In this document: in pieces, positions 1 through 52,418 of the stretch | Numbering within the stretch: position 1 is the stretch's first letter | Layout: the number at the start of each line of letters is the position of its first letter | Virus record (IMG/VR): IMGVR_UViG_3300036846_000061 | Span: 1-52,418 of that record | DNA: 52,418 bases | Reading direction: 5' to 3' (one strand) | Source: a virus | Taxonomy: Duplodnaviria; Caudoviricetes | Notes under the pieces: model-generated | The model's input: only the letters and a program-made list of their open reading frames with translations | What the model was told of the DNA's origin: nothing | Database searches by the model: none | Made by a program: the position numbers and the translations under genes

Positions 1-127
1 GGCAAGCCGGAAATGTTGACATAGTAGATGGTCCGTGGGTCCGGGATTACTTGAAGGAAATGGCTGCGTTTCCTGAAGGTGATCATGATGATTATGTCGA
101 TGCTAGTAGTGGTGCCTTTCTTGAGTG
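1..127. repeat. 127-bp direct terminal repeat (identical to 52292-52418); circular assembly overlap
   Basis: First 127 nt equal the last 127 nt, and the TerL frame reads through the join. Confidence 0.95.
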
Positions 128-176
128 CGTATCTGGTGCTTCTGCTTATGAACGTTATTTGGCCCTATCGTCATGA
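1..176 (+). CDS. terL: Terminase large subunit, C-terminal end (continues from 51076-52418)
   Basis: Reads ...FPEGDHDDYVDASSGAFLECVSGASAYERYLALSS, TGA at 174-176; HDD-x-x-D nuclease motif. Confidence 0.93.
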   Translation, partial: QAGNVDIVDGPWVRDYLKEMAAFPEGDHDDYVDASSGAFLECVSGASAYERYLALSS

Positions 177-382
177 CAGATACTTTTATTATTGATCCTA
201 ATAACATTACTGTTGTTTCTAGAATAGAAATGACAAAGATGAATTGGCTTACCTTTATGCCTTGTGGTATTAGAATTAACACAGAGACAGGCGAGGTTGT
301 TATACCTGAAAGTTTGTCTTTGAATGAAGCTTCATTAGCATTCTGGAATAATATACATCGTGTTGCTGGTGGATTTTACTAA
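173..382 (+). CDS. Hypothetical protein (69 aa)
   Basis: ATGA overlap with the TerL stop; lies between TerL and portal. Confidence 0.6.
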   Translation: MTDTFIIDPNNITVVSRIEMTKMNWLTFMPCGIRINTETGEVVIPESLSLNEASLAFWNNIHRVAGGFY

Positions 383-458
383 TGAATACTAGTGTGGTTA
401 TATTCTTTCAAGGATTATGCACAGTGGTATTAATCTTTGTGATAATGGGCGCGACTAG

Positions 459-1898
459 ATGAACCAGATTAGACGCCAAGATGGTTATGCTAACTTACTA
501 TCTGGACTAGGCGTTCCAGGTCTAGATCGCACATCCACTACCTTCCAAACAAGTAGTAATTGGATGGGTCGTGGTCTGACTCGTTACTGGACACAAAGGT
601 TTAATGCTTATGAACTAACTAATTTGTATATCACTAGTGGACTAGCACAAAAGATAGTAGACAAGCCCGCTGATGACTCGTTTCAAAGAGGTGTTCATAT
701 AGAGAATGATGAAGATGAATTAATGATTGCTGAATATGATAGACTTGCAGTATTGACTAGAATGGCTGATGCTATTAGATGGTCGCGTTTATATGGAGGC
801 GCAGCACTTATACTTATAGCCCAAGATGGAGGTGACTTTAGCGATCCACTCAATCTAGACAATCTAGATATGATCAATGAAATCAAAGTATATGACATAA
901 TGAGTATACAAGGAACTGGCAAATACTATACTGATGATAGCGATCCAGATACATTCGGAAAGATGGAGTATTACAACATTACTCCGCCAGAAGGACAGTC
1001 TTTTGAGATACATGAAACTAGATTAATACCAGTTCCTGGCGAGCCTTTGCCTCCAAATATGGTATATTTTAATCGTATACATTGGGCTGGTAGATCAGTA
1101 TTGGAGGCTTGTGCTAAGGATATTGGACGCTATGAGCGTGGACTAGATTGGTCAGAAAGGTTACTTGAGCGTAAGCAACAAGCAGTATATAACATGTCTG
1201 GTCTTGGCGAGATGATGGCCAATGGCGATGATGCTATGGTTGTTAGACGTATCAATATGGTCGATCAGGTTAGAAGCAATCTTAACTCTGTTGTAGTAGA
1301 CAAAGATGATGTATATAATGTTTTGAGTCCAGGCATCGATGGAACTCAGCCCGTTATTGAAGAGTTTAAGACAGCACTAGCGGCATCTTCTGGCTTCCAA
1401 GTAAACATGTTATTTGGTCAATCAACAAAAGGATTAAACCAGACTAATGCTGGTGATCTTGAGTCCCATTACGTAATGGTAGCTCATATACAAGAGGTAA
1501 TAGCTAGACCAGCATTAGAAAAGCTCACCTCTATACTATGGCTACAGAATGGACTAAAGAATGATATCCCAGATGATTGGGAAATCAAATTCAATTCTCT
1601 ATGGGTGCCTACTGATAAGGAGAATGCCGACAAAGAATTGGTAGAAGCGCAAGCAGAGAATATGGAAGTAACAACATTGATGACTCTTGTTAGTAATCAA
1701 ATTATGACTCCAGAGGAAGTGCGAGAGATTGTTGTAGACGAATACTATGGCGACTATGAATTTAGCACTGATCTGCCTACATTCCCTGAGGAGCTAAACT
1801 ATAGCGCCAATGTAGATGTAACGCAGATGGATGTGCCTATTGATAATGCTGGTGGCAATCCCGCGCCAGGAGTAAATCCACAGGTTCCGGTAAGATAA
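459..1898 (+). CDS. Portal protein (DUF1073/HI1409-like)
   Basis: 479 aa after TerL; DGYANL, RWSRLYGGA and LFGQSTKGLN motifs. Confidence 0.88.
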   Translation: MNQIRRQDGYANLLSGLGVPGLDRTSTTFQTSSNWMGRGLTRYWTQRFNAYELTNLYITSGLAQKIVDKPADDSFQRGVHIENDEDELMIAEYDRLAVLTRMADAIRWSRLYGGAALILIAQDGGDFSDPLNLDNLDMINEIKVYDIMSIQGTGKYYTDDSDPDTFGKMEYYNITPPEGQSFEIHETRLIPVPGEPLPPNMVYFNRIHWAGRSVLEACAKDIGRYERGLDWSERLLERKQQAVYNMSGLGEMMANGDDAMVVRRINMVDQVRSNLNSVVVDKDDVYNVLSPGIDGTQPVIEEFKTALAASSGFQVNMLFGQSTKGLNQTNAGDLESHYVMVAHIQEVIARPALEKLTSILWLQNGLKNDIPDDWEIKFNSLWVPTDKENADKELVEAQAENMEVTTLMTLVSNQIMTPEEVREIVVDEYYGDYEFSTDLPTFPEELNYSANVDVTQMDVPIDNAGGNPAPGVNPQVPVR

Positions 1899-2101
1899 TG
1901 GCAACTTTCGAACAAGAACCACTATTGCAATTCTTTGATATTGGTCACCTCAGAGAAGATTTGCAATTGGTTTCCGCACCATTCGCTGAGTTGGCAAATC
2001 GTATAGTAGATACATTGCCGCGTAATCCAGAACGAACTACTGCTATTCGTAAGTTGCTTGAAGCTAAGGACTGTGCAGTAAGAGCAAAGTTGTATAGATG
2101 A
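1898..2101 (+). CDS. Small helical protein, possibly related to Acb2/Tad1-type nucleotide sponges
   Basis: Coupled at both ends; LLQFF..HL...LPRNPERTTAIRKLLEAKDCAVRA; function inferred. Confidence 0.7.
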   Translation: MATFEQEPLLQFFDIGHLREDLQLVSAPFAELANRIVDTLPRNPERTTAIRKLLEAKDCAVRAKLYR

Positions 2102-2958
2102 AACGACGTAAGAAAATTGTTCCGATGAAGTATCCTCATAGTATTGAATATGAGTATCGGCGCAATTTGCGTTGGCTAAATGCTCAGATGCGAAAGGCAG
2201 TAAAGCATTATCTTCACCCTGTTGTTGAAACTGCTACCGCTGAAGTTACTGATACGTCTCACCCTGCTGGTGGGCATATTAGACAAGATGCTTGGCAAGA
2301 TGACCTCTATAAAGCTATGGATAATATAGCGAAAGATATGGTTGGGCCGACTAACGCAACTATCAAAAGATCATCATCAATACCTATAAAGGTGAATTCA
2401 TACAATAAAGCAGAATGGAAGAAACTGATACGCTCGCAATATGGTGTTAATCCTACTGCTGAAGACCCTGCTGCCTATGCTGATCTAATGGAACACTGGG
2501 CTTTCAATAATGCTGCTCTTATAAAAGACATACCGATTAAGACTATGAAGCAAATAGCGGACATGACTACTGAAGCTCTAATGAGTGGACAAACACAAGA
2601 AGATTTGTCAGATGACATCTACAATATATTTGATGATCGTTTGGACGTTACTGATAGTCGTTGCGATCTTATCGCCAGAGACCAAGTAGCGAAACTGAAT
2701 GGCAAACTTACTAGTGAAAGACAACAAGATATTGGTGTTGATAGTTATGTATGGCGAACTGTTGGAGATGAACGAGTAAGAGAAGCACACGCAGAGGTAG
2801 ATGGACAAACATTCCAATGGGGTAATCCGCCAGGAGATACTGACTTTAATGAACCTGGTGAAGACTATCAATGTCGTTGCTGGGCCGAACCAGTATTGCC
2901 TGAGGCTATGTCAGTAGAAGCTTCATTACTCGATGAAGAAGAAATGGTGGATGCGTAA
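2098..2958 (+). CDS. Head morphogenesis protein (SPP1 gp7/MuF-like)
   Basis: IARDQ..KLNG, YVWRTVGDERVREAH, PGEDYQCRC motifs. Confidence 0.9.
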   Translation: MKRRKKIVPMKYPHSIEYEYRRNLRWLNAQMRKAVKHYLHPVVETATAEVTDTSHPAGGHIRQDAWQDDLYKAMDNIAKDMVGPTNATIKRSSSIPIKVNSYNKAEWKKLIRSQYGVNPTAEDPAAYADLMEHWAFNNAALIKDIPIKTMKQIADMTTEALMSGQTQEDLSDDIYNIFDDRLDVTDSRCDLIARDQVAKLNGKLTSERQQDIGVDSYVWRTVGDERVREAHAEVDGQTFQWGNPPGDTDFNEPGEDYQCRCWAEPVLPEAMSVEASLLDEEEMVDA

Positions 2959-3134
2959 TGACTCTTCAAACTGAAGAAAGCAAAGATGAATTAATTGGTA
3001 AGATGCGCGCAGTGTTAGTGCAGTGTTATGATCAATTTCGTTTCTATGAGCAAGAGCATATTAGGAAAGGTTCTTTTGAGAAATCAGCGACTAATGCTAA
3101 GTTTGCTATAATGTGTTCTGAGGTGTTGAAGTAA
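2958..3134 (+). CDS. Hypothetical protein (58 aa, MTLQTEESKDELIGK...)
   Basis: Hand-translated; fills the gap exactly with TAATG overlaps at both ends. Confidence 0.65.
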   Translation: MTLQTEESKDELIGKMRAVLVQCYDQFRFYEQEHIRKGSFEKSATNAKFAIMCSEVLK

Positions 3135-4225
3135 TGGTAACACGATATGATGTTATTGCAGTAAAGGCTGAAGTATCCAAGGAAGGTTGGATACGTGATA
3201 GGCCAGTCATTACTAGATCAGGCATCTTTGAATATAGAACCGCAGACGGAAAGATCAGAAAAGAATACAGGCCTGATAGTGAAGTATTCTCGGATACAAG
3301 TCTTGCTACGGCTAATGGGATACCTGTTACTGATAGCCATCGTGGTTTGGTTGACAGTAAGAATGTTGATGGCATTATCGGAACAGTTACCAGTAATGGC
3401 ATTAAAGATGAAGCCAATGTTTTGGCAGATGTTATCATCCATAACCCGTCACGTCTAGGCGACAAGCGTGAATTGTCTCTTGGTTATGAATGTGACATCG
3501 ATGAGACGCCAGGAGAATATAACGGTCAACGATATGATTGTGTACAAAAGAATATAATATACAATCACCTCGCGGCTGTAAAGAAAGGACGTGCCGGTAA
3601 TGCTAGACTGAGGCTTGACTCTAACGATGCCATTATTGGCACTTTTCAAATGGAGACACCTATGGAACCTACCACTAAGCTCGTTACAATTAGGCTCGAT
3701 GGCATCGACTATCAAGCCTCGCCTGAGATCAGTAATGCTTTGAATAAAGAGCGGGAAGCATTGGCTGCTCTACAGAAACGATTTGATACTGTAGAGGCTG
3801 AGCGTGATACGCTCAAAAGCACTACTGCAAACTTTGATAAAGAACTTAAGGCTGCGCGCGAGGCTGGTCGCGCTGTCGTCAAAGTTAGGCTTGACCTTGA
3901 AGATGTAGCTCGTCAGCATAAAGTAAAGTTTGATGACGATGATACTGATCAAGTAATCAAGACTAATGTTTTGGGCAAGCTTCGTCCAGAACTAAAGTTG
4001 GATGGTAAGTCAGAGGACTATATTGATTCTGCTTTCGATCTGACTATGGAAGCCAATAAAGATAAGCAAAAGAAAGTAGTCAATCAACTTTCTAGGTTTG
4101 ACAAAGCTGCACCTTCTGGCGATAATAATGTAACAGAAATGGGAGGTGCTGGCGCGGCTAGAGCGAGATACCTTGCTCGTTTGCGTGGAGAAAAGACTGA
4201 AGATGGCGGTGGTAAAGCCGCATAA
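3134..4225 (+). CDS. Head maturation protease/scaffold (DUF2213-like)
   Basis: RSGIFEY, PVTDSH, ELSLGY, NHLAAVKKGRAG motifs followed by a coiled-coil C-terminus. Confidence 0.88.
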   Translation: MVTRYDVIAVKAEVSKEGWIRDRPVITRSGIFEYRTADGKIRKEYRPDSEVFSDTSLATANGIPVTDSHRGLVDSKNVDGIIGTVTSNGIKDEANVLADVIIHNPSRLGDKRELSLGYECDIDETPGEYNGQRYDCVQKNIIYNHLAAVKKGRAGNARLRLDSNDAIIGTFQMETPMEPTTKLVTIRLDGIDYQASPEISNALNKEREALAALQKRFDTVEAERDTLKSTTANFDKELKAAREAGRAVVKVRLDLEDVARQHKVKFDDDDTDQVIKTNVLGKLRPELKLDGKSEDYIDSAFDLTMEANKDKQKKVVNQLSRFDKAAPSGDNNVTEMGGAGAARARYLARLRGEKTEDGGGKAA

Positions 4226-4257
4226 CTAGATTATAGTTTTGGTCAAGGAGTAAGCAA

Positions 4258-4800
4258 ATGAGTGATCGCGCTCAAGAACGTCGTGACGATCGGGCTGGCC
4301 CTGAGCAGCAGGCTTATCAGCCATATGACTCTGCTACTTTCTTTTCAGTTGGTTTTCCTGGAATGAAAAGTACAGCTATGGATGATAATGTCGAGAGTTG
4401 GCCTTGTGGAACTGAGTCTGATTTCGGAACCGTAGTGACTAAAACTGTTGGTCCTACTGGATCGCTTCTAGTAGAGAGTGGTGGCACTGGAGATGTTGCT
4501 GGCATCGCTCTACATGATCACATCATCGCTACATACGGTCATTACTCTCAAGGAATGGCCGTATCAGTAATGACTCGCGGTCGTGTATGGTGTGCAGTTG
4601 ATGGTGCTGGCACTGGAATTACTTATGGTGCTCCTGCCAGTTTCAATCCGGCAAACGGCAAACTAAGTGCTTCTGGAACTGCTGTTCCTAATTCATCGTT
4701 CAGAGGAATGGTGAATGGCTTCTACGATATGCTCACAGGAACAACAATTAATATTGTTGAGGTTGAGCTACACTATCCATTTGCTGTAGCAGGTCCGTAA
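4258..4800 (+). CDS. Capsid decoration/cement protein
   Basis: Between scaffold and capsid genes; VSVMTRGRVW motif; AAGGAG RBS. Confidence 0.75.
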   Translation: MSDRAQERRDDRAGPEQQAYQPYDSATFFSVGFPGMKSTAMDDNVESWPCGTESDFGTVVTKTVGPTGSLLVESGGTGDVAGIALHDHIIATYGHYSQGMAVSVMTRGRVWCAVDGAGTGITYGAPASFNPANGKLSASGTAVPNSSFRGMVNGFYDMLTGTTINIVEVELHYPFAVAGP

Positions 4801-4832
4801 TCCCATCAACCCTCAACTAAAGGAATAGACTA

Positions 4833-5825
4833 ATGCTTCCAAAAGATCATGTACACTATGACGAGGCTGATCTGCCTGGCGTCATGGACTTTGTTGAACG
4901 AAACTTCCGTGAAGATCAAATTGCTACGCAAGTCTCAGGACTATGGCTTGCGCAACAACTTGATTATATTAAGTCGCAGACATATGATCGTTTGCGTCCA
5001 GGAATGAACGCTGATCGTCTTGTTCCTGACGATACATCTACTCCAGAATGGGCCGAGACTATTACCATTCGTATGTTTGACATGGTTGGTATGGCTAAAG
5101 TAATTGCCAACTATGCAGATGATCTCCCGCGCGCAGACATTGCTGGAGCGGCTCTGAGTGTTCAAGTAAAGACACTTGGCGATAGCTACGGTTACAATGT
5201 AAACGAATTGCGCGCCAGTAGAGCCACTGGAGTTGGTCTTGATACTCGCAAAGCCGATGCTGCTAGGCGAGCAATGGATCTTAAGATTGCCAGTATTAAA
5301 TTGAAGGGAGACCCTGACTTTAACTTGTTTGGATTGTTTACTCATCCAAACGTTCCAGAGTATGTCTTCCCGCATCCTGGCGATTGGACTGCTCTAACTG
5401 GCGATCAAATCTATGAGAATTTGGTCGGCCTTGCCTCTGCTTATACTCAGCAGAACCTAGGTATCCATATCGCTAACTTTTTGGAACTGGCAACTAAAGC
5501 TTATATAGCTGCCACCTCTAAATTTGTTACTGGACCTGGTGGACTTCCCATTGCTGCTCTAAGCCTGTTCGTTGCTAACTTCCCAGGCATTACTGTAGAG
5601 CATATTTGGGAATGCACTAATGCTGGGCAAGGCGCAAATGCAGGTAAGGATGTTGCGCTATTGTATGAGCGTGATATTGGAAACCTCGCGCACGAATATG
5701 TGATGCCGTTCTCGCAGCTACCTCCTGATGCGCGCAATCTAGAGATTGTTACGGATTGCCTGGCCAGGAGCGCTGGTGTTCAAATCTATTATCCTCTGTC
5801 ATTACTGAAAGGCTACACAACCTAA
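4833..5825 (+). CDS. Major capsid protein (DUF2184-like, HK97 fold)
   Basis: 330 aa; GMAKVIANYADDLPRAD, SYGYNVNEL, GLFTHPN motifs. Confidence 0.92.
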   Translation: MLPKDHVHYDEADLPGVMDFVERNFREDQIATQVSGLWLAQQLDYIKSQTYDRLRPGMNADRLVPDDTSTPEWAETITIRMFDMVGMAKVIANYADDLPRADIAGAALSVQVKTLGDSYGYNVNELRASRATGVGLDTRKADAARRAMDLKIASIKLKGDPDFNLFGLFTHPNVPEYVFPHPGDWTALTGDQIYENLVGLASAYTQQNLGIHIANFLELATKAYIAATSKFVTGPGGLPIAALSLFVANFPGITVEHIWECTNAGQGANAGKDVALLYERDIGNLAHEYVMPFSQLPPDARNLEIVTDCLARSAGVQIYYPLSLLKGYTT

Positions 5826-5826
5826 T

Positions 5827-6015
5827 ATGGCGGTTGTAGTAAACAACAGTGAGCGAGCAATAACTATAATTGATGTATTGGTCGCTCCTGGCATGCCAAC
5901 AGAACTACAGGATGAGCGACTAAATCATCCTGGGGTTCAGTCTCTGATGCATCAGATGACTGAGCGTAACGTGCCTGTTCTAGTAATAGTTGCAACTGAA
6001 AGGGACAATGTGTAA
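5827..6015 (+). CDS. Hypothetical virion-module protein
   Basis: Tightly coupled ORF after the capsid gene. Confidence 0.6.
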   Translation: MAVVVNNSERAITIIDVLVAPGMPTELQDERLNHPGVQSLMHQMTERNVPVLVIVATERDNV

Positions 6016-6620
6016 TGGCTACTTCTACTCCTGCTTTGATTGTTACTGGTGGTGGTGGACCTGATAATAGTTTGCCTGGTATTGGTAGTGGCGGTGGAAA
6101 TATAGATAATAGTTTGCCGCCACCTCCCGGCATTTGGCCGCCTCCAGTAGAGATTTGGCCGCCAGTTGTTCTTCCACCGGATTATCCAATGCCTCCTGGC
6201 AGCATTTGGCCTCCGGTTATAAATGTTGGTCCGATTCAACCTCCTCACGTTCCGCCTGGTGGACAAGTTCCGCCTCCAAGTGTAGGTGGTGGTCCTGCTC
6301 CTCCGCAACCTGGTCGGCCAACTCCGCCTGATCGTCCAGAGCAAGGTTTGCCACCGCAAATTGGTGGTGGACCAGTGTTGCCAAGTCCGAAATATCTAGT
6401 TGCTATCGTTGCAACAAGTTCTGATGGTGGACTTAAGGTAATTGGATATACTGTAGTGGATCCAAGCCTTAGTGTAGGTTTGCCATTGCCTGGTGGTCCT
6501 CCTGGCCATATTAGTGGTCAGCCACTTCCTCCTGGGCATGTTAGTGGCCAGCCTATTCCGCAGCCTAATCCTCCGCATGTAGGCGGTGGGCCCGCGCCTA
6601 CTCCTGAGCCGAAACGATAA
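6015..6620 (+). CDS. Proline/glycine-rich repetitive protein
   Basis: DNSLP x2, IWPP x3, VGGGP x2 plus IGGGP, PPGH(I/V)SGQP x2. Confidence 0.75.
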   Translation: MATSTPALIVTGGGGPDNSLPGIGSGGGNIDNSLPPPPGIWPPPVEIWPPVVLPPDYPMPPGSIWPPVINVGPIQPPHVPPGGQVPPPSVGGGPAPPQPGRPTPPDRPEQGLPPQIGGGPVLPSPKYLVAIVATSSDGGLKVIGYTVVDPSLSVGLPLPGGPPGHISGQPLPPGHVSGQPIPQPNPPHVGGGPAPTPEPKR

Positions 6621-6632
6621 TACAATACTATA

Positions 6633-6658
6633 CCGTGGGTCTAGAGATAGGCCCACGG
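6633..6658 (+). promoter_or_regulatory. Stem-loop with GAGA (GNRA) tetraloop, no U-tract
   Basis: CCGTGGGTCTA-GAGA-TAGGCCCACGG upstream of the PEP-CTERM gene. Confidence 0.6.
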
Positions 6659-6689
6659 GACTACCCTATAGTTAACTTTGGAGGGGAAT

Positions 6690-7334
6690 ATGACTAAACT
6701 AGTTGCTATCGTTGTCGGCGCACTGGCCTTTCCTAGCTTTGCCTATGCTGTTCCTATCATTCAGTTTGCTCAAACCAGTGGCAGTAACACTATTACTGCT
6801 ACGGCAAATGCTGGTGATACGGCCACTACTATCTCTGGAACTGATGTAGCAGTAAATGTTGCTCAGAACCTCGGTGGCACTCTTGGCGCTGCCTTTCTTG
6901 ACTTGAATGCTACTAGCGTTGATAGTGCAGTAGCAGTAGGCACTGGTGCGGTCCAGCACTATAATGGAACGTTCTCAGTCTTTACTGGCGCTGGAATGAC
7001 AGGACTAAACCTTCTGTCTGGAGTGTTTACTGATGCCGCTCTTGGTGTTGGTGGCGCTCTCACTCTTGCTATCGGCGCACCTCCTGATACGCTTAACTTG
7101 ACGTCAGACGAAATTCCGGCAGCAGAACTAGTTAATCCAGATGCGGCTTCATTTGGTTTGACTAATGTTTCGCCGGCAATTAATATCGCTGGATCGACTA
7201 TCAATAGTTTTACTGCAACTGTTGCTGGTAATGTATCGTCGTCAGTAGCCGCTGTTCCTGAGCCTGCCAGTATCGCTCTGCTTGGTATGGGTATGCTTGG
7301 TCTTGGTATGCTTCGGTATCGGCGCCAGGAGTAA
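6690..7334 (+). CDS. PEP-CTERM sorting-domain protein with signal peptide
   Basis: N-terminal MTKLVAIVVGALAFPSFAYA; C-terminal VPEPASIALLGMGMLGLGMLRYRRQE; GGAGGGG RBS before ATG 6690. Confidence 0.9.
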   Translation: MTKLVAIVVGALAFPSFAYAVPIIQFAQTSGSNTITATANAGDTATTISGTDVAVNVAQNLGGTLGAAFLDLNATSVDSAVAVGTGAVQHYNGTFSVFTGAGMTGLNLLSGVFTDAALGVGGALTLAIGAPPDTLNLTSDEIPAAELVNPDAASFGLTNVSPAINIAGSTINSFTATVAGNVSSSVAAVPEPASIALLGMGMLGLGMLRYRRQE

Positions 7335-7342
7335 TCCCACTA

Positions 7343-7855
7343 GTGTCTGAAGTAAAGACGCTGCCTGTAGAACCTCCACACTGGACAAGTGTGGAGGCTT
7401 TACTCCAACTGTTCTATCCCCAATTCTTTGACGAAACTAATGAGCAATATGTCGATCCAGCTATACTTCTACAGTTGGCGACATTGGCTGAAGAAACACG
7501 ACCGTGGTGTCTTCCTCCTGGCCAACAAGACTTAGCACAAGCAGCATTTACTGCATACTTAGTCTCATTACGTGGCGAGACTAGTTCTGGCGTAACTAAT
7601 GTTCCGACTATAGGGCCTATACAATCTGAGAAGGAAGGTGACATACAAGTAACGTATGCTGCTTCTACTACCAATACACAATCAGGAATGTCACAAAGAC
7701 CGCCATCCGACGCCTGGGATACTTGGAATAGACTATATATGCGTTGTGCTAAAGGTTCCATTATGACTCGCTTTGGCGATCCTTGTAGGTCTGCGCGAGC
7801 ACTAACTGATTATATAAATCCACTTGCATTTAATGTTTGGTATCCGATATGGTAG
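7343..7855 (+). CDS. Head-tail connector (DUF4054-like)
   Basis: YPQF, IQSEKEGDIQVTY motifs and position. Confidence 0.7.
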   Translation: MSEVKTLPVEPPHWTSVEALLQLFYPQFFDETNEQYVDPAILLQLATLAEETRPWCLPPGQQDLAQAAFTAYLVSLRGETSSGVTNVPTIGPIQSEKEGDIQVTYAASTTNTQSGMSQRPPSDAWDTWNRLYMRCAKGSIMTRFGDPCRSARALTDYINPLAFNVWYPIW

Positions 7856-8295
7856 CATTTAAGGATAAAGATATGGGATGGAAAGAAATAGAATTGAATA
7901 TTAAACAACTCAAAGGACGCAAGGTCAAAATTGGTATAATGGGAAACGAAAGTGTCGAGGGCACCTCAGTTGTGGATTACGCTATCTATAATGAGTTTGG
8001 CACTCGCAATATTCCTAGTCGCCCTTTCATGGCTACCACTGCTGATAGATATAGAGATGCAACGGTTAAGGTTGCTGAAGCGATGGTTGGAAATGTTATA
8101 GACAGGAAGTATAATGTAGACACTATGTTGGCTAGACTTGGCGCTTGGTATCAAGCTAAGGTTCAACAAACAATACGAGATGCTAAAGAATGGGCTGTGC
8201 CTAATAATCCTGAAACTATAAAAGCAAAGGGATCAAGCTCACCTCTTATTGATACTGGAAGGATGGTAGGATCAGTAAGGTATGAAGTAGAATGA
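7849..8295 (+). CDS. Neck/tail completion protein (HK97 gp10-like)
   Basis: YNEFGTRNIPSRPF, KGSSSPLIDTG motifs. Confidence 0.8.
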   Translation: MVAFKDKDMGWKEIELNIKQLKGRKVKIGIMGNESVEGTSVVDYAIYNEFGTRNIPSRPFMATTADRYRDATVKVAEAMVGNVIDRKYNVDTMLARLGAWYQAKVQQTIRDAKEWAVPNNPETIKAKGSSSPLIDTGRMVGSVRYEVE

Positions 8296-8705
8296 CAACA
8301 TCATTCCGTAAGTCATTCAAAGTATTGAGACGTAGCCTGGGCTATTGGGAGGAAGGTAGATACTTTCCATCAGATAATATTGGACTTCCTGAGCAAGTAA
8401 TGGCTACTGTTCAAATGCCATCTACTGGCGATATGATGAAAATAGAAGTTATGCCTTGGGGTAAGCGCGCGGCAAGATACATAAAGATATATACTGATAC
8501 TAGATTGAATTGTGTAAATCAACGAATTGCCAACACGCGCCAGGAGTATCCAGGAGACATCTTCTACTATGATGGTTCCGAATATTTATTGTTTGGTGAA
8601 GCTGACTTTACTATGTTAAGTCAAACTAGAAAGACCCAAGTATCTCATTGGCGTTATTATGCTTGCGAATTGATCGAGGGATCGAAATTGGAGATGATTA
8701 ATTGA
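8292..8705 (+). CDS. Head-tail adaptor/closure protein
   Basis: Position; GYWEEGRY, IKIYT, HWRYYA motifs. Confidence 0.65.
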   Translation: MTTSFRKSFKVLRRSLGYWEEGRYFPSDNIGLPEQVMATVQMPSTGDMMKIEVMPWGKRAARYIKIYTDTRLNCVNQRIANTRQEYPGDIFYYDGSEYLLFGEADFTMLSQTRKTQVSHWRYYACELIEGSKLEMIN

Positions 8706-9298
8706 TCCCTAATCTTTGGCAACTAACAGACTATACAGTTAATACTGTAGGCAAGAAAGGTGTCGAGGTTATCTGGTCGTATCAAAATGCAACTAGAATG
8801 GATAAGCCATACATTGTTCTAGACTATACAAATAATGATATTCCTGATCACGAATGGTATAGCGATGTCGATGTTGAGGGTAATAGAACACTAGCATCTT
8901 GGAGAAAAGCTACTGTAGATATGCAATTCTATTGTGGCCCTGACTCTATGAAGGTAGCTAATTATGTAGCTATGATGTTCTCTACTGAGAAGATATTAGA
9001 CAAAGAAATGGAACTAAATGTATCTGTAGGTAGTCGCTTGTTCTTTTCGCGTATGCCCGCTATGCTTAACAATTCACAATATGAAGAAAGAGCAATATAT
9101 CAATTTGATTTCTATTATACTGAAGAGCTAGAGGAATGGGTTAGCTGGATTGAAGCTACTGAAATTCACGGCGTATATACTGGTTCTTTGACCGAACTTA
9201 CTTGCGATGAACTAATTGATAGTGGACATATTACTGATTGGGATGAATATACTACTGGTTGGGATAATGGCGAAACAGTTTGGGACTATAAGGAATGA
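8702..9298 (+). CDS. Tail terminator/neck protein with acidic W-D repeat tail
   Basis: Position; YEERA motif; C-terminal TDWDEYTTGWDNGETVWD. Confidence 0.65.
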   Translation: MIPNLWQLTDYTVNTVGKKGVEVIWSYQNATRMDKPYIVLDYTNNDIPDHEWYSDVDVEGNRTLASWRKATVDMQFYCGPDSMKVANYVAMMFSTEKILDKEMELNVSVGSRLFFSRMPAMLNNSQYEERAIYQFDFYYTEELEEWVSWIEATEIHGVYTGSLTELTCDELIDSGHITDWDEYTTGWDNGETVWDYKE

Positions 9299-10128
9299 CC
9301 AGTCTAGTAGACTTCAGTAAGCCCGAACAAGGCATGGCGCTTACTGCTGATGTGCGCAGTAATTTTGAAATTATATTCAATGAGATTAGCGCGCTTCAAG
9401 ATGCAATGGCACTCATACCACCTCCCAATGATGGACTAACTCAAGACGATGCTGACCTACGTTACTTGCAACTAACTGGCGGAATTGTAAATGGCACATT
9501 ACAAATAAATAGTCAGGGCGGTCTTAGTGTTGGCCCTGATACTATGAATACATTTAATCTTTATCCAGGATATGATCCTGCAACTAATCCAGCAGTATTA
9601 ATGGTGATGGGAGCGGCTGGCTTTTTAATTATGGTTTCTGGTCCTATAGCTGTAACTCACGATCCTGTTGGACCTATGGAGATAGCGACTAAACAATATG
9701 TAGATAACAATGCTGGACTGCCTTTAACTGGTGGCATACTTACTGGTCCTCTAACTATAAATTCTGATACTGATCCTACTCTATATCTGTCGAGCACAGG
9801 AGCCTGGCCAGGAGTAGTGTTAGATTGTGTCGCTGGACAAGGTGCTTATTTTTATGCATCTATAAATGGTCTGGCTCGTTGGAATATAAATTGGATCGGT
9901 GCTGGCGCTGAGACCGGTGCAAATGCCGGATCAGATATGAATATTAGTCGTTATGCCGATGATGGCTCGTTAATTGATATTCTATTTACAATTACTAGAG
10001 CAACGGGATTGATTACTATACTTGCTGATCCCATTGATCCTCTTGGAATTGCAACAAAACAATATGTAGATAATGCAGTGTTACCACTACTAACCAAGAT
10101 TGCCGAACTAGAAGCAAGGCTTCACTGA
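9295..10128 (+). CDS. Fibre-like protein located in the neck region
   Basis: YLQLTGG and DP..P..IATKQYVD repeats shared with the spike and tail fibres. Confidence 0.7.
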   Translation: MTSLVDFSKPEQGMALTADVRSNFEIIFNEISALQDAMALIPPPNDGLTQDDADLRYLQLTGGIVNGTLQINSQGGLSVGPDTMNTFNLYPGYDPATNPAVLMVMGAAGFLIMVSGPIAVTHDPVGPMEIATKQYVDNNAGLPLTGGILTGPLTINSDTDPTLYLSSTGAWPGVVLDCVAGQGAYFYASINGLARWNINWIGAGAETGANAGSDMNISRYADDGSLIDILFTITRATGLITILADPIDPLGIATKQYVDNAVLPLLTKIAELEARLH

Positions 10129-10145
10129 TAACCAAGGAGTAACAA

Positions 10146-11318
10146 ATGGCTAATATTGATCGTATCGTCCAAGTATCTATCCAGTTGCGAACTGCTGGTA
10201 TCACTCAAGCAACGTTTAGTGATTTGCTCTTGTATGGAACCTTTACACAACCTGCTGGTGATACGGCTGTTGTGTATATTATTACTGATCCTGATGAGCT
10301 TTTGGATACATATGGTTGCGCAGCAACTGATGCTATCTATCAGGCAGCATTGGTATTTTTTAGTCAGATACCGCATCCTCCGCAACTCTATATTGGTTTC
10401 GATGCAGGATCGCCGAATATTGATGATGATCTTATGGCCATCAATGAAGAGAATAGTGATTGGTGGGCATTGTGTGATACTAAGCACGATGAGAATAGGG
10501 CACTTGATATTGGTAAATGGATTGAAGGGCACGAGAAGCTTTTCATTACTTGTTTGAGCGATCCTGATAATTCATCCGCAGCAGCTTCAGATACTACATC
10601 CGTTGCTCATCAACTTCAGCAACAGCAACTCTTTAGAACTGCTTGGTGGTTCGATCCTAATGTTGCGAACTTTCCTGATGTAGCTATCGCGTCCAAGAGC
10701 TTCACAAAATATCCTGGCCAGGAGACTTGGGCTAATCAGCGTTTGAGCAATGTAGCCTATAATTATATTTCTGAAACTGTTTTCAATAACCTCTATGCTA
10801 AGAATGGTAATACATTTGAGCCGTTCCGCAATATTGCCATTACTCAAAATGGTAAAGTTGCTGGTGGAGAATGGATTGATGTTATCAGGTTCCGTGATTG
10901 GTTGTGTGAAGAAATTAAGACACGTATCTTCCTGCAGCTTGTGGATAATCGTATTCCATATACTGATCCGGGCATTGCCATTATTAGAACCAGACTACAA
11001 CAAGCTCTTGACTTTGGTGTAACGCGAGGTGGTATTGCTCCGCCAGAGGTTAATGTAGATGGTGATCTGGTTCCTAGCTATACCATTGATGTTCCGCTCT
11101 CCCAGTCCGTTTCTGTCAATGATAAAGCTAATCGTATTCTGCGCGATGTATACTTTACAGCACGACTGGCAGGAGCCATTCATGTAGTAGAGATACAAGG
11201 TGTATTGACTTACGAAGCCTTGCCTGTAGCTACCCCCACTAGTGCAGTAAATGTGGCGATGGTAGCTGAACAGAATAGACGTGCTCTTATGGCCTCTCGC
11301 ACTAATGTTCGTGTATAA
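10146..11318 (+). CDS. Tail sheath protein (DUF3383-like)
   Basis: MANIDRIVQVSI, PGQETWAN, GEWIDVIRFRDWL, IPYTDPGI, LAGAIH motifs. Confidence 0.9.
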   Translation: MANIDRIVQVSIQLRTAGITQATFSDLLLYGTFTQPAGDTAVVYIITDPDELLDTYGCAATDAIYQAALVFFSQIPHPPQLYIGFDAGSPNIDDDLMAINEENSDWWALCDTKHDENRALDIGKWIEGHEKLFITCLSDPDNSSAAASDTTSVAHQLQQQQLFRTAWWFDPNVANFPDVAIASKSFTKYPGQETWANQRLSNVAYNYISETVFNNLYAKNGNTFEPFRNIAITQNGKVAGGEWIDVIRFRDWLCEEIKTRIFLQLVDNRIPYTDPGIAIIRTRLQQALDFGVTRGGIAPPEVNVDGDLVPSYTIDVPLSQSVSVNDKANRILRDVYFTARLAGAIHVVEIQGVLTYEALPVATPTSAVNVAMVAEQNRRALMASRTNVRV

Positions 11319-11330
11319 GGAGTAACATAG

Positions 11331-11771
11331 ATGGCGATGCGTTCATACAACTCTGCTAAAGTTGTAGTGATCTTCAATGGTTTCCAACTCTCTGGCTTTG
11401 CTGACGGCACCTTCGTAGGTATTGTGATGCAGAATGATGGCATCACCACTCAAGTGGGCGCTGATGGTGAAATTGCTAGGGCTGTTAATACTGATCGTCG
11501 CTGCACTGTCACGGTTACTCTTCAACAGACCTCGCCAGCAAACGACTTTCTTTCTACTATGTTTAGTGTTGATGTTCTTACTTGCGGTGGCAGAGTTGGC
11601 CCGATACTAGTTCAAGATCTTTGTGGCACCACATTGTTCGCTGCTTCCGAGGCTTGGATTGTTAAGCCTGCCGATGCCGAGTTTGGTAAAGAGATTACAA
11701 CTAGGGCGTGGGCTATTCATACCGGCGCACCAGGAACCTATAACATTGGCGGTAATGTTCTGAATTCATAA
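11331..11771 (+). CDS. Tail tube protein (DUF3277-like)
   Basis: Follows sheath; GFADG, VGADG, TLQQTSPANDFL motifs. Confidence 0.85.
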   Translation: MAMRSYNSAKVVVIFNGFQLSGFADGTFVGIVMQNDGITTQVGADGEIARAVNTDRRCTVTVTLQQTSPANDFLSTMFSVDVLTCGGRVGPILVQDLCGTTLFAASEAWIVKPADAEFGKEITTRAWAIHTGAPGTYNIGGNVLNS

Positions 11772-11780
11772 GGGGATATT

Positions 11781-12224
11781 ATGGCTCCGTCTCGCCACGA
11801 GTTCATATTGGACAATGGCAATAAGTTTTACATACGAAGATATGATGCCTTTCTATCATTGAGAATATTGGGAGATATCCAGAAACGATTTCTGGCCCCA
11901 TTTGTTCAAATGATAGAAACTAGAGGCGAACAAAGTAATGGAGAGGATCATTTTGGCCAAGCAGTAGATAAGCTATCACGCAATTTGGAAGGTGATAGTT
12001 TAGTTGATCTTGTAAAGAAAGTATTGCATCCAGACTATGTTACAGTAGCAATTGAAGGTGAGGAGCCAGAGAAGTTTGATGAAGGTATGTTGAATAGAGC
12101 TATTGGTGATGTTTCAGATGTTGTAGCTCTAGTGGTGGAGGTTTTGAAGTATAACTATACTGACCTTTTTACGCGAGGCAGAACCCTTATTGGACAGGCC
12201 CGAGAGAATATGGTAGTCCATTAG
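11781..12224 (+). CDS. Tail assembly chaperone
   Basis: Position between tube and tape measure genes. Confidence 0.75.
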   Translation: MAPSRHEFILDNGNKFYIRRYDAFLSLRILGDIQKRFLAPFVQMIETRGEQSNGEDHFGQAVDKLSRNLEGDSLVDLVKKVLHPDYVTVAIEGEEPEKFDEGMLNRAIGDVSDVVALVVEVLKYNYTDLFTRGRTLIGQARENMVVH

Positions 12225-12409
12225 GCATTCTGCGAGATGATTTCGCTGAAGAACTATTAATCTGGAGACCTATAATGGATGGAATAGTAACATTAGCTGA
12301 AGTGAAATCTGGGGATGTCGATGTGATAGACTTAATGAAATTGAATGCTCTATTGGATATGCGGGCAGCGTTAGAACAACGCGCTGCTCAACCACCGCCA
12401 GGAGCATAA
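12164..12409 (+). CDS. -1 frame extension of the tail chaperone (G/GT-type frameshift product)
   Basis: Frame opens right at CCTTTTT (12164-12170) and reads ...EELLIWRPIMDGIVTLAEVKSGDVDVIDLMKLNALLDMR... to TAA 12407-12409. Confidence 0.65.
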   Translation, partial: PFYARQNPYWTGPREYGSPLGILRDDFAEELLIWRPIMDGIVTLAEVKSGDVDVIDLMKLNALLDMRAALEQRAAQPPPGA

Positions 12410-12413
12410 GCAG

Positions 12414-14447
12414 TTGGCTGTTGTTCGTGAACTCATTACTATACTTGGAACTGAATTTGATCCGAAAGGTGTCCAAGAATATGAACGTGGTATTGGTAGA
12501 ATAAAGGATATTGCTCTTGAAGCTGCTGGCGCTATTGGTATTGTATTCTCAGTAGAAAAGATTGGCGAATTTATTGATGGGCTCCTAGAGAGCGGAAATG
12601 AAATCAAAAAGATTAGAGCACAAATAGAAAATGTTGCTCGGCCATTAGATGATGTCAATGCTGCGATGGATCGCACATTTGATATAGCTCAAAATATAGG
12701 AATAGCATATACAGGAGTAGCAGATACATTCAGAGATTTACTGCAATCTTCTAAAGATGCAAAAGTATCTCAGGAAGAATTGTTAGATGCTACTGAGAAT
12801 ATCTATAAAGCATTGAAGGTAGACAGGGCATCACAAGAACAAACTGACCGTCTATTTGCTATTATAAATCGTATTGATGTAATCGGTAAAGCCAGTCCAC
12901 GTATGATTGGTATGTTACAGAATACATCTATCTCATCAATGAGATTACTGGAGAGTTACTTTCATACAAATGAAGAAGGATTGAGAGCATTAGCTAAAAC
13001 AGGCAAGATTACTTTCGATGAATTTGTAAAAGCTATGGGGACTATGACCCCAGAGCTTCAAGAAAAATTTGGCAAGATACCGTGGACTATTGGTCGAGCA
13101 TGGATTTATACTCGTAACCAAATGGTATTAGCTGCTGCTGAATTTCTTAAGGTAACAAGATTATCTATTATACTTGGAACTGTTCTTAAACGATTGACAG
13201 ATGTTATAGTCAATATGTTTAAGGCTTTCTTTAATGCTATTGGCGGATTAAAGAATGCTATTGAAGTATTAGGTATTGCTATGGCTCTAGTTCTTGGGCC
13301 GAGAATGCTAGCCTATCTTATAGATATGGTCGCTTGGATGTGGAAGTTTACTGCTGCCAATTGGGCTGCTGTAGCTCCATGGGTTGCTATGGCTGCGGCT
13401 GTAGCGGCAGTAGCTATTGCTATTCAAGATTTAGTATATTGGATACAAGGTAAGCCAAGTCTTATTGGAACTTGGGTTGGTTCGTTCAAGGATCTAAAAT
13501 CTAACTTTGCAAATCTAGATATATTTGCAGGCTTCCGTGTCTTTGATGATTTGATGAAAGGTGATTGGAAGAAAGCAATAGATGATTTAGGTATAGCATT
13601 AACAAATACGAAAGCAATTGTATTAGAATTATTGGTTACAATAGGATTGGTAGGCGCTGCATTTGTTGCTTGGAACCTGTTAAAGTTTAGTGGTATCATT
13701 AGTGCTGTTAGAGGACTCACTAATGTTATTCGTGGAGCTAAGACAGAAATTGAAGGTGTAGGAAAAGCTGCTGAAGACCTAGGCAAAACTAAAGGTGTTG
13801 TTCCTGTTAAGACACCAGGACAAGGTGAATTATCAGTAGGTGGTGCTGGCCCTAGAGTTCCAACTAAGTTTGGGGGTGCTGCTGAGGGTGGATTAGGATT
13901 TGGAATTGCATTTGACTATGCACAACGAGAGGCAGAAAAGCGTCCTGCAATAAAAGCAGCAGAAGATAAACTAGCTGCGGATGCCGATGCTTGGTTACTT
14001 AAACATACTAGATATTTGAAATCGGGCTTAGGCAGAGCGGGTGAATATATTTGGGGTCCAGATAAGCCCAAGGAACAATATGGCCCGCCAGAAGTATATG
14101 GCCCGCCAAATCCAAGAATAGGTTTAGGAGCATCTATTGATCCTAAGACTGGCCGCTTCGGAACTCCTGGCGGAGGTGGCTTAGGCAGAGTTAAGTTTTC
14201 TGATTGGGATAAACCAGTTACTGCCATCTCGCCAGGAGCGATGGGAAAGCCTGTAGCTACTACCAATAATGATAATAAACAAATAACGTTCAATCAATCT
14301 AACTCGGTGAATGTGCAAGTCCAAGACGATGCTGGGCTCGCCAGTAGAATAGCGACATCCATTGGAAACTATGCTGGGGAGATGTTCAGTGGCATCGCAA
14401 GAGACTTGGGCAGGTCTAGTCCACGAACAGAAGCCGCAACTCAGTAG
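12414..14447 (+). CDS. Tape measure protein
   Basis: 677 aa, helical and Ala-rich with hydrophobic segments; canonical position. Confidence 0.88.
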   Translation: MAVVRELITILGTEFDPKGVQEYERGIGRIKDIALEAAGAIGIVFSVEKIGEFIDGLLESGNEIKKIRAQIENVARPLDDVNAAMDRTFDIAQNIGIAYTGVADTFRDLLQSSKDAKVSQEELLDATENIYKALKVDRASQEQTDRLFAIINRIDVIGKASPRMIGMLQNTSISSMRLLESYFHTNEEGLRALAKTGKITFDEFVKAMGTMTPELQEKFGKIPWTIGRAWIYTRNQMVLAAAEFLKVTRLSIILGTVLKRLTDVIVNMFKAFFNAIGGLKNAIEVLGIAMALVLGPRMLAYLIDMVAWMWKFTAANWAAVAPWVAMAAAVAAVAIAIQDLVYWIQGKPSLIGTWVGSFKDLKSNFANLDIFAGFRVFDDLMKGDWKKAIDDLGIALTNTKAIVLELLVTIGLVGAAFVAWNLLKFSGIISAVRGLTNVIRGAKTEIEGVGKAAEDLGKTKGVVPVKTPGQGELSVGGAGPRVPTKFGGAAEGGLGFGIAFDYAQREAEKRPAIKAAEDKLAADADAWLLKHTRYLKSGLGRAGEYIWGPDKPKEQYGPPEVYGPPNPRIGLGASIDPKTGRFGTPGGGGLGRVKFSDWDKPVTAISPGAMGKPVATTNNDNKQITFNQSNSVNVQVQDDAGLASRIATSIGNYAGEMFSGIARDLGRSSPRTEAATQ

Positions 14448-14533
14448 ATATTGTATAAGACATGGCATATCATATTCATCTACTAATTGTCCTCAGTGTA
14501 TACTCAATAAAACTACAATATGTGAGTTTATAA

Positions 14534-15154
14534 ATGGCTCTGTTTGGAGTGTTTCAAGCCCAACAGCAAAGTTACCTCGCGTATCTAGCACTAGACGTGC
14601 TCGTTACTGAGTCTGTCACTTTACCTAGTGATGTAACCAAGTATCCTATTGAAGATGGTGGTGGAGACTTTACTGATCATATAACCGCGCATAATGAAGA
14701 ACTTAAGATCAGCGGAGCTATATCATCAGCCACTAGTTTCGGAATGGAGTTTGGTCCGCTTTGTTATTCTAAATTGATCGATGCAGTAGAACAACTAAGG
14801 AAGATGCATAAGGAAAGGAAGACAGTAACAATAACAACTGGTCTTGGCCAATATGAAGATATGGCATTCACTGATCTTACTATAGAAAGATCAAACAATG
14901 CTACTACTGGCGGTCAATGGCTAACTATAAATGCTGGTCTACGTAAGATCATAAAGGTAACACTCAAGACTGCTGATCTACCACCAGAACAAAATGCTGC
15001 GTCTAGTGCAAAAGGTAAGATGGGAAAGACAAATCAGAAAGTGAGTAAGTCTACTGACACTACAACTCCTGGCGGGAGCTTAGCTTTGAATGGTGCTGAA
15101 AATTTGAAGGCTAAGACTGGCGTTAATGTTATCGGACCACAAAGTGGAATTTGA
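14534..15154 (+). CDS. Baseplate/tube initiator (Dit-like)
   Basis: LDVLVTE, VTKYPIEDG, TDH, YEDM motifs after the tape measure gene. Confidence 0.75.
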   Translation: MALFGVFQAQQQSYLAYLALDVLVTESVTLPSDVTKYPIEDGGGDFTDHITAHNEELKISGAISSATSFGMEFGPLCYSKLIDAVEQLRKMHKERKTVTITTGLGQYEDMAFTDLTIERSNNATTGGQWLTINAGLRKIIKVTLKTADLPPEQNAASSAKGKMGKTNQKVSKSTDTTTPGGSLALNGAENLKAKTGVNVIGPQSGI

Positions 15155-15155
15155 T

Positions 15156-15527
15156 ATGTTTGTTATTCCAGTTCAAGACTTGAATAGTCAATCTCTAGAA
15201 GTAGAACTAGATGGATTGATCTTTTATATTATTCTGAACTGGAATGATAGCGGACAATATTGGCATATGAGTATTCGCAACTCTACATTCGATCATCTAG
15301 TAGATGGCATATCAGTATCTGCTAACTATCCTTTGACTTGGCAATATAGATACTCCGATATGCCGCCAGGAGAATTGCAAGTGTTGACTGAATATTATAG
15401 AAGTGGACCTGTGCCTAGAGATGGTTTCAGCAGCGGACAATATCAATTAGTTTATCAAGAGTATGCTGATCTAGTTGCGCTTAATGTAATGCCTGAGTAT
15501 GGGGAGACTTCGCCAATTGTTATATGA
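15156..15527 (+). CDS. Baseplate plug-type protein
   Basis: Q.LEVELDG...LNWND...W.MSI pattern and position. Confidence 0.65.
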   Translation: MFVIPVQDLNSQSLEVELDGLIFYIILNWNDSGQYWHMSIRNSTFDHLVDGISVSANYPLTWQYRYSDMPPGELQVLTEYYRSGPVPRDGFSSGQYQLVYQEYADLVALNVMPEYGETSPIVI

Positions 15528-16512
15528 TAGAACATATCGTTTGTTAGTTGGAAAGAAAGGTGAGACTCAAGGTATAGAGATCACAGACTCATTGCGTATT
15601 CAATTTGATATTGAAAAGACTGCTAAGAAAAATCCTAATAAGAGCACAATCAAAGTATATAATTTGAAGAAAGAAACAAGAGCAGAATTTGAAAAACCAG
15701 ATACTAGAGTTGTTTTATATGCTGGATATAAAGATGAAGCCGGAGCAATATTGATCTTTCAAGGTAATGTAAGTTATGCATGGTCAAAGAAAGATGGACC
15801 GGATATCATTACGGAATTTGAACTTGGAGATGGTGCTCAAGAAATCCGTGATACGACAGTATCAGTTGGTTACGGCAAAGGTATTAAATCAACTCAAGTT
15901 CTCAATGATGTCTCCAAACAGATGGGGTTGCCGTTAACATTACCCAATGACGCTCCCACTAGAGTATGGAATAATGGCCTATCATTTCATGGACCTGCTA
16001 GAACTTTGCTAGACAAAGTTACTAAAGGAACTGGATTGGAATGGTCTATACAGAATGGAAACTTGCAAGTAATAGAACATGGAATGGTAACAACTAGACA
16101 AGGAGTATTGATTGCTCAAGATAGCGGAATGATAGGTTCTCCTGAAAGGGAGCGATTGGCCAAAGCTCATACTCATGCTAAAGGAACAGGCAAGACTGTT
16201 GGTCAACCTATTATAGAGCCTGATTATGATGGCTGGAAAGTAAAGTCTTTGCTTATGCCTATGCTTAGTCCTGGTGACCGAATTAAGTTAGAGGCAATGT
16301 TTGTAAATGGGGTGTATAGAATAGAACAAATAAAACACAATGGAGATAGCGATGCTTCTGGCGATTGGCAATCAGAGTTAAGAGTTGTTGATCCTAGGAA
16401 ACCAATTAAAGATACTGCTTCTAAAGCAACTACCCAGAGAGGAACAATAAGCGATAACAGCGATGAGTTTGATATGGTAGATGAAGGAGTATTGCTCTAT
16501 GCTGCGGCTTGA
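15499..16512 (+). CDS. Baseplate hub protein
   Basis: [32 protein letters not shown] motifs. Confidence 0.8.
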
Positions 16513-18730
16513 TTTAACAGAACTAATTGAGCAGCAAGTAGAGGTTCAACTTGGCAATACTCTAAACACGAGTATGCCTGCCAAGATCATTAGTTATAAT
16601 GCAGCAACAAATCGTGCTGTTGTAAAGCCTGTTTTGCCTAAGCGCCTAGCAAGTGAAGAGCCATTAGACTCACCACAAATTGTAGAAGTTCCAGTTGTAT
16701 TCCCTGCTTCTGGTGGTGGTAAAGCAAGTATGACTTTTCCACTTAAGCCAGGTGATGGAGTTATGCTATCTGTACAACAACGATCATTAGAAGGATGGTT
16801 GGACGGCAGAGAAACAATGCCGGATGATCCTCGGCAATTTGATCTTTCTGATAGTGTAGCCATCGCTGGTTGTCAGCCTTCTGGCATTGTGGGCGATCCT
16901 GACCACGTTGTTTTAAAATTTGATAAATGTACTGTTACTCTAACAAATGATAATAGTGTAGTAGTAGCAACGGAGAAGGCCAATATACTTGTAGACAAAG
17001 ATGGCAATATAACTCAGACAGCACAACAAGCTTATACTGTTACATCTAATGCGATTACTTTGGGCGGTCCGATGGGGGATCGCGCTGCGCCTCCAGGCAA
17101 TATACAAATTAACTCGCATCTAAACTTATCACAGCATCCTATAAATCCATGGGAAGCAACTCCAAAATCTTATGTTGATAGTATAGCTGGAAGTGGATTG
17201 CCAGGACCACCTGGACCGCAGGGCCCAGAGGGACCGCAAGGTGAAGTAGGTCCACCAGGGCCGACTGGCCCGCCAGGAGCAGATAGTACAGTTCCAGGAC
17301 CGCAAGGACCACAGGGTAATACTGGACCTGTTGGACCTAAAGGTGATACTGGACAACAAGGCCCAACTGGTAATACTGGACCGGAAGGCCCACAAGGACC
17401 AATAGGTGATACTGGTCCGCAAGGTCCACAAGGCATACAAGGTATACAAGGGGAAACTGGCGCTGATTCTACTGTTCCGGGTCCGGTTGGACCGCAAGGA
17501 CCAATAGGTGATACCGGACCACAAGGGCCACAAGGCCCACAAGGAGATACTGGGCCTCAAGGCCCACAAGGTATAATTAATGAAGCTCCAACAGATGGAC
17601 AGGCATATGGTAGAGACAATGCTGATTGGACACCAGTATTAAAACTAATTGGTGGGCAATTAAACGGTGCATTAACTATTGGCACTAATACTTTGGCTTC
17701 ACCTCTTGTATTGAATGGTGATGTAGGACAAAATCGCACTATTTGGTTTAATACTGCTGGGTCCGCGCGTTGGGAGTTTTCTGCTAATTCTGCTCCTGAG
17801 AGTGGCGGTAATTTCGGTAGTGATTTTCAAATTGGTCGTTACGATGATAATGGTTCTGGCATTGGATATATATTTGGTATTACTCGTAATACTGGACAAG
17901 TTTGGGTTGGTAATGGATTAAGTATGGGCAATAGCGTGATGTCCTCGCCCACTGACTTATCCCATCATTTATCAATGTATAGTGATAGCTATGGCATCAA
18001 CGTTACAGACAACACTATAAACTTTGTTGCTGCTGGTTATCTTACTTTTAGTGTAAGTCCAAATTATGCTTCGGTCCCTGGCCGTTTACATATTGATGGT
18101 GGGCTTGATTTTGGTGCTAGAGTTGCATCTGGCCCGACTGATGTAACACAGCATATTGCATTGTTTGATACTTCATATGGATTTAGCATTACTGGCGGCA
18201 CCTTAAATATAGTCAATGGTGGCAATACTTCTTTTTATAGTTATGGAGTTAGAGATGCACATATTGACTCTAATGGTTTAACATTAGATCGAGGGAATGT
18301 TCTTCTGCTTGGTGATCCTGGATTGCCATTACAGGCCGCAACGAAACAATATGTTGATACTAATCTTGGTAAATATTTGCCATTAATTGGTGGCGACCTT
18401 ACTGGCAATCTAGATATTTATTCTGCTGGTTTAAGAGTTTGGAATGGAACAATTTATGTTCAAAATGATTATGATGCTTATGTGGATATACAGGGGCCTG
18501 CTGGTGAGTTCTATTTTGGTGTAGATGCTACTGGCTTTTATCTTTATTGCGGAACATATGCATTACGATTTTCATCTGCTGATTGGCAATGGACATATTT
18601 AGCTCCAGTTATATTGTGGGCTGATCCTGTATTACCAATGGAAGCTGTAACAAAACAATATGTCGATGCTCTTGCTGCTAGAGTTGCAGTATTAGAGAAT
18701 GCTCACTCGCAATGGGACGTAGGAGTATAA
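16499..18730 (+). CDS. Baseplate spike (Gp138/gpV-like N-terminus) fused to collagen repeats and fibre modules
   Basis: VPVVFP..G...TFPLKPGDG...R.FDLSD N-terminus, then Gly-X-Y run, then ATKQYVD modules; AAGGAG RBS before 16499. Confidence 0.82.
17201..17572 (+). repeat. Collagen-like Gly-X-Y repeat region
   Basis: GPQGP repeats with a duplicated GADSTVPGP interruption. Confidence 0.9.
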
Positions 18731-18733
18731 CCA

Positions 18734-19057
18734 ATGAGCACTATACAAATCTCTAACCAGACGCCATTCGGTGGTATGACCAATCGAATGATTGCTAGTA
18801 TTCTTAGTAACAATACTTCTATGCTTAGACTTAAGGAAGCTATTGCTACTGCTAATGCTGGTTATGAGGGAACTCCTGGCGCGCAATTTGAAGACCCACA
18901 AGGTTTGTTTGGAGTCAAAGCGGACCCAACTGCGCCAGGAGTAAGAGGCACAGATTATGCTTATGCTATGGATAGTTTGTCTTCAGTATGGGCAACATTT
19001 TGGGAAGCCGCTCAACCGTTCCTTAAACAACTAGACAATGGTGCTATGTCAATGTGA
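18734..19057 (+). CDS. Hypothetical protein
   Basis: AGGAG RBS, 107 aa. Confidence 0.7.
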   Translation: MSTIQISNQTPFGGMTNRMIASILSNNTSMLRLKEAIATANAGYEGTPGAQFEDPQGLFGVKADPTAPGVRGTDYAYAMDSLSSVWATFWEAAQPFLKQLDNGAMSM

Positions 19058-19066
19058 GATGATGCT

Positions 19067-19141
19067 ATGACATTTCTACTGATAATGCTCATAGTATTAC
19101 TTTTGTTTTGGTGGTTGGTGGAATCAGTTAGTTTAAGGTGA
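19067..19141 (+). CDS. 24-aa single-TM peptide (MTFLLIMLIVLLLFWWLVESVSLR)
   Basis: Hand-translated; 5' end resembles the next ORF. Confidence 0.45.
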   Translation: MTFLLIMLIVLLLFWWLVESVSLR

Positions 19142-19149
19142 GGTAAACT

Positions 19150-19326
19150 ATGACTCTACTACTGATAATACTTGTTATCATATTCTTGTTCGGTGGAGGT
19201 TATGGTTACCGAACAGGATATGTTACTGCATATAATCCAATAGGGATTATATTGATCATTATAGTTTTGCTATTGCTATTTAGCTTATTGGGTGGACCTA
19301 GATTTGGTTGGTGGGGCTATTGGTAA
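19150..19326 (+). CDS. 58-aa two-TM membrane protein (DUF3309-like)
   Basis: MTLLLIILVIIFLFGGGYGYRTGY...IGIILIIIVLLLLFSLLGGPRFGWWGYW; GAGG RBS; TAATG overlap with the next gene. Confidence 0.7.
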   Translation: MTLLLIILVIIFLFGGGYGYRTGYVTAYNPIGIILIIIVLLLLFSLLGGPRFGWWGYW

Positions 19327-19736
19327 TGGCTAGTGATCTAGCATTGAATAGAGTAGATCACGATTTAGTGTGGCATGCTGTATCGGTCCCAGATGTAACA
19401 CAAGTTCAAAAGTATGAGATATGGCTTATAGATAGTGCAGATAAAGTAGCCCAACAAATCAAGATCAATCTATTATCGTTTCTTGGGGAGTGGTTCTTAG
19501 ATGATCGCTACGGAGTTCCATACCTGGAAGAAATACTCATTAAGAACCCTCGCATGTCAAGTGTTGAAACTATACTTAGGAATCATATTTCTTCTGTTCC
19601 TAACGTGCTTCGCATCACTAGCTTTGGTCTTGGTTGGGACCGCGCGTTGCGCACTCTTTCTGTGGAATTTGCCTGCGATACTGATTTGGGGCCCATCAAA
19701 GAAAGCGTAAAGTTGGAGGTGTTCCCTCGTGTCTGA
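19326..19736 (+). CDS. Baseplate wedge protein (gp25-like)
   Basis: VAQQIKINL..FLGEWFLD...GVPY motif. Confidence 0.8.
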   Translation: MASDLALNRVDHDLVWHAVSVPDVTQVQKYEIWLIDSADKVAQQIKINLLSFLGEWFLDDRYGVPYLEEILIKNPRMSSVETILRNHISSVPNVLRITSFGLGWDRALRTLSVEFACDTDLGPIKESVKLEVFPRV

Positions 19737-21195
19737 TATAGTTAATGTTGGCAATTATGGTCTATTGTCTACTGGATTTGCACGTATGCGCTTTCCAGAA
19801 ATTAGACAACAAATCATAGATACACTACAGCAAAAGACTGGAGTAACATTTGAAACCAGGACAGACTCAATCACAGGTCAATTCATTGATACGTTCGCTG
19901 AACGAGAAGCAACGTTATGGGAATTGGCTGAGGCTGTTTATCATGCTATGTATCCCAACTCTGCTACTGGCGTTAACCTTGATAATTCTGTTTCTTTCGC
20001 TGGTGTGAGAAGGCTATTTGCTGAACGGTCTACTGCTTGGTGCGCTTGTTATGGAGTTGAAACGACAGTAATTCCTGCTGGAAGTATTATACGCAATAAC
20101 TCTACACAAGACAATTTCTTGCTTGATAAGGATGTAACTATATCAAGACAAAGAACAATTGATGCTACTATGCAAGTAATGGATGCCATTGAAGGTAATC
20201 AATATTGGATTGAAATTGATACCTCTATGCATCTCTATATTGCTGTTGCGGGAGATACCACTACATCAATTGCAGAAGCATTATATGCCAAAATGCTTAG
20301 TCCTAAGTATGTAGTTTCAGCTGATGCCAATAACATTCGTATATATGGAATTGAGTCCATCCCTTTTGCTCTTCAAATGTCCACTAACATATCTCTTTTG
20401 CAAATAGGCACGCCAGGAGATTTCACAGCTGAAGCCTTCGGCCCAAATGATATATCAGTTAATAGTTTAACAACAATCGTTACAACTATGACTGGATGGA
20501 CAGGAGTTAATAATGTTGTTGAAGGACATATGGGTCGCAATTTAGAAACTGATGATGAACTTAGACTGCGATATGACAGAGGTGTATTTAGACTTGGCGC
20601 TACTACATTGGATGCTATACGATCTAACATTTTACAAAATGTTCAAGGTATTATGAATTGTCAAGTATATGAGAACCAAGAAGATACGGTTGATGCTGAT
20701 GGTAGACCTCCCCATAGTATTGAAGTAATTGCTTATGGTGGTAATCCAGAAGATATAGCTAATCAAATATGGTTATTGAAAGCGGCGGGTATTGATACCT
20801 TTGGCTCTGTTACTGTCAATATAATAGATAGTATAAATGTTCAACATGCCATTAACTTCAATAGAGCCACTCCAGTTTATATCTGGGTAAACATAGCAGT
20901 TTCACTTTACAATGAAGAAATATTTCCAGATAATGGTATTTCACTTATCCAAACAATTGTTACTAACACAGGTAATACTTTTGGAATTGGAAAAGATGTT
21001 ATAACTCAACGCTTCTATGGTCCGATCTATGCCGGTGTATCTGGAATAGGTAAGATGGATATTACAGTAGCAAAGATGTATGATCCTGATACCGCTCCGC
21101 AACCAACAGATTATACTGATCAAAATATACCTATATCGCCAAGAGAACTATCCACATTTATTGAAACTCATGTATCGGTATCTATTCTATCATGA
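19729..21195 (+). CDS. Baseplate J-like protein
   Basis: SATGVNLD, GRNLETDDELRLR, PPHSIE, KAAGIDTFG motifs. Confidence 0.9.
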   Translation: MSDIVNVGNYGLLSTGFARMRFPEIRQQIIDTLQQKTGVTFETRTDSITGQFIDTFAEREATLWELAEAVYHAMYPNSATGVNLDNSVSFAGVRRLFAERSTAWCACYGVETTVIPAGSIIRNNSTQDNFLLDKDVTISRQRTIDATMQVMDAIEGNQYWIEIDTSMHLYIAVAGDTTTSIAEALYAKMLSPKYVVSADANNIRIYGIESIPFALQMSTNISLLQIGTPGDFTAEAFGPNDISVNSLTTIVTTMTGWTGVNNVVEGHMGRNLETDDELRLRYDRGVFRLGATTLDAIRSNILQNVQGIMNCQVYENQEDTVDADGRPPHSIEVIAYGGNPEDIANQIWLLKAAGIDTFGSVTVNIIDSINVQHAINFNRATPVYIWVNIAVSLYNEEIFPDNGISLIQTIVTNTGNTFGIGKDVITQRFYGPIYAGVSGIGKMDITVAKMYDPDTAPQPTDYTDQNIPISPRELSTFIETHVSVSILS

Positions 21196-21809
21196 GTGAT
21201 ACTCTTAATTTTCCTCACAACCACGCTGACATAGCATGGAACCATTTCCTCGCTCAACATTTCAACAAGGAGAATACTGAAGACTTTGTTAGATCATTCT
21301 ATCCTCCCATCAATGTACTTGATAAAGCATTATGGGATTTGTATACTAAGAGATGGATCGAAACATCTGAAGGTGCGCAATTAGATGGCTGTGGTTATAT
21401 TGTAGGTATAGCAAGAACAATTTCTAACTCTGTATATGGAGCATTCTTTGGATTTGTTACTCAAATAGCTGGTAGAGCATTTGGCGTAGCTAGAATGCGT
21501 CGCAAGGGAGAGCCTTGGTCATTTAGTTCTGTGCTTGGGGATACTGAATATAGAACACTCATCAAACTAAAGATTGCTTTGAATAATGGACATGGCACTG
21601 CTGAAGAAATAATGCAAGCCTATAATATGACTTTGAGTGTAACTGGAACTATAGTCAACGATACTGGTAATGCTAATGCTGATGTTATAGTCAATGATTA
21701 TATTCCTCCCAGTGATCCTAGGTCGCAACTATTTAATTACATGATACCCAAATCTGCTGGCATAAAACTTAACATTGTAACTCTAGCTGCGCCGCCAGGA
21801 GTAGAATAA
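21192..21809 (+). CDS. Baseplate protein (DUF2612-like)
   Basis: EGAQLD..G.IVG..R, D.EYR.LIK.KI..N, PKSAGI motifs. Confidence 0.8.
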   Translation: MSDTLNFPHNHADIAWNHFLAQHFNKENTEDFVRSFYPPINVLDKALWDLYTKRWIETSEGAQLDGCGYIVGIARTISNSVYGAFFGFVTQIAGRAFGVARMRRKGEPWSFSSVLGDTEYRTLIKLKIALNNGHGTAEEIMQAYNMTLSVTGTIVNDTGNANADVIVNDYIPPSDPRSQLFNYMIPKSAGIKLNIVTLAAPPGVE

Positions 21810-23059
21810 TGGTATCAGCAATAGACTGGACTAAGCCAATATATGGATTGCCTACTACGCAAAGTGTGCGTGATAACTTTCAAATAGCCAATGAAGAAAT
21901 ATCCGCGATACAAGAATTGTTGACTGGCGACTTAGGTTTCATTTCGCAAGGCGATGCTGATTTACGATATCTACAATTGATTGGTGGTGTGTTAACTGGT
22001 GATTTGACAGGACTTAGTATAGCTGGAAGCTATCTCTATTCATCGGGAAGTGTTGAGGCTGTTGGAACCGTTCAAGGATCTTATATTAATTCAACGGGCA
22101 ACGTTAATGCTGCTGGCGCTCATAATGGTGGTGCGGTAAATGTATCTGGTGAAGTAAGAGCGGGTGGCAGTATGATGGTAGCAAGTGGTACTATTTATGT
22201 TGCAGACAATTATACTTATTATAGTGGTCGCAATCCTTCTACTGGTAATTGGCAATGGGTGCAAGCAAATCAAGAATTAATGCACGTAGATACTGCTGGT
22301 GGTTTATGGAACCTTGGCAATTATTGGTGTAGCGGTCAGATAGACTCATCAGGTGGATGTCGTTCTAATAATGGAAGGTTAATGTCTATTGGTAGTAATA
22401 ATAATCCATCAGTTACTTGCTGGGATACTGCTATGGGTTATGCCATGGGTATGTGTATCCAGACTGGTAATGCTGGCGGTTTGTTCTTTGCTGGAATGGA
22501 TGGTGGTGGTAATGTAGCTGCTTGGTATGGATATATTGGTGCGGGTTCGGTCGGATGTAATAACGCTACAGTTTCTTTTACTAATTATAATGGTGCCTAT
22601 GGAATATTGTGGGGCGACAATGGCGCGATGTCCGTTCCAGGTTCGGCATGGAAACCTGGAGGCGGCTCGTGGGCTGATAGTTCTGATATAAGAATTAAAA
22701 CTGTTATAGGTGATTATACTTCTGGCCTCGATGAGATACTAGCGTTGCGTCCTATTCGTTATAATCTCAAAGACAACTGGCGCTTTATTGATGGTCGTAA
22801 TGCTGAAGTATTCAAAGACAATAAGCCTGCAATACAAACGCCGCATCAATTTGCAGTAGATGGAACTGAATACATAGGCTTTGTTGCTCAAGAATTAGAA
22901 ACTATAATGCCAGAAACAATCAAAAAGATGCCTGCTATAATTGATGATAAACTAGTAGATGATCTACGGATCGTAGACATTACTGCTGTGTCCTATGCCT
23001 TAGTCAATGCTGTAAAGACATTGCACGCTCGTATCGTTGGACTAGAAGCTCGTGTTTGA
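21809..23059 (+). CDS. Tail fibre with C-terminal peptidase S74-type chaperone domain
   Basis: SDIRIKT...GLDEILALRP..Y...IGFVAQELE..MPE motif. Confidence 0.85.
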   Translation: MVSAIDWTKPIYGLPTTQSVRDNFQIANEEISAIQELLTGDLGFISQGDADLRYLQLIGGVLTGDLTGLSIAGSYLYSSGSVEAVGTVQGSYINSTGNVNAAGAHNGGAVNVSGEVRAGGSMMVASGTIYVADNYTYYSGRNPSTGNWQWVQANQELMHVDTAGGLWNLGNYWCSGQIDSSGGCRSNNGRLMSIGSNNNPSVTCWDTAMGYAMGMCIQTGNAGGLFFAGMDGGGNVAAWYGYIGAGSVGCNNATVSFTNYNGAYGILWGDNGAMSVPGSAWKPGGGSWADSSDIRIKTVIGDYTSGLDEILALRPIRYNLKDNWRFIDGRNAEVFKDNKPAIQTPHQFAVDGTEYIGFVAQELETIMPETIKKMPAIIDDKLVDDLRIVDITAVSYALVNAVKTLHARIVGLEARV

Positions 23060-23090
23060 CGGCACTGACTACCAACCAAGGAGAAGAAGA

Positions 23091-23291
23091 ATGCCTGATA
23101 TTACTGTTAGTTTGCCACAAGATGATTGGATTAAGATACTTGATATGATAGCAGACTATCCTTTCAAGAGGGTGGCACCACTAATACAAACTCTACAGCA
23201 ACAACTAATTCCACAGATGCAACAACCTGGCCAACCACAAGTTCCGCAGCGGAATAACGGTGAGGCCCGCGCGCCAGGAGGAAACAACTAA
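23091..23291 (+). CDS. Small hypothetical protein
   Basis: AAGGAG RBS; Gln-rich; lies between the fibre genes. Confidence 0.65.
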   Translation: MPDITVSLPQDDWIKILDMIADYPFKRVAPLIQTLQQQLIPQMQQPGQPQVPQRNNGEARAPGGNN

Positions 23292-23292
23292 T

Positions 23293-24891
23293 ATGTCAAC
23301 TTGGTGGGACCGTTTCAATCAAAGCTGGGCAGATACTGGTCCTCTTGACGATCCAACTCCTGCACAAGCAAATGTTGGTTGGGAGTATATTGGACAGGCC
23401 CCACCAACAGTTGAACAATTTAATAGTGTCCACCAATGGTGGGATAAGAAAGACAATTGGCTATTTGGTCAAATCTCTACAGTAATAACTAAAGCTAATT
23501 TGGTTCCGGTTGAGGGTGATCTTCTAACATTATGGGAAGCTATCAAATTTATATTTGAAGCTCCCAATGATGCTTATATCTATGCACGTGGACAATTAGG
23601 TTGGCATAGTGGCGGAACATTTAGTGGGGATATAACTGCTGGTATTATTACTGCTAGAGGCACTGTTAATGCTGCCTCTCATGTATCTGCTGGCGGTAAT
23701 GTTGTTGCTACTGGAAATGTTAACGCAGCAACATATTTAATATCAGGCACTGATGTTTATGTCGGCACAGTTCTTCATATTGGTGGTGGTGGTTCGCCGT
23801 GGACTATGTCAAGAGGTGGTGGATATCAAACTTCATATCATTCTACTGAATGGTATGAACAATATCAAGAGTCATCTGGTAATCGTATATGGGCTGGTAA
23901 TATTGGCGGTGGCGTCATAACTCTTATGCAATTGGCTGGCGGTAGTCTTTGGTGTGCTACTGATATTACTGCTAATAGAAATCTTGTTGCTGCTGGAACT
24001 GTTCAAGGAGGATATATAACTTCTACTGGCAATGTAAATGCTGGTGGGACTGTTACTGCTTCTGGTGATATAAATGCTAATGGCAGTATGATGGTGGGTA
24101 GTGGCATCACTTATGTTGCTTACAACTATGCATATTATAGTGGTCGGTCAAGTGATGGGGCCTGGAGATGGGTTGAGAATAACTCTCAAAATATGGAGAT
24201 GAATGCTGGTGGACGTTTGTGGATAAAACAAAATTTGAATTGCAGTCAAGCAATAGACTGGCGAGACAGTTCGTTAGCTGGCTGTTTCGGCACTACTCCT
24301 GGCGCTGCATTTAGATTTTATTCTGATGGCTCAGGCAATGCTTTCCAGCAACTAGGTGTTCAAGGTTGGGGAAGTATTATGAGTTATAATACTCAAATAT
24401 ATCCCACTGGTGGCGGCGCTTGGTCTTGTGATATTTATGGTCAAACTGCACAACATGGAAATTGTGCGGCAGCAGGATATCCTGGTTTATCAGATGCAAC
24501 TATTAAAACTAATGTTCACCCTTGGACTCCTGACTTAGATACAATATTGGGTATTGAAACGGTATCCTTTCAATATCGTGAGGACTTTATTAAAGAGAAA
24601 GGGGTTACTCATTATGGAGTAACTGCGCAACAAGTTAGAACTGTATTGCCTGAAGCTATAGTTACTTTGAAGATGGACACTACCACTAAGATTATGACTG
24701 ATCCTAACTCAGATGAAAAGTATGAGGACAATGGAACTAATGCGGTTAATATATTGGCAGTTGATTTGAACGTGGTAGTATATGCTTGCGTTAATGCAAT
24801 AAAACAATTATCTGCGAAAGTAGATGCTGCGTTAGGACCAAATCAAAATCCAGGACCATTGCCTCCAATTCGGCCAAATAAGGAAGCATAA
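23293..24891 (+). CDS. Tail fibre with C-terminal peptidase S74-type chaperone domain
   Basis: GW...GQAPPTVEQFN baseplate-anchor N-terminus; SDATIKTN...HYGVTAQQV..VLPE. Confidence 0.85.
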   Translation: MSTWWDRFNQSWADTGPLDDPTPAQANVGWEYIGQAPPTVEQFNSVHQWWDKKDNWLFGQISTVITKANLVPVEGDLLTLWEAIKFIFEAPNDAYIYARGQLGWHSGGTFSGDITAGIITARGTVNAASHVSAGGNVVATGNVNAATYLISGTDVYVGTVLHIGGGGSPWTMSRGGGYQTSYHSTEWYEQYQESSGNRIWAGNIGGGVITLMQLAGGSLWCATDITANRNLVAAGTVQGGYITSTGNVNAGGTVTASGDINANGSMMVGSGITYVAYNYAYYSGRSSDGAWRWVENNSQNMEMNAGGRLWIKQNLNCSQAIDWRDSSLAGCFGTTPGAAFRFYSDGSGNAFQQLGVQGWGSIMSYNTQIYPTGGGAWSCDIYGQTAQHGNCAAAGYPGLSDATIKTNVHPWTPDLDTILGIETVSFQYREDFIKEKGVTHYGVTAQQVRTVLPEAIVTLKMDTTTKIMTDPNSDEKYEDNGTNAVNILAVDLNVVVYACVNAIKQLSAKVDAALGPNQNPGPLPPIRPNKEA

Positions 24892-24894
24892 TGT

Positions 24895-25110
24895 GTGGAG
24901 CCATTCGACCCGCTCAAAGGTGCATTTATACTTATTGCCGCCCTAATATGTTTAGTAGCACTAACAAATCTACTCATATTTGCTGGTTGTGTTATGAAGG
25001 CAGAAACATTATGCACGAGACCAGTTAACATAGGTCAAGTGACGTTGGAATTGATTACTGCCATAGCAGTTCTGATAGCAGCACGTAAACCGCCAGGAGG
25101 TAACACATGA
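24895..25110 (+). CDS. Small membrane protein, putative holin
   Basis: Two hydrophobic segments; overlaps the lysin start. Confidence 0.5.
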   Translation: MEPFDPLKGAFILIAALICLVALTNLLIFAGCVMKAETLCTRPVNIGQVTLELITAIAVLIAARKPPGGNT

Positions 25111-25469
25111 GCTATATAGTTGAAGATCCACAACAGCATGAAGACAAAGTTATAGACAACGGACACTGTGTTCGTTTCTTGCAAGTTGCGGGTAAGGTTC
25201 CTCATACCTCTGAATGGAAAGCAGGTATGAAAGTAAAGAGTGCCATTATACCTACGGGAACTTGTATAGCTACATTTTCCGATGATGGTCAATATGAGAA
25301 CAGAACTGACGGTACTAGTCATTGTGCCGTATATTTAGGTCAAACTCCTGATGGTCTTATAGTTTATGATCAATGGCAAGGTCATCCAGTATCAATAAGA
25401 ACAATATGGTTCCGCAATGGGAAGTCTACTGCTGTAAATGATGGTGATCAATACTATGTTATTGACTAA
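25107..25469 (+). CDS. Putative endolysin, BPSL0067/Tae2-like Cys-His peptidoglycan amidase
   Basis: GHCV, GTCIATF...G.Y, SHCAVYLGQ...G..VYDQW motifs; last gene of the late module. Confidence 0.75.
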   Translation: MSYIVEDPQQHEDKVIDNGHCVRFLQVAGKVPHTSEWKAGMKVKSAIIPTGTCIATFSDDGQYENRTDGTSHCAVYLGQTPDGLIVYDQWQGHPVSIRTIWFRNGKSTAVNDGDQYYVID

Positions 25470-25590
25470 GCAAAACCCGGTGCGCCCTAAGTATGATATT
25501 GAACTTCCCGGTGCGCAATCATACTCCGGCCAGGAACTTCGTTTAGCAGAAGTAAACGCTCTCTGGACGCGGGCGCACCGGGAAGTGCAA
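25470..25590 (-). ncRNA. Candidate ~120-nt structured small RNA with alternative pairings
   Basis: Upstream TTTACT-N17-TATAAG; 5' arm complementary to two different downstream segments; ends in TTTT. Confidence 0.55.
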
Positions 25591-25595
25591 ATATA

Positions 25596-25624
25596 CTTAT
25601 AGAGGAAAAGATATATAGAGTAAA
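25596..25624 (-). promoter_or_regulatory. Putative sigma70-like promoter TTTACT-N17-TATAAG
   Basis: Same architecture as the elements at 36617-36644, 42631-42659, 47192-47220 and 50701-50729. Confidence 0.55.
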
Positions 25625-25644
25625 GTAACGATTACGTTACCCAA

Positions 25645-27087
25645 TCAAATATCTTCTGTCAAGAACCTTTGTATATCAATTATGCTACGGAAATATTGTG
25701 ACTTCATTTGTTTCGACTTCAACGCTAACAATAACCGATGATCTATAGTTCTTGGAACTATAATGTCATGATATGTTACTTTGTTCTCCTGGCCGATACG
25801 ATGGTTGCGATCCTCAGCTTGTATCCTGTCAGTAGATGACCATACATTACTATAGAATATTGTAGTTGAGGCTTCGTTCAATGTAAGCCCTGTGCCGCCA
25901 GAAGCAACAGTAATAACCAATGCTTTACATTCTGGTTCTTGGCGCCAGCGTTCTATTTCAGTGAGTCTCTGAGAGCCTTCGATCCGAGACGATACCCCTA
26001 CTGCCCGGATGCGTTTTGTAGCTAGCTCTGAAATAATTAGGTTAACGTCCATTATAAAGCGACAGAATATAATTACCTTACTAGAAGCATTCTCAACTAT
26101 CTCTGCAACTAGGCTAGCTCTATTGGACGGTATGATCTCTGTGGCTTTAGGATCATCGCTAGTATTGACATGACCGCATAATACTTGTTGTAACCGTATC
26201 ATCTTTGTTATTGCCATAGTTGCATCGACTAGTTGACCAGTCTTTAGTTCATATAATAGTTCTTGTTGTAGTTTGTTATAGATATGAGCTTGTTCCTTTG
26301 TCATATCTATTTCATTAGTGACATAGACTTTATCAGGTAAATCTAGACAATCTTTCTTGCGCTTCTGATACGCAAATGGAGCGATCCTGGAAGCTAACAT
26401 TTCCTCATTACGATATCCAACAATTTGTCTAAAGATTTGCCCACTCTTGATTTGTCTTTGATCCTCTATACAATACATACTCTTGAAAGCAGTATAGGAA
26501 CGTAATCCAATAATGTTTATATCAAGGAACCTAAATTGAGAGTATAGACCTTGTATACCTTCCTCTGCTTCTGTTCCTGTAGCTATGCGACGTATCTTGG
26601 TAAAATTGGCTAACTCTATTATTGCTTTTGTTCTTTGAGCAGTAGGATTTTTGATCTTATGACTTTCATCTATTGCCATATAGGTCATGCGCCGCGCCAG
26701 GAGTATTCGCTTGAGGTAGTTCTTGCCTCCTTCAGAAGACAAAGCTTCAATGTTCATTAGGAATACAAGTACTTTACCTGATTCCAATATAGCTTTAGTC
26801 TCTGCCTCTTTCTTTTCTATAGACATACCGGAACGCCATACTTGTATTCCCCATTTGTCATAGTTGGGAGGCCCATGTTTAAGAAACTCTGCCTTCCAAT
26901 TTATATGAACATTATTGGGCGCTATAATGACGACGCAATTGATCTCCTGGCGCTCTATCAGATTGACTACCTCGTGAACTATAATTGCACTCTTGCCTAC
27001 ACCCATCTCCATGAAGTATGCAAAGCCCGTTCTATAGTTTGCTTCTTGTATAGCTTCTTCTTGATGTTTATAGAGTGGCGGACTCAT
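25645..27087 (-). CDS. SNF2-family helicase
   Basis: MEMGVGKS, DESH, GGTGLTL, QAEDRNHRIGQ motifs. Confidence 0.92.
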   Translation of the reverse strand: MSPPLYKHQEEAIQEANYRTGFAYFMEMGVGKSAIIVHEVVNLIERQEINCVVIIAPNNVHINWKAEFLKHGPPNYDKWGIQVWRSGMSIEKKEAETKAILESGKVLVFLMNIEALSSEGGKNYLKRILLARRMTYMAIDESHKIKNPTAQRTKAIIELANFTKIRRIATGTEAEEGIQGLYSQFRFLDINIIGLRSYTAFKSMYCIEDQRQIKSGQIFRQIVGYRNEEMLASRIAPFAYQKRKKDCLDLPDKVYVTNEIDMTKEQAHIYNKLQQELLYELKTGQLVDATMAITKMIRLQQVLCGHVNTSDDPKATEIIPSNRASLVAEIVENASSKVIIFCRFIMDVNLIISELATKRIRAVGVSSRIEGSQRLTEIERWRQEPECKALVITVASGGTGLTLNEASTTIFYSNVWSSTDRIQAEDRNHRIGQENKVTYHDIIVPRTIDHRLLLALKSKQMKSQYFRSIIDIQRFLTEDI

Positions 27088-27506
27088 GGGTTCACCTTTA
27101 CTAGCCAAGATGGACAATAGACTTTGATTTCATTATTCATTATTTCAAATCTCACTTGTGTCGCTCTAATCATATTGACATTTGGTTCTGGCCAAAGAAC
27201 CTTATATGCTTCCAAGTATCCTAAATTCAAATGTATAATTTGTTTACCAACATTAGTTATATTGGCAATTAAACCACCAGGATCAGGTATCAAATATAAA
27301 CAAGCTTCATTACCTAATCCTTCTGCTACATGAAATCTTGCTTTATCATTCTCATTCTTTATGAATTGTAAACAAATATTTCTTGGAATGAAAATGTTTA
27401 GGACTTGCGAGCTTCCATGGCTGTTTATAGACATTAATACTCCTTTGTATTTATCTGGTCCTTTCCTAACATTATGTGTTATGATCTTGCGACTATAGTT
27501 ATCCAT
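27084..27506 (-). CDS. Hypothetical protein
   Basis: Coupled ORF within the operon. Confidence 0.6.
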   Translation of the reverse strand: MDNYSRKIITHNVRKGPDKYKGVLMSINSHGSSQVLNIFIPRNICLQFIKNENDKARFHVAEGLGNEACLYLIPDPGGLIANITNVGKQIIHLNLGYLEAYKVLWPEPNVNMIRATQVRFEIMNNEIKVYCPSWLVKVNP

Positions 27507-27865
27507 TATAGATGTTCTCCTGTCAATTCAAAGTAATCCTCGATGTCTCTCATCAAGAAGTTCCAAGTTGATTTGCCCTCGTCATCTAGTTGTGGGAACC
27601 ATTTATTGTGAACCCATCTTAGATAGCTTGGGTCTATGTCATCAAACTCCATACCTCTATGTTTACCAAAGGGCATAATTTTAGGTCTATGTTGTTGTTT
27701 TTGTTGTTGCGGTTGTGATTGAGGTTTACCATTTAGAATGTCGAAAGTTATACCACGCTTGCGCAATGAGTTAAAGAACATTACTGCAGCGTTCTGGATC
27801 TCGCCAACCTTAGCTCCAGGATCAAGAGCTAGTCTCATCATCTTTGTTTCGGTGTCAGTTAGCAT
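27506..27865 (-). CDS. Hypothetical protein with MPFGKHRG (DUF3820-like) domain
   Basis: MPFGKHRG...IDPSYLRW motif. Confidence 0.7.
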   Translation of the reverse strand: MLTDTETKMMRLALDPGAKVGEIQNAAVMFFNSLRKRGITFDILNGKPQSQPQQQKQQHRPKIMPFGKHRGMEFDDIDPSYLRWVHNKWFPQLDDEGKSTWNFLMRDIEDYFELTGEHL

Positions 27866-28137
27866 TATTTTTTACCTTTGTTATATGTTGTATAGTCATC
27901 TATTACGCCATGACGATATGCCCAGCTACCATCTTTAGCTCTAGTAATACCAGGCTTATTCTGGGGATCATATTCTGGAACCTTTGGCCATATCTTATCT
28001 CGTTTCTGTTCTTCTCTTTTAGTCTTGTTTTTATAATAATGAGCTAACACTCTATGATTAGTGCAACAATACTTTGCATTAGTAGTTCCCTTCATCTTAA
28101 AGAACTTATAACAATATTCACATTCTCCTATTCTCAT
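27865..28137 (-). CDS. Small Zn-binding hypothetical protein
   Basis: CEYC...KYCC...H; AGGAG RBS. Confidence 0.6.
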   Translation of the reverse strand: MRIGECEYCYKFFKMKGTTNAKYCCTNHRVLAHYYKNKTKREEQKRDKIWPKVPEYDPQNKPGITRAKDGSWAYRHGVIDDYTTYNKGKK

Positions 28138-28154
28138 TTGTTTTTACTCCTACA

Positions 28155-28206
28155 GCCGTAAAATACTAGCCTCCTTACTAGCGCGCGTCTACTACTATTT
28201 TACGGC
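28155..28206. promoter_or_regulatory. Intergenic inverted repeat
   Basis: GCCGTAAAATA...TATTTTACGGC downstream of the polymerase gene. Confidence 0.5.
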
Positions 28207-28245
28207 CTATAGTCTCTCGACATTAGCGCCGTTAGCCTATAAGCC

Positions 28246-31038
28246 CTAGCTCGCGGACCCTAGGAACCTAAATCGGTCGATGTATACTCGCCTGCCTGAT
28301 CTTGCCATACCACCGAATATAAACCAATCGCCAATACTATGATCATTAAGTATTTGCAAACCTAATGATGGATACTTGAACCTTGATATAGTTGCATAGG
28401 CAGTGGCAGTATCATCCTCAATCAGTAAGTTTAGCCATTTATCCATCGGAACAACTACATTGTTACGCTGCACTAAGAACATAGTTTCATTAAGTGATCT
28501 TTCGTTTCGATGCACAATCTTTGCCATTAATGTAATTGGACCCTCATAGTTATCAGATAGGTCAATTAGGTCTTTGCGAGGTACATGAATGATATTATAC
28601 TTCTTTGGGTCCGAAATTACTTCAGCAAAACGTTTCCTGCCTTCAAATATGTTATCAAATGGAGTTGTTATTTCTTTCGGCCATTTATATGGAACTCTCG
28701 CAGCGCGCGCCAGGAGTATATCTTGAGCCTTACGGAAACCAATGCCCTTTATATTTACAAGACCGCCTAGGAACGATCCATCTGCATAGCTCCAAGTAAC
28801 ATCGCTCTTGTCTAGATCATAAGTAACAAATGGATAACCAGCACGATCCAATTCGCGCAAGTAACGTTTGATAGGTTCTTCAAATGATAAGTTTCTAATA
28901 TTGGCTAATGCAAACTCAATAGGATAGTGAGCCTTGAGTATACAACAAAAATAAGATAGCATACCATAAGCCACAGCATGAGACTTATTGAAAGCCCAAG
29001 ACCCCATTTTATTGACACTATCCCATATCCTCCTGGCCGTAGCCTCATCGATGCCCTGTGACATCGCACCAGTTCTAAACCTCTGCCAGAAACGATCAAA
29101 GTATTCAATACCAAAAGACTTAGACATAGCTTTGCGTAATGTGGAGGTATCTTCCCATGATAACAAACCAATCTCACGAACGCAATTCATAACTTGTTCT
29201 TGATAAACTATAACTCCATACGTGTCCTTAGTATAACGTTCCATAGATGGATGGATGTATTGGGCTTCTTGTTTGCCCATTCGTCGTTGGACCCACTCGT
29301 TACTGGCGCCAGAAGCGAATGGCCCTGGTCGAGCAAGAGCAGTAAGACAAGCTATGTCATCGAAACGATCTACAGTCAGTCTCCTGGCTAGGGTCTGCAA
29401 AGCTTGACCTTCAAACTGGAAGATACCGCAGAACTGAAACTTACGCAATACTTCAAAAGCTTTGTCATCATCTAAAGGATGATTTAGTAGATCACTATAC
29501 TTCCAACCTATAGCCTCTAGACAATCAGCAATTATAGTTAATGTCTTGAGACCTAGCGCATCTATCTTCATCAAATTGATTAGTTCGGCATCGTATTTGT
29601 CTATGTGAACTGTGTTAGTCTTTACATCCTTAGCTACATAATTGATAAGAGGCTCATTAGTTATAATGACACCGGCCGCGTGCTTACCAGTAGTATGTGC
29701 ATGGTTCTCTAGTTCTCCTGCAATAACCATAGCAGGATACTGTTCAATAAATCTTTGTCCAATCTCTAGTTCCTTGAACGTATCAAGAATACATAATCCT
29801 GCTCTTGAGTCTCCACTGGACCTCTTGAGCATTGAGTCCTTTAGTGCAATAGTATCATTGTCAGGTATCCTTAATGCTTTGGCTGCCTCTCCAATAGCTG
29901 ACTTGGGCTTATATCTTAGTATGGTTCCCAATCGCGCAACGTTCTCACTGCCATACTTATCTTGTATATACTCAAAGACCATTTCTCTTTTATTGTCTTG
30001 AAAGTCTATGTCAATATCCGGTAGATCATATCTAGTAACATCAATAAACCTTTCAAAGATAAGACCATGAGGGAGAGGATCAATATCAGTAATGCCAAGT
30101 AAGTAACACACGAGACTACCACAACTAGAGCCGCGAGCCGGTCCGACCAACATGTGTTGTTTAGCATATCGCACCATGTCTGTTATGACATAGAAGTAAT
30201 CATCATATCCTTTGTCGCTGATAAGTTTAAGTTCATAGTCTAGTCTGTCTTTGTATACTTGATTTAACTCTAGTCCACGGCTCCTGGCGCCCAAGAGACA
30301 CATATCTAGTAATGATATATCAGACTTATATTTGATATTAGTTGCAGTTTGTATAGTGGCATCACATTCTTCCGCTAGCTTGTCCGCCAGGAGAAAAGCT
30401 TGATCATCTATTTCCATTTCATTACGCAAACTCCATTCATCCATAATATACATAGGGGATGGTCGGTCATTGCGAAACTTCCTGGCCAATATTTGATAGA
30501 TAGAACGATCCTCTGCACTGATCATATAATTGTCAGATACTGCAACAATCTTTCCATCCTTTAGCAGCATACCTAATGTAGAAGGATGTCCCTCCCTATA
30601 TACGCGTGGCCCGATCTTAACGCCCTGTCCTAGACCTGAGTTACCTGAGAGTATAATGACATCTTTACTGAAACCATTAAGTCTTATGAAAGGTAAACGT
30701 AATATTGCATTGTAAGTATTCTCTGATGCTTCCTCTACAGCTGAGTATAGTTCTTTGAGTCCTGAATTAGTCTTGGCTATCAGTGATATCCAAAATATGT
30801 TTTGTCGCTTTTCACGAACATTTATATCTCTGACAAAAGCCATTTCGATCCCGAATAATGGCTTAATGCCGGCGGCTGTACATTGCTTAGACCATTGTAC
30901 ATGGCCGAATGTTGAGTTCTTATCAGTAATGGCCGCTGCTTGGCAACCTAGTTCTTGTAGTCTATTTATGACTTTGGGAATGGGCCCGTAGGCCCACCCA
31001 AATGAGAACTCAGTTCTTATCTTGAGTTGGGTCCTCAC
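28246..31038 (-). CDS. dnaE: DNA polymerase III alpha subunit-like (family C)
   Basis: PHP-like N-terminus, GPARGSSCGSLVCY, FERF, PDIDID, HAAGV, KIDALGL, FNKSHA. Confidence 0.95.
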   Translation of the reverse strand: MRTQLKIRTEFSFGWAYGPIPKVINRLQELGCQAAAITDKNSTFGHVQWSKQCTAAGIKPLFGIEMAFVRDINVREKRQNIFWISLIAKTNSGLKELYSAVEEASENTYNAILRLPFIRLNGFSKDVIILSGNSGLGQGVKIGPRVYREGHPSTLGMLLKDGKIVAVSDNYMISAEDRSIYQILARKFRNDRPSPMYIMDEWSLRNEMEIDDQAFLLADKLAEECDATIQTATNIKYKSDISLLDMCLLGARSRGLELNQVYKDRLDYELKLISDKGYDDYFYVITDMVRYAKQHMLVGPARGSSCGSLVCYLLGITDIDPLPHGLIFERFIDVTRYDLPDIDIDFQDNKREMVFEYIQDKYGSENVARLGTILRYKPKSAIGEAAKALRIPDNDTIALKDSMLKRSSGDSRAGLCILDTFKELEIGQRFIEQYPAMVIAGELENHAHTTGKHAAGVIITNEPLINYVAKDVKTNTVHIDKYDAELINLMKIDALGLKTLTIIADCLEAIGWKYSDLLNHPLDDDKAFEVLRKFQFCGIFQFEGQALQTLARRLTVDRFDDIACLTALARPGPFASGASNEWVQRRMGKQEAQYIHPSMERYTKDTYGVIVYQEQVMNCVREIGLLSWEDTSTLRKAMSKSFGIEYFDRFWQRFRTGAMSQGIDEATARRIWDSVNKMGSWAFNKSHAVAYGMLSYFCCILKAHYPIEFALANIRNLSFEEPIKRYLRELDRAGYPFVTYDLDKSDVTWSYADGSFLGGLVNIKGIGFRKAQDILLARAARVPYKWPKEITTPFDNIFEGRKRFAEVISDPKKYNIIHVPRKDLIDLSDNYEGPITLMAKIVHRNERSLNETMFLVQRNNVVVPMDKWLNLLIEDDTATAYATISRFKYPSLGLQILNDHSIGDWFIFGGMARSGRRVYIDRFRFLGSAS

Positions 31039-31339
31039 TTACAAAACTCCTTAGCTCCTGGTTTACTGGTATCATGGAAACATAGATATCTGCTAGTTCT
31101 AATAGCTGTCGTTCAATTTTCATTAGGTCTTGTAACACATTTATACTGAATTCTTTTACTCGTATGCATCTGTCTTTATGATCTTCATGCCAGAACTTAG
31201 GGTCGGTGTATGTTATGATATTCTTGACGCCTTGTAAAGACTGATCTATTGCTAGTCCTAATAATCTTGTTCTCCTACGGTTCTCAAATTCCTCCTGGCG
31301 CTTGTTCGCTGCATCTATCATTGACATAGGTTTCATCAT
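31010..31339 (-). CDS. Hypothetical protein
   Basis: Coupled between exonuclease and polymerase. Confidence 0.6.
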   Translation of the reverse strand: MMKPMSMIDAANKRQEEFENRRRTRLLGLAIDQSLQGVKNIITYTDPKFWHEDHKDRCIRVKEFSINVLQDLMKIERQLLELADIYVSMIPVNQELRSFVSEDPTQDKN

Positions 31340-31890
31340 GCCGATGGTCCTTCTGTCCATTGACGATTAACCATTTCTTTGTAGACGCGAACTAATGCTT
31401 TGGTATCAGCTTCTGCTCTATGAGCCTCTTCAAATGTAGCTCCAAATAATTCAAAGTATAAATTACTGAGAGACATGCGATGTCCTTTGACTTTCATAAT
31501 CTCCTCGACAGTACATACATTATTAGGAGGCCACGGGAAGTTTGTTACTTTGTTTATACGCTTGAGTTCATATTCTAATACATGCTTATCAAACTGTAGA
31601 TTATGTCCGACAAGTATAGATACATCAAGGAAGAAATTGGCTAGTTGTCTATAGTGTCCTGCAAATGGCTTTTGGTTCGCTACCTCTTCATCAGTAATAC
31701 CATGTATGTTAACTACCTCAAATGGTATTCGTATTGGTGGCTTAACTAATGTAGTGAGAATTGCTATGATGTCTAGATTATAATTGGTCTTTACACAAGA
31801 GACTTCTACCATGTACGGTTGTTGAGCTAGGTCAGCAGCCTCAATTGCCAGGAGCGATGTTGTTTCTATATCCATAAAGATTATGGGCAT
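31336..31890 (-). CDS. DEDDh 3'-5' exonuclease (DnaQ/epsilon-like)
   Basis: DIETT, HGIT, GHNLQFD, HRAEAD motifs. Confidence 0.92.
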   Translation of the reverse strand: MPIIFMDIETTSLLAIEAADLAQQPYMVEVSCVKTNYNLDIIAILTTLVKPPIRIPFEVVNIHGITDEEVANQKPFAGHYRQLANFFLDVSILVGHNLQFDKHVLEYELKRINKVTNFPWPPNNVCTVEEIMKVKGHRMSLSNLYFELFGATFEEAHRAEADTKALVRVYKEMVNRQWTEGPSA

Positions 31891-32174
31891 TCTTTTTCTC
31901 CATCCAATTCAAGTAACATAGTTGCATATACTGCTATATCTTCAAGATGATCTGGACTTGCTTCTATATAAAAATTGTTACAATATCGTGATAGTTTTGT
32001 TACTATATGGACTATAATACAGAACTTATTGAAACGATGTTTTGTTTCTAATTCTATTCCATTGGGGAATAATGCTTGAAGTATTGCTCCTGCTTCTTTA
32101 TAGCTGTCTCCATACTCTTTGTTTCTTTCTTCATATAGTTTTGCTAGTTCTATTAGTTGTTCTGCTGGTTTCAT
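31881..32174 (-). CDS. Nucleotide-modification-associated helical protein (DUF1599/DUF6378-like)
   Basis: ERNKEYGDSY...KLSRY...DHLEDIAVYA motif. Confidence 0.65.
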   Translation of the reverse strand: MKPAEQLIELAKLYEERNKEYGDSYKEAGAILQALFPNGIELETKHRFNKFCIIVHIVTKLSRYCNNFYIEASPDHLEDIAVYATMLLELDGEKECP

Positions 32175-32650
32175 TAGTATTTCTTCCCTTCTGGCGCCAT
32201 ACGATTTTCTATTTTGTGATCCGCTCTCATCTGATTATAGCAGAACTTCTCAGCAAAACAAGTTCCAAGATTGAGTCGTAATCCTCCTGCCAAATCAAAT
32301 ATGCGTATAAGAGCGTCGGCCAATTCTACTGTCATTGATGCTTGTTCAGTTAGATGTTGGTCCTTTGCATCTTTGCGATGACCTTCCATTGCCTCGCTGA
32401 TCTCGCTATGTATAAGGCATAGTAATTCTCCTACATTGCGTTCCTTATCCCACCAGTTATTTGCCTTAGCAGCGCCGTGACAAAATGATACTAGGTTCTC
32501 TATCATGAGACCCATTTTGTAGTATGTATCGACAGTAACGATGAAACCATTGGTATCAGTATCTGTGAGCATATCATTATCCTGTTGTTGACTTTTAGCA
32601 AATCTTTCTACTATTGCCCATTCCTCTGGAGTAAAACCTTTTGGGATCAT
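32174..32650 (-). CDS. MazG-like nucleotide pyrophosphohydrolase
   Basis: LIHSEISEAMEG.RK...ELADALIRIFD motif; start chosen after the CCAGGAG RBS. Confidence 0.85.
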   Translation of the reverse strand: MIPKGFTPEEWAIVERFAKSQQQDNDMLTDTDTNGFIVTVDTYYKMGLMIENLVSFCHGAAKANNWWDKERNVGELLCLIHSEISEAMEGHRKDAKDQHLTEQASMTVELADALIRIFDLAGGLRLNLGTCFAEKFCYNQMRADHKIENRMAPEGKKY

Positions 32651-32655
32651 TTCTA

Positions 32656-33402
32656 TTACTCCTGGCGGATTATGTCGAGATACTTCATTGCTGCCCAAGC
32701 TGCAGTTTCATTTTGAGACTTACCTGTTTCTTTAACCTCTTTGTCTAGTTGTCCCTTTAGATACTGAGCTAACTCTTGATGAGCTTCACTATTGCGAGGC
32801 ATAATAAACATTAGAGACCAAGGCCATACTTTCAATACAGCTTCAACCATTTGCTTTAATACTTCAGCGTATTCATCTTGAACTCTTGGAGTCATACGCT
32901 TCTTGACTAGATCAGAGAAGTTACGCAAATTGATCTTCATACAAATGTTAGTTAGAATATCTGTCGGCAATACTCCACGAGCATCTTCAGGCTTTACACC
33001 CATCTCAATTAGTTCACGATATGCCTCTGAAATATCATACATTGCCTCTCCATATCGCTCTTGGGCAGGAGTATTGTACTTAAATGATGGACCGGAATGA
33101 TATTCAAATCCGGTCATATTAACTATACGCATAGCCTGTTGAGCATAGCTCGCAGTTCTAGTGCGAACAAGCTGATGAGTAAAAGCTCGTGATACTCCTT
33201 CAATAACAAAAGTTATATCACAAAACTCCCAACTGCTAGGTATGGTTGTTGACATATACTTCAACTCGGCCATTTTCTTTTCTCGTGGCCAAGCTTTGAT
33301 TTCTTCTAAACCAGCAGGAGCCATTCGCAGTCTAGTGTTCTTTGTAAAGATAAGCAATTCAACGGCATCTTGCGTATAGGATATGAGAGTAACCTTAGGC
33401 AT
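32656..33402 (-). CDS. thyX: ThyX-family flavin-dependent thymidylate synthase homologue, divergent active site
   Basis: FVIEGVSRAFTHQLVRTRTASYAQQAMR, EDARGVLP, INLR; RHR is RTR and S-x-R is A-x-R. Confidence 0.85.
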   Translation of the reverse strand: MPKVTLISYTQDAVELLIFTKNTRLRMAPAGLEEIKAWPREKKMAELKYMSTTIPSSWEFCDITFVIEGVSRAFTHQLVRTRTASYAQQAMRIVNMTGFEYHSGPSFKYNTPAQERYGEAMYDISEAYRELIEMGVKPEDARGVLPTDILTNICMKINLRNFSDLVKKRMTPRVQDEYAEVLKQMVEAVLKVWPWSLMFIMPRNSEAHQELAQYLKGQLDKEVKETGKSQNETAAWAAMKYLDIIRQE

Positions 33403-33562
33403 TGTTCATCTCCTGTTCTACTTCAGTTATGGCAATATTGATGGTTTTTTCAGCAATCTCACCTGGAAATCGGTAAGCTCTCCATTCAGTCATTGTAATA
33501 ATTTTGGTAGATTGAAATGTTCTATCATCTTTAGTTTCGGAAACTACTATAAGTATTCTCAT
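33395..33562 (-). CDS. Hypothetical protein (55 aa, MRILIVVSETKDD...)
   Basis: Hand-translated; AGGAG RBS; fills the gap. Confidence 0.6.
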   Translation of the reverse strand: MRILIVVSETKDDRTFQSTKIITMTEWRAYRFPGEIAEKTINIAITEVEQEMNNA

Positions 33563-33572
33563 GGTTCTACTC

Positions 33573-34490
33573 CTATGCTGGGAAGTATTGGTAGTGTCCT
33601 TGTCTTACTTGTCTTTGACTTATGAACCTACTGATGATATCTATATCTTTCATTACATCATCTAATAGTATCTGCCGCCAAGTAGCGTATCGTCCTAATG
33701 AATATACATTGAACTGATCAGTCGCCCAAAGTATAAACTTCTGGCGCTCATAATCGTCTATTGGGACTATCTTGCCATAATCTTGTTCTTTATGAAGAAC
33801 ATTAATATACTTGTTACCTTGTCCAAATAAAATGTCAATATACTTTTCAATAAATTGATGACCAGTCGGAACATTGCTAAATTCCATAGTCATCCTATTA
33901 CCAGTAATGCTAACTCTATAAGGTTCATGTTCTCCATATGGAACATAGAGCGTTTGATATACATTTACTCCTATAAGATCACAATTGATAGTCCATATCT
34001 TTCTAGTTTGGAATTCATGTCGATTTGGATAATCAAGTATACGCATCAAATCAGGCATGGGGATTGTGGAGATGATAGGTTGTTTAATGTCGGTTCCCCT
34101 AAGTAAACTCTCAGCATCACGCTCGTATTGTATATTGGTTCCAATGCTACATGTCGTGACCAAGTCGCTGGGTGCAATGTAGCGTGAAACATTGTCAGTA
34201 TTGGTAATAGATCGGCTGGAAACTCTACCAGTTGATTTGATAGAATAAGCATTATATTCGCGGATGGTTGGAGAATTTGTAATTGTTTCGTTTTCAAGTA
34301 AAACACCCTTATAAACAGTTACTTGTTTGAAGGGAACTCCAATTGCGTCTCCTACTATAGATGACCGAAAGCGCAATAATGCGCTATGATTATTAGGTAA
34401 GTCCTTTTGTCGTTCATATACTATAGGCTTCCAATTGGACATTCTCCTCGCGGCCAGGAGACCTGCTAAGCCTGCGCCGATGATTATCAT
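33573..34490 (-). CDS. FAD/NAD-dependent oxidoreductase-like protein
   Basis: IIGAGLAGL Rossmann motif; C-terminal SLGRYATWR. Confidence 0.85.
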   Translation of the reverse strand: MIIIGAGLAGLLAARRMSNWKPIVYERQKDLPNNHSALLRFRSSIVGDAIGVPFKQVTVYKGVLLENETITNSPTIREYNAYSIKSTGRVSSRSITNTDNVSRYIAPSDLVTTCSIGTNIQYERDAESLLRGTDIKQPIISTIPMPDLMRILDYPNRHEFQTRKIWTINCDLIGVNVYQTLYVPYGEHEPYRVSITGNRMTMEFSNVPTGHQFIEKYIDILFGQGNKYINVLHKEQDYGKIVPIDDYERQKFILWATDQFNVYSLGRYATWRQILLDDVMKDIDIISRFISQRQVRQGHYQYFPA

Positions 34491-34493
34491 TAT

Positions 34494-34979
34494 TCAACTC
34501 CTGGATTCAAACCATTCCCACTCCGGCTGATAGCCTTCCATCTTGTACATGTAACCTTGCAAGTATTTGTAAGGCCACATCTTTCCATATAGTTTCTGAT
34601 GTATTGCTTTCAATACATTTAGATGTTTACTTGATAGTCTAATATCATCAAAGTTTTTGTCGGCTATGTCGAGTAGATCACGTTCAATTTGACTGAACTG
34701 ACTACCTTTCTTTTTGGCTTCATAAAGAAAATCTTTGAACTTCATTACTTCAATAGGGTCTTGGATTAGATTATATGGAACCTTTTGTCCATATTTCTTG
34801 ATCCTTTCTTCCATTGACAATTCTTCATCTGGAACTTCATGCACATTCGATGTTTCTTCATAATCATCATGATATATAGTATCAATTTGTTTCGCCATTG
34901 TATCTAGTCTAGCTTCAAATCTATCAAGCCTATCCAATAGTTCTTTTGCAAGATTGAGCGGAATATAAGTATTGTTCAT
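34494..34979 (-). CDS. Hypothetical protein
   Basis: 161 aa; AGGAG RBS. Confidence 0.7.
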   Translation of the reverse strand: MNNTYIPLNLAKELLDRLDRFEARLDTMAKQIDTIYHDDYEETSNVHEVPDEELSMEERIKKYGQKVPYNLIQDPIEVMKFKDFLYEAKKKGSQFSQIERDLLDIADKNFDDIRLSSKHLNVLKAIHQKLYGKMWPYKYLQGYMYKMEGYQPEWEWFESRS

Positions 34980-34999
34980 TTTACTCTCCTATGTTAAGT

Positions 35000-35122
35000 G
35001 GGCGCGACCATTCTTAACCTATTATCATTACCCAGGGCAGTTTACCCACCGCAATAATGTTGAATAACCATGGAAGGGGGCACTATTGCTTAGGGAGAAT
35101 GGTCATGTCGCCATGCGCGCCC
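35000..35122 (-). ncRNA. Candidate multibranch structured RNA element
   Basis: Nested stems GGGCGC/GCGCCC, GACCATTCT/AGAATGGTC, GCAATAGTG/CATTATTGC and a CATG-GCGA-CATG hairpin. Confidence 0.45.
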
Positions 35123-35158
35123 GTCATGTGGAGGCACACCCCTGGAACCCCTAATCAA

Positions 35159-36010
35159 TTAGAATGACGGGATTTTGTCACCAGCAAGATCATCTTGAGG
35201 CTGTTCCCAATTATCCTGTTGTACACTACCTTCCAGGAAATGTTCTTGCAGCAGTATAGCCTGCTTAAAGATATCATTGCCTTTCGGTAGGTCTTGTGTT
35301 CTTACATGCATATTATCTTTGTTTACATACTTTACAATCTTGGGAGACCACCAAGACTGTCCTTGCATATTCCTCACCAAATCTAGCGTCAACTTGTATG
35401 AGAAGTAATAGAACGGCGGAGTAATGGTTTGACCATTACTCATTTTGATCCTGGTCTGTGTCAACATCGTCGCCAGGAGGTTAGCTGCACGATTACCTGT
35501 GCTTCTCAAGTTGAAGAAGCTAGGGTCAGTATCACCAGTCTTAGGGTCAATATCAAGAATGAGGAATGACCTCTGCTTATCAATATAGTGTTGATCCCTA
35601 GTAATAGGATTGAGAGCGTCGCGCTGAGCAGGCTCGCACAGAGCCTTCCAACCTTCATCTGAGCCCCAAATCTTTACAAGACCACTACCAGGATTATTAG
35701 AAGCCCATTCAATAGTCTGTTTCTGATGCCCAATAACGACGATGATCATTCCCTCCTGGCCAGGAGTCAATTTGTTACTCGCAGTATTGTAGAACATGCC
35801 CGGCTTAGCACCATCAATATAGGCATTACCTCCCTCCTGAACCTCAGGATTAAGTGGCTGTAGTATCTTTAGGCGCGGAACAACTTGCTCATTACGTTCA
35901 AACTTAGTATTCTTCTCGGCCAACTTGGCCAGCATTTCCTCTTCTGCAGTAAGTTGAACAGGCAGTTGCTCGGAAGAAGCACTGTCTTGACGAACTACAC
36001 GCTTTGCCAT
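35159..36010 (-). CDS. Putative single-stranded DNA-binding/annealing protein
   Basis: PRLKILQ..NPEV...GAKPG motif; acidic C-terminus ending IPSF; replication context. Confidence 0.6.
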   Translation of the reverse strand: MAKRVVRQDSASSEQLPVQLTAEEEMLAKLAEKNTKFERNEQVVPRLKILQPLNPEVQEGGNAYIDGAKPGMFYNTASNKLTPGQEGMIIVVIGHQKQTIEWASNNPGSGLVKIWGSDEGWKALCEPAQRDALNPITRDQHYIDKQRSFLILDIDPKTGDTDPSFFNLRSTGNRAANLLATMLTQTRIKMSNGQTITPPFYYFSYKLTLDLVRNMQGQSWWSPKIVKYVNKDNMHVRTQDLPKGNDIFKQAILLQEHFLEGSVQQDNWEQPQDDLAGDKIPSF

Positions 36011-36019
36011 TTTGCTCTC

Positions 36020-36520
36020 CTACTCTATTACAGTGATATTGTAGCGGAATACATTGAAGATGTCTTCAGGGATCACCATATGGTTCCTTTCCATTTCCTT
36101 TCCCCAGGCATTGAGAGTTTGATAATGTATATCTTTCTTGACTATATACTCTATGCGTAAATTGTCTAGTGTTTCTTTAATCTCTGGTAGACGCTGATTA
36201 CCTTTGCCTAATGAAATGTCAATCATGGTCTTGACCATTCCTCCATGGCCATGTTCAGTTAGCCATTGATCAGCCAACTCCATACGATCTTGTGGTGGAC
36301 GTTGCAAAGTAAGAACAGGCTTGACTGCAATAGTAAAGCCACTAGATAGGTCAAATTTATTGAGACCGATACCGGCCATTAACATTGGAAGATCAACAGA
36401 GGATATTTGTTTTAGTTGATCTTTCTTTACTCTCAATTCATCTTCTAACGATGCTATTTGCTTTTCAATCTTTACCATTTCAGATGCTAACTTAACTATA
36501 TTTTGTATACTGTCTGACAT
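36020..36520 (-). CDS. Conserved phage replication-module protein (coiled-coil N-terminus)
   Basis: LP.LM..IG...WL..HGHG..VK...IHYQTL.AW; AAAGGA RBS before ATG 36520. Confidence 0.7.
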   Translation of the reverse strand: MSDSIQNIVKLASEMVKIEKQIASLEDELRVKKDQLKQISSVDLPMLMAGIGLNKFDLSSGFTIAVKPVLTLQRPPQDRMELADQWLTEHGHGGMVKTMIDISLGKGNQRLPEIKETLDNLRIEYIVKKDIHYQTLNAWGKEMERNHMVIPEDIFNVFRYNITVIE

Positions 36521-36616
36521 ATCCTTTCCTTTTGAGTAGTGGGAGATGGCCTCCTGCCAGAAACCACCTCCCCAGGAACATACACGAGCACTCACCCGAC
36601 CATCGGGCGAAACGAG

Positions 36617-36644
36617 AGTATAGCGGCTCGCGCGGGAAAGTAAA
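36617..36644 (-). promoter_or_regulatory. Putative promoter TTTACT-N16-TATACT for the replication operon
   Basis: Intergenic; followed by two leader hairpins in 36541-36610. Confidence 0.6.
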
Positions 36645-36657
36645 GAGGTGCTTTTCG

Positions 36658-36960
36658 TTACTCTTTGGTTTCTTTTATATTGTCTATTCTTATCTGATAT
36701 CCATACCTTTCACATAACAATTCTGCTAGTTCATAACAACCAGCATCTAACCATCTAGTTACTGGCGATATTTGTTTAGTTCTGCCTTTTAGTTCCATTT
36801 GTCTAACAGCTTCATGCGTTGTATTTAGGTTCTCACCAATTTCTCTTAGTGTGATCCCTAAATCACGCACTCTTGCTATTGCTTTATATTTTTCCCAAGC
36901 TGCTTGTCTCCTGGCGAGATTATCTGGAACTAATTTCCTCCATTGATCATAAGCTGTCAT
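36658..36960 (-). CDS. HTH DNA-binding protein (sigma region 4-like)
   Basis: GITLREIGENLNTTHEAVRQME. Confidence 0.7.
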   Translation of the reverse strand: MTAYDQWRKLVPDNLARRQAAWEKYKAIARVRDLGITLREIGENLNTTHEAVRQMELKGRTKQISPVTRWLDAGCYELAELLCERYGYQIRIDNIKETKE

Positions 36961-36970
36961 TCCATTGCTC

Positions 36971-37978
36971 CTATTCTTTAGGCACTATGTAACCTGCTCT
37001 AGTAGACTTGAACTGTTCACGCATCTCTGGAGTAGCCTTCACCAGAGTATCATTTATGAACGTTCTTTCCCCAGTCTTATAGTGACGCCAATGTCCCATT
37101 CTTATATGTGCAACAGGACTAGCGTGATGTCCACCTTGACTAGTATGTCTATCGTGCGGAGAACGGAGGAATGTTGTTATGTATTCCTCACTCCGCACTT
37201 TTGTATAGGGCGGTATTATTGGTTTCTTGTTCTTGAGGCGAGCCTTGTTAAGTTTATCATTAGCTCGTATTGTTTCTTTAGGTATGCCCCTAGTATTGAG
37301 TAGCAATAGAGCAACCATAAACGGCTCTATTACATTGGCCGCTGCTGCTTCCATAGCAGCACGTGGGCCTTCCTCAAGACCAACTTCTTTAGCATAACTA
37401 TCCCAGAAACGTTGCGGGAAACGAAACTGTACTGGCGCTACATTACAAGCATAAGCTCTACCTGGCTCCAATTCAACATTAGCCATAAATCTTGCTCTGT
37501 CGCCTACACCTAGTATTATCATGTCTTTTACTTTGAAAGGCTCTATAGATACAATCTCAAAGTCGCAGGCAATAGCCTTTCCATCTATTGGATACGGATG
37601 CACCAGATATATAGAACAAGAAGCTTCTTGGCCAAACTTCTCATCTATTATTGGATCGCTCCAAGTATGGAAGAATATCCAAGGTGTAGTAAACGGATGA
37701 CCTAATGCTCCTTCAAGATATAGTTTACTTGCTCTAGCACTTTGTTTCTTGATAAATTCATTAGGCCAGTGACCAAAATCAAAGAACTTTCCTGCAGATA
37801 CTGCTTCGGAAAGCATATCTACAATAGTGTCCAGTTCTCTTGGAGATGGCATGTGATCTATTTCAGTTCCTGGTCCTGAACCTAACATTCCCGCTAGTGC
37901 TAGATCACGAAACTTCGCAGGAGTAATGCTAGTGACATGTACATCACTAGCATTGGTCTCCCATACATACTTTTCCAT
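36971..37978 (-). CDS. Hypothetical protein with C-terminal HASP.AH.R.GHWR motif
   Basis: About 335 aa; shares the early-cassette RBS. Confidence 0.75.
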   Translation of the reverse strand: MEKYVWETNASDVHVTSITPAKFRDLALAGMLGSGPGTEIDHMPSPRELDTIVDMLSEAVSAGKFFDFGHWPNEFIKKQSARASKLYLEGALGHPFTTPWIFFHTWSDPIIDEKFGQEASCSIYLVHPYPIDGKAIACDFEIVSIEPFKVKDMIILGVGDRARFMANVELEPGRAYACNVAPVQFRFPQRFWDSYAKEVGLEEGPRAAMEAAAANVIEPFMVALLLLNTRGIPKETIRANDKLNKARLKNKKPIIPPYTKVRSEEYITTFLRSPHDRHTSQGGHHASPVAHIRMGHWRHYKTGERTFINDTLVKATPEMREQFKSTRAGYIVPKE

Positions 37979-37999
37979 TGTTTCCATTCCTTTCTAGGC

Positions 38000-38022
38000 C
38001 GTATATACGGAGCGTATATACG
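38000..38022. promoter_or_regulatory. Tandem CGTATATACG palindromes (13-bp period)
   Basis: Copies at 38000 and 38013; same arrangement at 50594 and 50607. Confidence 0.6.
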
Positions 38023-38033
38023 CTCGTAGATAC

Positions 38034-38091
38034 CCAGCAGTGCTGGCGGAATAGGCGCCAGGAGTAAATGTCCTGGGCCCATTCCGTCAAG
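38034..38091 (-). repeat. Early intergenic stem-loop cassette, copy 1
   Basis: ACGGAATGGGC...GCCTATTCCG followed by CCAGC-n-GCTGG. Confidence 0.85.
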
Positions 38092-38299
38092 ATTGCGGTA
38101 AATACATTAATCCTTTCACCGTTACATTAAAGTAAGCAGGTAATGGATTACCTTTGCCGTATACTTTAACTTGCAAAGTTAGTTCATTTACAATAGACAC
38201 TTCAAGCCTTTGATCTCGCAACTGAAACTCTTTAGTATTAGATAAAGCGTGATGACAAATGTTTCGTATCAATAGCTTTTCTGGATTAGGTTTCCTCAT
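38087..38299 (-). CDS. Hypothetical protein
   Basis: GGAG RBS; early region. Confidence 0.6.
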   Translation of the reverse strand: MRKPNPEKLLIRNICHHALSNTKEFQLRDQRLEVSIVNELTLQVKVYGKGNPLPAYFNVTVKGLMYLPQS

Positions 38300-38301
38300 C
38301 G

Positions 38302-38526
38302 CTATTGTTCTCCATCGTGACCGACTGGTTTGGGCTCTTGTATTGTATAAGTCAATATGGCATTGTCATCATTCATATCTGTTATCCATCCTTTTACTGC
38401 AGGATAACAGAACTTGCCACATTCAGGACAATACATCGGTAGTCTTGGATTAACCCAACATAGTAATACATGACAACAATCCATATTCAATAATCTGAAA
38501 TGGACACGTTGCATTTCCTTAGGCAT
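38302..38526 (-). CDS. Small Zn-ribbon protein
   Basis: CC...C...YCPECGK; start at MPKEMQ. Confidence 0.6.
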   Translation of the reverse strand: MPKEMQRVHFRLLNMDCCHVLLCWVNPRLPMYCPECGKFCYPAVKGWITDMNDDNAILTYTIQEPKPVGHDGEQ

Positions 38527-38779
38527 ATTTGGGCTCCAGTTTACCTTCAACCAAGTAAGATACATCAGCGATCTTGTATTTATACTTCACTCCCTTATTG
38601 GTAGAATTATGATGGATGCCTATTTTGGTAAGCATTAGACCACCAGGCATTACAACAACATCAGGAGGCGAGTCAACCCACCTCAAGTTCACCAATTCTA
38701 GTTTATGTTGAAGTTTATCGGATGGCTTCGCTGATGGATCTTCAACGATGAGGGTGAATACCACCATATTGTCTTCCAT
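38519..38779 (-). CDS. Hypothetical protein
   Basis: Starts at the cassette RBS TAGAAAGGACGGAACAATG. Confidence 0.65.
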   Translation of the reverse strand: MEDNMVVFTLIVEDPSAKPSDKLQHKLELVNLRWVDSPPDVVVMPGGLMLTKIGIHHNSTNKGVKYKYKIADVSYLVEGKLEPKYA

Positions 38780-38860
38780 TGTTCCGTCCTTTCTAGACCC
38801 AGCATCAGTGCTGGCGGAATAGGCTACCAGGGTTATTCTCCTGGCGCCCATTCCGTCAAG
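38777..38860 (-). repeat. Early intergenic stem-loop cassette, copy 2, with RBS
   Basis: Same stems as copy 1 plus TAGAAAGGA..GGAACAATG. Confidence 0.85.
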
Positions 38861-38862
38861 AC

Positions 38863-39036
38863 TCATACCGATGGTCTATGCATCTTATCGTTGACTTGAG
38901 TAATTTCATCCAAGTCTAATCGTTTTATTTCAAGTTCTAATTCTTTGATCTTTTGATCTTGTTTCTTTACAATCTTCTCTAGTCGCTTCAATCTTTCCGA
39001 TAGCGTAGGTTGTTTCTTCTGTGGCGGCTTCCTCAT
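38863..39036 (-). CDS. 57-aa coiled-coil protein (MRKPPQKKQPTLSERLKRLE...)
   Basis: Hand-translated; AGGAG RBS. Confidence 0.6.
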   Translation of the reverse strand: MRKPPQKKQPTLSERLKRLEKIVKKQDQKIKELELEIKRLDLDEITQVNDKMHRPSV

Positions 39037-39047
39037 TATTGCTCCTG

Positions 39048-39473
39048 TTACTTGACGTTAAAGTCCAGTAGCATACGCATTAATGACTTCGCTTGTTCAA
39101 TAGGTAGTGTAGCATTGAATTGTATCTGAGCCGTATTGTCGTTCAATATCTTGAAGAACAAAGGATCAGGTTTAGATTGAACTTGCCTAATCTTTCCAGG
39201 ACTATACTTGACGATTGCAGTTGAACGTGCCAACGACTTTGCTTCCTTTGGCATTAGCATTGTTTCTGTAACGCCAAAGATTTGGCATAGTTTCTTGCGA
39301 AACTCTTTTGTTGGCGCTGTTGTAGCTTTCAACCAAGGATATACTGTTGTGCGAAGCCTATCTATGCCCAACAATTCATTGAGTTGCATTACTGTCATAT
39401 CGCGCTTACTCATTTCACTTCTTATTAGTGAAGCGATATGAGCATACTCTGGCTTAACTTTAGCTGTTGCCAT
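39048..39473 (-). CDS. XRE-family HTH transcriptional regulator
   Basis: MTVMQLNELLGI...TVYPWL.....P......LCQIFGV pattern. Confidence 0.75.
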   Translation of the reverse strand: MATAKVKPEYAHIASLIRSEMSKRDMTVMQLNELLGIDRLRTTVYPWLKATTAPTKEFRKKLCQIFGVTETMLMPKEAKSLARSTAIVKYSPGKIRQVQSKPDPLFFKILNDNTAQIQFNATLPIEQAKSLMRMLLDFNVK

Positions 39474-39474
39474 G

Positions 39475-39750
39475 TTACGCGACCTTACCTTTGATGAGCC
39501 TGAAGCGACTCACCACTGGCGTCTCACTCTTTTGCACTAGAGTATACCAAGCATCGCGATAAGCGACAGTTATAGTTTTGAAGCCATACTTATGCTTATC
39601 GCCCTGCTTAGAGGTCCAACACCATCCGGTCAGCATACGCAACTCATCCTTACCTCGATGATCGTTCCATCGCTTGGTCTCAGCTACATTGATGTAGTAT
39701 ATACGTGCTACCGCATCAACATCAGCAATTATGTTACTTGGTAACCACAT
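39475..39750 (-). CDS. Hypothetical protein
   Basis: ORF downstream of cassette copy 3. Confidence 0.65.
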   Translation of the reverse strand: MWLPSNIIADVDAVARIYYINVAETKRWNDHRGKDELRMLTGWCWTSKQGDKHKYGFKTITVAYRDAWYTLVQKSETPVVSRFRLIKGKVA

Positions 39751-39754
39751 TTTC

Positions 39755-39840
39755 CATTGCTCCTGTCCTTTCTAGGCTCCAGCACTATCACTGGCGGAAT
39801 AGGCCACCAAGATGTTACTCTCGGCGCCCATTCCGTAAGC
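39755..39840 (-). repeat. Early intergenic stem-loop cassette, copy 3, with RBS
   Basis: Inner stem varied to GCCGAGA/TCTTGGT while still pairing. Confidence 0.85.
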
Positions 39841-39869
39841 GATAGTATAGCGCGTTCTTAGCTCGCAGT

Positions 39870-40106
39870 CTAGCTGCTACAGTCTTCATAGCCAGCATTA
39901 GGCTCTTTTGTTGTCCAAGTATTGTCCACACGATTACAGGCAAATACTGTGAAGTTCGTATCATCCATTATAATGATACGATCTATATCATCATTAGCGA
40001 GACTATAAGATACAGCCTGTAACGCAGTCATCATATCTGCGTTCTTTACAGTATACTCATAGGCTCCGTCCAGATGATATAGAACAACAGAGAAGGTATC
40101 AGGCAT
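39870..40106 (-). CDS. Hypothetical protein (MPDTFSVVLYH...)
   Basis: GGAG RBS before ATG 40106. Confidence 0.6.
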   Translation of the reverse strand: MPDTFSVVLYHLDGAYEYTVKNADMMTALQAVSYSLANDDIDRIIIMDDTNFTVFACNRVDNTWTTKEPNAGYEDCSS

Positions 40107-40149
40107 ATTGTTCTCCAACCAATATTGTACTGCCCACGGAACGATTGAG

Positions 40150-40326
40150 TTATGATGTTTCGTCCAGCGGCTCATCGTGCCAGTAATTAGGGTCCGTGTG
40201 GACATCGTCACGAAACATCTTAGCTTTGCTAGGCCAGCAAGCCTCGCAGGCGAAACAAAGAAAGATTTGTCGCGCATCATAATGTGGTGTGCGATGTAGC
40301 TTGCTCCCACAATTACATTCGTCCAT
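40150..40326 (-). CDS. Small Cys-rich protein (MDECNCGS...YDARQIFLCFACEAC)
   Basis: Starts at the cassette RBS. Confidence 0.65.
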   Translation of the reverse strand: MDECNCGSKLHRTPHYDARQIFLCFACEACWPSKAKMFRDDVHTDPNYWHDEPLDETS

Positions 40327-40417
40327 TGTTCCTGTCCTTTCTAAGCCCAGCACATCGCTGGCGGAATAGGCGGCCAGAAGTATTCTCCTGGCGCCCATTC
40401 CGTTAGCCTTGCTGTTA
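40324..40417 (-). repeat. Early intergenic stem-loop cassette, copy 4, with RBS
   Basis: Same conserved stems. Confidence 0.85.
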
Positions 40418-40486
40418 TGTCTTCCAAATTAACCAAAGAGCAAGTAACCCTATGGCTAGCACTGCAACCCAATTTATACTGATCAC
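40415..40486 (-). CDS. 23-aa hydrophobic peptide (MISINWVAVLAIGLLALWLIWKT)
   Basis: Hand-translated; GTGA overlap with the upstream stop. Confidence 0.45.
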   Translation of the reverse strand: MISINWVAVLAIGLLALWLIWKT

Positions 40487-40701
40487 AACTCATACTCGTC
40501 ACAGGGTTCATATGCATCATCGTGAATAGCGAATGGCTCCATGCCTTGCTCTTCACGTTTGATGTTGATTATGTTCATACAATTTCTGCACACAGGCTCT
40601 TTCTCACCAGTAAGTGCACGTGTTGATGGCACTCGCACTGGATTGAAACTGAACTGCTGACGACAGCAGACACAGTAACCCATACAAAACACATATCCCA
40701 T
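40483..40701 (-). CDS. Small Zn-binding protein (C..C...FSFNP..VPS...EPVC..C)
   Basis: Starts at the cassette RBS. Confidence 0.65.
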   Translation of the reverse strand: MGYVFCMGYCVCCRQQFSFNPVRVPSTRALTGEKEPVCRNCMNIINIKREEQGMEPFAIHDDAYEPCDEYEL

Positions 40702-40806
40702 TGTTCCTGTCCTTTCTAGATCGTAATTGACTCCCACACTTTGTTCTCAAAAGAGCCCAATCCCATATTTGGGGACCATTGGGTAAAGCGTGGTCATAAC
40801 GTCAAT

Positions 40807-40884
40807 CCAGCAGAACGCTGGCGGAAAGCGTATATACGCTAGTATATTCGATCGTATATACGCTTTCCGTTAGCCTTGCTGTTA
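40807..40884 (-). repeat. Early intergenic stem-loop cassette, copy 5 (inner stem built from CGTATATACG)
   Basis: CGGAAAGCGTATATACG...CGTATATACGCTTTCCG then CCAGC-n-GCTGG. Confidence 0.8.
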
Positions 40885-41163
40885 TCCTGCATCTTTTAAG
40901 TATGAATTAACCAAGTCATCTGCGAAGCTAGTCGCATCCGCTCCACGATACTCACCGCTATGATGGATTAGATACTCGACAAAATTGTCTTCATCCTTTT
41001 CCATCACAACGATATAATAGAGCGGATTGTTCTTATCAGGCGACAAATCGAACGTCATCCTGGTAAGACTGATCGCATCATCGAGCGATCCACGCCAGCC
41101 CCAATTGCCTTGGTTCTCAATTGGATAGTCGCAGATGAACTCTGTGAGTTTATATTCCATCAC
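40882..41163 (-). CDS. Hypothetical acidic protein
   Basis: AGGAG RBS; early region. Confidence 0.65.
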   Translation of the reverse strand: MMEYKLTEFICDYPIENQGNWGWRGSLDDAISLTRMTFDLSPDKNNPLYYIVVMEKDEDNFVEYLIHHSGEYRGADATSFADDLVNSYLKDAG

Positions 41164-41348
41164 ACTCTACTCCTGCGAGCGAAAGTGCGCGGTGCCTTGA
41201 CTTCCCTCAGCATTCCGATAGCTTGATCAAGATGGTAATATGTTTCCTCAATTGGCGAATGCATATGGATATTAGTAACATTGCCAATTTCGTTCTTGAT
41301 CTTGCAAAGGGCATCAAGCCATGCCTCTTTCTGTTCTTTAGTCACCAT
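41160..41348 (-). CDS. Hypothetical protein
   Basis: Starts at TAGAAAGGAATGGAACAATG. Confidence 0.65.
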   Translation of the reverse strand: MVTKEQKEAWLDALCKIKNEIGNVTNIHMHSPIEETYYHLDQAIGMLREVKAPRTFARRSRV

Positions 41349-41436
41349 TGTTCCATTCCTTTCTAAGCTTGTGCTTTCCTCTGCGTTAGGGACTGGGAAC
41401 CCGGTATATACTCGCGTATATACGCCGCATTAAAGC

Positions 41437-41475
41437 TAGAGCGCCAGGAGTTATATTTGTTCTCCTGGCGCTCTA
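41437..41475 (-). terminator. Hairpin formed from two opposed CGCCAGGAG motifs
   Basis: TAGAGCGCCAGGAG...CTCCTGGCGCTCTA just after the stop of the 41482-41973 gene. Confidence 0.6.
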
Positions 41476-41481
41476 TGCAAG

Positions 41482-41973
41482 TTACGCAGTGGCCTCTGTA
41501 GTAGCGGTCTCTGCGACCACAACCTTGGCCTTTGCGCGGGCACGCTTAGCCTTTGCCCTCTCAGCCATCTGCTCAGGCGACAGCCAAAAGCCAAAGTCAG
41601 TATGGTCGGCCATATTCTTAGTCGGTCGATTATAGTTCAGAAGAGCGGCTGTAGGCTTCAGCGCCTCAGTCTCCACCAAATCCTTTTTGGTTTGGCGAGC
41701 CTGCTTCTGCGTCTTATGAGACGAATGAAGAGTGATGGAGTGGTTATCCACACCATACTTACGAATGGACTCCAAAATCGGGGAGTGATAGGCGCCGAAA
41801 TTGACGTCCTTAGAGCAGGCATTCAGGCCAGTCACAAACGCTTTTGGCGTTACGCTACGGACCGAAATGAACCTGCCACCTGTCTTCAGGTTGCGAACGA
41901 TGAGAATGCTGTAATCGTAACCATTCTCCATAGCTGCGAGAACAGAAGCATTCACGGTGTCGAGGTTATGCAT
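41482..41973 (-). CDS. Degenerate GIY-YIG-like protein with basic C-terminal tail
   Basis: SILIVRNLKTGGRFIS...SIRKYGVDNHSI...LNYN spacing resembles GIY-YIG; TAGAAAGG RBS before ATG 41973. Confidence 0.55.
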   Translation of the reverse strand: MHNLDTVNASVLAAMENGYDYSILIVRNLKTGGRFISVRSVTPKAFVTGLNACSKDVNFGAYHSPILESIRKYGVDNHSITLHSSHKTQKQARQTKKDLVETEALKPTAALLNYNRPTKNMADHTDFGFWLSPEQMAERAKAKRARAKAKVVVAETATTEATA

Positions 41974-42199
41974 AATATGTAGCCTTTCTAGGTTTGGGTC
42001 TGCGTTTTGTTTTCTGGGCTTCCCACCAGCACGTATATACGAATGTATAGACGCGGCCGCATTAAACAACGTGTACAATCCCGCCAATGGCTACATACAC
42101 GCTGCCCCTAGAAAGGAACAACGGATCATCCAGCGGTATATGGGAAAGTATATACGCATCCATATTCGCTCGATGTAGACCAGATTAACTATATATCAT

Positions 42200-42800
42200 A
42201 CTCACATACCGGCTTGCCGCCCTAGGGGCGCGTATCCTGCCCGCTCTAGTGGCTTCCCGTATGCTTTCGTATATACCGTTTCAAAGAATGGCGGATGTAA
42301 GGAAAAATCGGCCTAGGCGCGACCCAACTAGCTGGTCTGGGCTGGCGCTTTCGTCTAGCGCGCCAGGCAATCTTGACGATTACCTGCCCTTATCGCTTCC
42401 CTGACTACCCTGGCGGAACCTAGTGGGTTCCTATGGGCGCCTAGGCTCTAGCGCCTAGCCTAGTGGCCTACCCTACGGGGAGGCGCCTAGGCGACGCTAG
42501 GGAAGCTCTAGAGGTGCCCTACGCGGGCGCCTCCGAGCCTCCGAGATGTCCTATTCTCCTGTCAAACAACGCGAGCAGAAATTCGTTACGGCCCCGATCG
42601 GGCTGCCCTCTAGACCACCGATCTAGGGATAGTCTAGCCTATCCCATCTTGGAAGTAAAGCCCAAACTTATGGGGTTCAGTCTTTTTATTTAGACGGTCT
42701 CAAGGACCGCTCCTGGCGCCAGGAGGAAAAGACCTGCCATTTCCTGGGCCTAGGATGCATGCTAGGGTGGTTCTAGTCTTGGAAGGCTAGGGTTATGCAG
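42200..42800. other. GC-rich non-coding region dense in CTAG/CCTAGG/GGCGCC palindromes
   Basis: No credible ORF; includes the perfect palindrome CTCCTGGCGCCAGGAG at 42710-42725. Confidence 0.6.
42631..42659 (-). promoter_or_regulatory. Putative early promoter TTTACT-N17-TAGACT
   Basis: Points into the early gene array; shares TTTACTTCCAA with 50701. Confidence 0.55.
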
Positions 42801-42951
42801 CCCGAAACACGTTCGCGTTTGTTCTCCCCCTGTTCCCGTTACGTTCTGCCCAATGATTTCAATGACTTACGGGCCATGAACGCTAAATTTTTGGTAATCT
42901 GTAACGCAGGCTACTGACTGGTAGTTCTCTGTTTGTTCTCGTTTGATGACC

Positions 42952-42983
42952 AAAAATACTCCTGGCGCCGAAGCGCCAGGAGT
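42952..42983 (-). terminator. Intrinsic terminator
   Basis: Minus strand ACTCCTGGCGC-TTCG-GCGCCAGGAGT-ATTTTT (UUCG tetraloop plus U-run). Confidence 0.85.
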
Positions 42984-42991
42984 TGATTAGC

Positions 42992-43507
42992 CTATTGGAC
43001 TTGCTTACGTCCATACTTGAGTTTAAGCTTTTTGTCCTCAGTCTCAATGGCCTTAATGAGACCATTCCTTACATCGTCCAATTCCTGAGCATCTTCCGCG
43101 TTGTAGGTCGATGTTCTGGAAATTATACCGGCTCGCCTCTCAAACTTAGTCTTGTATTTTGCAGGATCATTACGCATCAACATTTGCTGATACTCTTTGA
43201 GAGGCTCAAAGTATAGTCGCGTTTCAGTATTAGTTGTGGATGTAATGACAACCAACTCATGATAGTTTCTGAGATAGTTCACCCATTTAGTAAATGCCAA
43301 TTTCAATTCCTTGGCATCATCGGTTATTTTGTAGTGCTTCCAATCTATTGGAAGATGATCGTATTTTCCAAAATCTTCTGGAAGCACTCCTGGTTCGTCT
43401 ATAGCAGCATCTTTGAATCTTTCTAGAGTGGACTTTGAATTCACTCTAGGCTTCAACTTATCTGTTATATTCTTCCAGGGAGTTAGGCGAACATACTTTG
43501 GCATCAT
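42992..43507 (-). CDS. Hypothetical basic protein
   Basis: 171 aa; followed by a terminator. Confidence 0.7.
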   Translation of the reverse strand: MMPKYVRLTPWKNITDKLKPRVNSKSTLERFKDAAIDEPGVLPEDFGKYDHLPIDWKHYKITDDAKELKLAFTKWVNYLRNYHELVVITSTTNTETRLYFEPLKEYQQMLMRNDPAKYKTKFERRAGIISRTSTYNAEDAQELDDVRNGLIKAIETEDKKLKLKYGRKQVQ

Positions 43508-43515
43508 ATTCTCTT

Positions 43516-44313
43516 TCAGTTATGTCCGATAAGTAAAGATGTGATTTGTGTATTTTGGGTTTGTGCTCCTTTCTTTCTCAATGGACAAGGACACAGGGCA
43601 CTAAGTATCCCCATGTATTGTTTAATGAGCCGAAGCTCATTCATCACCATTGATGGAAGTTCAACTTGTCGTTCCATCAATTCTGCTAAATCTTGATCTT
43701 TACCTTGCATACCCAAAGTGGCTCTTTTCAAGCTTCTAGATATGAGAGATAAAGAACCCAATAAAGCAACTTGAGCCTTGGAGTCCAATTCCTCTTTTGA
43801 GGGAGGAATATTGGGCTTGCGCCTATTGATATGGACTGGCTCTGGTGATGCCTTGCTTTTAGCGTAGTCAGACAAGTTTTTGGTAGATGCTTTAGGCTCT
43901 TTGACTTTCTCTTCAAACTCAGCCTCAGGAATACTAGCAATGCGCTCCCATTTATGAGCTTGATCCTTATGGATTTTGTTACGATCCATTGCTGTTCGTT
44001 TCGACTCCGCGCTAAGTCGCGTCGAGCGATCTAGCGCGGCTTCGTAACGACTATTGGTGGTTTTGGCTTTAGGCAATTTCGCCAATAACTCACCAGCCTT
44101 ACGTTCAGCACGCAATCTTATTTCGCGAGCCATACGTTCGTTTTCGTGGTTTTTAGCTTGCTGACTATACTTTTCAAGAGCAATAGCTTTGTCACGTATG
44201 TCCTTTACTTCATCGACACGGTGACATTCAACTATTGCAGAACACATTTTCTCATACAATAACACACCAGTGTTATCGGACACAACCTCAAGTTGTGTTA
44301 CCATTTTAGTCAC
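43516..44313 (-). CDS. Hypothetical protein with the helical N-terminal domain often seen ahead of phage adenine methyltransferases
   Basis: VDEVKDIRDKA...YSQQAK...EIRLRAERKAGELL; no MTase motifs visible. Confidence 0.65.
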   Translation of the reverse strand: MTKMVTQLEVVSDNTGVLLYEKMCSAIVECHRVDEVKDIRDKAIALEKYSQQAKNHENERMAREIRLRAERKAGELLAKLPKAKTTNSRYEAALDRSTRLSAESKRTAMDRNKIHKDQAHKWERIASIPEAEFEEKVKEPKASTKNLSDYAKSKASPEPVHINRRKPNIPPSKEELDSKAQVALLGSLSLISRSLKRATLGMQGKDQDLAELMERQVELPSMVMNELRLIKQYMGILSALCPCPLRKKGAQTQNTQITSLLIGHN

Positions 44314-44683
44314 TCCTTATTCACATATTACAAAGAACACCAAAATCATCAACTATATAGTTATTTCTCTTGCAGCAGACAATCTTGGGTAGGCGCGTCT
44401 AGGCCGAATAAGCTAGTTCCCTATTCGTTCCCTAGTATAGCCGATTTCGGCGGCCACGTCTAGTCCAGCCGTATATTATATTGTTACGTAACGATCACAT
44501 TTCAATCAAGTATATACTTCAGTCAATACTGATACTCGTATATACCGGAATTGTTATTGTTTCATATCTTCTTGACATGACCCCTAGACGCGGGCACCGA
44601 TCTAGGCTAGGCTCTAGGGGTGGATCGGAACTGCCATAAGCCGCTCTACATTGATCTTTGACAATAGAATGAAGGAACATAGA

Positions 44684-45619
44684 ATGTCGCGAGCAAAGTC
44701 AAGACGTGATAGGAGTAACACGAAAGTGAGTGAACATAATGTGCAAGGTGTGCCTTTCAATGCGCAGGTTCCTCCTGGCGCCCAAGATGCCTCTGCTACA
44801 GAGCATTTTACAACGCCAGAGACCACCAATGAAGACTTCGCAGTTGATATCGGTGAGGAACACCCCAAGGAAGGTGCAGAGTATCCAGCGTCCCAAGTAA
44901 CGGATGAGGCTACTCATAAGGCACAAGTTGATGCTGAGGCTGAAGCTCGTGTAAAGCGTGCTAAGGCTGTAAGCAGCCCGCGTCGTTTGACTGAGCGGGA
45001 GAAGCAAGCTGTTGGAGTATTGCTTAGTTTGGATATTCTGAAAACCTCTGACAGTATAACGGATGTTGAAATTCCTCTCGACCATGTGCCTGAGAATATT
45101 CGGGCATCATTCTTTGAAGTTGGGAGCGAACGTAACATCTTCCAGCGTGGGATTGCATCACCAGTATATGGTGGTGAACCCAAAACTATCGTGGGCCTTA
45201 AGTTGACCGAAATTGGTATGCATCTCTATGGACTCAAGACTAGTCCAAAAGAGAAGAAAGCCAAGGAACCTAAGGTTGCAGGTGAGGCTAAGGCTCCTGG
45301 CCGGCGCTCCACTAAGTATCACGATGGTCTTAAGCTGAAGATGATCTCTGAAAATCCCAGGCCTGTTGGCACTATGGGATACTTTTCTTGGCAACTATAC
45401 AAAGATGGTATGACCTATAGTGAGTATATGGGTATCAAGGATTTTCCTGAGAGCTACTCTGCGAGAACTGGCGAGAAGTTCCGTGGCCCTGGACTTAATC
45501 ATTGGTCTTGGGACCTAGAACACGGCTTCACTGGTCTATATCACGCGGACCAGCCTGAGAAGCTGGAAGATGGTAGTGACAATCCTAAGTATTGGGCGGT
45601 CAATAACAATCCTCGCTAA
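44684..45619 (+). CDS. Hypothetical protein, probably DNA-binding (Lys-rich linker, NP...G......LY..GMT..EY...WD..HG domain)
   Basis: Long ORF with RBS and downstream hairpin; start uncertain. Confidence 0.7.
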   Translation: MSRAKSRRDRSNTKVSEHNVQGVPFNAQVPPGAQDASATEHFTTPETTNEDFAVDIGEEHPKEGAEYPASQVTDEATHKAQVDAEAEARVKRAKAVSSPRRLTEREKQAVGVLLSLDILKTSDSITDVEIPLDHVPENIRASFFEVGSERNIFQRGIASPVYGGEPKTIVGLKLTEIGMHLYGLKTSPKEKKAKEPKVAGEAKAPGRRSTKYHDGLKLKMISENPRPVGTMGYFSWQLYKDGMTYSEYMGIKDFPESYSARTGEKFRGPGLNHWSWDLEHGFTGLYHADQPEKLEDGSDNPKYWAVNNNPR

Positions 45620-45626
45620 TACAATA

Positions 45627-45662
45627 ACTCCTGGCGTTCTAGTTGTGGGCGCCAGGAGTATT
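45627..45662 (+). terminator. Hairpin/terminator made of opposed CGCCAGGAG motifs
   Basis: ACTCCTGGCG...CGCCAGGAGTATT right after the stop codon. Confidence 0.6.
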
Positions 45663-45725
45663 ACGATGCAAATTCTATATTATAGATGAGTATAATCCTC
45701 TATAATATAGGAACTGGAGAGAAAC

Positions 45726-46322
45726 ATGCGGCCAGATCGTTTGTTTGGTGGCCTACCTCCCAAACGACCATTGATAAGTCTCGATGCTATTGTTGAAGAT
45801 TGGCAAATGAGATTCATTAATGGTGATGCCAAGAAGTATCGTGATACTGTAGTTGATTACTGCATAAAAGCTTCCTCTTTTGAAGAGGCAGTATGGCGAG
45901 CTTGCAAGTGCCGTAATGAACAAGGCAAAAAGCACAATCATCAAAGTAAGGTTCAAGATCACGTATTGAATACTTGGGCTAATGTAATCATTGCAGATAC
46001 AGACGAAACAAAGCTTACTAATTTTGATGAATTGTTCGATCATCTAGAGACATTATTGATATGGGGTATCGGCCCAGTTACTCATTATGATGTGGCTACG
46101 AGAATTGGAGCATACCTCAAGTTGGAACCAGAACAACTCTATTTACACGCTGGCGTTCTTGACGGCTGGAAGCTATTACATAAGCACAAGATTAAATGGC
46201 CAATTAGAGTTCCAAGAGACTTCTGGCCCGCAGAACTGCGTTCATTACCTGCGGATCAAGTTGAAGATTTACTGTGCGCCTACAGGACGTTCCTCAATCC
46301 AACAGTAGTAAAGGAAATATAG
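45726..46322 (+). CDS. HhH-glycosylase-fold protein, distantly like amino acid:DNA transferase/aGPT-Pplase families
   Basis: GIGPVTHYDVATRIG...YLHAG...EDLLCAY motifs; relationship inferred. Confidence 0.55.
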   Translation: MRPDRLFGGLPPKRPLISLDAIVEDWQMRFINGDAKKYRDTVVDYCIKASSFEEAVWRACKCRNEQGKKHNHQSKVQDHVLNTWANVIIADTDETKLTNFDELFDHLETLLIWGIGPVTHYDVATRIGAYLKLEPEQLYLHAGVLDGWKLLHKHKIKWPIRVPRDFWPAELRSLPADQVEDLLCAYRTFLNPTVVKEI

Positions 46323-46333
46323 TGGAAATAACA

Positions 46334-46519
46334 ATGTTACTAGTCAAGGAGACTAGAAACTTTCTAGTTTATGCTCAAACTAATAATGATCAAAATGCAT
46401 TAGACGATGTTGATGCTATTGTTATGAAATGGTATTTGAGGAAGAGCGACTTCAATGACTTCCCAGAATTGATTACTGTCACAGTACAACCCAAGGAGAG
46501 CGAGAATGGAACTGACTGA
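46334..46519 (+). CDS. Hypothetical protein
   Basis: Coupled small ORF. Confidence 0.5.
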   Translation: MLLVKETRNFLVYAQTNNDQNALDDVDAIVMKWYLRKSDFNDFPELITVTVQPKESENGTD

Positions 46520-46691
46520 GAAGATGATCAGAAACCTATTCGATGCAATTGCCGAGATGGTTAATGCCGATGGGTCTTGGAAGGATAAACAATACGTGAT
46601 ACTAAATCAAGCTGATGAACAAGATAAGATTTGGTTAGCAGAATTTGCTAATTGGTTCGTTGATCTTGATGAGGAGAATGATGATGACTAA
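46506..46691 (+). CDS. Small acidic protein
   Basis: AAGGAG RBS. Confidence 0.6.
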   Translation: MELTEKMIRNLFDAIAEMVNADGSWKDKQYVILNQADEQDKIWLAEFANWFVDLDEENDDD

Positions 46692-46899
46692 GTATGTTGT
46701 AGATATTAATGGAACGTTTACTGCTGTTGTAAATGTTGAAATTGATGCTGATGTTGTAAAGGATGAAACTGAAGAGGACATCGAACAAATGATATATGGT
46801 CTAGCCGAGAAACAATTAAATGAGATGTTAGATAAGAATGATTTAAGTCTTGTTGATAATATAGAATTGGAGTGTATAGATAATGTAGAAATAGACTAA
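46678..46899 (+). CDS. Small, very acidic protein
   Basis: GAGGAG RBS; D/E-rich. Confidence 0.6.
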   Translation: MMMTKYVVDINGTFTAVVNVEIDADVVKDETEEDIEQMIYGLAEKQLNEMLDKNDLSLVDNIELECIDNVEID

Positions 46900-47177
46900 A
46901 CATCAAAGATACGTTCTGACCACTGGCGCCAGGAGCGAACGATCCTTTGTCCTTTGGGCGTAAGGATTATTCCTCCTGGCGTCAAGTCATTAAACTCAAT
47001 GGCTATCTCACGATAGAAATTGAAACGTTTCTTTGTTTCTTCCCCAAATATACGTTCTATATTGTTGTTTGATATTGTTTCATTGTTTTCATGCATCCAT
47101 TCAATCGTGCATAACATCCATAAGTATATGGCTTTGTCAACGGCAGTTATGGTATGCTGTCTAGCTCTTAACATCAA
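46896..47177 (-). CDS. Hypothetical protein, possible winged helix
   Basis: ILTPKG motif; stop overlaps the convergent gene; start uncertain. Confidence 0.45.
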   Translation of the reverse strand: MMLRARQHTITAVDKAIYLWMLCTIEWMHENNETISNNNIERIFGEETKKRFNFYREIAIEFNDLTPGGIILTPKGQRIVRSWRQWSERIFDV

Positions 47178-47191
47178 CTATAAGAATATAG

Positions 47192-47220
47192 TTTACGCGC
47201 GGCTCGATCCGCGCTACTAT
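47192..47220 (+). promoter_or_regulatory. Putative promoter TTTACG-N17-TACTAT for primase/VapE
   Basis: Followed by a leader hairpin CGCTACCTGGTAG...CTACCAGGCAGCG and a GAGGA RBS. Confidence 0.5.
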
Positions 47221-47331
47221 TACTATTCGTCGCTGATTGAAGAAAAGACGCTACCTGGTAGCGCAATACTGGGCTAAAGTATTGAGTTACTACCAGGCAG
47301 CGGACATCAATCCTTTGAGGGAGGAAACGCG

Positions 47332-48348
47332 ATGTCAGCTAGTATATATAGTAGTTCCGACGAAAACACTAGAGATGATTTTATAGCGCCTAATAATATT
47401 ACCGTTTGCCGATCATATAGTACCAAACTTATACTTTGTAAAACAGTATATCCTAGCTCTGAAGTTGCCTACGACAATGTCAAATACTACAATTTTTTCA
47501 ATAGACCAGTTCAACATCTCCAGGATTTATTTGAACTAATCAAGTATCTCCTGGCGCGCCCACAATGCTGTGTCATTCGTGGTGTATGCGTAGATGATAG
47601 CAAGCCAAAACAACGACGACTACTGTATGATGATAGAGAAAGTGGTGAGCACGCTACCGTTATTGAACAAGATCAAAATTGGTTCGCACTAGATATAGAT
47701 GGATATGGTGTGTCGTCTGGTGATTTGAAACTTGATGCGAACAAAGTTCTCCTGGCGCTCGGTCTCTCTAATGTAGAGGCTTTTGCCATTCCTAGCGCTG
47801 GTTACTTGAGAAAGCCTGGTATTCATATCAGGCTGTTTTTATGGAACTCAGTGCGTGTGAGTTGTCTAGCTCTCAAGAAACATTTTAGTAGTGCAAAAGG
47901 CATAGTAGATACAGCGTTATTTGGGCCGGTCCAGCCTATCTATACCTCGCGCCCGAGATTTATAGGGTGTAGCGATCCTTGTGAGAAATGGTGGACATGG
48001 ATCTCTGGTGAGGCTCAACATACTAATGTGCCGCCGAATTATAGTGAACGTGGAAGGTCAGAGAAACGATATACAGCAAAACAAGCAGAATCATTTCTAG
48101 CAGCTACTGTTAGGAAGATGGAGAACATTGAGGTTAAGACTAGACATAATTGGTTACTAAGAGAAGCAATATTATATGGGCAATTATGTAGTCAAGGTTT
48201 ATTAGATGATGAAGATACTAAACAACAATTATATAGTGCAGCTGGATATTATTGGCATGGTGATAGAAGAAAGGATATGGAAACTATAGTTGACGGAATG
48301 AAGCGCGGATACCAACAAATGGAGGGGAACAATGACAGCGAGTTCTGA
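47332..48348 (+). CDS. Primase/prim-pol-like protein with PriCT-like C-terminus
   Basis: ALDIDG, SAG...HIRLFLW, QPIYTSRP, RHNWL motifs; adjacent to VapE. Confidence 0.7.
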   Translation: MSASIYSSSDENTRDDFIAPNNITVCRSYSTKLILCKTVYPSSEVAYDNVKYYNFFNRPVQHLQDLFELIKYLLARPQCCVIRGVCVDDSKPKQRRLLYDDRESGEHATVIEQDQNWFALDIDGYGVSSGDLKLDANKVLLALGLSNVEAFAIPSAGYLRKPGIHIRLFLWNSVRVSCLALKKHFSSAKGIVDTALFGPVQPIYTSRPRFIGCSDPCEKWWTWISGEAQHTNVPPNYSERGRSEKRYTAKQAESFLAATVRKMENIEVKTRHNWLLREAILYGQLCSQGLLDDEDTKQQLYSAAGYYWHGDRRKDMETIVDGMKRGYQQMEGNNDSEF

Positions 48349-49894
48349 TTTAGATGATCTTATTATACAATTGAATGAACGCGACTCAGTTGATGCTAAA
48401 GAAAAGTTTTTGATTGAAGAACATCCAGAATTCATACTATTATTAGTAGAGCTATACAAAGAAGATTTACAAGAACATCAAAACTATTACGACAGAATAC
48501 TAGACTCATTTCTAAAGGTTAGAGGCAAGACTGCTTTTAAGAAAACACTTGATAATCTTCTTGATAATGTATTGAAGAAAGAACATAAATCAAAACTTGA
48601 AGAATTTAGCAATGCTGATTTCTCTAAGCTAGCAGTAAGTAAATCTGGACCGTTACCGACGCCAGACAATTATTATCAAATACTTCTGGCGGCCAAACGT
48701 ATTAAAATGGTTCATGACGAAATGACTGCGTATCCTTACTTTACTCAAATGATGTGGGATACAATTGATCGACCATTAATGCTACCTAATGATGGCACTC
48801 AATACTATAAATATAATGATTTCATGGAAACTGATTTGAAATGTGTATTGAATAGATATGTATATCCAGCAGAAATTAGTTTTACTGCTCTAGATGATGC
48901 TGTGTGGAAAACAGCTAGGCATAATAATGTTGATTTCTATAAGAAATGGATGTTAAGTTATGAAGATCAATATGATGATACTGTGGATCATTTCAGTATT
49001 AATAATTGTTTTGCTATCAAGTATTTAGGTGCGCCTCAAGAGCAATGGAGTTGCACTTGGGCTCGTGTATTAATGATGTCTCTAGTTCAAAGATGTTTAG
49101 AGCCTGGATGTCATCAGAGATATTATTTTGTAATCGAGGGAGAACAAAATATTGGAAAGACTAGGTTCTGTAGAATGCTTGTTCCTGATCAGTGGTATAT
49201 AAGTCACGCACTATCATCGAGAGAAGACATTGCAGACTTTTATAGACATATATATGATAAGGCTGTAGTTGAATTCGCAGAACTAGGAGGCACAGATAAA
49301 GCCTCCATTAATCTATTCAAAAGAGTTGTTACTGAAACTCATTCAGTATATAGACGAATGAGAGTTAATGATGTATCCTATTTTGCTAAGCGTAACATTA
49401 TTATATTGACGACAAATGAGAATACATATTTGAGAGATGCTTCTGGCGATACTCGCGCGATGATACTAAAGTCTGAATTAGCTCAAAACCAATTTATGAA
49501 TTTGGAAGGATTTGAAAAGGAATTTCCTCAGATATTAGCTCAAGCAATACGTATGTATAGAAATGGAATAAGTTGTTTTCTTAATCGAGATGAATTTGAA
49601 GCGCAAAAGGAACAAACTGATAAACGTGATGTTACATTCTCTTCTGATGAATACGAATTGGTTTGTGATTTCTTTAATGATGCGAATCAATTAGAGATAT
49701 GTAAAGAGAACGGTGTATATTTAGATTTGATTTATACTCACGCTCAAGTAAGTTGGGATATGATGAAACCAGAATTGATGAGGAAAGCGAGAGCATTTGG
49801 TGCTGCTTTAGTTAAATATGGTTTTAGTAGGCACGACAATAAAGCTAGATTGATTGATGGTAAAATACGCAAAGTATGGTATTGGAAACAATAG
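48332..49894 (+). CDS. VapE-family P-loop ATPase/helicase
   Basis: EPGC...VIEGEQNIGKT, VEFAEL, TTNE..YLRD.SGD.R motifs. Confidence 0.88.
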   Translation: MTASSDLDDLIIQLNERDSVDAKEKFLIEEHPEFILLLVELYKEDLQEHQNYYDRILDSFLKVRGKTAFKKTLDNLLDNVLKKEHKSKLEEFSNADFSKLAVSKSGPLPTPDNYYQILLAAKRIKMVHDEMTAYPYFTQMMWDTIDRPLMLPNDGTQYYKYNDFMETDLKCVLNRYVYPAEISFTALDDAVWKTARHNNVDFYKKWMLSYEDQYDDTVDHFSINNCFAIKYLGAPQEQWSCTWARVLMMSLVQRCLEPGCHQRYYFVIEGEQNIGKTRFCRMLVPDQWYISHALSSREDIADFYRHIYDKAVVEFAELGGTDKASINLFKRVVTETHSVYRRMRVNDVSYFAKRNIIILTTNENTYLRDASGDTRAMILKSELAQNQFMNLEGFEKEFPQILAQAIRMYRNGISCFLNRDEFEAQKEQTDKRDVTFSSDEYELVCDFFNDANQLEICKENGVYLDLIYTHAQVSWDMMKPELMRKARAFGAALVKYGFSRHDNKARLIDGKIRKVWYWKQ

Positions 49895-49908
49895 TTTGTA
49901 GTTAATTA

Positions 49909-50070
49909 GGTTAGCGAAATGAATATGTAAGTCGCTGAAATCGTTATATTTTATCATTTCGCTAACCGTATTAACCGATTAACTGTTATACTATATCAAA
50001 ACTAAAATACAAAAGGGGTTTTTTTTTCTCTAAACCGTTATAAGGACGGATTTTAGGTTAGGTTAAGTTA
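49909..50070. other. Candidate replication origin
   Basis: 14-bp inverted repeat GGTTAGCGAAATGA/TCATTTCGCTAACC, opposed TAACC/GGTTA short repeats around an AT-rich core, just after VapE. Confidence 0.5.
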
Positions 50071-50125
50071 TACGGTTAAGATAACGAATATGTCTAAATA
50101 GAAGTGCCGCCAGGAGAACCCACTT

Positions 50126-50593
50126 ATGTTAGAGAAAGACCTAGCAAAAGAGTTTAATGATTTGTTCAAGGAATATCAGATATGGACCCCATCCAACCGC
50201 ACTGGAGGATGGCCAGACAAGGGTGTTCAAATCAATAACTCTAGAATGATTTGGTTTGAACTCAAAATTATAGAGTATAGATTAGGCTCTCCAACATTTA
50301 AAGTTTCTGAACTAACTGCCGATCAAGCAGCCTGGTTAGCTAAATGGCAAAGATCAGGAGGCTTTTGCTTTTTGTTTCTTGGCTTTGTAGACTATAATAA
50401 CAACATAACAAAGTATGGAATATTGAGATGTGGTAATTGGAATACATGGTTAGGTGTTCCAAAACACGCAATTAGAATTGATCAACTTGTTCACTTCACA
50501 GAAGACAAATATGATATATACAAATGGTTTAAGGATTTGTTTGTTCCTCAATCTACCAGAGCTAATTCAGACAAGAACGGAATAGAAACTTAG
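50126..50593 (+). CDS. VRR-NUC/PD-(D/E)XK nuclease (resolvase-like)
   Basis: GWPD...WFELK...Q.AWL...GG motifs. Confidence 0.8.
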   Translation: MLEKDLAKEFNDLFKEYQIWTPSNRTGGWPDKGVQINNSRMIWFELKIIEYRLGSPTFKVSELTADQAAWLAKWQRSGGFCFLFLGFVDYNNNITKYGILRCGNWNTWLGVPKHAIRIDQLVHFTEDKYDIYKWFKDLFVPQSTRANSDKNGIET

Positions 50594-50729
50594 CGTATAT
50601 ACGCATCGTATATACGATGATAGTTTCGTTAGAAACGAAACTAAATAAAGGAGAACGACATAGGAACGATAAACTTTTCGCGTGCCGATCGTTTTTCCTC
50701 TTTACTTCCAAATTGCAATCGTATATACG
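50594..50729 (+). promoter_or_regulatory. Late control region: three CGTATATACG palindromes and a TTTACT-N17-TATACG promoter candidate
   Basis: Palindromes at 50594, 50607 and 50720; the last overlaps the -10 position. Confidence 0.5.
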
Positions 50730-50731
50730 CG

Positions 50732-51076
50732 GTGATACCGTTACTTTTGCATAACCAAATGCCTGATGGGTTCGATCCTCATGTAGAGCTAGAGCGTATC
50801 TACACTCTCGCAGAAGCTATGCGAGCTTGTAAACAACGCATCCCTGTAGTAATGGCACAGATGGATGCGGCTTTAGCAGACCCAGAGACTGCAATAGCAG
50901 ACAAGTTTCGTATATGGGATATGATCTGGAACCGTGCTTATGGGAAGCCGCGCCAGACAGTATACATTAATGACGAGACTAGTGCGAACCAAAGTTCTAG
51001 TCGTGTCAAAGTATATCTTCCAGACAATGGCCGCGTAACAACTCCTGTCAAAGTTATTGATAGCGAGGCGGCATAA
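50732..51076 (+). CDS. terS: Terminase small subunit (putative)
   Basis: NRAYGKPRQ motif; TAATG overlap with TerL. Confidence 0.7.
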   Translation: MIPLLLHNQMPDGFDPHVELERIYTLAEAMRACKQRIPVVMAQMDAALADPETAIADKFRIWDMIWNRAYGKPRQTVYINDETSANQSSSRVKVYLPDNGRVTTPVKVIDSEAA

Positions 51077-52418
51077 TGTATGATGGATTTGATACTGACT
51101 CTGATCTAAGACCGCAACCAGGTCCACAAGAACAATTCTTGTCTACTGCTGCCGACATAGCTATATATGGAGGTGCCGCTGGAGGTGGTAAGACTTATGC
51201 TCTACTGCTTGAGCCTTGTCGTCATATTGATAATGCTGACTTCGGCGCTGTCATATTTCGTCGCGAGGCTGTTCAAATCACTTCTGAAGGAGGTTTGTTC
51301 GACACCAGTTTCCAAATATACGAGCGTATAGACGGCACTCCAAGACAAAGCCCATATAAGATGTGGACGTTTACTAGTGGCGCCACTATAACGTTCAGCC
51401 ATCTTCACAATAACCACGATGTAAATGACTGGCAAGGATCACAAATCCCGCTCATTGGATACGACGAACTCACCCATTTTACTGAACAGCAATTTTGGTA
51501 TATGTTGTCCCGCAATAGGTCGATGTGTGGTGTTCGACCGTATATACGTGCGACATGTAATCCTGATGCTGACTCTTGGGTTGCTGATTTGGTGTCTTGG
51601 TATATTGATCAAGATACTGGTTATCCTTTGCCCGATAGGTCTGGCATCATACGTTATTTTATTAGAACAGACGACAAAATGATTTGGGCAAATACGCGCC
51701 AGGAGTTACTATGTAAGTTCCCTGGATCACTGCCGAAATCATTTACATTCATCCCTGCTACTCTTGAAGACAATGTTATTCTAAACAATCAAGACCCAGA
51801 CTACCGCGCTAATCTAGAGATGATGACTAGAGTAGAACGCGAGCGTCTGTTACACGGTAATTGGAAGATTAAACCTACAGCTGGTTCTTACTTCCCACAG
51901 ACTTGTATAAATATAATCCCAGCCGAACCTACCGATGTAAAGGTTTGGATTAGACGTTGGGATTTGGCAGCTACAGAGCCCAGTGAAGTTAGTCCATCGC
52001 CTAGTGCTACCGCATCAGTGTTAATGGGTCGCAGAGAGAATGGCAGATTTGTTATTGCTGATGGGATTAATATACGGCGTAACGCTTCTGTGGTGCGTGA
52101 TATATTGTCTGCTACTGCTTCACAGGATCGAAGCAAGTATAGGCGAGTTACAACAGTCGTGCCACAAGATCCAGGACAGGCTGGAAAAGATCAGTCAGCA
52201 TCTATCATCGCTTTCCTCGCAGGTTATAAGGTTAAATCTATACGAGAAACAGGACCCAAGATTACTAGAGCAGAACCTTTGTCTGCCCAATGGCAAGCCG
52301 GAAATGTTGACATAGTAGATGGTCCGTGGGTCCGGGATTACTTGAAGGAAATGGCTGCGTTTCCTGAAGGTGATCATGATGATTATGTCGATGCTAGTAG
52401 TGGTGCCTTTCTTGAGTG
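51076..52418 (+). CDS. terL: Terminase large subunit (463 aa across the circular join)
   Basis: Hand-translated: PQPGPQEQFL, YGGAAGGGKT, YDELTHF, RATCNP, WDLA, QDPGQAGK; absent from the ORF track because the stop lies past the window end. Confidence 0.95.
   Translation, partial: MYDGFDTDSDLRPQPGPQEQFLSTAADIAIYGGAAGGGKTYALLLEPCRHIDNADFGAVIFRREAVQITSEGGLFDTSFQIYERIDGTPRQSPYKMWTFTSGATITFSHLHNNHDVNDWQGSQIPLIGYDELTHFTEQQFWYMLSRNRSMCGVRPYIRATCNPDADSWVADLVSWYIDQDTGYPLPDRSGIIRYFIRTDDKMIWANTRQELLCKFPGSLPKSFTFIPATLEDNVILNNQDPDYRANLEMMTRVERERLLHGNWKIKPTAGSYFPQTCINIIPAEPTDVKVWIRRWDLAATEPSEVSPSPSATASVLMGRRENGRFVIADGINIRRNASVVRDILSATASQDRSKYRRVTTVVPQDPGQAGKDQSASIIAFLAGYKVKSIRETGPKITRAEPLSAQWQAGNVDIVDGPWVRDYLKEMAAFPEGDHDDYVDASSGAFLE
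52292..52418. repeat. Terminal repeat copy (identical to 1-127)
   Basis: Exact sequence identity. Confidence 0.95.

Follow-up and report, generated by a model that had tools for sequence, protein, structure and literature searches.

A word of eight to nine bases, CGCCAGGAG in its full form, is inscribed about once per kb through the genes of the phage genome described here and of its whole family of uncultured soil phages, and proteins have even been altered to accommodate it. The window (the whole 52-kb stretch of DNA analyzed) is a complete, circularly assembled phage genome, apparently that of an uncultured, virulent soil myovirus with its own replisome. The word is selected at the DNA level, is spaced more evenly than chance, is conserved in one phage family among whose members its sites turn over, and flips orientation near the terminase genes; six recombination families are absent from the genomes rich in it. 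We tentatively read the word as a Chi-like signal, 5'-CTCCTGGCG-3', as in phages P1, LLS and MD8.

Abundance, soft positions and spacing of the word

The preliminary description had reported at least 45 exact copies on both strands, with far less than one expected by chance at an eyeballed GC content of ~40%. In the whole window we counted precisely 45 exact matches, 26 on the + strand and 19 on the - strand; all positions read by eye matched, and there were no others. One hundred dinucleotide-preserving shuffles gave a mean of 0.18 copies and a maximum of 2, and Markov models predicted 0.15 (order 0), 0.59 (order 3) and 2.5 (order 4) copies over both strands. The GC estimate was also right, since the computed value is 41.5%.

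The selected unit is the core GCCAGGAG, present 60 times in the window. Variation is tolerated at two positions, the base preceding the core (C 45, G 11, T 3, A 1) and the third-last base of CGCCAGGAG, which is G in the 45 exact copies and otherwise A (10), T (5) or C (3). At seven of the nine positions one-mismatch variants are scarce, with 0 to 3 copies summed per position. The degenerate form SGCCAGRAG matches 69 sites in the window, 24 of them one-off variants (985..49448). Variant CGCCAGAAG (n = 10) starts at 985, 4113, 14086, 16355, 25896, 29307, 32188, 33738, 48683 and 49440; GGCCAGGAG at 5762, 6499, 7515, 9806, 10716, 25786, 29030, 34452, 35753, 35758 and 45294; and GGCCAGAAG at 22719, 40372 and 46220. 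The one-off variants fill the largest gaps between exact copies, and SGCCAGRAG sites are more evenly spaced than chance, the largest gap being at most 1.8 kb. Site density is 1 per 0.7-1.2 kb.

Perhaps the word was an artifact of assembly? It is not, because in five more records, complete or nearly so and drawn from other samples, CGCCAGGAG is again the most frequent 9-mer (52, 46, 40, 36 and 36 copies) and the reversed word has 0 copies. Separately assembled Logan contigs of run X1 cover 30 of 30 bins of positions 40001-50000, a support that is not independent because X1 may be the source sample.

Selection at the level of DNA

Of the exact copies, 33 lie in called genes, where 21 are sense and 12 antisense; the other 12 are intergenic. 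In 300 synonymous-codon shuffles within genes, which preserved every protein and the codon usage of each gene, coding copies averaged 1.73 (sd 1.27, never more than 8), compared with the 33 observed. Hence the earlier claim that protein coding does not explain the word, for which codon-preserving shuffles had been named as the refuting test, stands. The reading frames claimed for it were also found, as PPG/APG/TPG, RQE, LLA and ARS. Sense copies encoding Pro-Gly, all on the + strand, include 1864..1872 (portal gene, A-P-G-V), 2828..2836 (Mu F-like head protein gene, P-P-G-D), 3507..3515 (T-P-G-E; relative G005 has the word in opposite orientation at the same place), 14230..14238 (S-P-G-A; retained in G001, G004 and G005), 15364..15372 (P-P-G-E; retained in 5/5 relatives compared), 17271..17279 (P-P-G-A), 18933..18941 (A-P-G-V) and 20411..20419 (T-P-G-D; the homologous place in 5/5 relatives has no word and other residues). 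R-Q-E is encoded at 8538..8546 (+), 26944..26952 (-, helicase gene), 31292..31300 (-) and 51697..51705 (+, terminase large subunit gene; retained in 5/5 relatives compared). Two further sense copies are in frame 2, 30281..30289 (-, DNA polymerase gene, G-A-R-S) and 36908..36916 (-). Antisense copies on the - strand fall on T-P-G-G at 14164..14172 (in a + gene) and 15066..15074, on T-P-G-A at 18873..18881 and 24296..24304, and on P-P-G-A at 44772..44780 (311-aa gene). Antisense L-L-A copies are at 26695..26703 (+, in the - strand helicase gene), 28708..28716 and 30385..30393 (both +, DNA polymerase gene), 35471..35479 (+), and 47548..47556 and 47749..47757 (both -, primase-like gene; the latter retained in G001, G003, G004 and G005).

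Seven of the 45 copies stand 7-12 nt 5' of a start codon, as Shine-Dalgarno sequences: 7323..7331 (+, PEP-CTERM gene end, R-Q-E-stop, 11 nt before the next start), 12396..12404 (+, intergenic, 9 nt to 12414), 21793..21801 (+, sense P-P-G-V, 7 nt to 21809), 23272..23280 (+, sense A-P-G-G, 12 nt to 23293), 25091..25099 (+, sense P-P-G-G, 7 nt to 25107), 32659..32667 (-, ThyX-like gene end, R-Q-E-stop, 8 nt before the next start) and 50108..50116 (+, intergenic, 9 nt to 50126). About 10 copies form arms of intergenic hairpins. Stem-loop cassette arms lie at 38056..38064 (+) and 38838..38846 (-), and the copy at 40385..40393 (-) belongs to a stem-loop cassette or a small ORF. Inverted pairs occur at 41442..41470 (41442 +, 41462 -; 11-nt spacer, complementary flanking bases), 45628..45658 (45628 -, 45650 +; intergenic, after the 311-aa gene) and 46927..46981 (46927 +, 46973 -; 37-nt spacer). 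The pair at 42958..42983 (-; 42959 -, 42974 +), directly after the gene at 42992-43507, makes a good intrinsic terminator with an 11-bp stem, a TTCG loop and a T-run. Two overlapping exact copies create a perfect 16-bp palindrome, CTCCTGGCGCCAGGAG, at 42710..42725; relative G696 has it too, ~350 bp upstream of its homologue of the 311-aa gene.

The word occupies 33 of the 70 protein-compatible places in the window, and 92 of the 106 [STPA]-Pro-Gly-[VADEG] tetrapeptides in six word-rich genomes are spelled with it, so that such places are almost saturated. In each of the six, sense and antisense copies are about equal. The codon shuffles, the occurrence in both orientations, in all frames and between genes, the turnover of sites at constant copy number among relatives, the near-saturation and the over-even spacing together support the proposal of a DNA-level signal under genome-wide selection; the word is not a by-product of coding. 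The suggested link to CCWGG and Dcm is not supported. The enriched variant CGCCAGAAG has no CCWGG, and 77 of the 142 CCWGG sites lie outside CCAGGAG against ~57 expected (a hand estimate from base composition), so CCWGG is not depleted. Scans of the 47 different window ORFs found no methyltransferase, Vsr-type or nicking-enzyme domain.

Family distribution, orientation and gene content

The word outnumbers every other 8/9-mer in all relatives whose DNA polymerase is at least 53% identical, topping the list in 10 of 10 family records examined whole, and is absent from the next relatives (identity at most 42%). It is thus a family trait, which answers the call for a search of related phages. All word-rich contigs found in IMG/VR, by a scan that detects inverted pairs only, belong to this one family. 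Among relatives, site positions turn over while copy number is kept, and the base just outside the core differs by lineage (C versus G). Turnover at constant number, with even spacing, argues for selection for one site per stretch rather than for particular sites.

Orientation of the word is unrelated to transcription and flips near the terminase genes. For + strand genes of six genomes pooled, the half after the terminase start holds 88 + and 55 - copies, and the last 9 kb before it 11 + and 36 - (Fisher P = 8e-6; 1.7e-4 for the four least related genomes). The bias runs in the same direction in each genome and amounts to 62-77%; no single genome gives a significant result with a free split into two arcs (P 0.4-0.8). 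Because the copy at 50108 is the first site of the + arc, the switch lies about there, just upstream of the 114-aa ORF and the terminase large subunit gene (50732..52418, +). The 114-aa ORF, which has no family hit, is presumed from its position alone to be the small terminase. This location suggests that the flip marks the packaging start. The DNA appears to be packaged circularly permuted and terminally redundant, and permuted DNA would be expected to give a circular assembly like the one seen, with its 127-bp overlap. Three points go beyond the preliminary description: the window spans an entire phage genome, the word characterizes a family, and its orientation changes near the terminase genes.

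None of the 6 word-rich genomes has a match to RecT, ERF, RecA, Rad52/Sak, YqaJ or AAA_24 (six Pfam families); of the 5 word-less relatives, 3 have a match above the cut-off to AAA_24, a Sak4-like recombinase. The 47 different window ORFs, scanned against PHROGs, Pfam and NCBIfam, yielded no annealase or Gam-like inhibitor. Conserved proteins such as the 335-aa protein, whose confident predicted fold has no PDB match, could be recombination proteins beyond those six families.

The search of candidate hosts proposed earlier yielded no host-like genome with the word, and none enriched in it beyond composition, among 1,079 sampled genomes (~0.5% of species in the database). An inverted-pair scan of genome contigs returned, among the matches listed, only chance hits in high-GC genomes. 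A scan sensitive only to inverted pairs found no unrelated phage or prophage with the word.

Possible readers and origins of the word

Of the comparisons offered in the preliminary description, likeness to Chi fits best; HIP1 and stoperators each fail on a defining feature, the palindrome and the tie to transcription direction, respectively. HIP1 and the alternate highly iterated palindromes of cyanobacteria are, as here, hyperabundant 8-mers present in all frames, with a debated function, but they are linked to cognate methyltransferases, whereas our word is asymmetric and the 47 ORFs yielded no methyltransferase. The stoperators of cluster A mycobacteriophages, too, are asymmetric sites (13 bp) present in dozens of copies across a ~50-kb genome and inside its genes; a phage protein reads them. 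Their orientation follows transcription, and the protein is the immunity repressor of a temperate phage. The word here shows no such tie to transcription, and we saw no repressor or integrase.

Passages of PMC12315714 describe phages without recombination modules as accumulating host Chi to the point where no octamer is more frequent, with 23 copies in the lambdoid LLS (1 per 1.86 kb), 50 in P1 (1 per 1.9 kb) and 32 of the Pseudomonas Chi GCTGGCGC in MD8. Passages of 10.1101/2021.07.08.451572 place Chi on both strands, 'nearly randomly oriented', in the headful, terminally redundant phages P1, P7, D6 and NGUA22. As those sources portray them, Chi-rich phages resemble the window in that a short, asymmetric, G/C-rich word is the most frequent octamer, at numbers well beyond chance, lies in genes and between them, is gained and lost in evolution, is linked to missing recombinases and has an orientation that relates to DNA ends. 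We counted 31 forward and 19 reverse Chi sites in the P1 record, close inverted pairs included, which resembles the 26/19 and occasional close pairs here. The complement of the word and GCTGGCGC both contain CTGGCG, and CTGGCGC is common to them in 27 of 45 copies (those preceded by G); since the positions matching the 3' end of Chi are the least conserved, only CTGGC is firmly shared. Several points count against Chi or mark a difference. The word is a different one, none of the 1,079 sampled genomes was enriched in it beyond composition, its sites are about twice as dense as in any Chi-rich phage that the passages of the two sources describe, its orientation bias is weaker, and it is spread evenly with no clustering near ends. 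Its carrier differs in being an uncultured, apparently virulent soil phage with its own replisome. The word-rich contigs found in IMG/VR, by a scan that detects inverted pairs only, all come from one family, and a word read by the host could be expected to turn up in other phages of that host as well. The literature searched gave no description of the word.

The main rival, which we regard as possible but rather unlikely, is that the word is recognized on double-stranded DNA by a protein of the phage itself, in a self-marking or architectural system private to the family, such as one that discriminates phage from host DNA during host-DNA breakdown, organizes replication or condensation, or guides packaging. 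Restriction to one clade with absence from the nearest relatives fits this proposal, as do the failure to find a host-like genome among those sampled and the intergenic, palindromic, dimer-like sites, including the 16-bp palindrome that recurs in G696; co-evolution with a private reader would permit the lineage-dependent base outside the core. Nonstructural ORFs of 161, 335, 311, 155 and 114 aa occur in 6/6 word-rich genomes and 0/5 word-less relatives, but such clade-wide sharing is expected from common descent alone. The candidate reader is the 311-aa protein (44684..45619, +), which has a weak winged-helix-like middle domain and homologues confined to the word-rich family (19 hits). All top matches of its predicted fold are winged-helix DNA binders, although the matches are weak (best E 0.17, TM 0.14-0.2; model pLDDT 71, pTM 0.36) and DNA binding is a prediction. 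Unless it had a part in packaging or ejection, a simple double-stranded DNA binder would give no reason to expect the flip at the terminase genes. Mutational drive, in which sequence-specific repair or a methylation-linked mismatch system makes the word from near-matches with no benefit to the phage, has precedents in a proposal for HIP1 and in Vsr/Dcm repair of CCWGG. Near-saturation of protein-compatible places, near-absence of one-mismatch variants at 7/9 positions and the CCWGG within the word favor drive; we nevertheless consider it improbable, as the enzyme domains it calls for were not found in the 47 ORFs, CGCCAGAAG is enriched despite having no CCWGG, there is no strand-composition imprint around sites, and neither even spacing with gap-filling variants nor position-dependent orientation is predicted. 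A host-borne version would be expected to leave its trace in the host and in further phages of that host as well, and the scans showed none.

Uptake sequences (USS/DUS) of Pasteurellaceae and Neisseriaceae occur, as the word does, about once per kb as 9-12-mers on both strands with even spacing, at poorly conserved residues and as inverted pairs serving as terminators. They are a property of whole bacterial chromosomes, driven by the competence machinery. Passages of PMC2817400 add frame preferences and doubled tripeptide frequencies, which recall the preferred frames and proteome-enriched tripeptides here. Could the phage have acquired the uptake sequence of a naturally competent host, by amelioration or recombination with host DNA? 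We think this very unlikely. The carrier is a phage family, no sampled genome has a comparable density and no word-bearing chromosome was found, the listed inverted pairs in genome contigs being chance hits; the inverted-pair scan found no unrelated phage or prophage with the word, and the flip at the packaging genes is not predicted. Because the phage has its own polymerase for replication and seems to be virulent, uptake-driven accumulation has no route. We give as little credence to an RNA-level role, with in-gene copies as by-products of Shine-Dalgarno (AGGAG) and terminator or hairpin functions. The seven copies before start codons and the hairpin arms, with their one good terminator, speak for it; however, among the 33 coding copies, 29 stand well away from any start and 12 are antisense. 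AGGAG suffices for ribosome binding, yet the whole of GCCAGGAG is conserved, which points to re-use of an abundant word and not to its cause. As a primary cause, an RNA-level role is largely refuted by site placement, the codon shuffles and the sense/antisense balance.

Under the Chi-like reading we infer the reading enzyme, the strand read, the packaging mode and the host. A host end-processing helicase-nuclease of RecBCD or AddAB type would read 5'-CTCCTGGCG-3' (core CTCCTGGC) on the strand whose 3' terminus lies at a DNA end. If CTCCTGGC is the strand read, the two arms both point toward ends made near the terminase genes. Because ends would fall almost anywhere, a correctly oriented word would be needed, in both directions, no more than ~1-2 kb from any end. 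Selection would then keep the word dense, even and on both strands, inserted into tolerant codons (Pro-Gly, Arg-Gln-Glu, Leu-Leu-Ala) and intergenic hairpins. Near the packaging start, orientations would be biased, each facing the nearest ends. A phage with no detectable recombinase would then have to exploit the host enzyme instead of falling victim to it, and may depend on it for circularizing or repairing its linear genome and for concatemer formation.

Abundance, spacing and turnover of the word

We counted 45 exact copies of the 9-mer CGCCAGGAG in the window, 26 on the + strand and 19 on the - strand, and each lies precisely where the preliminary description had placed it. Dinucleotide shuffles yield a mean of 0.18 copies, and Markov models of order 0 to 4 yield 0.15-2.5. 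The iteration of the word is real and striking. Its core 8-mer GCCAGGAG occurs 60 times in the window and is the most frequent 8-mer in the six word-rich genomes (the window, G000, and its five relatives, G001-G005) and in four further records of the family (G693-G696). The base preceding the core is C in 45 cases, G in 11, T in 3 and A in 1. At 10 further sites the third-last G of the word is replaced by A, and the remaining positions are nearly invariant. The flanks outside the core carry little information, except that a lineage-specific base stands 2 positions upstream and A/T is mildly preferred downstream. The word is asymmetric, not a palindrome, and it was not found in the literature searched. 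A link to CCWGG (Dcm/EcoRII), which had been noted within the word, is not supported: the CGCCAGAAG variant (10 copies) has no CCWGG. Nor is CCWGG itself the selected unit, as 65 of its 142 sites lie within the word's CCAGGAG core and the other sites are not depleted.

Could protein coding account for these copies? Genes contain 33 of them, and 12 are intergenic. Synonymous-codon shuffles within each gene (300 runs) leave a mean of 1.73 coding copies, with a maximum of 8, against the 33 observed. Therefore, coding does not account for the word, as the preliminary description had argued. The window proteins offer 70 places able to hold the word synonymously, of which 33 are occupied. In frame 1, the word encodes X-Pro-Gly-X in either orientation, and the exact 9-mer spells 92 of the 106 (87%) [STPA]-P-G-[VADEG] tetrapeptides in the six genomes pooled (18/20, 19/21, 10/14, 17/20, 16/19 and 12/12 in the individual genomes). 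The tripeptide RQE is found 5-6 times per genome in all six, versus 1-2 times for its reverse, EQR. Some copies have additional roles: seven could also act as Shine-Dalgarno sequences, about 10 contribute an arm to an intergenic hairpin, one pair makes up a perfect 16-bp palindrome, and the pair at 42958-42983 is predicted to be a good intrinsic terminator. These Shine-Dalgarno, hairpin and terminator copies look like re-use of an abundant word and not the origin of its abundance.

The sites are also evenly spread. The degenerate form SGCCAGRAG has 69 sites at 61 loci in the window, with a coefficient of variation (CV) of 0.55 and a widest gap of 1,813 bp; across 5,000 random placements, not one matched this evenness. 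Variant sites occupy the widest gaps between exact copies. The five relatives tend toward even spacing likewise (CV 0.69-0.83, p 0.002-0.12), G003 and G004 not being independent of the window.

Whole records of G001-G005 hold 52, 46, 40, 36 and 36 copies of the 9-mer and none of the reversed word. An IMG/VR scan for inverted word pairs returned 96 stretches, and all those with 38-47% GC and at least five copies encode relatives of window proteins; four partial records that first seemed different have a structural module identical in kind to that of the window. GCCAGGAG is found at 0.7-1.7 per kb in 21 of 21 loci whose polymerase is 53-90% identical. It is missing from five loci with 38-42% polymerase identity, where whole records hold 0-3 copies. 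In some lineages GGCCAGGAG is the preferred form. At aligned sites, the word is kept at 18 of 28 in G003 and 17 of 29 in G004 (about 80% protein identity), and at 4 of 15 in G001, 2 of 17 in G002 and 4 of 17 in G005 (about 55% identity), with copy numbers as high. Where relatives do not share a word place, the amino acids differ, and at one aligned place G005 has the word in the opposite orientation. Word positions thus turn over at a kept copy number, so it is the number and spread of sites that are maintained, not the individual sites. We conclude from the codon shuffles, turnover and spacing that the word is a DNA-level signal under genome-wide selection, as had been proposed in general terms.

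Genome layout and orientation of the copies

The window spans the whole of an IMG/VR virus record (52,418 bp), with a CheckV completeness of 100%. The record's "direct terminal repeat" consists of an exact overlap of 127 bp, so the assembly is circular, with a unique length of 52,291 bp. The + strand carries the terminase large subunit, portal, Mu-F-like and E217/Pam3-type myovirus structural genes. A leftward block encodes a family A DNA polymerase, a helicase, an RNase T-like exonuclease, a ThyX-like protein and a pyrophosphatase, and a short rightward block, with the terminase at its end, has primase-like and helicase genes and a weak RecU-like resolvase. We found no tRNA genes in the window. 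No close cultured phage was found: megablast gave no match, the top polymerase identity is 38%, and the terminase is the sole part in common with Rhizobium phage RHph_TM3_3_3. The sequencing runs containing window sequence are soil metagenomes only, with no RNA dataset listed among them; run X2 contains only a small share of the window, with related-strain differences.

Stem-loop cassettes are repeated among the small early genes at 37976-41364, and the word is one arm in three of them (38056, 38838 and 40385). In Logan contigs from runs X1 and X2, joins within 40343-41991 skip 620-940 bp between repeated cassettes, which suggests either strain variants differing in early-gene cassette number or assembly jumps at repeats. 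A second iterated word, the palindrome GTATATAC, mostly as CGTATATACG, has 18 sites at 38001-51547. These are mostly intergenic and come in close pairs 12-24 bp apart (e.g., 38001/38014, 40830/40854, 41404/41416 and 50595/50608) that precede early genes and the presumed small-terminase ORF. The sites resemble operator or promoter elements; GTATATAC is found in G002-G004 and is absent from G001 and G005.

Relative to genes, the 9-mer has little preferred orientation: sense and antisense copies number 27/21, 31/25, 23/14, 26/24, 24/24 and 22/22 in the six genomes. This near equality excludes a stoperator-like or mRNA-level role as the main cause of the iteration. We did observe an orientation pattern when each genome was rotated to start at the terminase gene. 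The + sites lie to the left of the - sites in six of six genomes (Mann-Whitney p 0.008-0.09), and the first 5 kb from the terminase start hold 23 + and 3 - sites in the pooled genomes. Counting + strand genes only, there are 88 + and 55 - sites in the half after the terminase start and 11 + and 36 - sites in the last 9 kb before it. This contrast has a Fisher p of 8e-6 with all six genomes pooled and 1.7e-4 with the four least related, and its direction is alike in every genome. The bias is 62-77% in size; in right-hand + strand genes, the word is 77% antisense. A free two-arc split was not significant in any single genome (P 0.4-0.8), and its + arc starts 0.9-2.1 kb upstream of the terminase gene in every genome. 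There is no GC-skew, AT-skew or strand-composition sawtooth around the sites, and an excess alternation of orientations vanished once close pairs were merged.

Suppose that a reader takes the CTCCTGGC strand from its 3' side: - sites lying upstream of the terminase genes would then face ends on their right, and + sites downstream of these genes would face ends on their left. Such facing on both sides would be the expected product of a packaging series begun near the terminase genes.

Candidate readers and the search for a host

Which protein might read the word? Scans of 47 different ORFs against Pfam, PHROGs and NCBIfam gave no methyltransferase, Vsr, HNH nickase, annealase or Gam-like protein; many ORFs belong to no known family, and Gam-like inhibitors were covered by the ORF scans alone. 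Whole-record searches for RecT, ERF, RecA, Rad52/Sak and YqaJ were negative in all 11 records, word-rich and word-less. The Sak4-like recombinase family AAA_24 is absent from all six word-rich genomes, versus a presence in three of the five word-less relatives, the next-nearest phages (E 1e-27 to 1e-33; G012:C1:11412-11990, G013:C1:10023-10589 and G014:C1:1785-2363).

The non-structural genes common to all word-rich genomes and missing from word-less ones include that of a family-only 311-aa protein (44684-45619, + strand). Its structural model is moderate (pLDDT 71), and the top fold matches of this model are all winged-helix DNA binders, at weak scores (E at least 0.17). A conserved 335-aa protein (36971-37978) adjoins Pam3 gp33- and gp34-like genes, and its homologues carry the precomputed family PF26125. 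Its model is confident (pLDDT 82, pTM 0.76), but Foldseek against the PDB gave nothing at E <= 0.001, the best match standing at 0.042. PDB profile searches with queries A1 and A2 gave no matches. A cluster of a ThyX-like protein, a pyrophosphatase and a 305-aa protein (31881-34490), possibly for nucleotide modification, is present in the window, G003, G004 and some word-less relatives. We rejected this ThyX/MazG cluster as a partner of the word: G001, G002 and G005 carry the word without it, and hence the two are unrelated.

The host search covered 1,079 rows in samples of 368 (class level), 301 (order), 9 (family of the bacterial genome G448) and 401 (class) genomes, about 0.5% of the species in the database; the true host probably lies outside it. 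The 368-row sample, taken around G016 (titled Comamonas), consists mostly of 9-14 Mb genomes and is probably not the intended class. Neither these rows nor about 25 further genomes are enriched in the word beyond composition; G277, G415, G594, G683, G735, G837, G991, G1003 and G943 enter these negative tallies only. In the order, G448-family and 401-genome class samples, the 9-mer reached at most 0.07 per kb and the 8-mer at most 0.22 per kb. The two best candidates, G448 and G713 (62-63% GC), were rejected as enriched hosts: their apparent enrichment rested on the reversed word, a poor control, and they show none against a Markov model. Among the at least 120 matches listed for inverted word pairs in bacterial genome contigs, there were only chance matches in high-GC genomes. 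A bacterial contig of G448 (C1, L274-L293; 63.5% GC) has a CRISPR array of about 120 repeats and a clear strand skew of the Pseudomonas-type Chi GCTGGCGC (234 forward and 402 reverse in 400 kb).

The window encodes a PEP-CTERM protein within its head genes (6690-7334; TIGR02595 at 21 bits, the cut-off being 16, with floc_PepA as top subfamily), which points to a Gram-negative host with exosortase. A protein atlas search with it gave no host clue; its cluster has 171 members, 91% of them viral.

Chi and other readings of the word

The available sections of Zheng et al. (2025, PMC12315714) describe phages without recombination modules as accumulating host Chi until it is their commonest octamer, with Chi counts of 23 in LLS and 50 in P1 and 32 copies of the Pseudomonas GCTGGCGC in MD8. 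In those of Subramaniam and Smith (10.1101/2021.07.08.451572), P1 and three relatives have headful, terminally redundant DNA and require RecA and RecBCD to circularise, and Chi in this group stands on both strands, in near-random orientation and denser toward the ends. In the P1 record, we counted Chi 31 times forward and 19 times in reverse, with two close inverted pairs among these copies. The present family resembles Chi-accumulating phages in its top octamer, two-strand layout, inverted pairs, turnover, lack of recognised recombinases and circular assembly, and its orientation bias may likewise relate to DNA ends. Pseudomonas Chi and the word's complement, CTCCTGGCG(C), have CTGGCG(C) in common. 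However, measured against those sections of the two papers, the word is about twice as dense as any they report and, unlike Chi in the P1 group, is evenly spread and not clustered near ends. Our tentative view is that the word most likely represents the known Chi-accumulating-phage phenomenon in a new variant, of unusual density and on both strands.

We go no further with this Chi-like reading because no sampled genome is enriched in the word beyond its composition; because the word has about twice the density of Chi in those phages, as far as the cited sections go, and is not end-clustered; because the orientation bias is only 62-77%; because a single phage family carries the word; and because uncharacterised conserved proteins could be a recombinase or a private reader. 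These limits leave a serious rival, in which a phage-encoded protein reads the word, although we judge it on balance unlikely. Slightly less likely is a specific form of private self-marking: the family would write its own 8-9-bp word each 1-2 kb, at the expense of its proteins, and a phage-encoded reader (the first candidate being the 311-aa winged-helix-like protein) would either set phage DNA apart from that of the host or direct a DNA translocase with respect to where packaging begins, as a phage-borne counterpart of Chi/KOPS without a host. A repair drive fits fewer of the results and is improbable. The preferred frames and enriched encoded peptides (92/106 tetrapeptides; RQE 5-6 versus EQR 1-2) are like those of USS/DUS, but the chromosomal density of about 1 per kb typical of these was not found in the sampled genomes; an uptake sequence fits fewer results and seems very improbable. 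The same holds for an RNA-level role, which we would hardly expect. Unlike a HIP1-type palindrome with its cognate methyltransferase, the word is asymmetric, and scans of the 47 different ORFs found no methyltransferase. Unlike stoperators, its orientation is independent of transcription, and no repressor or integrase family was found.

Under either reading, the word is a very clear example of a DNA signal taking precedence over protein coding. With 87% of compatible Pro-Gly tetrapeptides spelled by one nine-letter word, at positions re-invented in each lineage, the strength of selection becomes measurable. To our knowledge, few bacteria have a known Chi word. Were the Chi-like reading true, sequence alone would reveal the helicase-nuclease recognition word of an uncultured soil bacterium, and the word could serve as a host-prediction marker. 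The rule that phages with no recombinase borrow host Chi, a rule of temperate coliphages and of Pseudomonas phages, would then also cover environmental phages of virulent type and a layout that is denser, spans the genome and uses both strands. Should a phage protein be the reader, the word would represent a new kind of phage self-recognition system.

Follow-up and report, generated by a model that had tools for sequence, protein, structure and literature searches.

What, if anything, is encoded by the 175 bp at which the two halves of this phage genome meet? The window (the whole stretch of DNA that we analysed, 52,418 bp in length) is a complete uncultured virus record with direct terminal repeats, and both its GC skew and its open reading frames divide it into two convergent halves, with plus-strand structural and tail genes running up to 25469 and minus-strand replication genes running down to 25645. 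An initial annotation had placed a bistable small RNA with its own promoter between these modules, and the location proved exact, as the element fills the entire 175-bp gap between the convergent genes 25107..25469 (+) and 25645..27117 (-). The only match to the window in public runs was a soil metagenome, with no RNA run among the matches; this DNA run is probably the source of the record, and one of its contigs covers positions 25097-26112 with no differences from the window and without a joint.

The genes on either side of the element are the last of their respective modules. On the replication side, the minus-strand gene 25645..27117 specifies an SNF2-family helicase (PF00176, 4.2e-20; PF00271, 2.8e-15) whose best matches in cultured phages are ~35% identical; the element lies 3' of its stop codon, and a DNA polymerase III alpha gene neighbours it on the other side. 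On the tail/late side, the plus-strand gene 25107..25469 specifies a 120-aa protein of the BPSL0067 family (NF033857 of NCBIfam, 4.6e-21), for which searches of Pfam and PHROG returned no match. Upstream of this gene are two tail-fibre genes and a 71-aa ORF (24895-25110, +), the end of which overlaps the start of the 120-aa gene and the product of which has hydrophobic stretches resembling two transmembrane segments. The initial annotation had referred to the 120-aa gene as a lysin gene; the family assignment replaces that identification, while a lysin role stays plausible, as does the idea that the 71-aa ORF and the 120-aa gene constitute a holin-lysin pair.

Every motif that had been described within the element was found on the minus strand where the annotation had placed it. 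Read in the direction of the helicase gene, the first part of the element, 3 nt past the helicase stop codon, is an upstream hairpin (25623..25642, -), in which the palindrome GTAACG-N4-CGTTAC (25625-25640), adjoining TTTACT, is extended by G-U pairs; at 0 mismatches the palindrome occurs just once in the window. This hairpin could be a terminator of the helicase operon, a site for a regulator, or both. It is followed by a promoter-like TTTACT-N17-TATAAG (25596..25624, -; TTTACT at 25624-25619 and TATAAG at 25601-25596), the promoter function of which is hypothetical, and then by the 5' arm, A (25571..25590, -, delimited from inverted repeats and constrained folds; 25585-25571 in the initial annotation), which is the strand common to two alternative helices. 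Beyond the arm lies a central hairpin, P2 (25527..25569, -), with the base CG-U-CC...GG-C-CG containing a U.C mismatch, and then P3 (25490..25525, -), an 8-bp hairpin found both in the fold and as an inverted repeat, in which AGTATGAT (25525-25518) pairs with ATCATACT (25497-25490). The loop of P3 holds the internal partner of the arm, A' (25516-25504, -, extendable to 25499), and A:A' amounts to 17 pairs. The terminal partner, A'' (25476..25487, -), forms a perfect 12-bp helix with 25582-25571 and is followed by TTTT (25475-25472) as part of the U-run UUUUGCUU (25468..25475, -), which lies directly 3' of A'' and extends as far as the convergent gene's stop codon (25467-25469). For plus-strand transcripts the window copy has no U-run.

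The repeats underlying this arrangement stand out from the rest of the genome. A search for inverted repeats recovered A:A' (18 nt, 94%), A:A'' (12 nt, 100%) and P3 (8 nt, 100%), together with a 10-nt direct repeat. The 10-mer GCGCACCGGG occurs in three exact copies, all inside the element and none elsewhere in the 52-kb phage; allowing up to one mismatch there are four sites, one of them outside the element, compared to 0.71 expected, and none of 100 shuffles reached four.

A homologous element is present in a second phage. In L020 (genome G006), whose helicase is 76% identical to that of the window, it lies directly after the helicase stop codon (L020 ~4459-4675), and the parts of the two copies have been preserved to very different degrees. 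The upstream palindrome with TTTACTC is identical at 21 of 23 bases, both differences falling within the 4-nt loop, and the hexamers are spaced 17 nt apart in both copies, with TATAAG (window) or TAGAGT (L020) as the second. Also common to both, at matching spacings, are CCGCGTCC and a GGCCGG core, the latter followed in each by a short similar stretch. The base of P2 (CG-U-CC/GG-C-CG) is identical while its extension covaries (AG:CU versus UACC:GGUA). The arms, in contrast, differ entirely in sequence, with pairing maintained: arm A of L020 (4520-4535) forms 14 pairs, 3 of them G-U, with A' (4583-4596), and 21 pairs, 3 of them G-U and with two single-base bulges, with A'' (4625-4644). In L020, A'' is contained within a 20-pair hairpin (4597-4660) that is followed by a U-rich run (4664-4675) overlapping the stop codon of a convergent 355-aa ORF (4670..5737, -), and this long hairpin is flanked by the U-rich run at one end and by an A-rich one at the other. 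Pairing of A with sequence 3' of A' yields a duplex of -34.3 kcal/mol in the window and -26.9 kcal/mol in L020, and for neither was any of 2000 dinucleotide shuffles as good. Both pairings of the arm, on the strand of the helicase gene, are kept in this diverged homologue, the one that we found, despite arms of different sequence, so the annotation's proposal of two alternative partners holds beyond the window and the element passes the refutation test that the annotation had set, conservation of both pairings in relatives. That the structure survived divergence as deep as that between helicases of 76% identity suggests selection on pairing. As the covariation comes from only two sequences, it is not amenable to statistical assessment.

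Which strand the structure belongs to is likewise indicated by the homologue. The minus strand of the window element has a minimum free energy (MFE) of -54.4 kcal/mol (z -4.70; 0 of 200 shuffles as good), and the MFE structure is the second of the two folds drawn in the annotation, comprising A:A'', the central hairpin P2 and the 8-bp P3 that loops out A'; P2 is present in each fold, as had been proposed for the central domain. The plus strand of the window, with -51.8 kcal/mol (z -5.12), folds equally well, and the window alone therefore does not give the strand. In L020 the helicase strand folds to -82.5 kcal/mol (z -5.26) versus -63.1 kcal/mol (z -1.97) for the opposite strand, and all arm mismatches on the helicase strand are of the G-U type (3 of 14 pairs in A:A' and 3 of 21 in A:A''). 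These G-U pairs and the difference in fold between strands assign the structure to the helicase strand; coming from a single L020 sequence, they favour an RNA of that strand as its likely carrier. The upstream palindrome shows a strand asymmetry of its own, in that an AAA:UUU extension in L020 appears as a GG.UU wobble in the window, and the upstream hairpin folds to -7.6 kcal/mol in the window and -12.5 kcal/mol in L020, where it has a 10-bp stem. The pair lists derive from constrained folds, and the arms are not column-consistent in MAFFT or cmalign alignments. On the whole, the evidence from pairing and strand would argue against chance, recent duplication and double-stranded protein sites as explanations for the element.

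The element does not appear to belong to a described RNA family, in keeping with the initial annotation, which had not recognised one; it has no Rfam match and is noncoding. At Rfam gathering thresholds the whole window yielded 0 matches. With Rfam 15 at E values up to 10, window positions 25200-25900 gave chance matches only (snoR80, 28 bits versus a gathering score of 45; mir-7640, 17 versus 90), L020 4440-4720 gave ceN108 alone (13.7 bits versus 50), and neither copy matched the C4 antisense RNA. With regard to coding potential, the two copies share no conserved ORF: those of at least 50 aa are confined to opposite strands of the element in the window and in L020; we accordingly rejected a conserved small protein, as no same-strand ORF is common to the two copies. 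A tRNA or tmRNA was likewise rejected (ARAGORN found 0). An 11-codon ORF (25522..25487, -; ATG 25522-25520, stop 25489-25487) spans A' and the 3' strand of P3 and has a GGAG just 1 nt upstream, and it has no counterpart in L020.

Searches for further copies left the known instances of the element at two, those of the window and of L020. A blastn search for distant matches with window positions 24500-26500 against GenBank phages found none, and exact and gapped patterns run against IMG/VR had the L020 contig as their sole true match, the others (6 of 7 and 3 of 4) being coding or high-GC chance matches. The palindrome pattern had four matches among the genome contigs, none with the RNA core, and alignment of the helicase to the genome contigs disclosed no relative; the sole metagenome match to the 120-aa protein, L016, was set aside as a high-GC, non-syntenic contig. 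No new copy emerged from blastn-short searches of the collected related loci with both elements. A covariance model built from both copies, when run over 314,789 bases from 30 sources (the complete G001 and G006 among them) and over G002-G005, recovered nothing beyond the copies on which it had been trained and the reverse strand of the window. A match to CGCGTCC...GGCCG at 13.3 kb in G001 proved to be unrelated sequence. In the portions of text returned by a full-text literature search, no description resembled the element.

Comparison of related phages at this junction shows the gap to be an indel. The 175 bp are cleanly absent from G001 (locus L013), which in a whole-genome comparison is overall the closest genome, with 80-90% protein identity in structural genes. 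There, the 120-aa protein is 81% and the helicase 78-79% identical to those of the window and no spacer is found at the junction, where the stop codons of the helicase and BPSL0067-family genes overlap in cTAG (L013 3360-3363); the early and late modules meet there without a terminator, and the element is absent from the rest of the G001 genome. A convergent ORF also abuts the helicase stop codon, with no spacer, in L018 (helicase 65%), while in L019 and L062 (helicase 54-55%) a co-directional gene follows the helicase gene. Since G001 and L018 do without the spacer, the element is dispensable. In structural genes genome G006 is 35-65% identical to the window, in the genes for helicase and DNA polymerase III alpha 76-78%, and a tree of helicases did not order the three close phages (window, G001 and G006). 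These comparisons would fit either an old element that was precisely lost in G001 or one that moved with the replication module. No protein is present in the window and G006 yet absent from G001, and no co-occurring partner protein was thereby found. The genomes are mosaic in other respects as well: G006 is without the 120-aa and 71-aa genes, and the window ORFs 27084..27506, 39870..40310, 42992..43507 and 43516..44313 have no match in G001 or G006.

Whether the RNA is bistable, as had been claimed, is distinct from whether its arm has two partners. The mutually exclusive partners are real in both phages, but at equilibrium the bistability is not borne out. In constrained folds of the window element, A:A'' reaches -54.4 kcal/mol and A:A' -47.5 kcal/mol, a difference of ~6.9 kcal/mol, and in the ensemble the terminal pairing has a probability of ~0.999 and A:A' a weight of ~5e-5. 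For L020, A:A' together with the 20-pair hairpin reaches -68.9 kcal/mol and A:A'' -49.8 kcal/mol, a difference of ~19.1 kcal/mol. With energy gaps this large there is no bistability at equilibrium in either RNA, and each favours a different partner, the terminal A'' in the window and the internal A' in L020. Folds of the growing chain have A:A' forming first in both phages. In the window A:A'' replaces it only once A'' is out, at a length of at least 112 nt; in L020 A:A'' is the MFE structure at 126 nt (-47.0 versus -45.5 kcal/mol), before the 3' half of the terminator emerges. Given this order and refolding barriers of 16-19 kcal/mol (direct-path estimate), a kinetic choice between partners is possible, and the models are compatible with a switch that operates co-transcriptionally.

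The annotation had also given the element its own promoter, and here only the motif withstood scrutiny: the hexamers and their 17-nt spacer are present, while a sigma-70 scan listed the site in neither the window nor L020 (the promoter consensus of the host may differ). A promoter of the sigma-70 type should have near-consensus hexamers 16-18 nt apart, with A2 and T6 in the -10 element; TATAAG is without T6, its L020 equivalent is TAGAGT, and TTTACT doubles as the U-rich 3' tail of the conserved upstream hairpin, which could itself be a weak helicase terminator. A regulatory word found elsewhere in the window, CGTATATACG, does not occur in the element. We accordingly describe the promoter at 25596..25624 as putative. 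As for termination, a simple scan for intrinsic terminators listed nothing in the element of either phage. In folds of the window RNA a 12-bp G+C-rich stem is followed by UUUU; this stem closes an 83-nt branched loop, and a 12-bp stem around an 83-nt multiloop is atypical for an intrinsic terminator.

We consider it likely that the spacer specifies a structured early-strand RNA element that is functional and is positioned at the early/late junction. As to what such an RNA would do, we tentatively favour, without regarding it as established or even probable, a conditional transcription stop, that is, an attenuator-like insulator in which A' and A'' would compete for A, the outcome determining whether transcription of the early strand stops or reads through as antisense. 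The succession of upstream hairpin, AT-rich promoter-like stretch, A, P2, A', and A'' beside the U-run would lend itself to such a mechanism, of which we infer the transcription of the element, its promoter, termination at the U-run, the switching and its trigger. During synthesis A:A' would pair first. In the window, A'' would then displace A', and the resulting stem with its U-run would end the transcript; in L020, the long terminator hairpin, a separate structure, could fold as long as A is paired with A', and would be disrupted by A:A''. Early-strand transcription would accordingly either halt at the module boundary or continue antisense into the last late gene. Several points count against a conditional stop. 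The logic would be opposite in the two phages, with A:A'' acting as terminator in the window and as antiterminator in L020, and neither phage has a downstream gene on the sense strand. The states lie 6.9 and 19.1 kcal/mol apart, the terminator stem is atypical, and G001 and L018 are free of the spacer. No trigger was identified, and the mini-ORF over A' is absent from L020. A version in which the A:A'-P2 domain serves as an aptamer-like sensor of a metabolite or of a phage or host protein, and so sets termination at the module boundary versus antisense read-through into the last late (lysis or tail) gene, is in our view quite improbable; the base of P2 is invariant between the two copies. Were it true, the element would be a riboswitch-like timer of late genes with no sense-strand gene under its control, and one sensor would have been wired to opposite expression platforms in two phages.

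Other accounts of the same RNA have to be weighed against the conditional stop. One is that the element simply serves the helicase operon as a compound terminator, as an insulator or to stabilise its 3' UTR, with no promoter of its own and no switching; its stable structure would halt or protect early transcripts where the modules meet, and the second complement would be redundancy or the relic of a local duplication. This would suit the position of the element directly after the helicase stop codon in both phages, the failure of the hexamers in the promoter scan (with TTTACT lying in the tail of the upstream hairpin), the strong dominance of one state at equilibrium in each phage, and the 20-pair hairpin of L020, whose U-rich tail over the convergent stop codon is what one expects of a terminator at such a junction. 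It sits less well with the arms, as a duplication relic is unlikely to have stayed complementary to A after full turnover of the arm sequence (0 of 2000 shuffles in each phage), nor does it account for the identical 17-nt hexamer spacing of the two copies or for two relatives that manage without any terminator at the junction; on balance we think this explanation possible and on the unlikely side. Somewhat less likely again is a free-standing small RNA gene, or "moron", with its own promoter and terminator, which would act by base-pairing and in which the role of the alternative arms would be limited to shaping or masking the RNA. It could pair with late transcripts that enter the spacer, at their 3' end (cis-antisense, in the manner of lambda OOP), or with a host RNA. 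Hairpins do flank an AT-rich promoter-like stretch of conserved spacing, the product would be a compact RNA of ~115-160 nt ending in a stem and U-run with full complementarity to any late transcript running past its stop codon, and the patchy presence of the element among relatives resembles that of accessory cassettes. Against such a gene, neither copy has a promoter call, the phage contains no further copy of the arm that could be a target in trans, and a start near 25589 would have the RNA begin within arm A, with no single-stranded seed.

The least probable account, to which we give little credence, places the function in DNA, with the repeats as iterons or operators for a phage-specific protein, as an origin, or as what a small mobile insertion carried or left behind. 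Such an element would have features seen here, namely a 10-13-bp word present in three copies beside replication genes and a clean 175-bp indel relative to G001, and phage-specific sets of sites can co-diverge with their binding protein. Every substitution that separates A from its partners in L020, however, is of the G-U kind on one strand, folding differs greatly between the strands, and the central hairpin covaries. Nor do the ends of the indel carry terminal inverted repeats or a clear target duplication, no second copy was found in the window, in G001, in G006 or, by pattern, in IMG/VR, and there is no protein in the window and G006 yet absent from G001. A MITE-like mobile element was rejected on account of the single copy and the absence of terminal repeats at the ends of the indel.

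Set against known systems, the conditional stop most readily invites comparison with leaders that work through terminator, antiterminator and anti-antiterminator helices, with which the element shares a strand, A, common to two exclusive helices and one state tied to a stem and U-run. In L020, A:A' would correspond to the anti-antiterminator, A:A'' to the antiterminator and the separate hairpin to the terminator. Unlike an attenuator leader, the element is located not at the 5' end of an operon but at its 3' end, facing a convergent gene, and no sense gene follows it, the only gene downstream being the convergent 25107..25469 (+) in the window and 4670..5737 (-) in L020. It contains no recognised ligand aptamer, leader peptide or tRNA sensor, the roles of the helices differ between the copies, and there is no match to a riboswitch or leader in Rfam. 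Bidirectional intrinsic terminators also lie between convergent stop codons, and the L020 hairpin, A-rich on one side and U-rich on the other, resembles them; the element differs in being much larger and branched, in having a duplicated arm and in being absent from two relatives.

Small regulatory RNAs of phages offer further parallels. Lambda OOP and P22 sar are described as short phage RNAs with their own promoter that run convergently towards the 3' end of the target gene (PMC12197685). An RNA from the element would similarly have its end at the last late gene's stop codon, with any read-through antisense to that gene; it differs in that the window element has no coding overlap unless read through, bears no sequence or Rfam relation to OOP or sar, and has a putative promoter and transcript. 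To our knowledge, no two-partner arm has been described for OOP. Complementary segments, seqA, seqB and seqC, are a feature of the P4 CI RNA. In the c4 RNA of P1 and P7, according to the same source, a segment complementary to two repeats in its own transcription unit controls downstream transcription or translation by pairing (PMC12197685). The likeness of the element to c4 and P4 CI is one of concept only, in that one segment is complementary to two repeats; in the element one 5' arm precedes two 3' copies, there is no immunity context and Rfam gives no match.

If the element is real, it would represent an undescribed class of phage RNA, and the retention of both helices through complete turnover of the arms would be rare direct evolutionary evidence for a two-state RNA. 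Its site would be unusual as well, being the point at which early and late transcription collide, where the element could gate antisense transcription into late genes. As close relatives are without it, its effect would be cleanly measurable by adding or removing it. Were it merely a compound terminator, it would be an ordinary feature.

Two other features of the window, both outside the element, may be recorded here. The palindromic 10-mer CGTATATACG has 18 sites at up to one mismatch (10 of them exact) versus 1.13 expected, at 38000-38022, 39696, 40829-40862, 41415, 42032-42277, 44537, 50594-50729 and 51325-51548. Within the early region the sites lie in stretches with few ORFs and often form pairs 13-24 nt apart. 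G001 has the 10-mer as well, and it is probably an operator or a promoter-associated word of this group of phages. Separately, a region of ~1 kb (41958-42942) has a raised G+C content (0.49-0.53) and is mostly without a long ORF. A stretch of G001 that is just as poor in ORFs (L083 1200-2300) is 74% identical to this region, which has no match in Rfam and could house small genes or a large noncoding RNA.

Follow-up and report, generated by a model that had tools for sequence, protein, structure and literature searches.

An altered ThyX-like protein paired with a flavoprotein in phage replication loci: a candidate module for C5-modified deoxyuridylate

Introduction

What does a ThyX-family enzyme make when residues held to be critical for thymidylate synthesis have been replaced? 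The question is raised by a locus of an uncultured phage, the complete 52,418-bp virus record of which, with direct terminal repeats, was analyzed as a whole and is here called the window. An earlier note on this DNA had placed an altered ThyX in a set of enzymes that would make a non-canonical pyrimidine nucleotide and remove the normal one. According to the excerpted text of PMC8316439, canonical ThyX can take free formaldehyde onto its reduced flavin and then pass it to dUMP. A 2025 structural paper (PMC11940539, in excerpt) describes Ser88 and Tyr91 of ThyX as "strictly conserved" and critical by mutagenesis and His53 as a stacking partner of both the folate pterin and the reduced flavin, which bears out, for Ser88 and His53, the note's premise that Ser and His residues of ThyX matter for catalysis and folate binding.

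In the thymidine hypermodification of phages M6, ViI, SP10, and PhiW-14 (Lee et al. 2018, 2021), the C5 carbon is put in place on the nucleotide by a thymidylate-synthase-type enzyme, the gene of which adjoins replication genes (PMC8989533, in the part available), as does the ThyX-like gene of the window. However, these four phages use a ThyA-family dUMP hydroxymethylase, whereas ThyA-family PF00303 gave no match in the window and none in the five related phage genomes checked, in all of which (5/5), as in the window, the ThyX-like gene is the sole thymidylate-synthase-family gene.

Results

Organization of the locus

The genes from the flavoprotein to DnaE run head to tail on the minus strand (Table 1), and their coordinates confirm the set described earlier, i.e., an altered ThyX beside an FAD-type gene, a hydrolase, an exonuclease, and DnaE. 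The 55-aa ORF between the two flavoenzyme genes had tblastn matches in 0 of 80 related loci. The MazG-like gene probably starts at the ATG at 32650, giving 158 aa, rather than at the TTG at 32698. The window carries the module in minimal form, a single hydrolase and the helical protein joining the ThyX-like protein and its flavoprotein with no further tailoring enzymes; a PHROG scan of its 47 ORFs found none of the SDR, VOC, and HAD genes common among relatives and named no 5-hmdU DNA kinase or downstream tailoring enzyme.

Table 1. Features of the locus and its flanks, with positions in the window
Feature	Position	Strand	Basis or remark
161-aa ORF, Pam3 gp34-like and Pam3 gp33-like proteins (same block, upstream)	34494..36595	-	PF23977 9.4e-26, PF23984 5.7e-23
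FAD-type flavoprotein, 305 aa	33573..34490	-	phrog_4828 6.7e-58, function unknown; predicted fold
55-aa ORF between both flavoenzyme genes, doubtful gene	33395..33562	-	sub-threshold DUF3850 match only
ThyX-like protein, 248 aa, altered phage-specific clade	32656..33402	-	Pfam Thy1 127.3 bits
IPSSWEF, residues 54-60 of the ThyX-like protein	33223..33243	-	canonical counterpart H.S..EH
RTRTASYAQQAMR, residues 80-92 of the ThyX-like protein, then Ile	33127..33165	-	canonical counterpart RHR..S....S.RY
MazG-like all-alpha NTP pyrophosphohydrolase (putative)	32174..32698	-	174 aa from TTG; PHROGs "pyrophosphatase"
Four-helix protein (predicted), 97 aa	31881..32174	-	C-terminal part of phrog_4889, 2e-9
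DnaQ-type 3'-5' exonuclease	31336..31890	-	RNase_T 7.1e-20; phrog_192 2e-39
116-aa ORF	31010..31360	-	
DnaE-type DNA polymerase III alpha	28246..31038	-	PHP, DNA_pol3_alpha, and finger domains; phrog_405 2.9e-224

A full-length ThyX-family protein with replaced hallmark residues

By its profile matches, the ORF at 32656-33402 encodes a full-length ThyX-family protein. It covers positions 1-191 of the 191 in Pfam PF02511 Thy1 (cut-off, 24.8 bits), reaches 95.8 against NCBIfam TIGR02170 thyX (equivalog cut-off, 87.9), and has M. tuberculosis ThyX as its best match in a profile search against the PDB (1e-14). The domain that defines canonical ThyX (PF02511 and TIGR02170; T. maritima TM0449 and the M. 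tuberculosis enzyme) is common to the window protein over its full length. A weak match (5.4e-5) was also obtained with PDB 4p5a, entitled "Thymidylate synthase ThyX", which we take to be PolB, the ThyX-family UMP/dUMP methylase of polyoxin biosynthesis. PolB offers a precedent for a ThyX-family enzyme outside dTMP supply, and it presumably keeps the canonical ThyX catalytic residues.

Residues were counted in an alignment of the window protein and the 119 cluster representatives closest to it, using T. maritima numbering. The altered signature reported in the earlier note (IPSSWEF and RTRTASYAQQAMR) was found at residues 54-60 and 80-92, and replacement of the canonical residues recurs among the 119 relatives. 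In this alignment, the equivalents of H53, H59, H79, S88, and Y91 are non-canonical, reading I (Ile54), F, T, A, and I in the window protein. Across the clade, the H53 position holds I/V/L/N (His, 0/119), the H59 position F/M (His, 0/119), and the H79 position T/S/N (His, 5/119), while S88 is replaced by T in 58 and by A in 55 of the 119 sequences, with S in 6, and the Y91 position is occupied by V/I/M and others (Tyr, 0/120). The equivalents of R78, R80, R90, R147, and R174, instead, are Arg in 119-120 of 120, and those of Q75 and S83 are likewise conserved. In a separate alignment of 35 sequences, 39 columns are invariant, including, as numbered there, R72, H76, Q77, R80, R82, Q88, R92, R142, and R169. 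The H..EH, RHR, and S.RY motifs are intact in the canonical comparators, namely, M. tuberculosis ThyX and the ThyX of Clostridium phage phiCP39-O and Bacillus phage DZ1. Replacement of the hallmark residues is thus, in the alignment, a feature of the whole clade, with the nucleotide-binding arginines kept.

An obligate flavoprotein partner

The gene-neighborhood survey proposed in the earlier note revealed a tight pairing, since a flavoprotein gene lies upstream in 76 of 80 ThyX-like viral loci and, in reverse, a ThyX-like gene lies downstream in 78 of 80 flavoprotein viral loci. The four exceptions of the first kind are contigs with less than 320 bases ahead of the ThyX gene and the two of the second kind are contigs that end less than 425 bases past the flavoprotein; all six are cut contigs, and the flavoprotein is an obligate partner of the ThyX-like gene in the loci surveyed. 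Counts by host word in the phage database agree for the ThyX-like protein and the flavoprotein (Pseudomonas, 292/292; Escherichia, 27/27; Serratia, 9/9). The clade differs in this respect from canonical ThyX, as no such flavoprotein lies within 8 kb of the ThyX genes of phiCP39-O and DZ1. Nor is one present within that distance of the altered ThyX-like genes of two actinophages, Lambo and PBI1, or anywhere in the Lambo genome; therefore, the altered motif alone does not require the partner. The flavoprotein family comprises 1012 representative clusters at 50% identity (E<=0.001), and hosts of the phages that carry it include Pseudomonas, Escherichia, Serratia, Vibrio, Rhizobium, and Xanthomonas.

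The 305-aa protein has an N-terminal GxGxxG FAD fold, and its AlphaFold model (pLDDT, 94.5) was best aligned by VIA-align with UDP-galactopyranose mutase (UGM; Z 21.5, rmsd 3.5, 293/305 residues aligned), followed by protoporphyrinogen oxidase (PPO; Z 19.4) and MAO/LAAO (about Z 17). Foldseek gave E 1e-9 for the model against UGM. At the sequence level, Pfam returned only sub-threshold N-terminal Rossmann matches and no match to the GLF domain at E<=10, and hhalign against E. coli Glf covered residues 1-37 only, with a probability of 26%. The UGM (Glf) chains listed are also longer (360-510 aa), the FAD Rossmann motif being common to both. The protein is thus predicted to adopt a UDP-galactopyranose-mutase/amine-oxidase-type flavoprotein fold, and its likeness to UGM, judged from the model, is one of fold only, with PPO and amine oxidases scoring nearly as high. 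The former label of FAD oxidoreductase holds as far as the flavoprotein nature of the predicted fold is concerned, while Pfam lends it nothing beyond the sub-threshold matches.

Hydrolases, helical protein, and accessory enzymes

The label of MazG-like pyrophosphatase stands in part. The protein matches PHROGs "pyrophosphatase" families (phrog_5658, 2.7e-45; phrog_3301, 1.8e-24; phrog_9236, 4.8e-15), and MazG is named in 48-67% of the members of its Atlas neighbors (score, 0.90-0.91), but it has no Pfam MazG match at E<=10 and no PDB sequence match. The 97-aa protein is modeled as a small four-helix protein (pLDDT, 89.3), for which a fold search against the PDB gave no match at E<=0.001 and the best VIA alignment (Z 7.6) lay on a helical hairpin. 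Its assignment as DUF1599-like finds no support, since neither the protein itself, even at E 10, nor any of 36 related ORFs matches PF07659; 13 of the 36 match DUF6378 below its cut-off (best, 25.1 versus 27.1 bits). Present in 61/80 ThyX-like and 71/80 flavoprotein loci, it is a conserved companion of the module's hydrolase. Pbunavirus, Wifcevirus, and certain IMG/VR loci have it as a fusion with an HAD_PNKP phosphatase, and one locus (L041) as a fusion with a MazG-like part.

Hydrolases of three types accompany the module, i.e., MazG-like, HAD_PNKP (44 of 76 loci examined, as well as Pbunavirus and Wifcevirus), and HD-type, the last as a YfbR-like 5'-deoxynucleotidase to which the flavoprotein of one representative (P0162) is fused. 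Farther from the window's version, the module gains SDR (37 of the 76 loci), VOC (24), methyltransferase-like (11), and carbamoyltransferase (2) genes, and in Vibrio phage VA-RY-3 the locus includes a sulfotransferase-like gene. In 14 of the 76 loci, a pyrimidine-dimer-glycosylase-like gene (PF03013, 3.9e-14) lies inside the module.

Pbunavirus relatives and their modified thymidine

The earlier note had pointed to a similar DnaE/ThyX/FAD set in PB1-like Pseudomonas phages, and we found it, in equal gene order, in the pbunaviruses LBL3, F8, and 14-1 (FAD-like, altered ThyX-like, hydrolase plus helical domain, exonuclease, and DnaE). The replication block of Pbunavirus and Wifcevirus resembles that of the window, with Pam3 gp33/gp34-like genes (ORF051 and ORF052 in F8), flavoprotein, ThyX-like protein, hydrolase plus helical domain, DnaQ, and DnaE. 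Identity between Pbunavirus and the window is about 38% for the ThyX-like protein and about 33% for the flavoprotein; in the Pbunavirus ThyX-like protein the motif is RTRTGAYQQETSR and the C-terminal part is longer, and the Pbunavirus hydrolase is an HAD_PNKP phosphatase fused to the helical domain, whereas that of the window is MazG-like.

According to the excerpted text of PMC12191111, about one-quarter of T in the virion DNA of F8 and 14-1 is replaced by a thymidine derivative (362 U and 390 U), and its TG context was inferred by the authors from digests with ten restriction enzymes; that text assigns no genes to the modification and does not mention ThyX. Since F8 and 14-1 lack a ThyA-family gene and have a single Thy1 gene, the ThyX-like protein is their only thymidylate-synthase-family candidate for the C5 side chain. 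The modified base was shown for F8 and 14-1 only (Yee et al. 2025, bioRxiv 10.1101/2025.03.31.646159, in the part available), and the window phage is known from its sequence.

Discussion

The reading that we favor, tentatively and at somewhat below an even chance, is that a flavin module acts before replication to make a C5-modified deoxyuridylate. What is observed is how the genes are arranged, which residues differ, that the pair is obligate, and what fold is predicted; from these we infer substrate, product, and the role of each partner. Because the arginines, Gln, and Glu are retained, the ThyX-like enzyme would still bind FAD and a deoxyuridylate-type nucleotide. It lacks three canonical residues, i.e., the His on which folate and NADPH stack and two, Ser and Tyr, proposed to assist the flavin-carbinolamine step, and would therefore most likely follow an altered route in adding a carbon unit to dUMP at C5. 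Instead of plain dTMP, a different thymidine-type nucleotide would result, such as 5-hydroxymethyl-dUMP or a larger, sugar-derived C5 adduct, for which the UGM-fold flavoprotein may supply or prepare the carbon donor or reduced flavin. The MazG-like pyrophosphohydrolase and its helical companion may shape the pool, either by converting dUTP to dUMP or by removing the competing normal nucleotide, and the phage's DnaE and exonuclease would serve to incorporate the product into DNA. Removal of the normal nucleotide, as the earlier note had it, is only suggested by the hydrolases found with the module.

We favor this C5-modified reading because hallmark residues are replaced clade-wide while the nucleotide-binding ones are invariant, because the pairing is obligate and the partner's predicted fold is nearest UGM, because ThyX has a precedent in formaldehyde transfer, more distant members of the module add tailoring-type enzymes, and hydrolases of three types occur with it, and because F8 and 14-1 carry both the pair and a hypermodified thymidine. 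Several observations argue against it. Thr, found at the S88 position in 58/119, could still donate a hydrogen bond, the actinophage genes occur without the flavoprotein, the UGM likeness is one of fold, and the window has no SDR, VOC, or HAD genes and a ThyX-like protein about 38% identical to that of Pbunavirus.

In the main rival reading, quite possible if on the whole doubtful, the ThyX-like protein is instead a genuine dTMP synthase whose phage clade has diverged, with DNA thymine normal, the MazG-like protein acting as a dUTPase-type supplier of dUMP, and the flavoprotein as a helper, e.g., a dedicated NAD(P)H-dependent reductase or one-carbon supplier compensating for the lost His53 site. 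A full-length Thy1 match above the TIGR02170 cut-off, with all nucleotide-binding arginines kept, in the only thymidylate-synthase-family gene of the window and of 5/5 relatives would fit such an enzyme as well. In Rhizobium phage RHph_TM30, moreover, the gene adjoins dUTPase and ribonucleotide reductase genes, where an ordinary thymidylate synthase would be expected; the PHROG scan of the window named no tailoring enzymes, and most T of F8 and 14-1 is normal. However, H53 and Y91 are lost in every clade member and S88 in 113/119, although they are called critical for the canonical reaction, the canonical ThyX genes of phiCP39-O and DZ1 do without such a partner within 8 kb, and the recurrent tailoring enzymes and 5'-nucleotidase-type hydrolases would be superfluous for a plain dTMP synthase. 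Loss of these three residues would also agree with a ThyX-like protein devoid of catalysis that would serve the replication complex as a subunit, either structural or nucleotide-binding, but this is very improbable given how very strongly the other active-site residues are conserved (39 columns without variation among 35 sequences) and the obligate linkage to a second flavoenzyme.

The TG context and the persistence of about three-quarters of T as normal in F8 and 14-1 are easier to reconcile with a step after replication than with a route via the nucleotide pool. Thymine or uracil of DNA would then be acted on in sequence context by both flavoenzymes or by the flavoprotein alone, with the ThyX-like protein confined to precursor supply or DNA-base binding, and both the PF03013 gene in 14/76 loci and the position of the module next to the replicase are in line with it. 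We nevertheless consider it quite unlikely, as residues holding a mononucleotide phosphate are retained in the ThyX fold, mononucleotide hydrolases accompany the module, Pfam detected no DNA-binding domain in the ThyX-like protein or the flavoprotein, and the TG context is based on ten restriction enzymes only.

A more specific form of the C5-modified reading draws on UGM, which acts via a reduced-flavin N5-sugar adduct. By analogy with UGM and galactose and with ThyX and formaldehyde, the altered ThyX and its UGM-fold partner might form a folate-independent flavin system in which an anomeric or aldehyde sugar carbon is held on flavin N5 and passed to C5 of dUMP, giving a C-linked sugar or sugar-alcohol deoxyuridine before replication; we consider this unlikely. 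As computed here, a mass of 362.3 equals dU + pentose - H2O + 2H or 5-hmdU + tetritol - H2O, and 390.3 equals dU + hexose - H2O or 5-hmdU + pentose - H2O, so the published nucleoside masses fit a C-linked sugar as well as ether or glycoside derivatives of 5-hmdU.

Among Pseudomonas therapy phages, pbunaviruses belong to those used most, and their thymidine hypermodification was found only in 2025. With the altered ThyX and flavoprotein pair as their only thymidylate-synthase-family candidate, the question is now testable, and the minimal core of the window, or cultivated look-alikes, for which Vibrio phage VA-RY-3 and Cronobacter phage vB_CsaP_Ss1 are candidates, offers the simplest system for testing the pair's product. 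Should the product be other than dTMP, the pair would represent a second, flavin-based entry into DNA thymidine modification, and the annotation "thymidylate synthase" would be wrong on hundreds of phage genomes. Should it be dTMP, ThyX would be shown to function in the absence of residues regarded as essential.

Gene block of the phage

According to our analysis, the window is a complete record of 52,418 bp with direct terminal repeats, and a PHROG scan of its 47 ORFs identifies a contractile-tailed phage. The portal, protease, major head protein, sheath, tape measure, baseplate, fibres, and terminase are encoded on the plus strand, and the replication block is on the minus strand. There, the flavoprotein, ThyX-like, MazG-like, and 97-aa genes lie head-to-tail and are directly followed by the exonuclease gene, a 116-aa ORF, and dnaE, in agreement with the earlier note, which placed this module in front of the phage's own exonuclease and DnaE. 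A DNA search of window positions 31300 to 35000 against the phage database gave no match at megablast level. A 55-aa ORF between the flavoprotein and ThyX-like genes has a counterpart in 0 of 80 related loci and is doubtful as a real gene. The stored cluster record of the ThyX-like protein is 222 aa long, from Met27, and the Atlas copy of the flavoprotein begins at residue 17, by which the invariant GxGxxG is lost; both stored calls seem to use the wrong start Met. The shorter version of the MazG-like ORF, from the ATG at 32650, looks correct.

Features of the window's gene block and of related loci (window positions unless a locus, L, is named)
Feature	Location	Strand	Family or remark
Pam3 gp34-like and gp33-like proteins	35159-36595		PF23977, PF23984; precede the module
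FAD-type flavoprotein, 305 aa	33573-34490	-	phrog_4828
ThyX-family protein, 248 aa	32656-33402	-	Pfam Thy1, TIGR02170
MazG-like protein, 174 aa	32174-32698	-	PHROG pyrophosphatase families; ATG at 32650 likelier start
Helical protein, 97 aa	31881-32174	-	four helices
DnaQ-type exonuclease	31336-31890	-	
116-aa ORF	between DnaQ-type exonuclease and DnaE	-	
DnaE	28246-31038	-	
F8 ORF070	L090 15894-17090		
14-1 gp71	L091 15997-17301		
Sulfotransferase-like gene, Vibrio phage VA-RY-3	L001 7366-8121		PF13469, 5.8e-7
Carbamoyltransferase	L029 5537-7366		PF02543, 3.8e-49
Pyrimidine-dimer DNA glycosylase-like gene	L072 7980-8498		PF03013, 3.9e-14
RHph_TM30 gp190	L165 5617-6576		flavoprotein homologue, E 6.2e-37; annotated 'polysaccharide deacetylase'
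Gordonia phage Lambo gp81	L087 7926-9074		called 'thymidylate synthase'
Mycobacterium phage PBI1 gp65	L089 7743-8843		called 'thymidylate synthase'

A ThyX-family clade with altered motifs

The altered ThyX motifs described in the earlier note are real: residues 54 to 60 of the ThyX-like protein read IPSSWEF and residues 80 to 92 read RTRTASYAQQAMR. Pfam Thy1 is matched over its full length (127.3 bits), and the score against the NCBIfam thyX equivalog is 95.8, above its cut-off of 87.9. Alignment with ThyX comparators finds the canonical motifs in Mycobacterium tuberculosis ThyX (GHFSVLEH ... RHRHFSYSQLSQRY), Clostridium phage phiCP39-O (HTSPLEH ... RHRTFKFNVQSQRY), and Bacillus phage DZ1 (GHTSTLEH ... 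RHRVGFGFSVQSQRY), and altered ones across the clade. When the window protein is aligned with the 119 cluster representatives closest to it (Thermotoga maritima numbering), the H53 position is occupied by I, V, L, or N and the H59 position by F or M, with His in 0 of 119 at either site, and the H79 position is T, S, or N, with His in 5 of 119. The S88 position is T in 58, A in 55, and S in 6, and that of Y91 is V, I, M, or other residues (Tyr in 0 of 120), whereas Q75, R78, R80, R90, R147, and R174 are kept in 119 to 120 of 120 sequences. Since these counts extend over 119 relatives, the motif change is fixed throughout a large clade and is no peculiarity of a single protein. The available portion of PMC11940539 describes Ser88 and Tyr91 of ThyX as strictly conserved and critical by mutagenesis, and His53 as stacking against the pterin of folate in the oxidised ternary complex and, with reduced flavin, against the isoalloxazine. 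In this clade, the ThyX fold retains its nucleotide and flavin contacts, whereas the His that stacks on folate and the Ser/Tyr pair are gone. Trp58 of the window protein is a candidate for occupying the folate pocket.

Linkage of the ThyX-like gene and the flavoprotein

The flavoprotein is inseparable from the ThyX-like gene. Among the best 80 IMG/VR loci retrieved by the ThyX-like alignment, it is encoded upstream on the same strand in 76, and the remaining 4 have fewer than 320 bases of sequence ahead of the ThyX gene; conversely, 78 of the best 80 loci retrieved by the flavoprotein alignment have the ThyX-like gene downstream, and in the other 2 the sequence runs out within 425 bases of the flavoprotein. 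The helical protein, exonuclease, and DnaE are present in 61, 66, and 63 of the former 80 loci and in 71, 72, and 61 of the latter, but the MazG-like gene in only 9 and 8, respectively. GenBank phage records matching the ThyX-like protein and the flavoprotein number 585 and 362, and the counts for both are equal in Pseudomonas (292), Escherichia (27), and Serratia (9) phages. No flavoprotein partner was detected within 8 kb of the canonical thyX genes of phiCP39-O and DZ1 (n = 2).

One limit to the pairing rule is set by the actinophages Lambo and PBI1. They carry an altered ThyX-like protein (RQRTAAYSQESTRF, with an N-terminal segment without His) adjoining DnaE, and no flavoprotein is found within 8 kb in either phage, nor genome-wide in Lambo. 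Both proteins possess a long Cys-rich C-terminal part; their neighbours include a FabG-like reductase and a methyltransferase and, in Lambo, an annotated MazG-like protein.

Fold of the flavoprotein partner

The PHROG family of the flavoprotein bears the function label unknown. The protein has 1012 representative relatives at E<=0.001, which are almost all viral, judged by Atlas neighbours. The designation "FAD oxidoreductase" in the earlier note agrees with the UGM-type flavoprotein fold of the structural model but finds little echo in Pfam, where no family exceeds the cut-off and N-terminal Rossmann hints are all that is seen; a sequence search of the PDB gave no match at E<=1. The model, built from 63 sequences, is confident (pLDDT 94.5) and best matches UDP-galactopyranose mutases (Z 21.5, rmsd 3.5 over 293 residues), followed by protoporphyrinogen oxidases (Z 19.4) and amine oxidases (Z about 17). 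Only the first 37 residues, the Rossmann start, align between the family and Escherichia coli Glf in hhalign; hence, we dropped the identification as a true UGM and use the label "UGM-fold" for the predicted structure. A complex prediction for two ThyX-like chains and the flavoprotein scored 0.00 without controls, which bears neither for nor against binding.

Elsewhere, members of the family are named 'oxidoreductase' (Pantoea phage Kyle), 'UDP-galactopyranose mutase' (Escherichia phage Mansfield), or hypothetical. The metagenomic representative P0162 (506 aa) carries an N-terminal YfbR-like HD 5'-deoxynucleotidase domain (PF12917, 8.3e-12), and this two-domain form may be genuine or may come from two gene calls joined together.

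Hydrolase and small helical protein

The "MazG-like" label is backed by three PHROG pyrophosphatase families and by Atlas neighbours, but not by Pfam, which gave no match, or by PDB sequence searches, which returned only insignificant coiled-coil rows. The label "DUF1599-like" for the 97-aa protein had to be abandoned, since there is no match to Pfam DUF1599 at E<=10 and none among 36 related ORFs; weak matches to DUF6378 occur in 13 of the 36, all below its cut-off. The protein is modelled as a four-helix structure (pLDDT 89.3). Foldseek returned nothing at E<=0.001, with faint MazG rows at E 2.7 to 4.4, and the best hit of a wide VIA search (Z 7.6) fell on helical hairpins, so that no fold relative is named. 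The protein is instead informative by association, since its counterparts are fused to the module's hydrolase elsewhere. Pbunavirus and Wifcevirus, like some IMG/VR loci, have the fusion with a HAD_PNKP phosphatase, and locus L041 has one with a MazG-like part. The type of hydrolase varies among modules, and the small helical companion is constant.

Related modules and modified thymidine in Pbunavirus

When we surveyed the region from flavoprotein to DnaE in the 76 loci with both genes, scanning 35 of 133 ORF clusters, chosen as the largest or longest (rarer families fall outside the counts), we found a HAD_PNKP phosphatase in 44, a short-chain dehydrogenase in 37, a VOC/glyoxalase-like protein in 24, a pyrimidine-dimer-glycosylase-like protein in 14, a methyltransferase-like protein in 11, a MazG-like protein in 8, and a carbamoyltransferase in 2. 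The glycosylase-like gene (L072 and 13 other IMG/VR loci) directly follows the ThyX-like gene, and the flavoprotein-to-DnaE block holds the sulfotransferase-like gene in VA-RY-3 and the carbamoyltransferase in L029. The PHROG scan of the 47 window ORFs detected no tailoring genes, and the window therefore shows a minimal form of the module. Among cultivated phages, the minimal module is carried by Vibrio phage vB_ValP_VA-RY-3, Cronobacter phage vB_CsaP_Ss1, and Ralstonia phage PY059YO380.

PB1-like phages, named in the earlier note as having a similar gene set, indeed carry the same block (Pbunavirus LBL3, F8, and 14-1), as does the Wifcevirus member Bas99, but window and Pbunavirus proteins are only 33 to 38% identical. 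The Pam3 gp33/gp34-like pair is common to both and adjoins the helicase genes in F8; therefore, the window has the entire replication block in common with PB1-like phages, and not the ThyX pair alone. About one-quarter of thymidine in virion DNA is replaced by a novel nucleoside, of 362 U in F8 and of 390 U in 14-1, in a TG context inferred by the authors from ten restriction enzymes; in the portion of the report available, the biosynthetic genes are not named, and neither ThyX nor thymidylate is mentioned (Yee et al. 2025, PMC12191111). By arithmetic, the two masses fit equally well 5-hmdU ether or glycoside derivatives and C-C adducts at C5 of dU, with a pentose (reduced) or a hexose joined to that carbon. 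The ThyX-like gene is ORF059 in F8 and gp60 in 14-1, and the flavoprotein gene is ORF065 and gp66, respectively. Between F8 and 14-1, identity is 93.8% for the ThyX-like protein, 97.3% for the flavoprotein, and 80.8% for the HAD-helical protein. The most divergent gene of the replication region is ORF070/gp71 (56.9%, against 94 to 99% for most neighbours), with no Pfam family. Since the thymidine modification differs between the two phages, ORF070/gp71 and the HAD-helical protein may be worth a look.

Possible products of the pair

UGM forms a flavin N5-sugar adduct. We propose that the ThyX-like enzyme would keep the flavin-mediated transfer of a carbon to C5 of dUMP, with a carbon donor, or a fate of the intermediate, differing from those of canonical ThyX. 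The latter takes free formaldehyde onto reduced flavin, as stated in the accessible part of PMC8316439. These two precedents make carbon transfer with another donor or fate plausible, and the product could well be non-canonical, 5-hmdUMP or else a larger adduct at C5, a reading we favour tentatively. Several observations argue against it: the ThyX-like protein passes the thyX equivalog cut-off, about half of the clade has Thr at the S88 position, the copy in RHph_TM30 sits with dUTPase and ribonucleotide reductase, the window has no tailoring enzymes, and identity to the Pbunavirus proteins is low. Furthermore, the TG context in Pbunavirus points to a post-replicative step. Action of the pair on DNA is deemed improbable, and a non-catalytic role of the ThyX-like protein, whose nucleotide and flavin contacts are kept, very improbable.

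The plainer possibility, somewhat less probable in our judgement but a serious one, is that the enzyme makes ordinary dTMP with a helper flavoprotein. A second thymidylate synthase would have argued for another job of the altered enzyme, but F8, Bas99, VA-RY-3, RHph_TM30, Lambo, and the window each have a single Thy1 gene and lack any ThyA-family gene; as no other thymidylate-synthase-family gene turned up in any genome checked, this result speaks against a non-canonical product and for plain dTMP.

In the literature on phage ThyX, Pbunavirus, Wifcevirus, and UGM, we found no paper assigning a function to the ThyX-like/flavoprotein pair. What is new here is a clade of the ThyX family that is obligately paired with a flavoprotein, and if its product is a modified base, the pair would represent a new type of pathway.

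Follow-up and report, generated by a model that had tools for sequence, protein, structure and literature searches.

The window analysed here, the whole 52,418-nt stretch of DNA from an uncultured soil phage, carries between its early genes five copies of a two-hairpin RNA signal, termed type A, which punctuates them. The copies lie on the minus strand at 38034-38089 (copy 1), 38799-38858 (copy 2), 39779-39838 (copy 3), 40347-40405 (copy 4) and 40807-40872 (copy 5, a variant), each on the coding strand between a stop codon and the next RBS, and they appear to be intercistronic on an early mRNA that is presumably polycistronic. All are built in the same manner, with a long bulged hairpin 1, an abutting short hairpin 2 and then a near-invariant RBS leader (AGAAAGGA..GGAAACAAUG). 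This leader, recognised by its sequence, is found on the minus strand at 37976-37995 after copy 1, where it belongs to a 338-aa gene, at 38777-38794 after copy 2, at 39755-39773 after copy 3, at 40324-40342 after copy 4 and at 40699-40717 after copy 5 and an insert, while a sixth leader lies at 41346-41364. These positions and the common strand agree with the initial annotation, which had described five copies and a further leader. The AUG of the copy 3 leader starts a 7-codon mini-ORF that overlaps the start of a 91-aa gene. The motif TAGAAAGGA has exactly six minus-strand occurrences, all within 37988-41365, and a single plus-strand one at 42109; when up to one mismatch is allowed there are 29 matches against 14.95 ± 3.72 expected, a count reached in none of 100 shuffles.

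Hairpin 1 comprises 16 modelled pairs plus a bulge (16-17 bp) and hairpin 2 comprises 5-8 pairs. No linker separates the two, the model-fitted alignments containing zero columns at their boundary. In copy 4 hairpin 1 displays a 10-bp outer stem with a G.U pair, a 1-nt bulge on the 3' side and a GCGCCAGGAG-type inner stem, and is abutted by a hairpin 2 formed by CCAGC/GCUGG. Copies 1-4 all fold with the single-base 3' bulge between inner and outer stems, and nearly every row of the alignment has it too. The motif CGGAATGGGC occurs exactly four times, always on the minus strand (38077, 38846, 39826 and 40393), with its partner arm 21-22 nt away in each case. Copies 1 to 4 score 60.1, 83.4, 77.6 and 80.3 bits with the R1 covariance model and copy 5 scores 37.1 bits (E=2.3e-5). 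The corresponding fold z-scores are -6.55, -5.81, -6.20, -5.17 and -4.65, the sixth leader region lies within this same range (-4.65 to -6.55), and none of 200 shuffles folded as well for the five element stretches or the sixth leader region. The inner stems vary while remaining paired, as had been noted from the sequence: copy 1 pairs CCAGGA/TCCTGG, with the 10-mer GCGCCAGGAG on the opposite arm and the orientation of the inner hairpin flipped, and the inner stem of copy 3 keeps its pairing with a G.U included. In copy 5 the inner stem is CGTATATACG-based as previously described, two CGTATATACG palindromes forming it within an outer stem of CGGAAAGCG/CGCUUUCCG, after which hairpin 2 follows. 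Copy 1 begins with UGA, the stop codon of the upstream 70-aa ORF (38087-38299).

Extra palindromic inserts had been reported before the RBS in copies 1 and 5, and this holds for copy 1 only. Two CGTATATACG palindromes, 13 bp apart centre to centre and assigned to neither strand, are located by motif count between copy 1 and its leader (38000-38022); CGTATATACG has 18 genome-wide matches at up to one mismatch against 1.13 expected. The insert between copy 5 and its leader (40718-40806, minus strand) is instead a non-palindromic stretch of about 89 nt. It contains a hairpin and U-run at 40756-40778 among terminator-like matches, its overall fold is not significant (z=-1.69) and it has no Rfam match. 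A true terminator, consisting of a GCGCCAGGAG hairpin and a U-run, lies at 42958-42983.

The covariance model that the initial annotation had proposed as a check recovers 28 distinct sense-strand copies in 12 sources. Pairing is kept in 99.3% of 581 cells, a percentage inflated because the structural alignments were fitted to the model, whereas shuffles paired at 89.7 ± 0.5% (0/500 as high) and sliding the partners out of register gave 24-44%. Both sides have changed in a compensatory manner in 15 of the 21 pairs, and 54 cells are G.U or U.G against only 4 non-pairs. Thus, the fold belongs to the mRNA strand. On the antisense strand every type A G.U would become an A.C mismatch, and the covariance model scores 40-83 bits in sense and 21-37 bits in antisense at the same sites. 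The proposal of a conserved RNA element is therefore strongly supported, substitutions among further homologues preserving the pairing. Across the whole window Rfam 15 gives no gathering-level match, and at E<=10 its families match the type A copies at chance level only; type A is an uncatalogued two-hairpin RNA that matches no Rfam 15 family.

A transcription signal, whether intrinsic terminator or attenuator, put/nut-like antiterminator or promoter, is the least probable reading of such an element and we regard it as highly improbable. The HK022 put site consists of two adjacent stem-loops, which type A resembles, TTGACG stands at the 5' edge of some copies and a promoter-like site, TAGACT-17-TATACT, stops 6 nt short of copy 3 and has been conserved in the related phage G003. 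Against a terminator, no U-run follows any copy, CCAGC coming directly after hairpin 1, and none of the five copies is among the minus-strand terminators listed. As to a promoter, no promoter-like match overlaps a copy, such sites are not enriched (21 versus 15.2 ± 3.8) and the -35-like hexamer varies (TTGACG, CTTACG, CTAACG). Antitermination, suggested earlier, finds no support, since at least five copies stand along one operon, unlike put or nut, rather than one per promoter, and Rfam offers no match.

The main new point is that the leader slot occupied by type A is held elsewhere by twister ribozymes or hammerhead-core patterns. A regex defines 34 leaders in the six phages compared, of which 20 come after type A, 7 after a twister or a fold resembling one, 4 after a hammerhead-core pattern and 3 after something else. 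Type A and ribozymes are mutually exclusive in this slot, with no leader (0/34) following both. The relatives contain 11 Twister-P5 matches at or above gathering (6 distinct), further twister-P1 matches with E values of 1e-8 to 3e-3 and two Hammerhead_3 matches below gathering (38.4 and 31.1 bits), all of them on the type A strand; for the hammerhead-core patterns beside leaders Rfam makes no call at E<=1. Neither the ribozymes nor the anti-leader described below figured in the initial annotation. In the window, the leader at 41346, earlier taken for an RBS-only copy, is not bare. It is preceded on the minus strand by a twister-P1-like fold (41373-41436) and, between this and the upstream stop codon, by a GCGCCAGGAG hairpin (41441-41473) identified from sequence and fold. 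The twister-P1-like fold has no Rfam twister match whatever and aligns with a relative's twister-P1 (L006:3479-3542, 42.6 bits, E=2e-6); its P3 is built from a CGTATATACG palindrome, and P2 and the T1 pseudoknot are kept. A second twister-P1-like element, with a flipped T1 pseudoknot (GGG/CCC), lies on the same strand at 41992-42068 (Rfam twister-P1, 24.1 bits, E=0.13, under the gathering score of 67.2) and is followed by a seventh leader-like RBS with one mismatch at 41982-41990. Checked for membership, both elements maintain P2, P4 and the T1 pseudoknot. When 13 sequences, including Rfam-scored relatives, are aligned, T1 is paired in 13/13 elements and 39/39 cells (100%) with both-side changes in 3/3 pairs, P2 is paired at 98.1% and P1 at only 69%. 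The GCGCCAGGAG-type hairpin that makes up the inner stem in type A also stands free ahead of the ribozyme leaders.

Type A itself is not a twister (RF03160 / RF02684). No match to the twister models, whose conserved core comprises AAUGC.., the GGUCCCAAGCCC loop and GAGGG, covers any copy at E<=10, and the hairpin 2 loops are variable. That type A might represent a novel class of self-cleaving ribozymes, or the remnant of a ribozyme, having replaced twister in these slots, is suggested by its genomic association, the kind through which pistol, hatchet and twister-sister were found, by the invariant U (position 1) and A (position 3) of the 5' flank in 23 distinct rows and by the lack of an Rfam family match. 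Such a reading is nevertheless very unlikely, as nearly all conserved bases belong to Watson-Crick helices, the apical part can be wholly replaced or take up insertions of 46-47 nt, the loops are unconserved with no evident pseudoknot or junction, and a candidate closing helix between the flanks fails, by inspection, across copies.

Gene order differs among the six phages and the breakpoints fall at the modules. In G003 the 338-aa gene is flanked by g6 and g7, but the window has it after g14. The order of g6 and g7 is itself reversed between the window and G002, and a 108-nt island of 87% identity, comprising type A, flank and leader (39751-39858 in the window), occurs in both the window and G003 between unrelated genes. 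The modules upstream of homologous genes are also exchanged: the g6 homologue follows type A and the insert in the window and a Twister-P5 in G005; for the g12 homologue the module is type A both in the window and in G003, but a different two-hairpin module in G002; and the g5 homologue has a twister-P1 before it in G002, replaced in G004 by a hammerhead-core pattern. This shuffling supports the earlier suggestion of cassette swapping by recombination and, being repeated, modules and leaders may serve as the recombination points. It could also be read as the mark of a primarily DNA-level element, comparable to PeSL or attC, at which recombination takes place or a mobile cassette ends. We find this very improbable, although marginally less so than a new ribozyme: the compensatory changes and sense-only G.U pairs indicate selection on a single-stranded coding-strand fold, no integrase or recombinase is present among the subset of ORFs scanned, and ordinary homologous recombination between repeats of 60-90 nt suffices for the shuffling. 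Cassette swapping is probably a by-product rather than the selected function, because the pairing is strand-specific.

Since its slot is the ribozyme slot in neighbours and related phages, type A most likely marks a cut or insulation point of the early message. It would be one of several interchangeable modules placed between a stop codon and the near-invariant leader. Ribozymes in the slot would cut the message, so that the upstream piece would end in a stable 3' hairpin and the downstream piece would start with a folded 5' end and the standard leader. Type A has no unpaired catalytic core, which suggests that it would achieve the same through a host RNase III-type endonuclease specific for double strands. 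Hairpin 1 (16-17 bp), if stacked on hairpin 2 (5-8 bp), would provide about two helical turns, and the conserved single-base 3' bulge may limit cutting to one strand. After the predicted cut the GCGCCAGGAG-type hairpin would cap the upstream mRNA, while hairpin 2 and the leader would head the downstream mRNA. Overall, we judge the chances evenly balanced that type A is a module, interchangeable with ribozymes, for processing and insulating the message between cistrons with the help of a protein, probably one of the RNase III type. The initial annotation's proposal of T7-like processing sites gains only circumstantial backing, from a slot and strand common to twister and hammerhead-core patterns and from an anatomy that suits RNase III. 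Several observations weigh against it. Taken by itself, hairpin 1 with its 16-17 bp falls short of the usual substrates of the E. coli enzyme, whose specificity the host's RNase III may not share, and two turns require coaxial stacking, which is an assumption. The strong sequence conservation of the outer stem would be explained no less well by a protein or RNA partner that recognises its sequence, and two sister modules (the 'type D' of G002, 5+8 bp, and others) do not reach the length that RNase III needs. The argument from the ribozyme slot is itself tempered by the hammerhead-core patterns that Rfam leaves uncalled and by the unscored fold at 41373-41436.

Type A might alternatively act uncut, as a structural insulator or a two-state switch, a possibility that we consider rather unlikely while ranking it well above the other alternatives. 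As an insulator, the hairpins would block exonucleases and Rho loading and hold the leader single-stranded. As a switch, the 5' arm (GGAAUGG) would mimic the SD block of the leader and the 3' arm (CCUAUUCC) could therefore mask the real SD once the 5' arm is lost or a terminating ribosome has unwound it. The heptamer GGAAUGG is indeed common to the 5' arm and the canonical leader, and the first triplet of copy 1 is the upstream stop codon. In calculations covering 9 of 13 copies, the predicted paired probability of the SD in the six copies with a AGGAAUGG leader is 0.04-0.21 in the full element and climbs to 0.31-0.75 in an RNA that begins with the 3' arm. However, where the outer stem changes, the 3' arm compensates to suit the 5' arm and not the leader, and alternative pairing is poorer in the CGUAAU/AUUACG and UGAAUGG/..AUUCA variants. 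The heptamer is also missing from the leaders of copies 2-4 (AGGACAGG, AGGACGG), and the distance from stop codon to stem varies from 0 to about 31 nt. Neither the insulator nor the switch explains the ribozymes found in the same slot.

At the head of the array lies an anti-leader (42105-42125, minus strand), whose sequence is that of the common RBS leader in reverse complement, recognised by comparison across arrays. A single copy is found in 7/7 arrays examined, 10-50 nt before the first twister, and its assignment as the leader of a divergent gene is ruled out. It is very doubtful, though conceivable, that type A is protein-independent, a very small new self-cleaving or self-processing class in the slot of twister which, with an anti-leader RNA freed by the first twister, would constitute an all-RNA system. 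If true, such a system would cut, cap and globally repress translation of the whole early gene set.

RAGATH-type motifs, reportedly introduced by Weinberg et al. (2015), are RNAs located near twister- and hammerhead-associated genes, and type A shares this guilt-by-association context; it differs in matching no Rfam 15 family, a comparison that covers the motifs catalogued in Rfam 15. The early transcript of phage T7 is said to carry RNase III processing sites (Dunn and Studier 1973, as cited in PMC5371410). Similarly to type A, these consist of bulged hairpins that resemble one another and recur from cistron to cistron along a polycistronic early mRNA. In both, asymmetry of the bulge or loop would restrict cleavage to one cut and leave a protective 3' hairpin, the type A cut being predicted. 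The sequences are unrelated, two turns in type A need hairpin 1 to be stacked on hairpin 2, and type A hairpins, in contrast to those of T7, alternate with ribozymes in the same slots. According to the general properties of RNase III (PMC1540722), its target is a double helix of about two turns, in which an internal loop or bulge confines cutting to one strand. PeSL cassettes of T4-type phages are described as composite promoter/terminator DNA signals (PMC2839356, PMC4122927). PeSL and type A alike are short, conserved repeats with stem-loops, set between early genes that are small and variable, and both mark breakpoints of modular shuffling, indels or replacement between related phages, as found here for type A. 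Type A differs from PeSL in having no U-run or consistent promoter hexamers, in its RNA-type covariation and in its coupling to a fixed RBS leader. An early sigma-70 promoter joined to the stem-loop, as in PeSL, was not encountered, one promoter-like site lying just upstream of copy 3, and no integrase of the integron attC kind is adjacent among the subset of ORFs scanned. Clusters of hammerhead and twister ribozymes flank genes in phages and prophages, and a role in the processing of long transcripts from phages has been proposed for such arrays (Perreault et al. 2011, PMC3088659; review PMC6765202). As in those clusters, small genes or short blocks in the window are flanked by RNA modules on one strand. 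True twisters occur in the same arrays as type A which, with no known catalytic core or Rfam 15 match, is not a ribozyme of this kind and stands in the place of one.

The five minus-strand elements singled out by the initial annotation (copies 1 to 5, at 38034–38089, 38799–38858, 39779–39838, 40347–40405 and 40807–40872) all display a common plan, termed type A, in which two hairpins follow a stop codon at a distance of 0 to ~31 nt. The outer stem of hairpin 1 comprises 10 bp, CGGAAUGGGC/GCCUAUUCCG, including one G.U pair; the hairpin carries a single-base bulge on its 3′ side, and its inner stem and loop vary. Hairpin 2, CCAGC..GCUGG, follows hairpin 1 without a linker. A near-invariant leader, (C/U)UAGAAAGGA..GGAACAAUGG, supplies the Shine-Dalgarno sequence (SD) and the start codon and lies 4–6 nt 3′ of hairpin 2 in copies 2–4. 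Two CGTATATACG palindromes sit between hairpin 2 and the leader in copy 1, and in copy 5, where the inner stem is palindrome-based, an insert of ~89 nt precedes the leader. The motif counts of type A and the leader are far above chance in the window, and the folds of the individual copies reach z = -4.65 to -6.55 against shuffles. Comparison with Rfam 15 gave no match at the gathering level over the whole window and only chance-level matches over the array region at E ≤ 10. Pairing of the 5′ flank of type A with its 3′ flank into a closing helix was looked for by eye and rejected, as was a promoter formed by TTGACG together with the loop of type A, considered in a promoter-site scan. The leader after copy 3 starts a 7-codon mini-ORF (39733–39756, minus strand; 8 codons in the related phage G002), and the 91-aa gene begins in a different frame 6 nt further on, an arrangement that may reflect coupled or overlapping initiation. 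A putative mini-gene of ~23 codons (~40417–40488, minus strand; frame tentative) that would code for a hydrophobic peptide overlaps the 72-aa gene at its stop codon and has short matches in the related phages G001 and G002.

When viral and metagenome collections were scanned by pattern, type A was found in a small clade. The covariance-model search proposed in the initial annotation was run with R1, a model trained on nine type A copies, and at E ≤ 2e-6 it retrieved 28 distinct sense-strand copies from 12 sources, among which substitutions keep the pairing as had been anticipated. R1 also scores palindrome-type variants at 35–40 bits. Most of the 37 loci selected by a loose pattern were discarded as single chance matches with no R1 match, and four of the 11 metagenome-scan loci (L077, L078, L080 and L081) as unrelated GC-rich coding DNA. 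In the R1-fitted alignment 99.3% of 581 cells are paired, a percentage inflated by the fitting to structure, against 89.7 ± 0.5% in shuffles (0/500 as high) and 24–44% when the partners were slid. Changes on both sides occur at 15 of the 21 pairs, with 44 double-change cells against 5.1 ± 2.0 in shuffles, and an earlier 23-row alignment gave the same pairing picture. Compensatory changes are evident in the raw rows, as in GGG/CCU to GAG/CUC, CGG/CCG to CGU/ACG and CCAGC/GCUGG to CCAAC/GUUGG. The alignment holds 54 G.U cells against 4 non-pairs, and R1 scores are much lower on the antisense strand than on the sense strand; the fold is therefore that of the coding strand, i.e. of the mRNA. The copies share one orientation inside a 3–5-kb early region in each phage. 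Type A is a real, strongly covarying and uncatalogued mRNA motif. Its interpretation as a DNA-level recombination site is countered by the G.U pairs, which are valid on the sense strand only, and is improbable. A role as terminator, promoter or antiterminator is very improbable, since type A has neither a U-run nor consistent hexamers, in contrast with the genuine hairpin and U-run terminator found at 42958–42983; the antitermination signals put forward in the initial annotation belong to this class and find no support.

In relatives the leader also recurs 3′ of modules other than type A. Among the 34 leaders defined in six phages by one regular expression, the module on the 5′ side is type A in 20, a twister or twister-like element in seven, a hammerhead-core pattern (CUGAUGA..GAAA) in four and something else in three, and none is preceded by both type A and a ribozyme. 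Rfam matches in relatives include 11 for Twister-P5 at or above gathering (six distinct). Below gathering are significant matches for twister-P1 (E 1e-8 to 3e-3) and two for Hammerhead_3 (38.4 and 31.1 bits). All twister and Hammerhead_3 matches lie on the type A strand, several of them sharing short contigs with type A. The hammerhead-core patterns beside leaders drew no Rfam call at E ≤ 1 and present U.U at positions 10.1/11.1, a rejection criterion of Perreault et al. (PMC3088659), and are therefore named as patterns only. Type A is naturally interchangeable with self-cleaving ribozymes and is notable for that. The window itself displays two twister-P1-like folds on the minus strand. The fold at 41992–42068, before the leader of the small early gene g3, scores 24.1 bits (E = 0.13, below the Rfam threshold) and carries a flipped T1 pseudoknot, GGG/CCC. 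The fold at 41373–41436, before the g4 leader, was unscored in the Rfam scan, is homologous to a 42.6-bit twister-P1 of the closest relative and has a P3 made of the CGTATATACG palindrome. The leader at 41346, taken in the initial annotation for an RBS-only copy, is thus not bare, as this fold precedes it. In a 13-sequence twister alignment the T1 pseudoknot is paired in 39 of 39 cells through seven different triplet pairs, among them GGG/CCC and UCC/GGA from the window, and P2 is 98% paired. Both folds are structure-supported candidate ribozymes. A stretch of ~1 kb between the terminator at 42958–42983 and the first twister-like element (~42000–42957) is rich in G+C and CTAG, contains no convincing ORF and could be a long 5′ leader, one or more non-coding RNAs or an origin.

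Gene-module maps of the early genes g3–g15 and their homologues, made by tblastn, reveal exchange of modules before orthologous genes. The g6 homologue is preceded by type A and an insert in the window and by Twister-P5 in the related phage G005, while g12 is preceded by type A in the window and G003 and by another two-hairpin module, type D, in G002. Type D, present at L068 (sense 9760–9835) and L005 (~4240–4305), has an outer stem of 5 bp and an 8-bp GC GCGGCCAG stem separated by an asymmetric loop, and a 4-bp GCCC..GGGU hairpin abuts them. G002 carries a twister-P1 upstream of g5 where G004 has a hammerhead-core pattern, and G004 has a long near-perfect hairpin before g7, which type A precedes in four phages. 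Type A lies upstream of the 338-aa gene (36971–37978, minus strand) in all seven phages with upstream sequence. Relatives of the product of this gene were recovered by an alignment-based search, a single-sequence search giving no match; the protein has no Pfam match and no match in a PDB profile search, and its AF2 model (pLDDT 37.5) is not usable. In a protein atlas it resembles AcrVA2-like anti-CRISPR clusters (score 0.98, of low recognition value), a likeness to be taken as a lead only. Gene order varies among the six phages, with breakpoints that coincide with modules: the 338-aa gene lies between g6 and g7 in G003 and after g14 in the window, the order of g6 and g7 is reversed between the window and G002, g13 comes after g12 or g15 according to the phage, and g4 occurs in the window only. 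Islands of 80–91% identity are limited to type A and the leader and are flanked by unrelated genes. The earlier suggestion that the repeats let cassettes be swapped is supported by the shuffled order, the position of the breakpoints and the identity islands, and the shuffling is a consequence of the repeated 60–110-nt homologies.

The window, a complete virus record, has a direct terminal repeat of 127 nt (1–127 = 52292–52418), and its plus strand carries the structural genes. A 749-aa ORF (16481–18730) contains GXY-coding collagen-like repeats at 17213–17580 and is probably a tail fibre. The leftward block, from ~44313 to 25645, comprises small ORFs followed by replication genes, with a DnaE-type polymerase (28246–31038), an SNF2 helicase (25645–27117), ThyX and an RNase T-like exonuclease, and an XRE-type HTH gene is located at 39048–39473. 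No tRNA was detected in the window, no family was assigned to the early proteins g3–g15 by Pfam, and the ORFs scanned included neither a phage RNase III nor a recombinase. The array region gave no blastn match in public phage genomes, and searches with DnaE and the portal protein returned best identities <41%, to phages of varied Gram-negative hosts; judged by these searches, the window phage has no close isolate. A leader 20-mer had six single matches in bacterial genomes, in unrelated taxa and at an estimated level close to chance, so the leader offers no prophage or host clue. The public sequencing runs containing the window amount to one, of DNA and labelled soil metagenome, with none of RNA listed.

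Ribozyme leaders have a free GCGCCAGGAG-type hairpin upstream. Self-cleavage would leave an upstream RNA ending in this hairpin and a downstream RNA in which a compact fold at the 5′ end precedes the standard leader. In type A the same GCGCCAGGAG-type hairpin forms the inner stem; the conserved outer stem lengthens it, and hairpin 2 lies on its 3′ side. The conserved bases of type A are nearly all helical and its apical part tolerates full replacement as well as insertions of 46–47 nt; a catalytic core is therefore unlikely, and so is the possibility that type A is a new ribozyme. The favoured mechanism is that type A would be cut by a host RNase III-type enzyme close to the 3′ bulge. The chances that type A is a protein-dependent processing/insulation module are about even, the putative choice of RNase III as the enzyme being more tentative. 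RNase P is an alternative candidate, on which the CCA located directly 3′ of hairpin 1 in nearly all copies bears. The motif GGAAUGG is common to the 5′ arm of type A and the canonical leader, and in predicted folds the complete element leaves the SD accessible, and loss of the 5′ arm lets the 3′ arm mask it, as expected if type A acted uncut, as an insulator or SD switch. However, covariation keeps hairpin 1 and not the alternative pairing of the 3′ arm with the SD, and such a role is rather doubtful.

An exact reverse complement of the leader (..CCGUUGUUCCUUUCUAGG..), the anti-leader, is carried by the early transcript at 42105–42125 (minus strand). It is found in relatives at L067 (~8331–8352), L068, L069, L070, L071 and L058, and 7/7 arrays contain it once, placed 10–50 nt ahead of the first twister-P1-like element. 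Read on the other strand, four of the seven have ACG at the canonical start, and open frames there are short. Cleavage by the twister would free the anti-leader as a small antisense RNA capable of masking every leader, which suggests that the invariance of the leader is explained by its being the target of one antisense RNA. The 10-mer GCGCCAGGAG, frequently extended by TA, has 27 exact sites in the whole window, or 52 when up to one mismatch is allowed, against 1.4 expected (for example at 1863, 7322, 8537, 18932, 23271, 26694, 28707, 42710/42716, 42959/42973, 45649 and 51696). It is present on both strands, 13 times in large ORFs without a hairpin partner, also builds terminator and leader hairpins, and looks like a DNA-level motif reused as RNA stems. 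The palindrome CGTATATACG has 10 exact occurrences (38000, 38013, 40829, 40853, 41415, 42032, 50594, 50607, 50720 and 51539) and 18 with up to one mismatch, where 1.1 would be expected. Its copies, often in pairs 13 or 24 bp apart, lie in the apical regions of type A as well as of twister folds and recur near 50.6 kb. The palindrome is a candidate operator or promoter element.

The array constitutes a natural substitution experiment: a ribozyme and a plain two-hairpin signal replace each other between phages, upstream of a common leader and, in some cases, a common gene. The modules also account for the shuffling of early accessory-gene cassettes. Should the hairpin prove to be a site of RNase III type, the job of phage ribozymes would simply be intercistronic processing and insulation, and engineered ribozyme insulators would have in them a natural counterpart. 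If the hairpin is uncut, ribozyme cleavage would be dispensable and end structure, blocking of Rho or exonucleases, or the like would be selected instead. Type A falls within the intercistronic processing signals of phage early operons, as a putative variant not previously described; a literature search, with the supplements of ribozyme-discovery papers outside its reach, found no paper describing the motif. Functionally, type A comes closest to the RNase III sites of the T7 early transcript. In context, the nearest parallel to the array is the clustered hammerhead and twister ribozymes of phages and prophages, proposed in PMC3088659 to process long phage transcripts; PMC6765202 describes the role that twister and hammerhead ribozymes play in bacteria and phages as undefined and an open question. 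The closest evolutionary analogue is the PeSL cassette of T4-type phages (PMC4122927).
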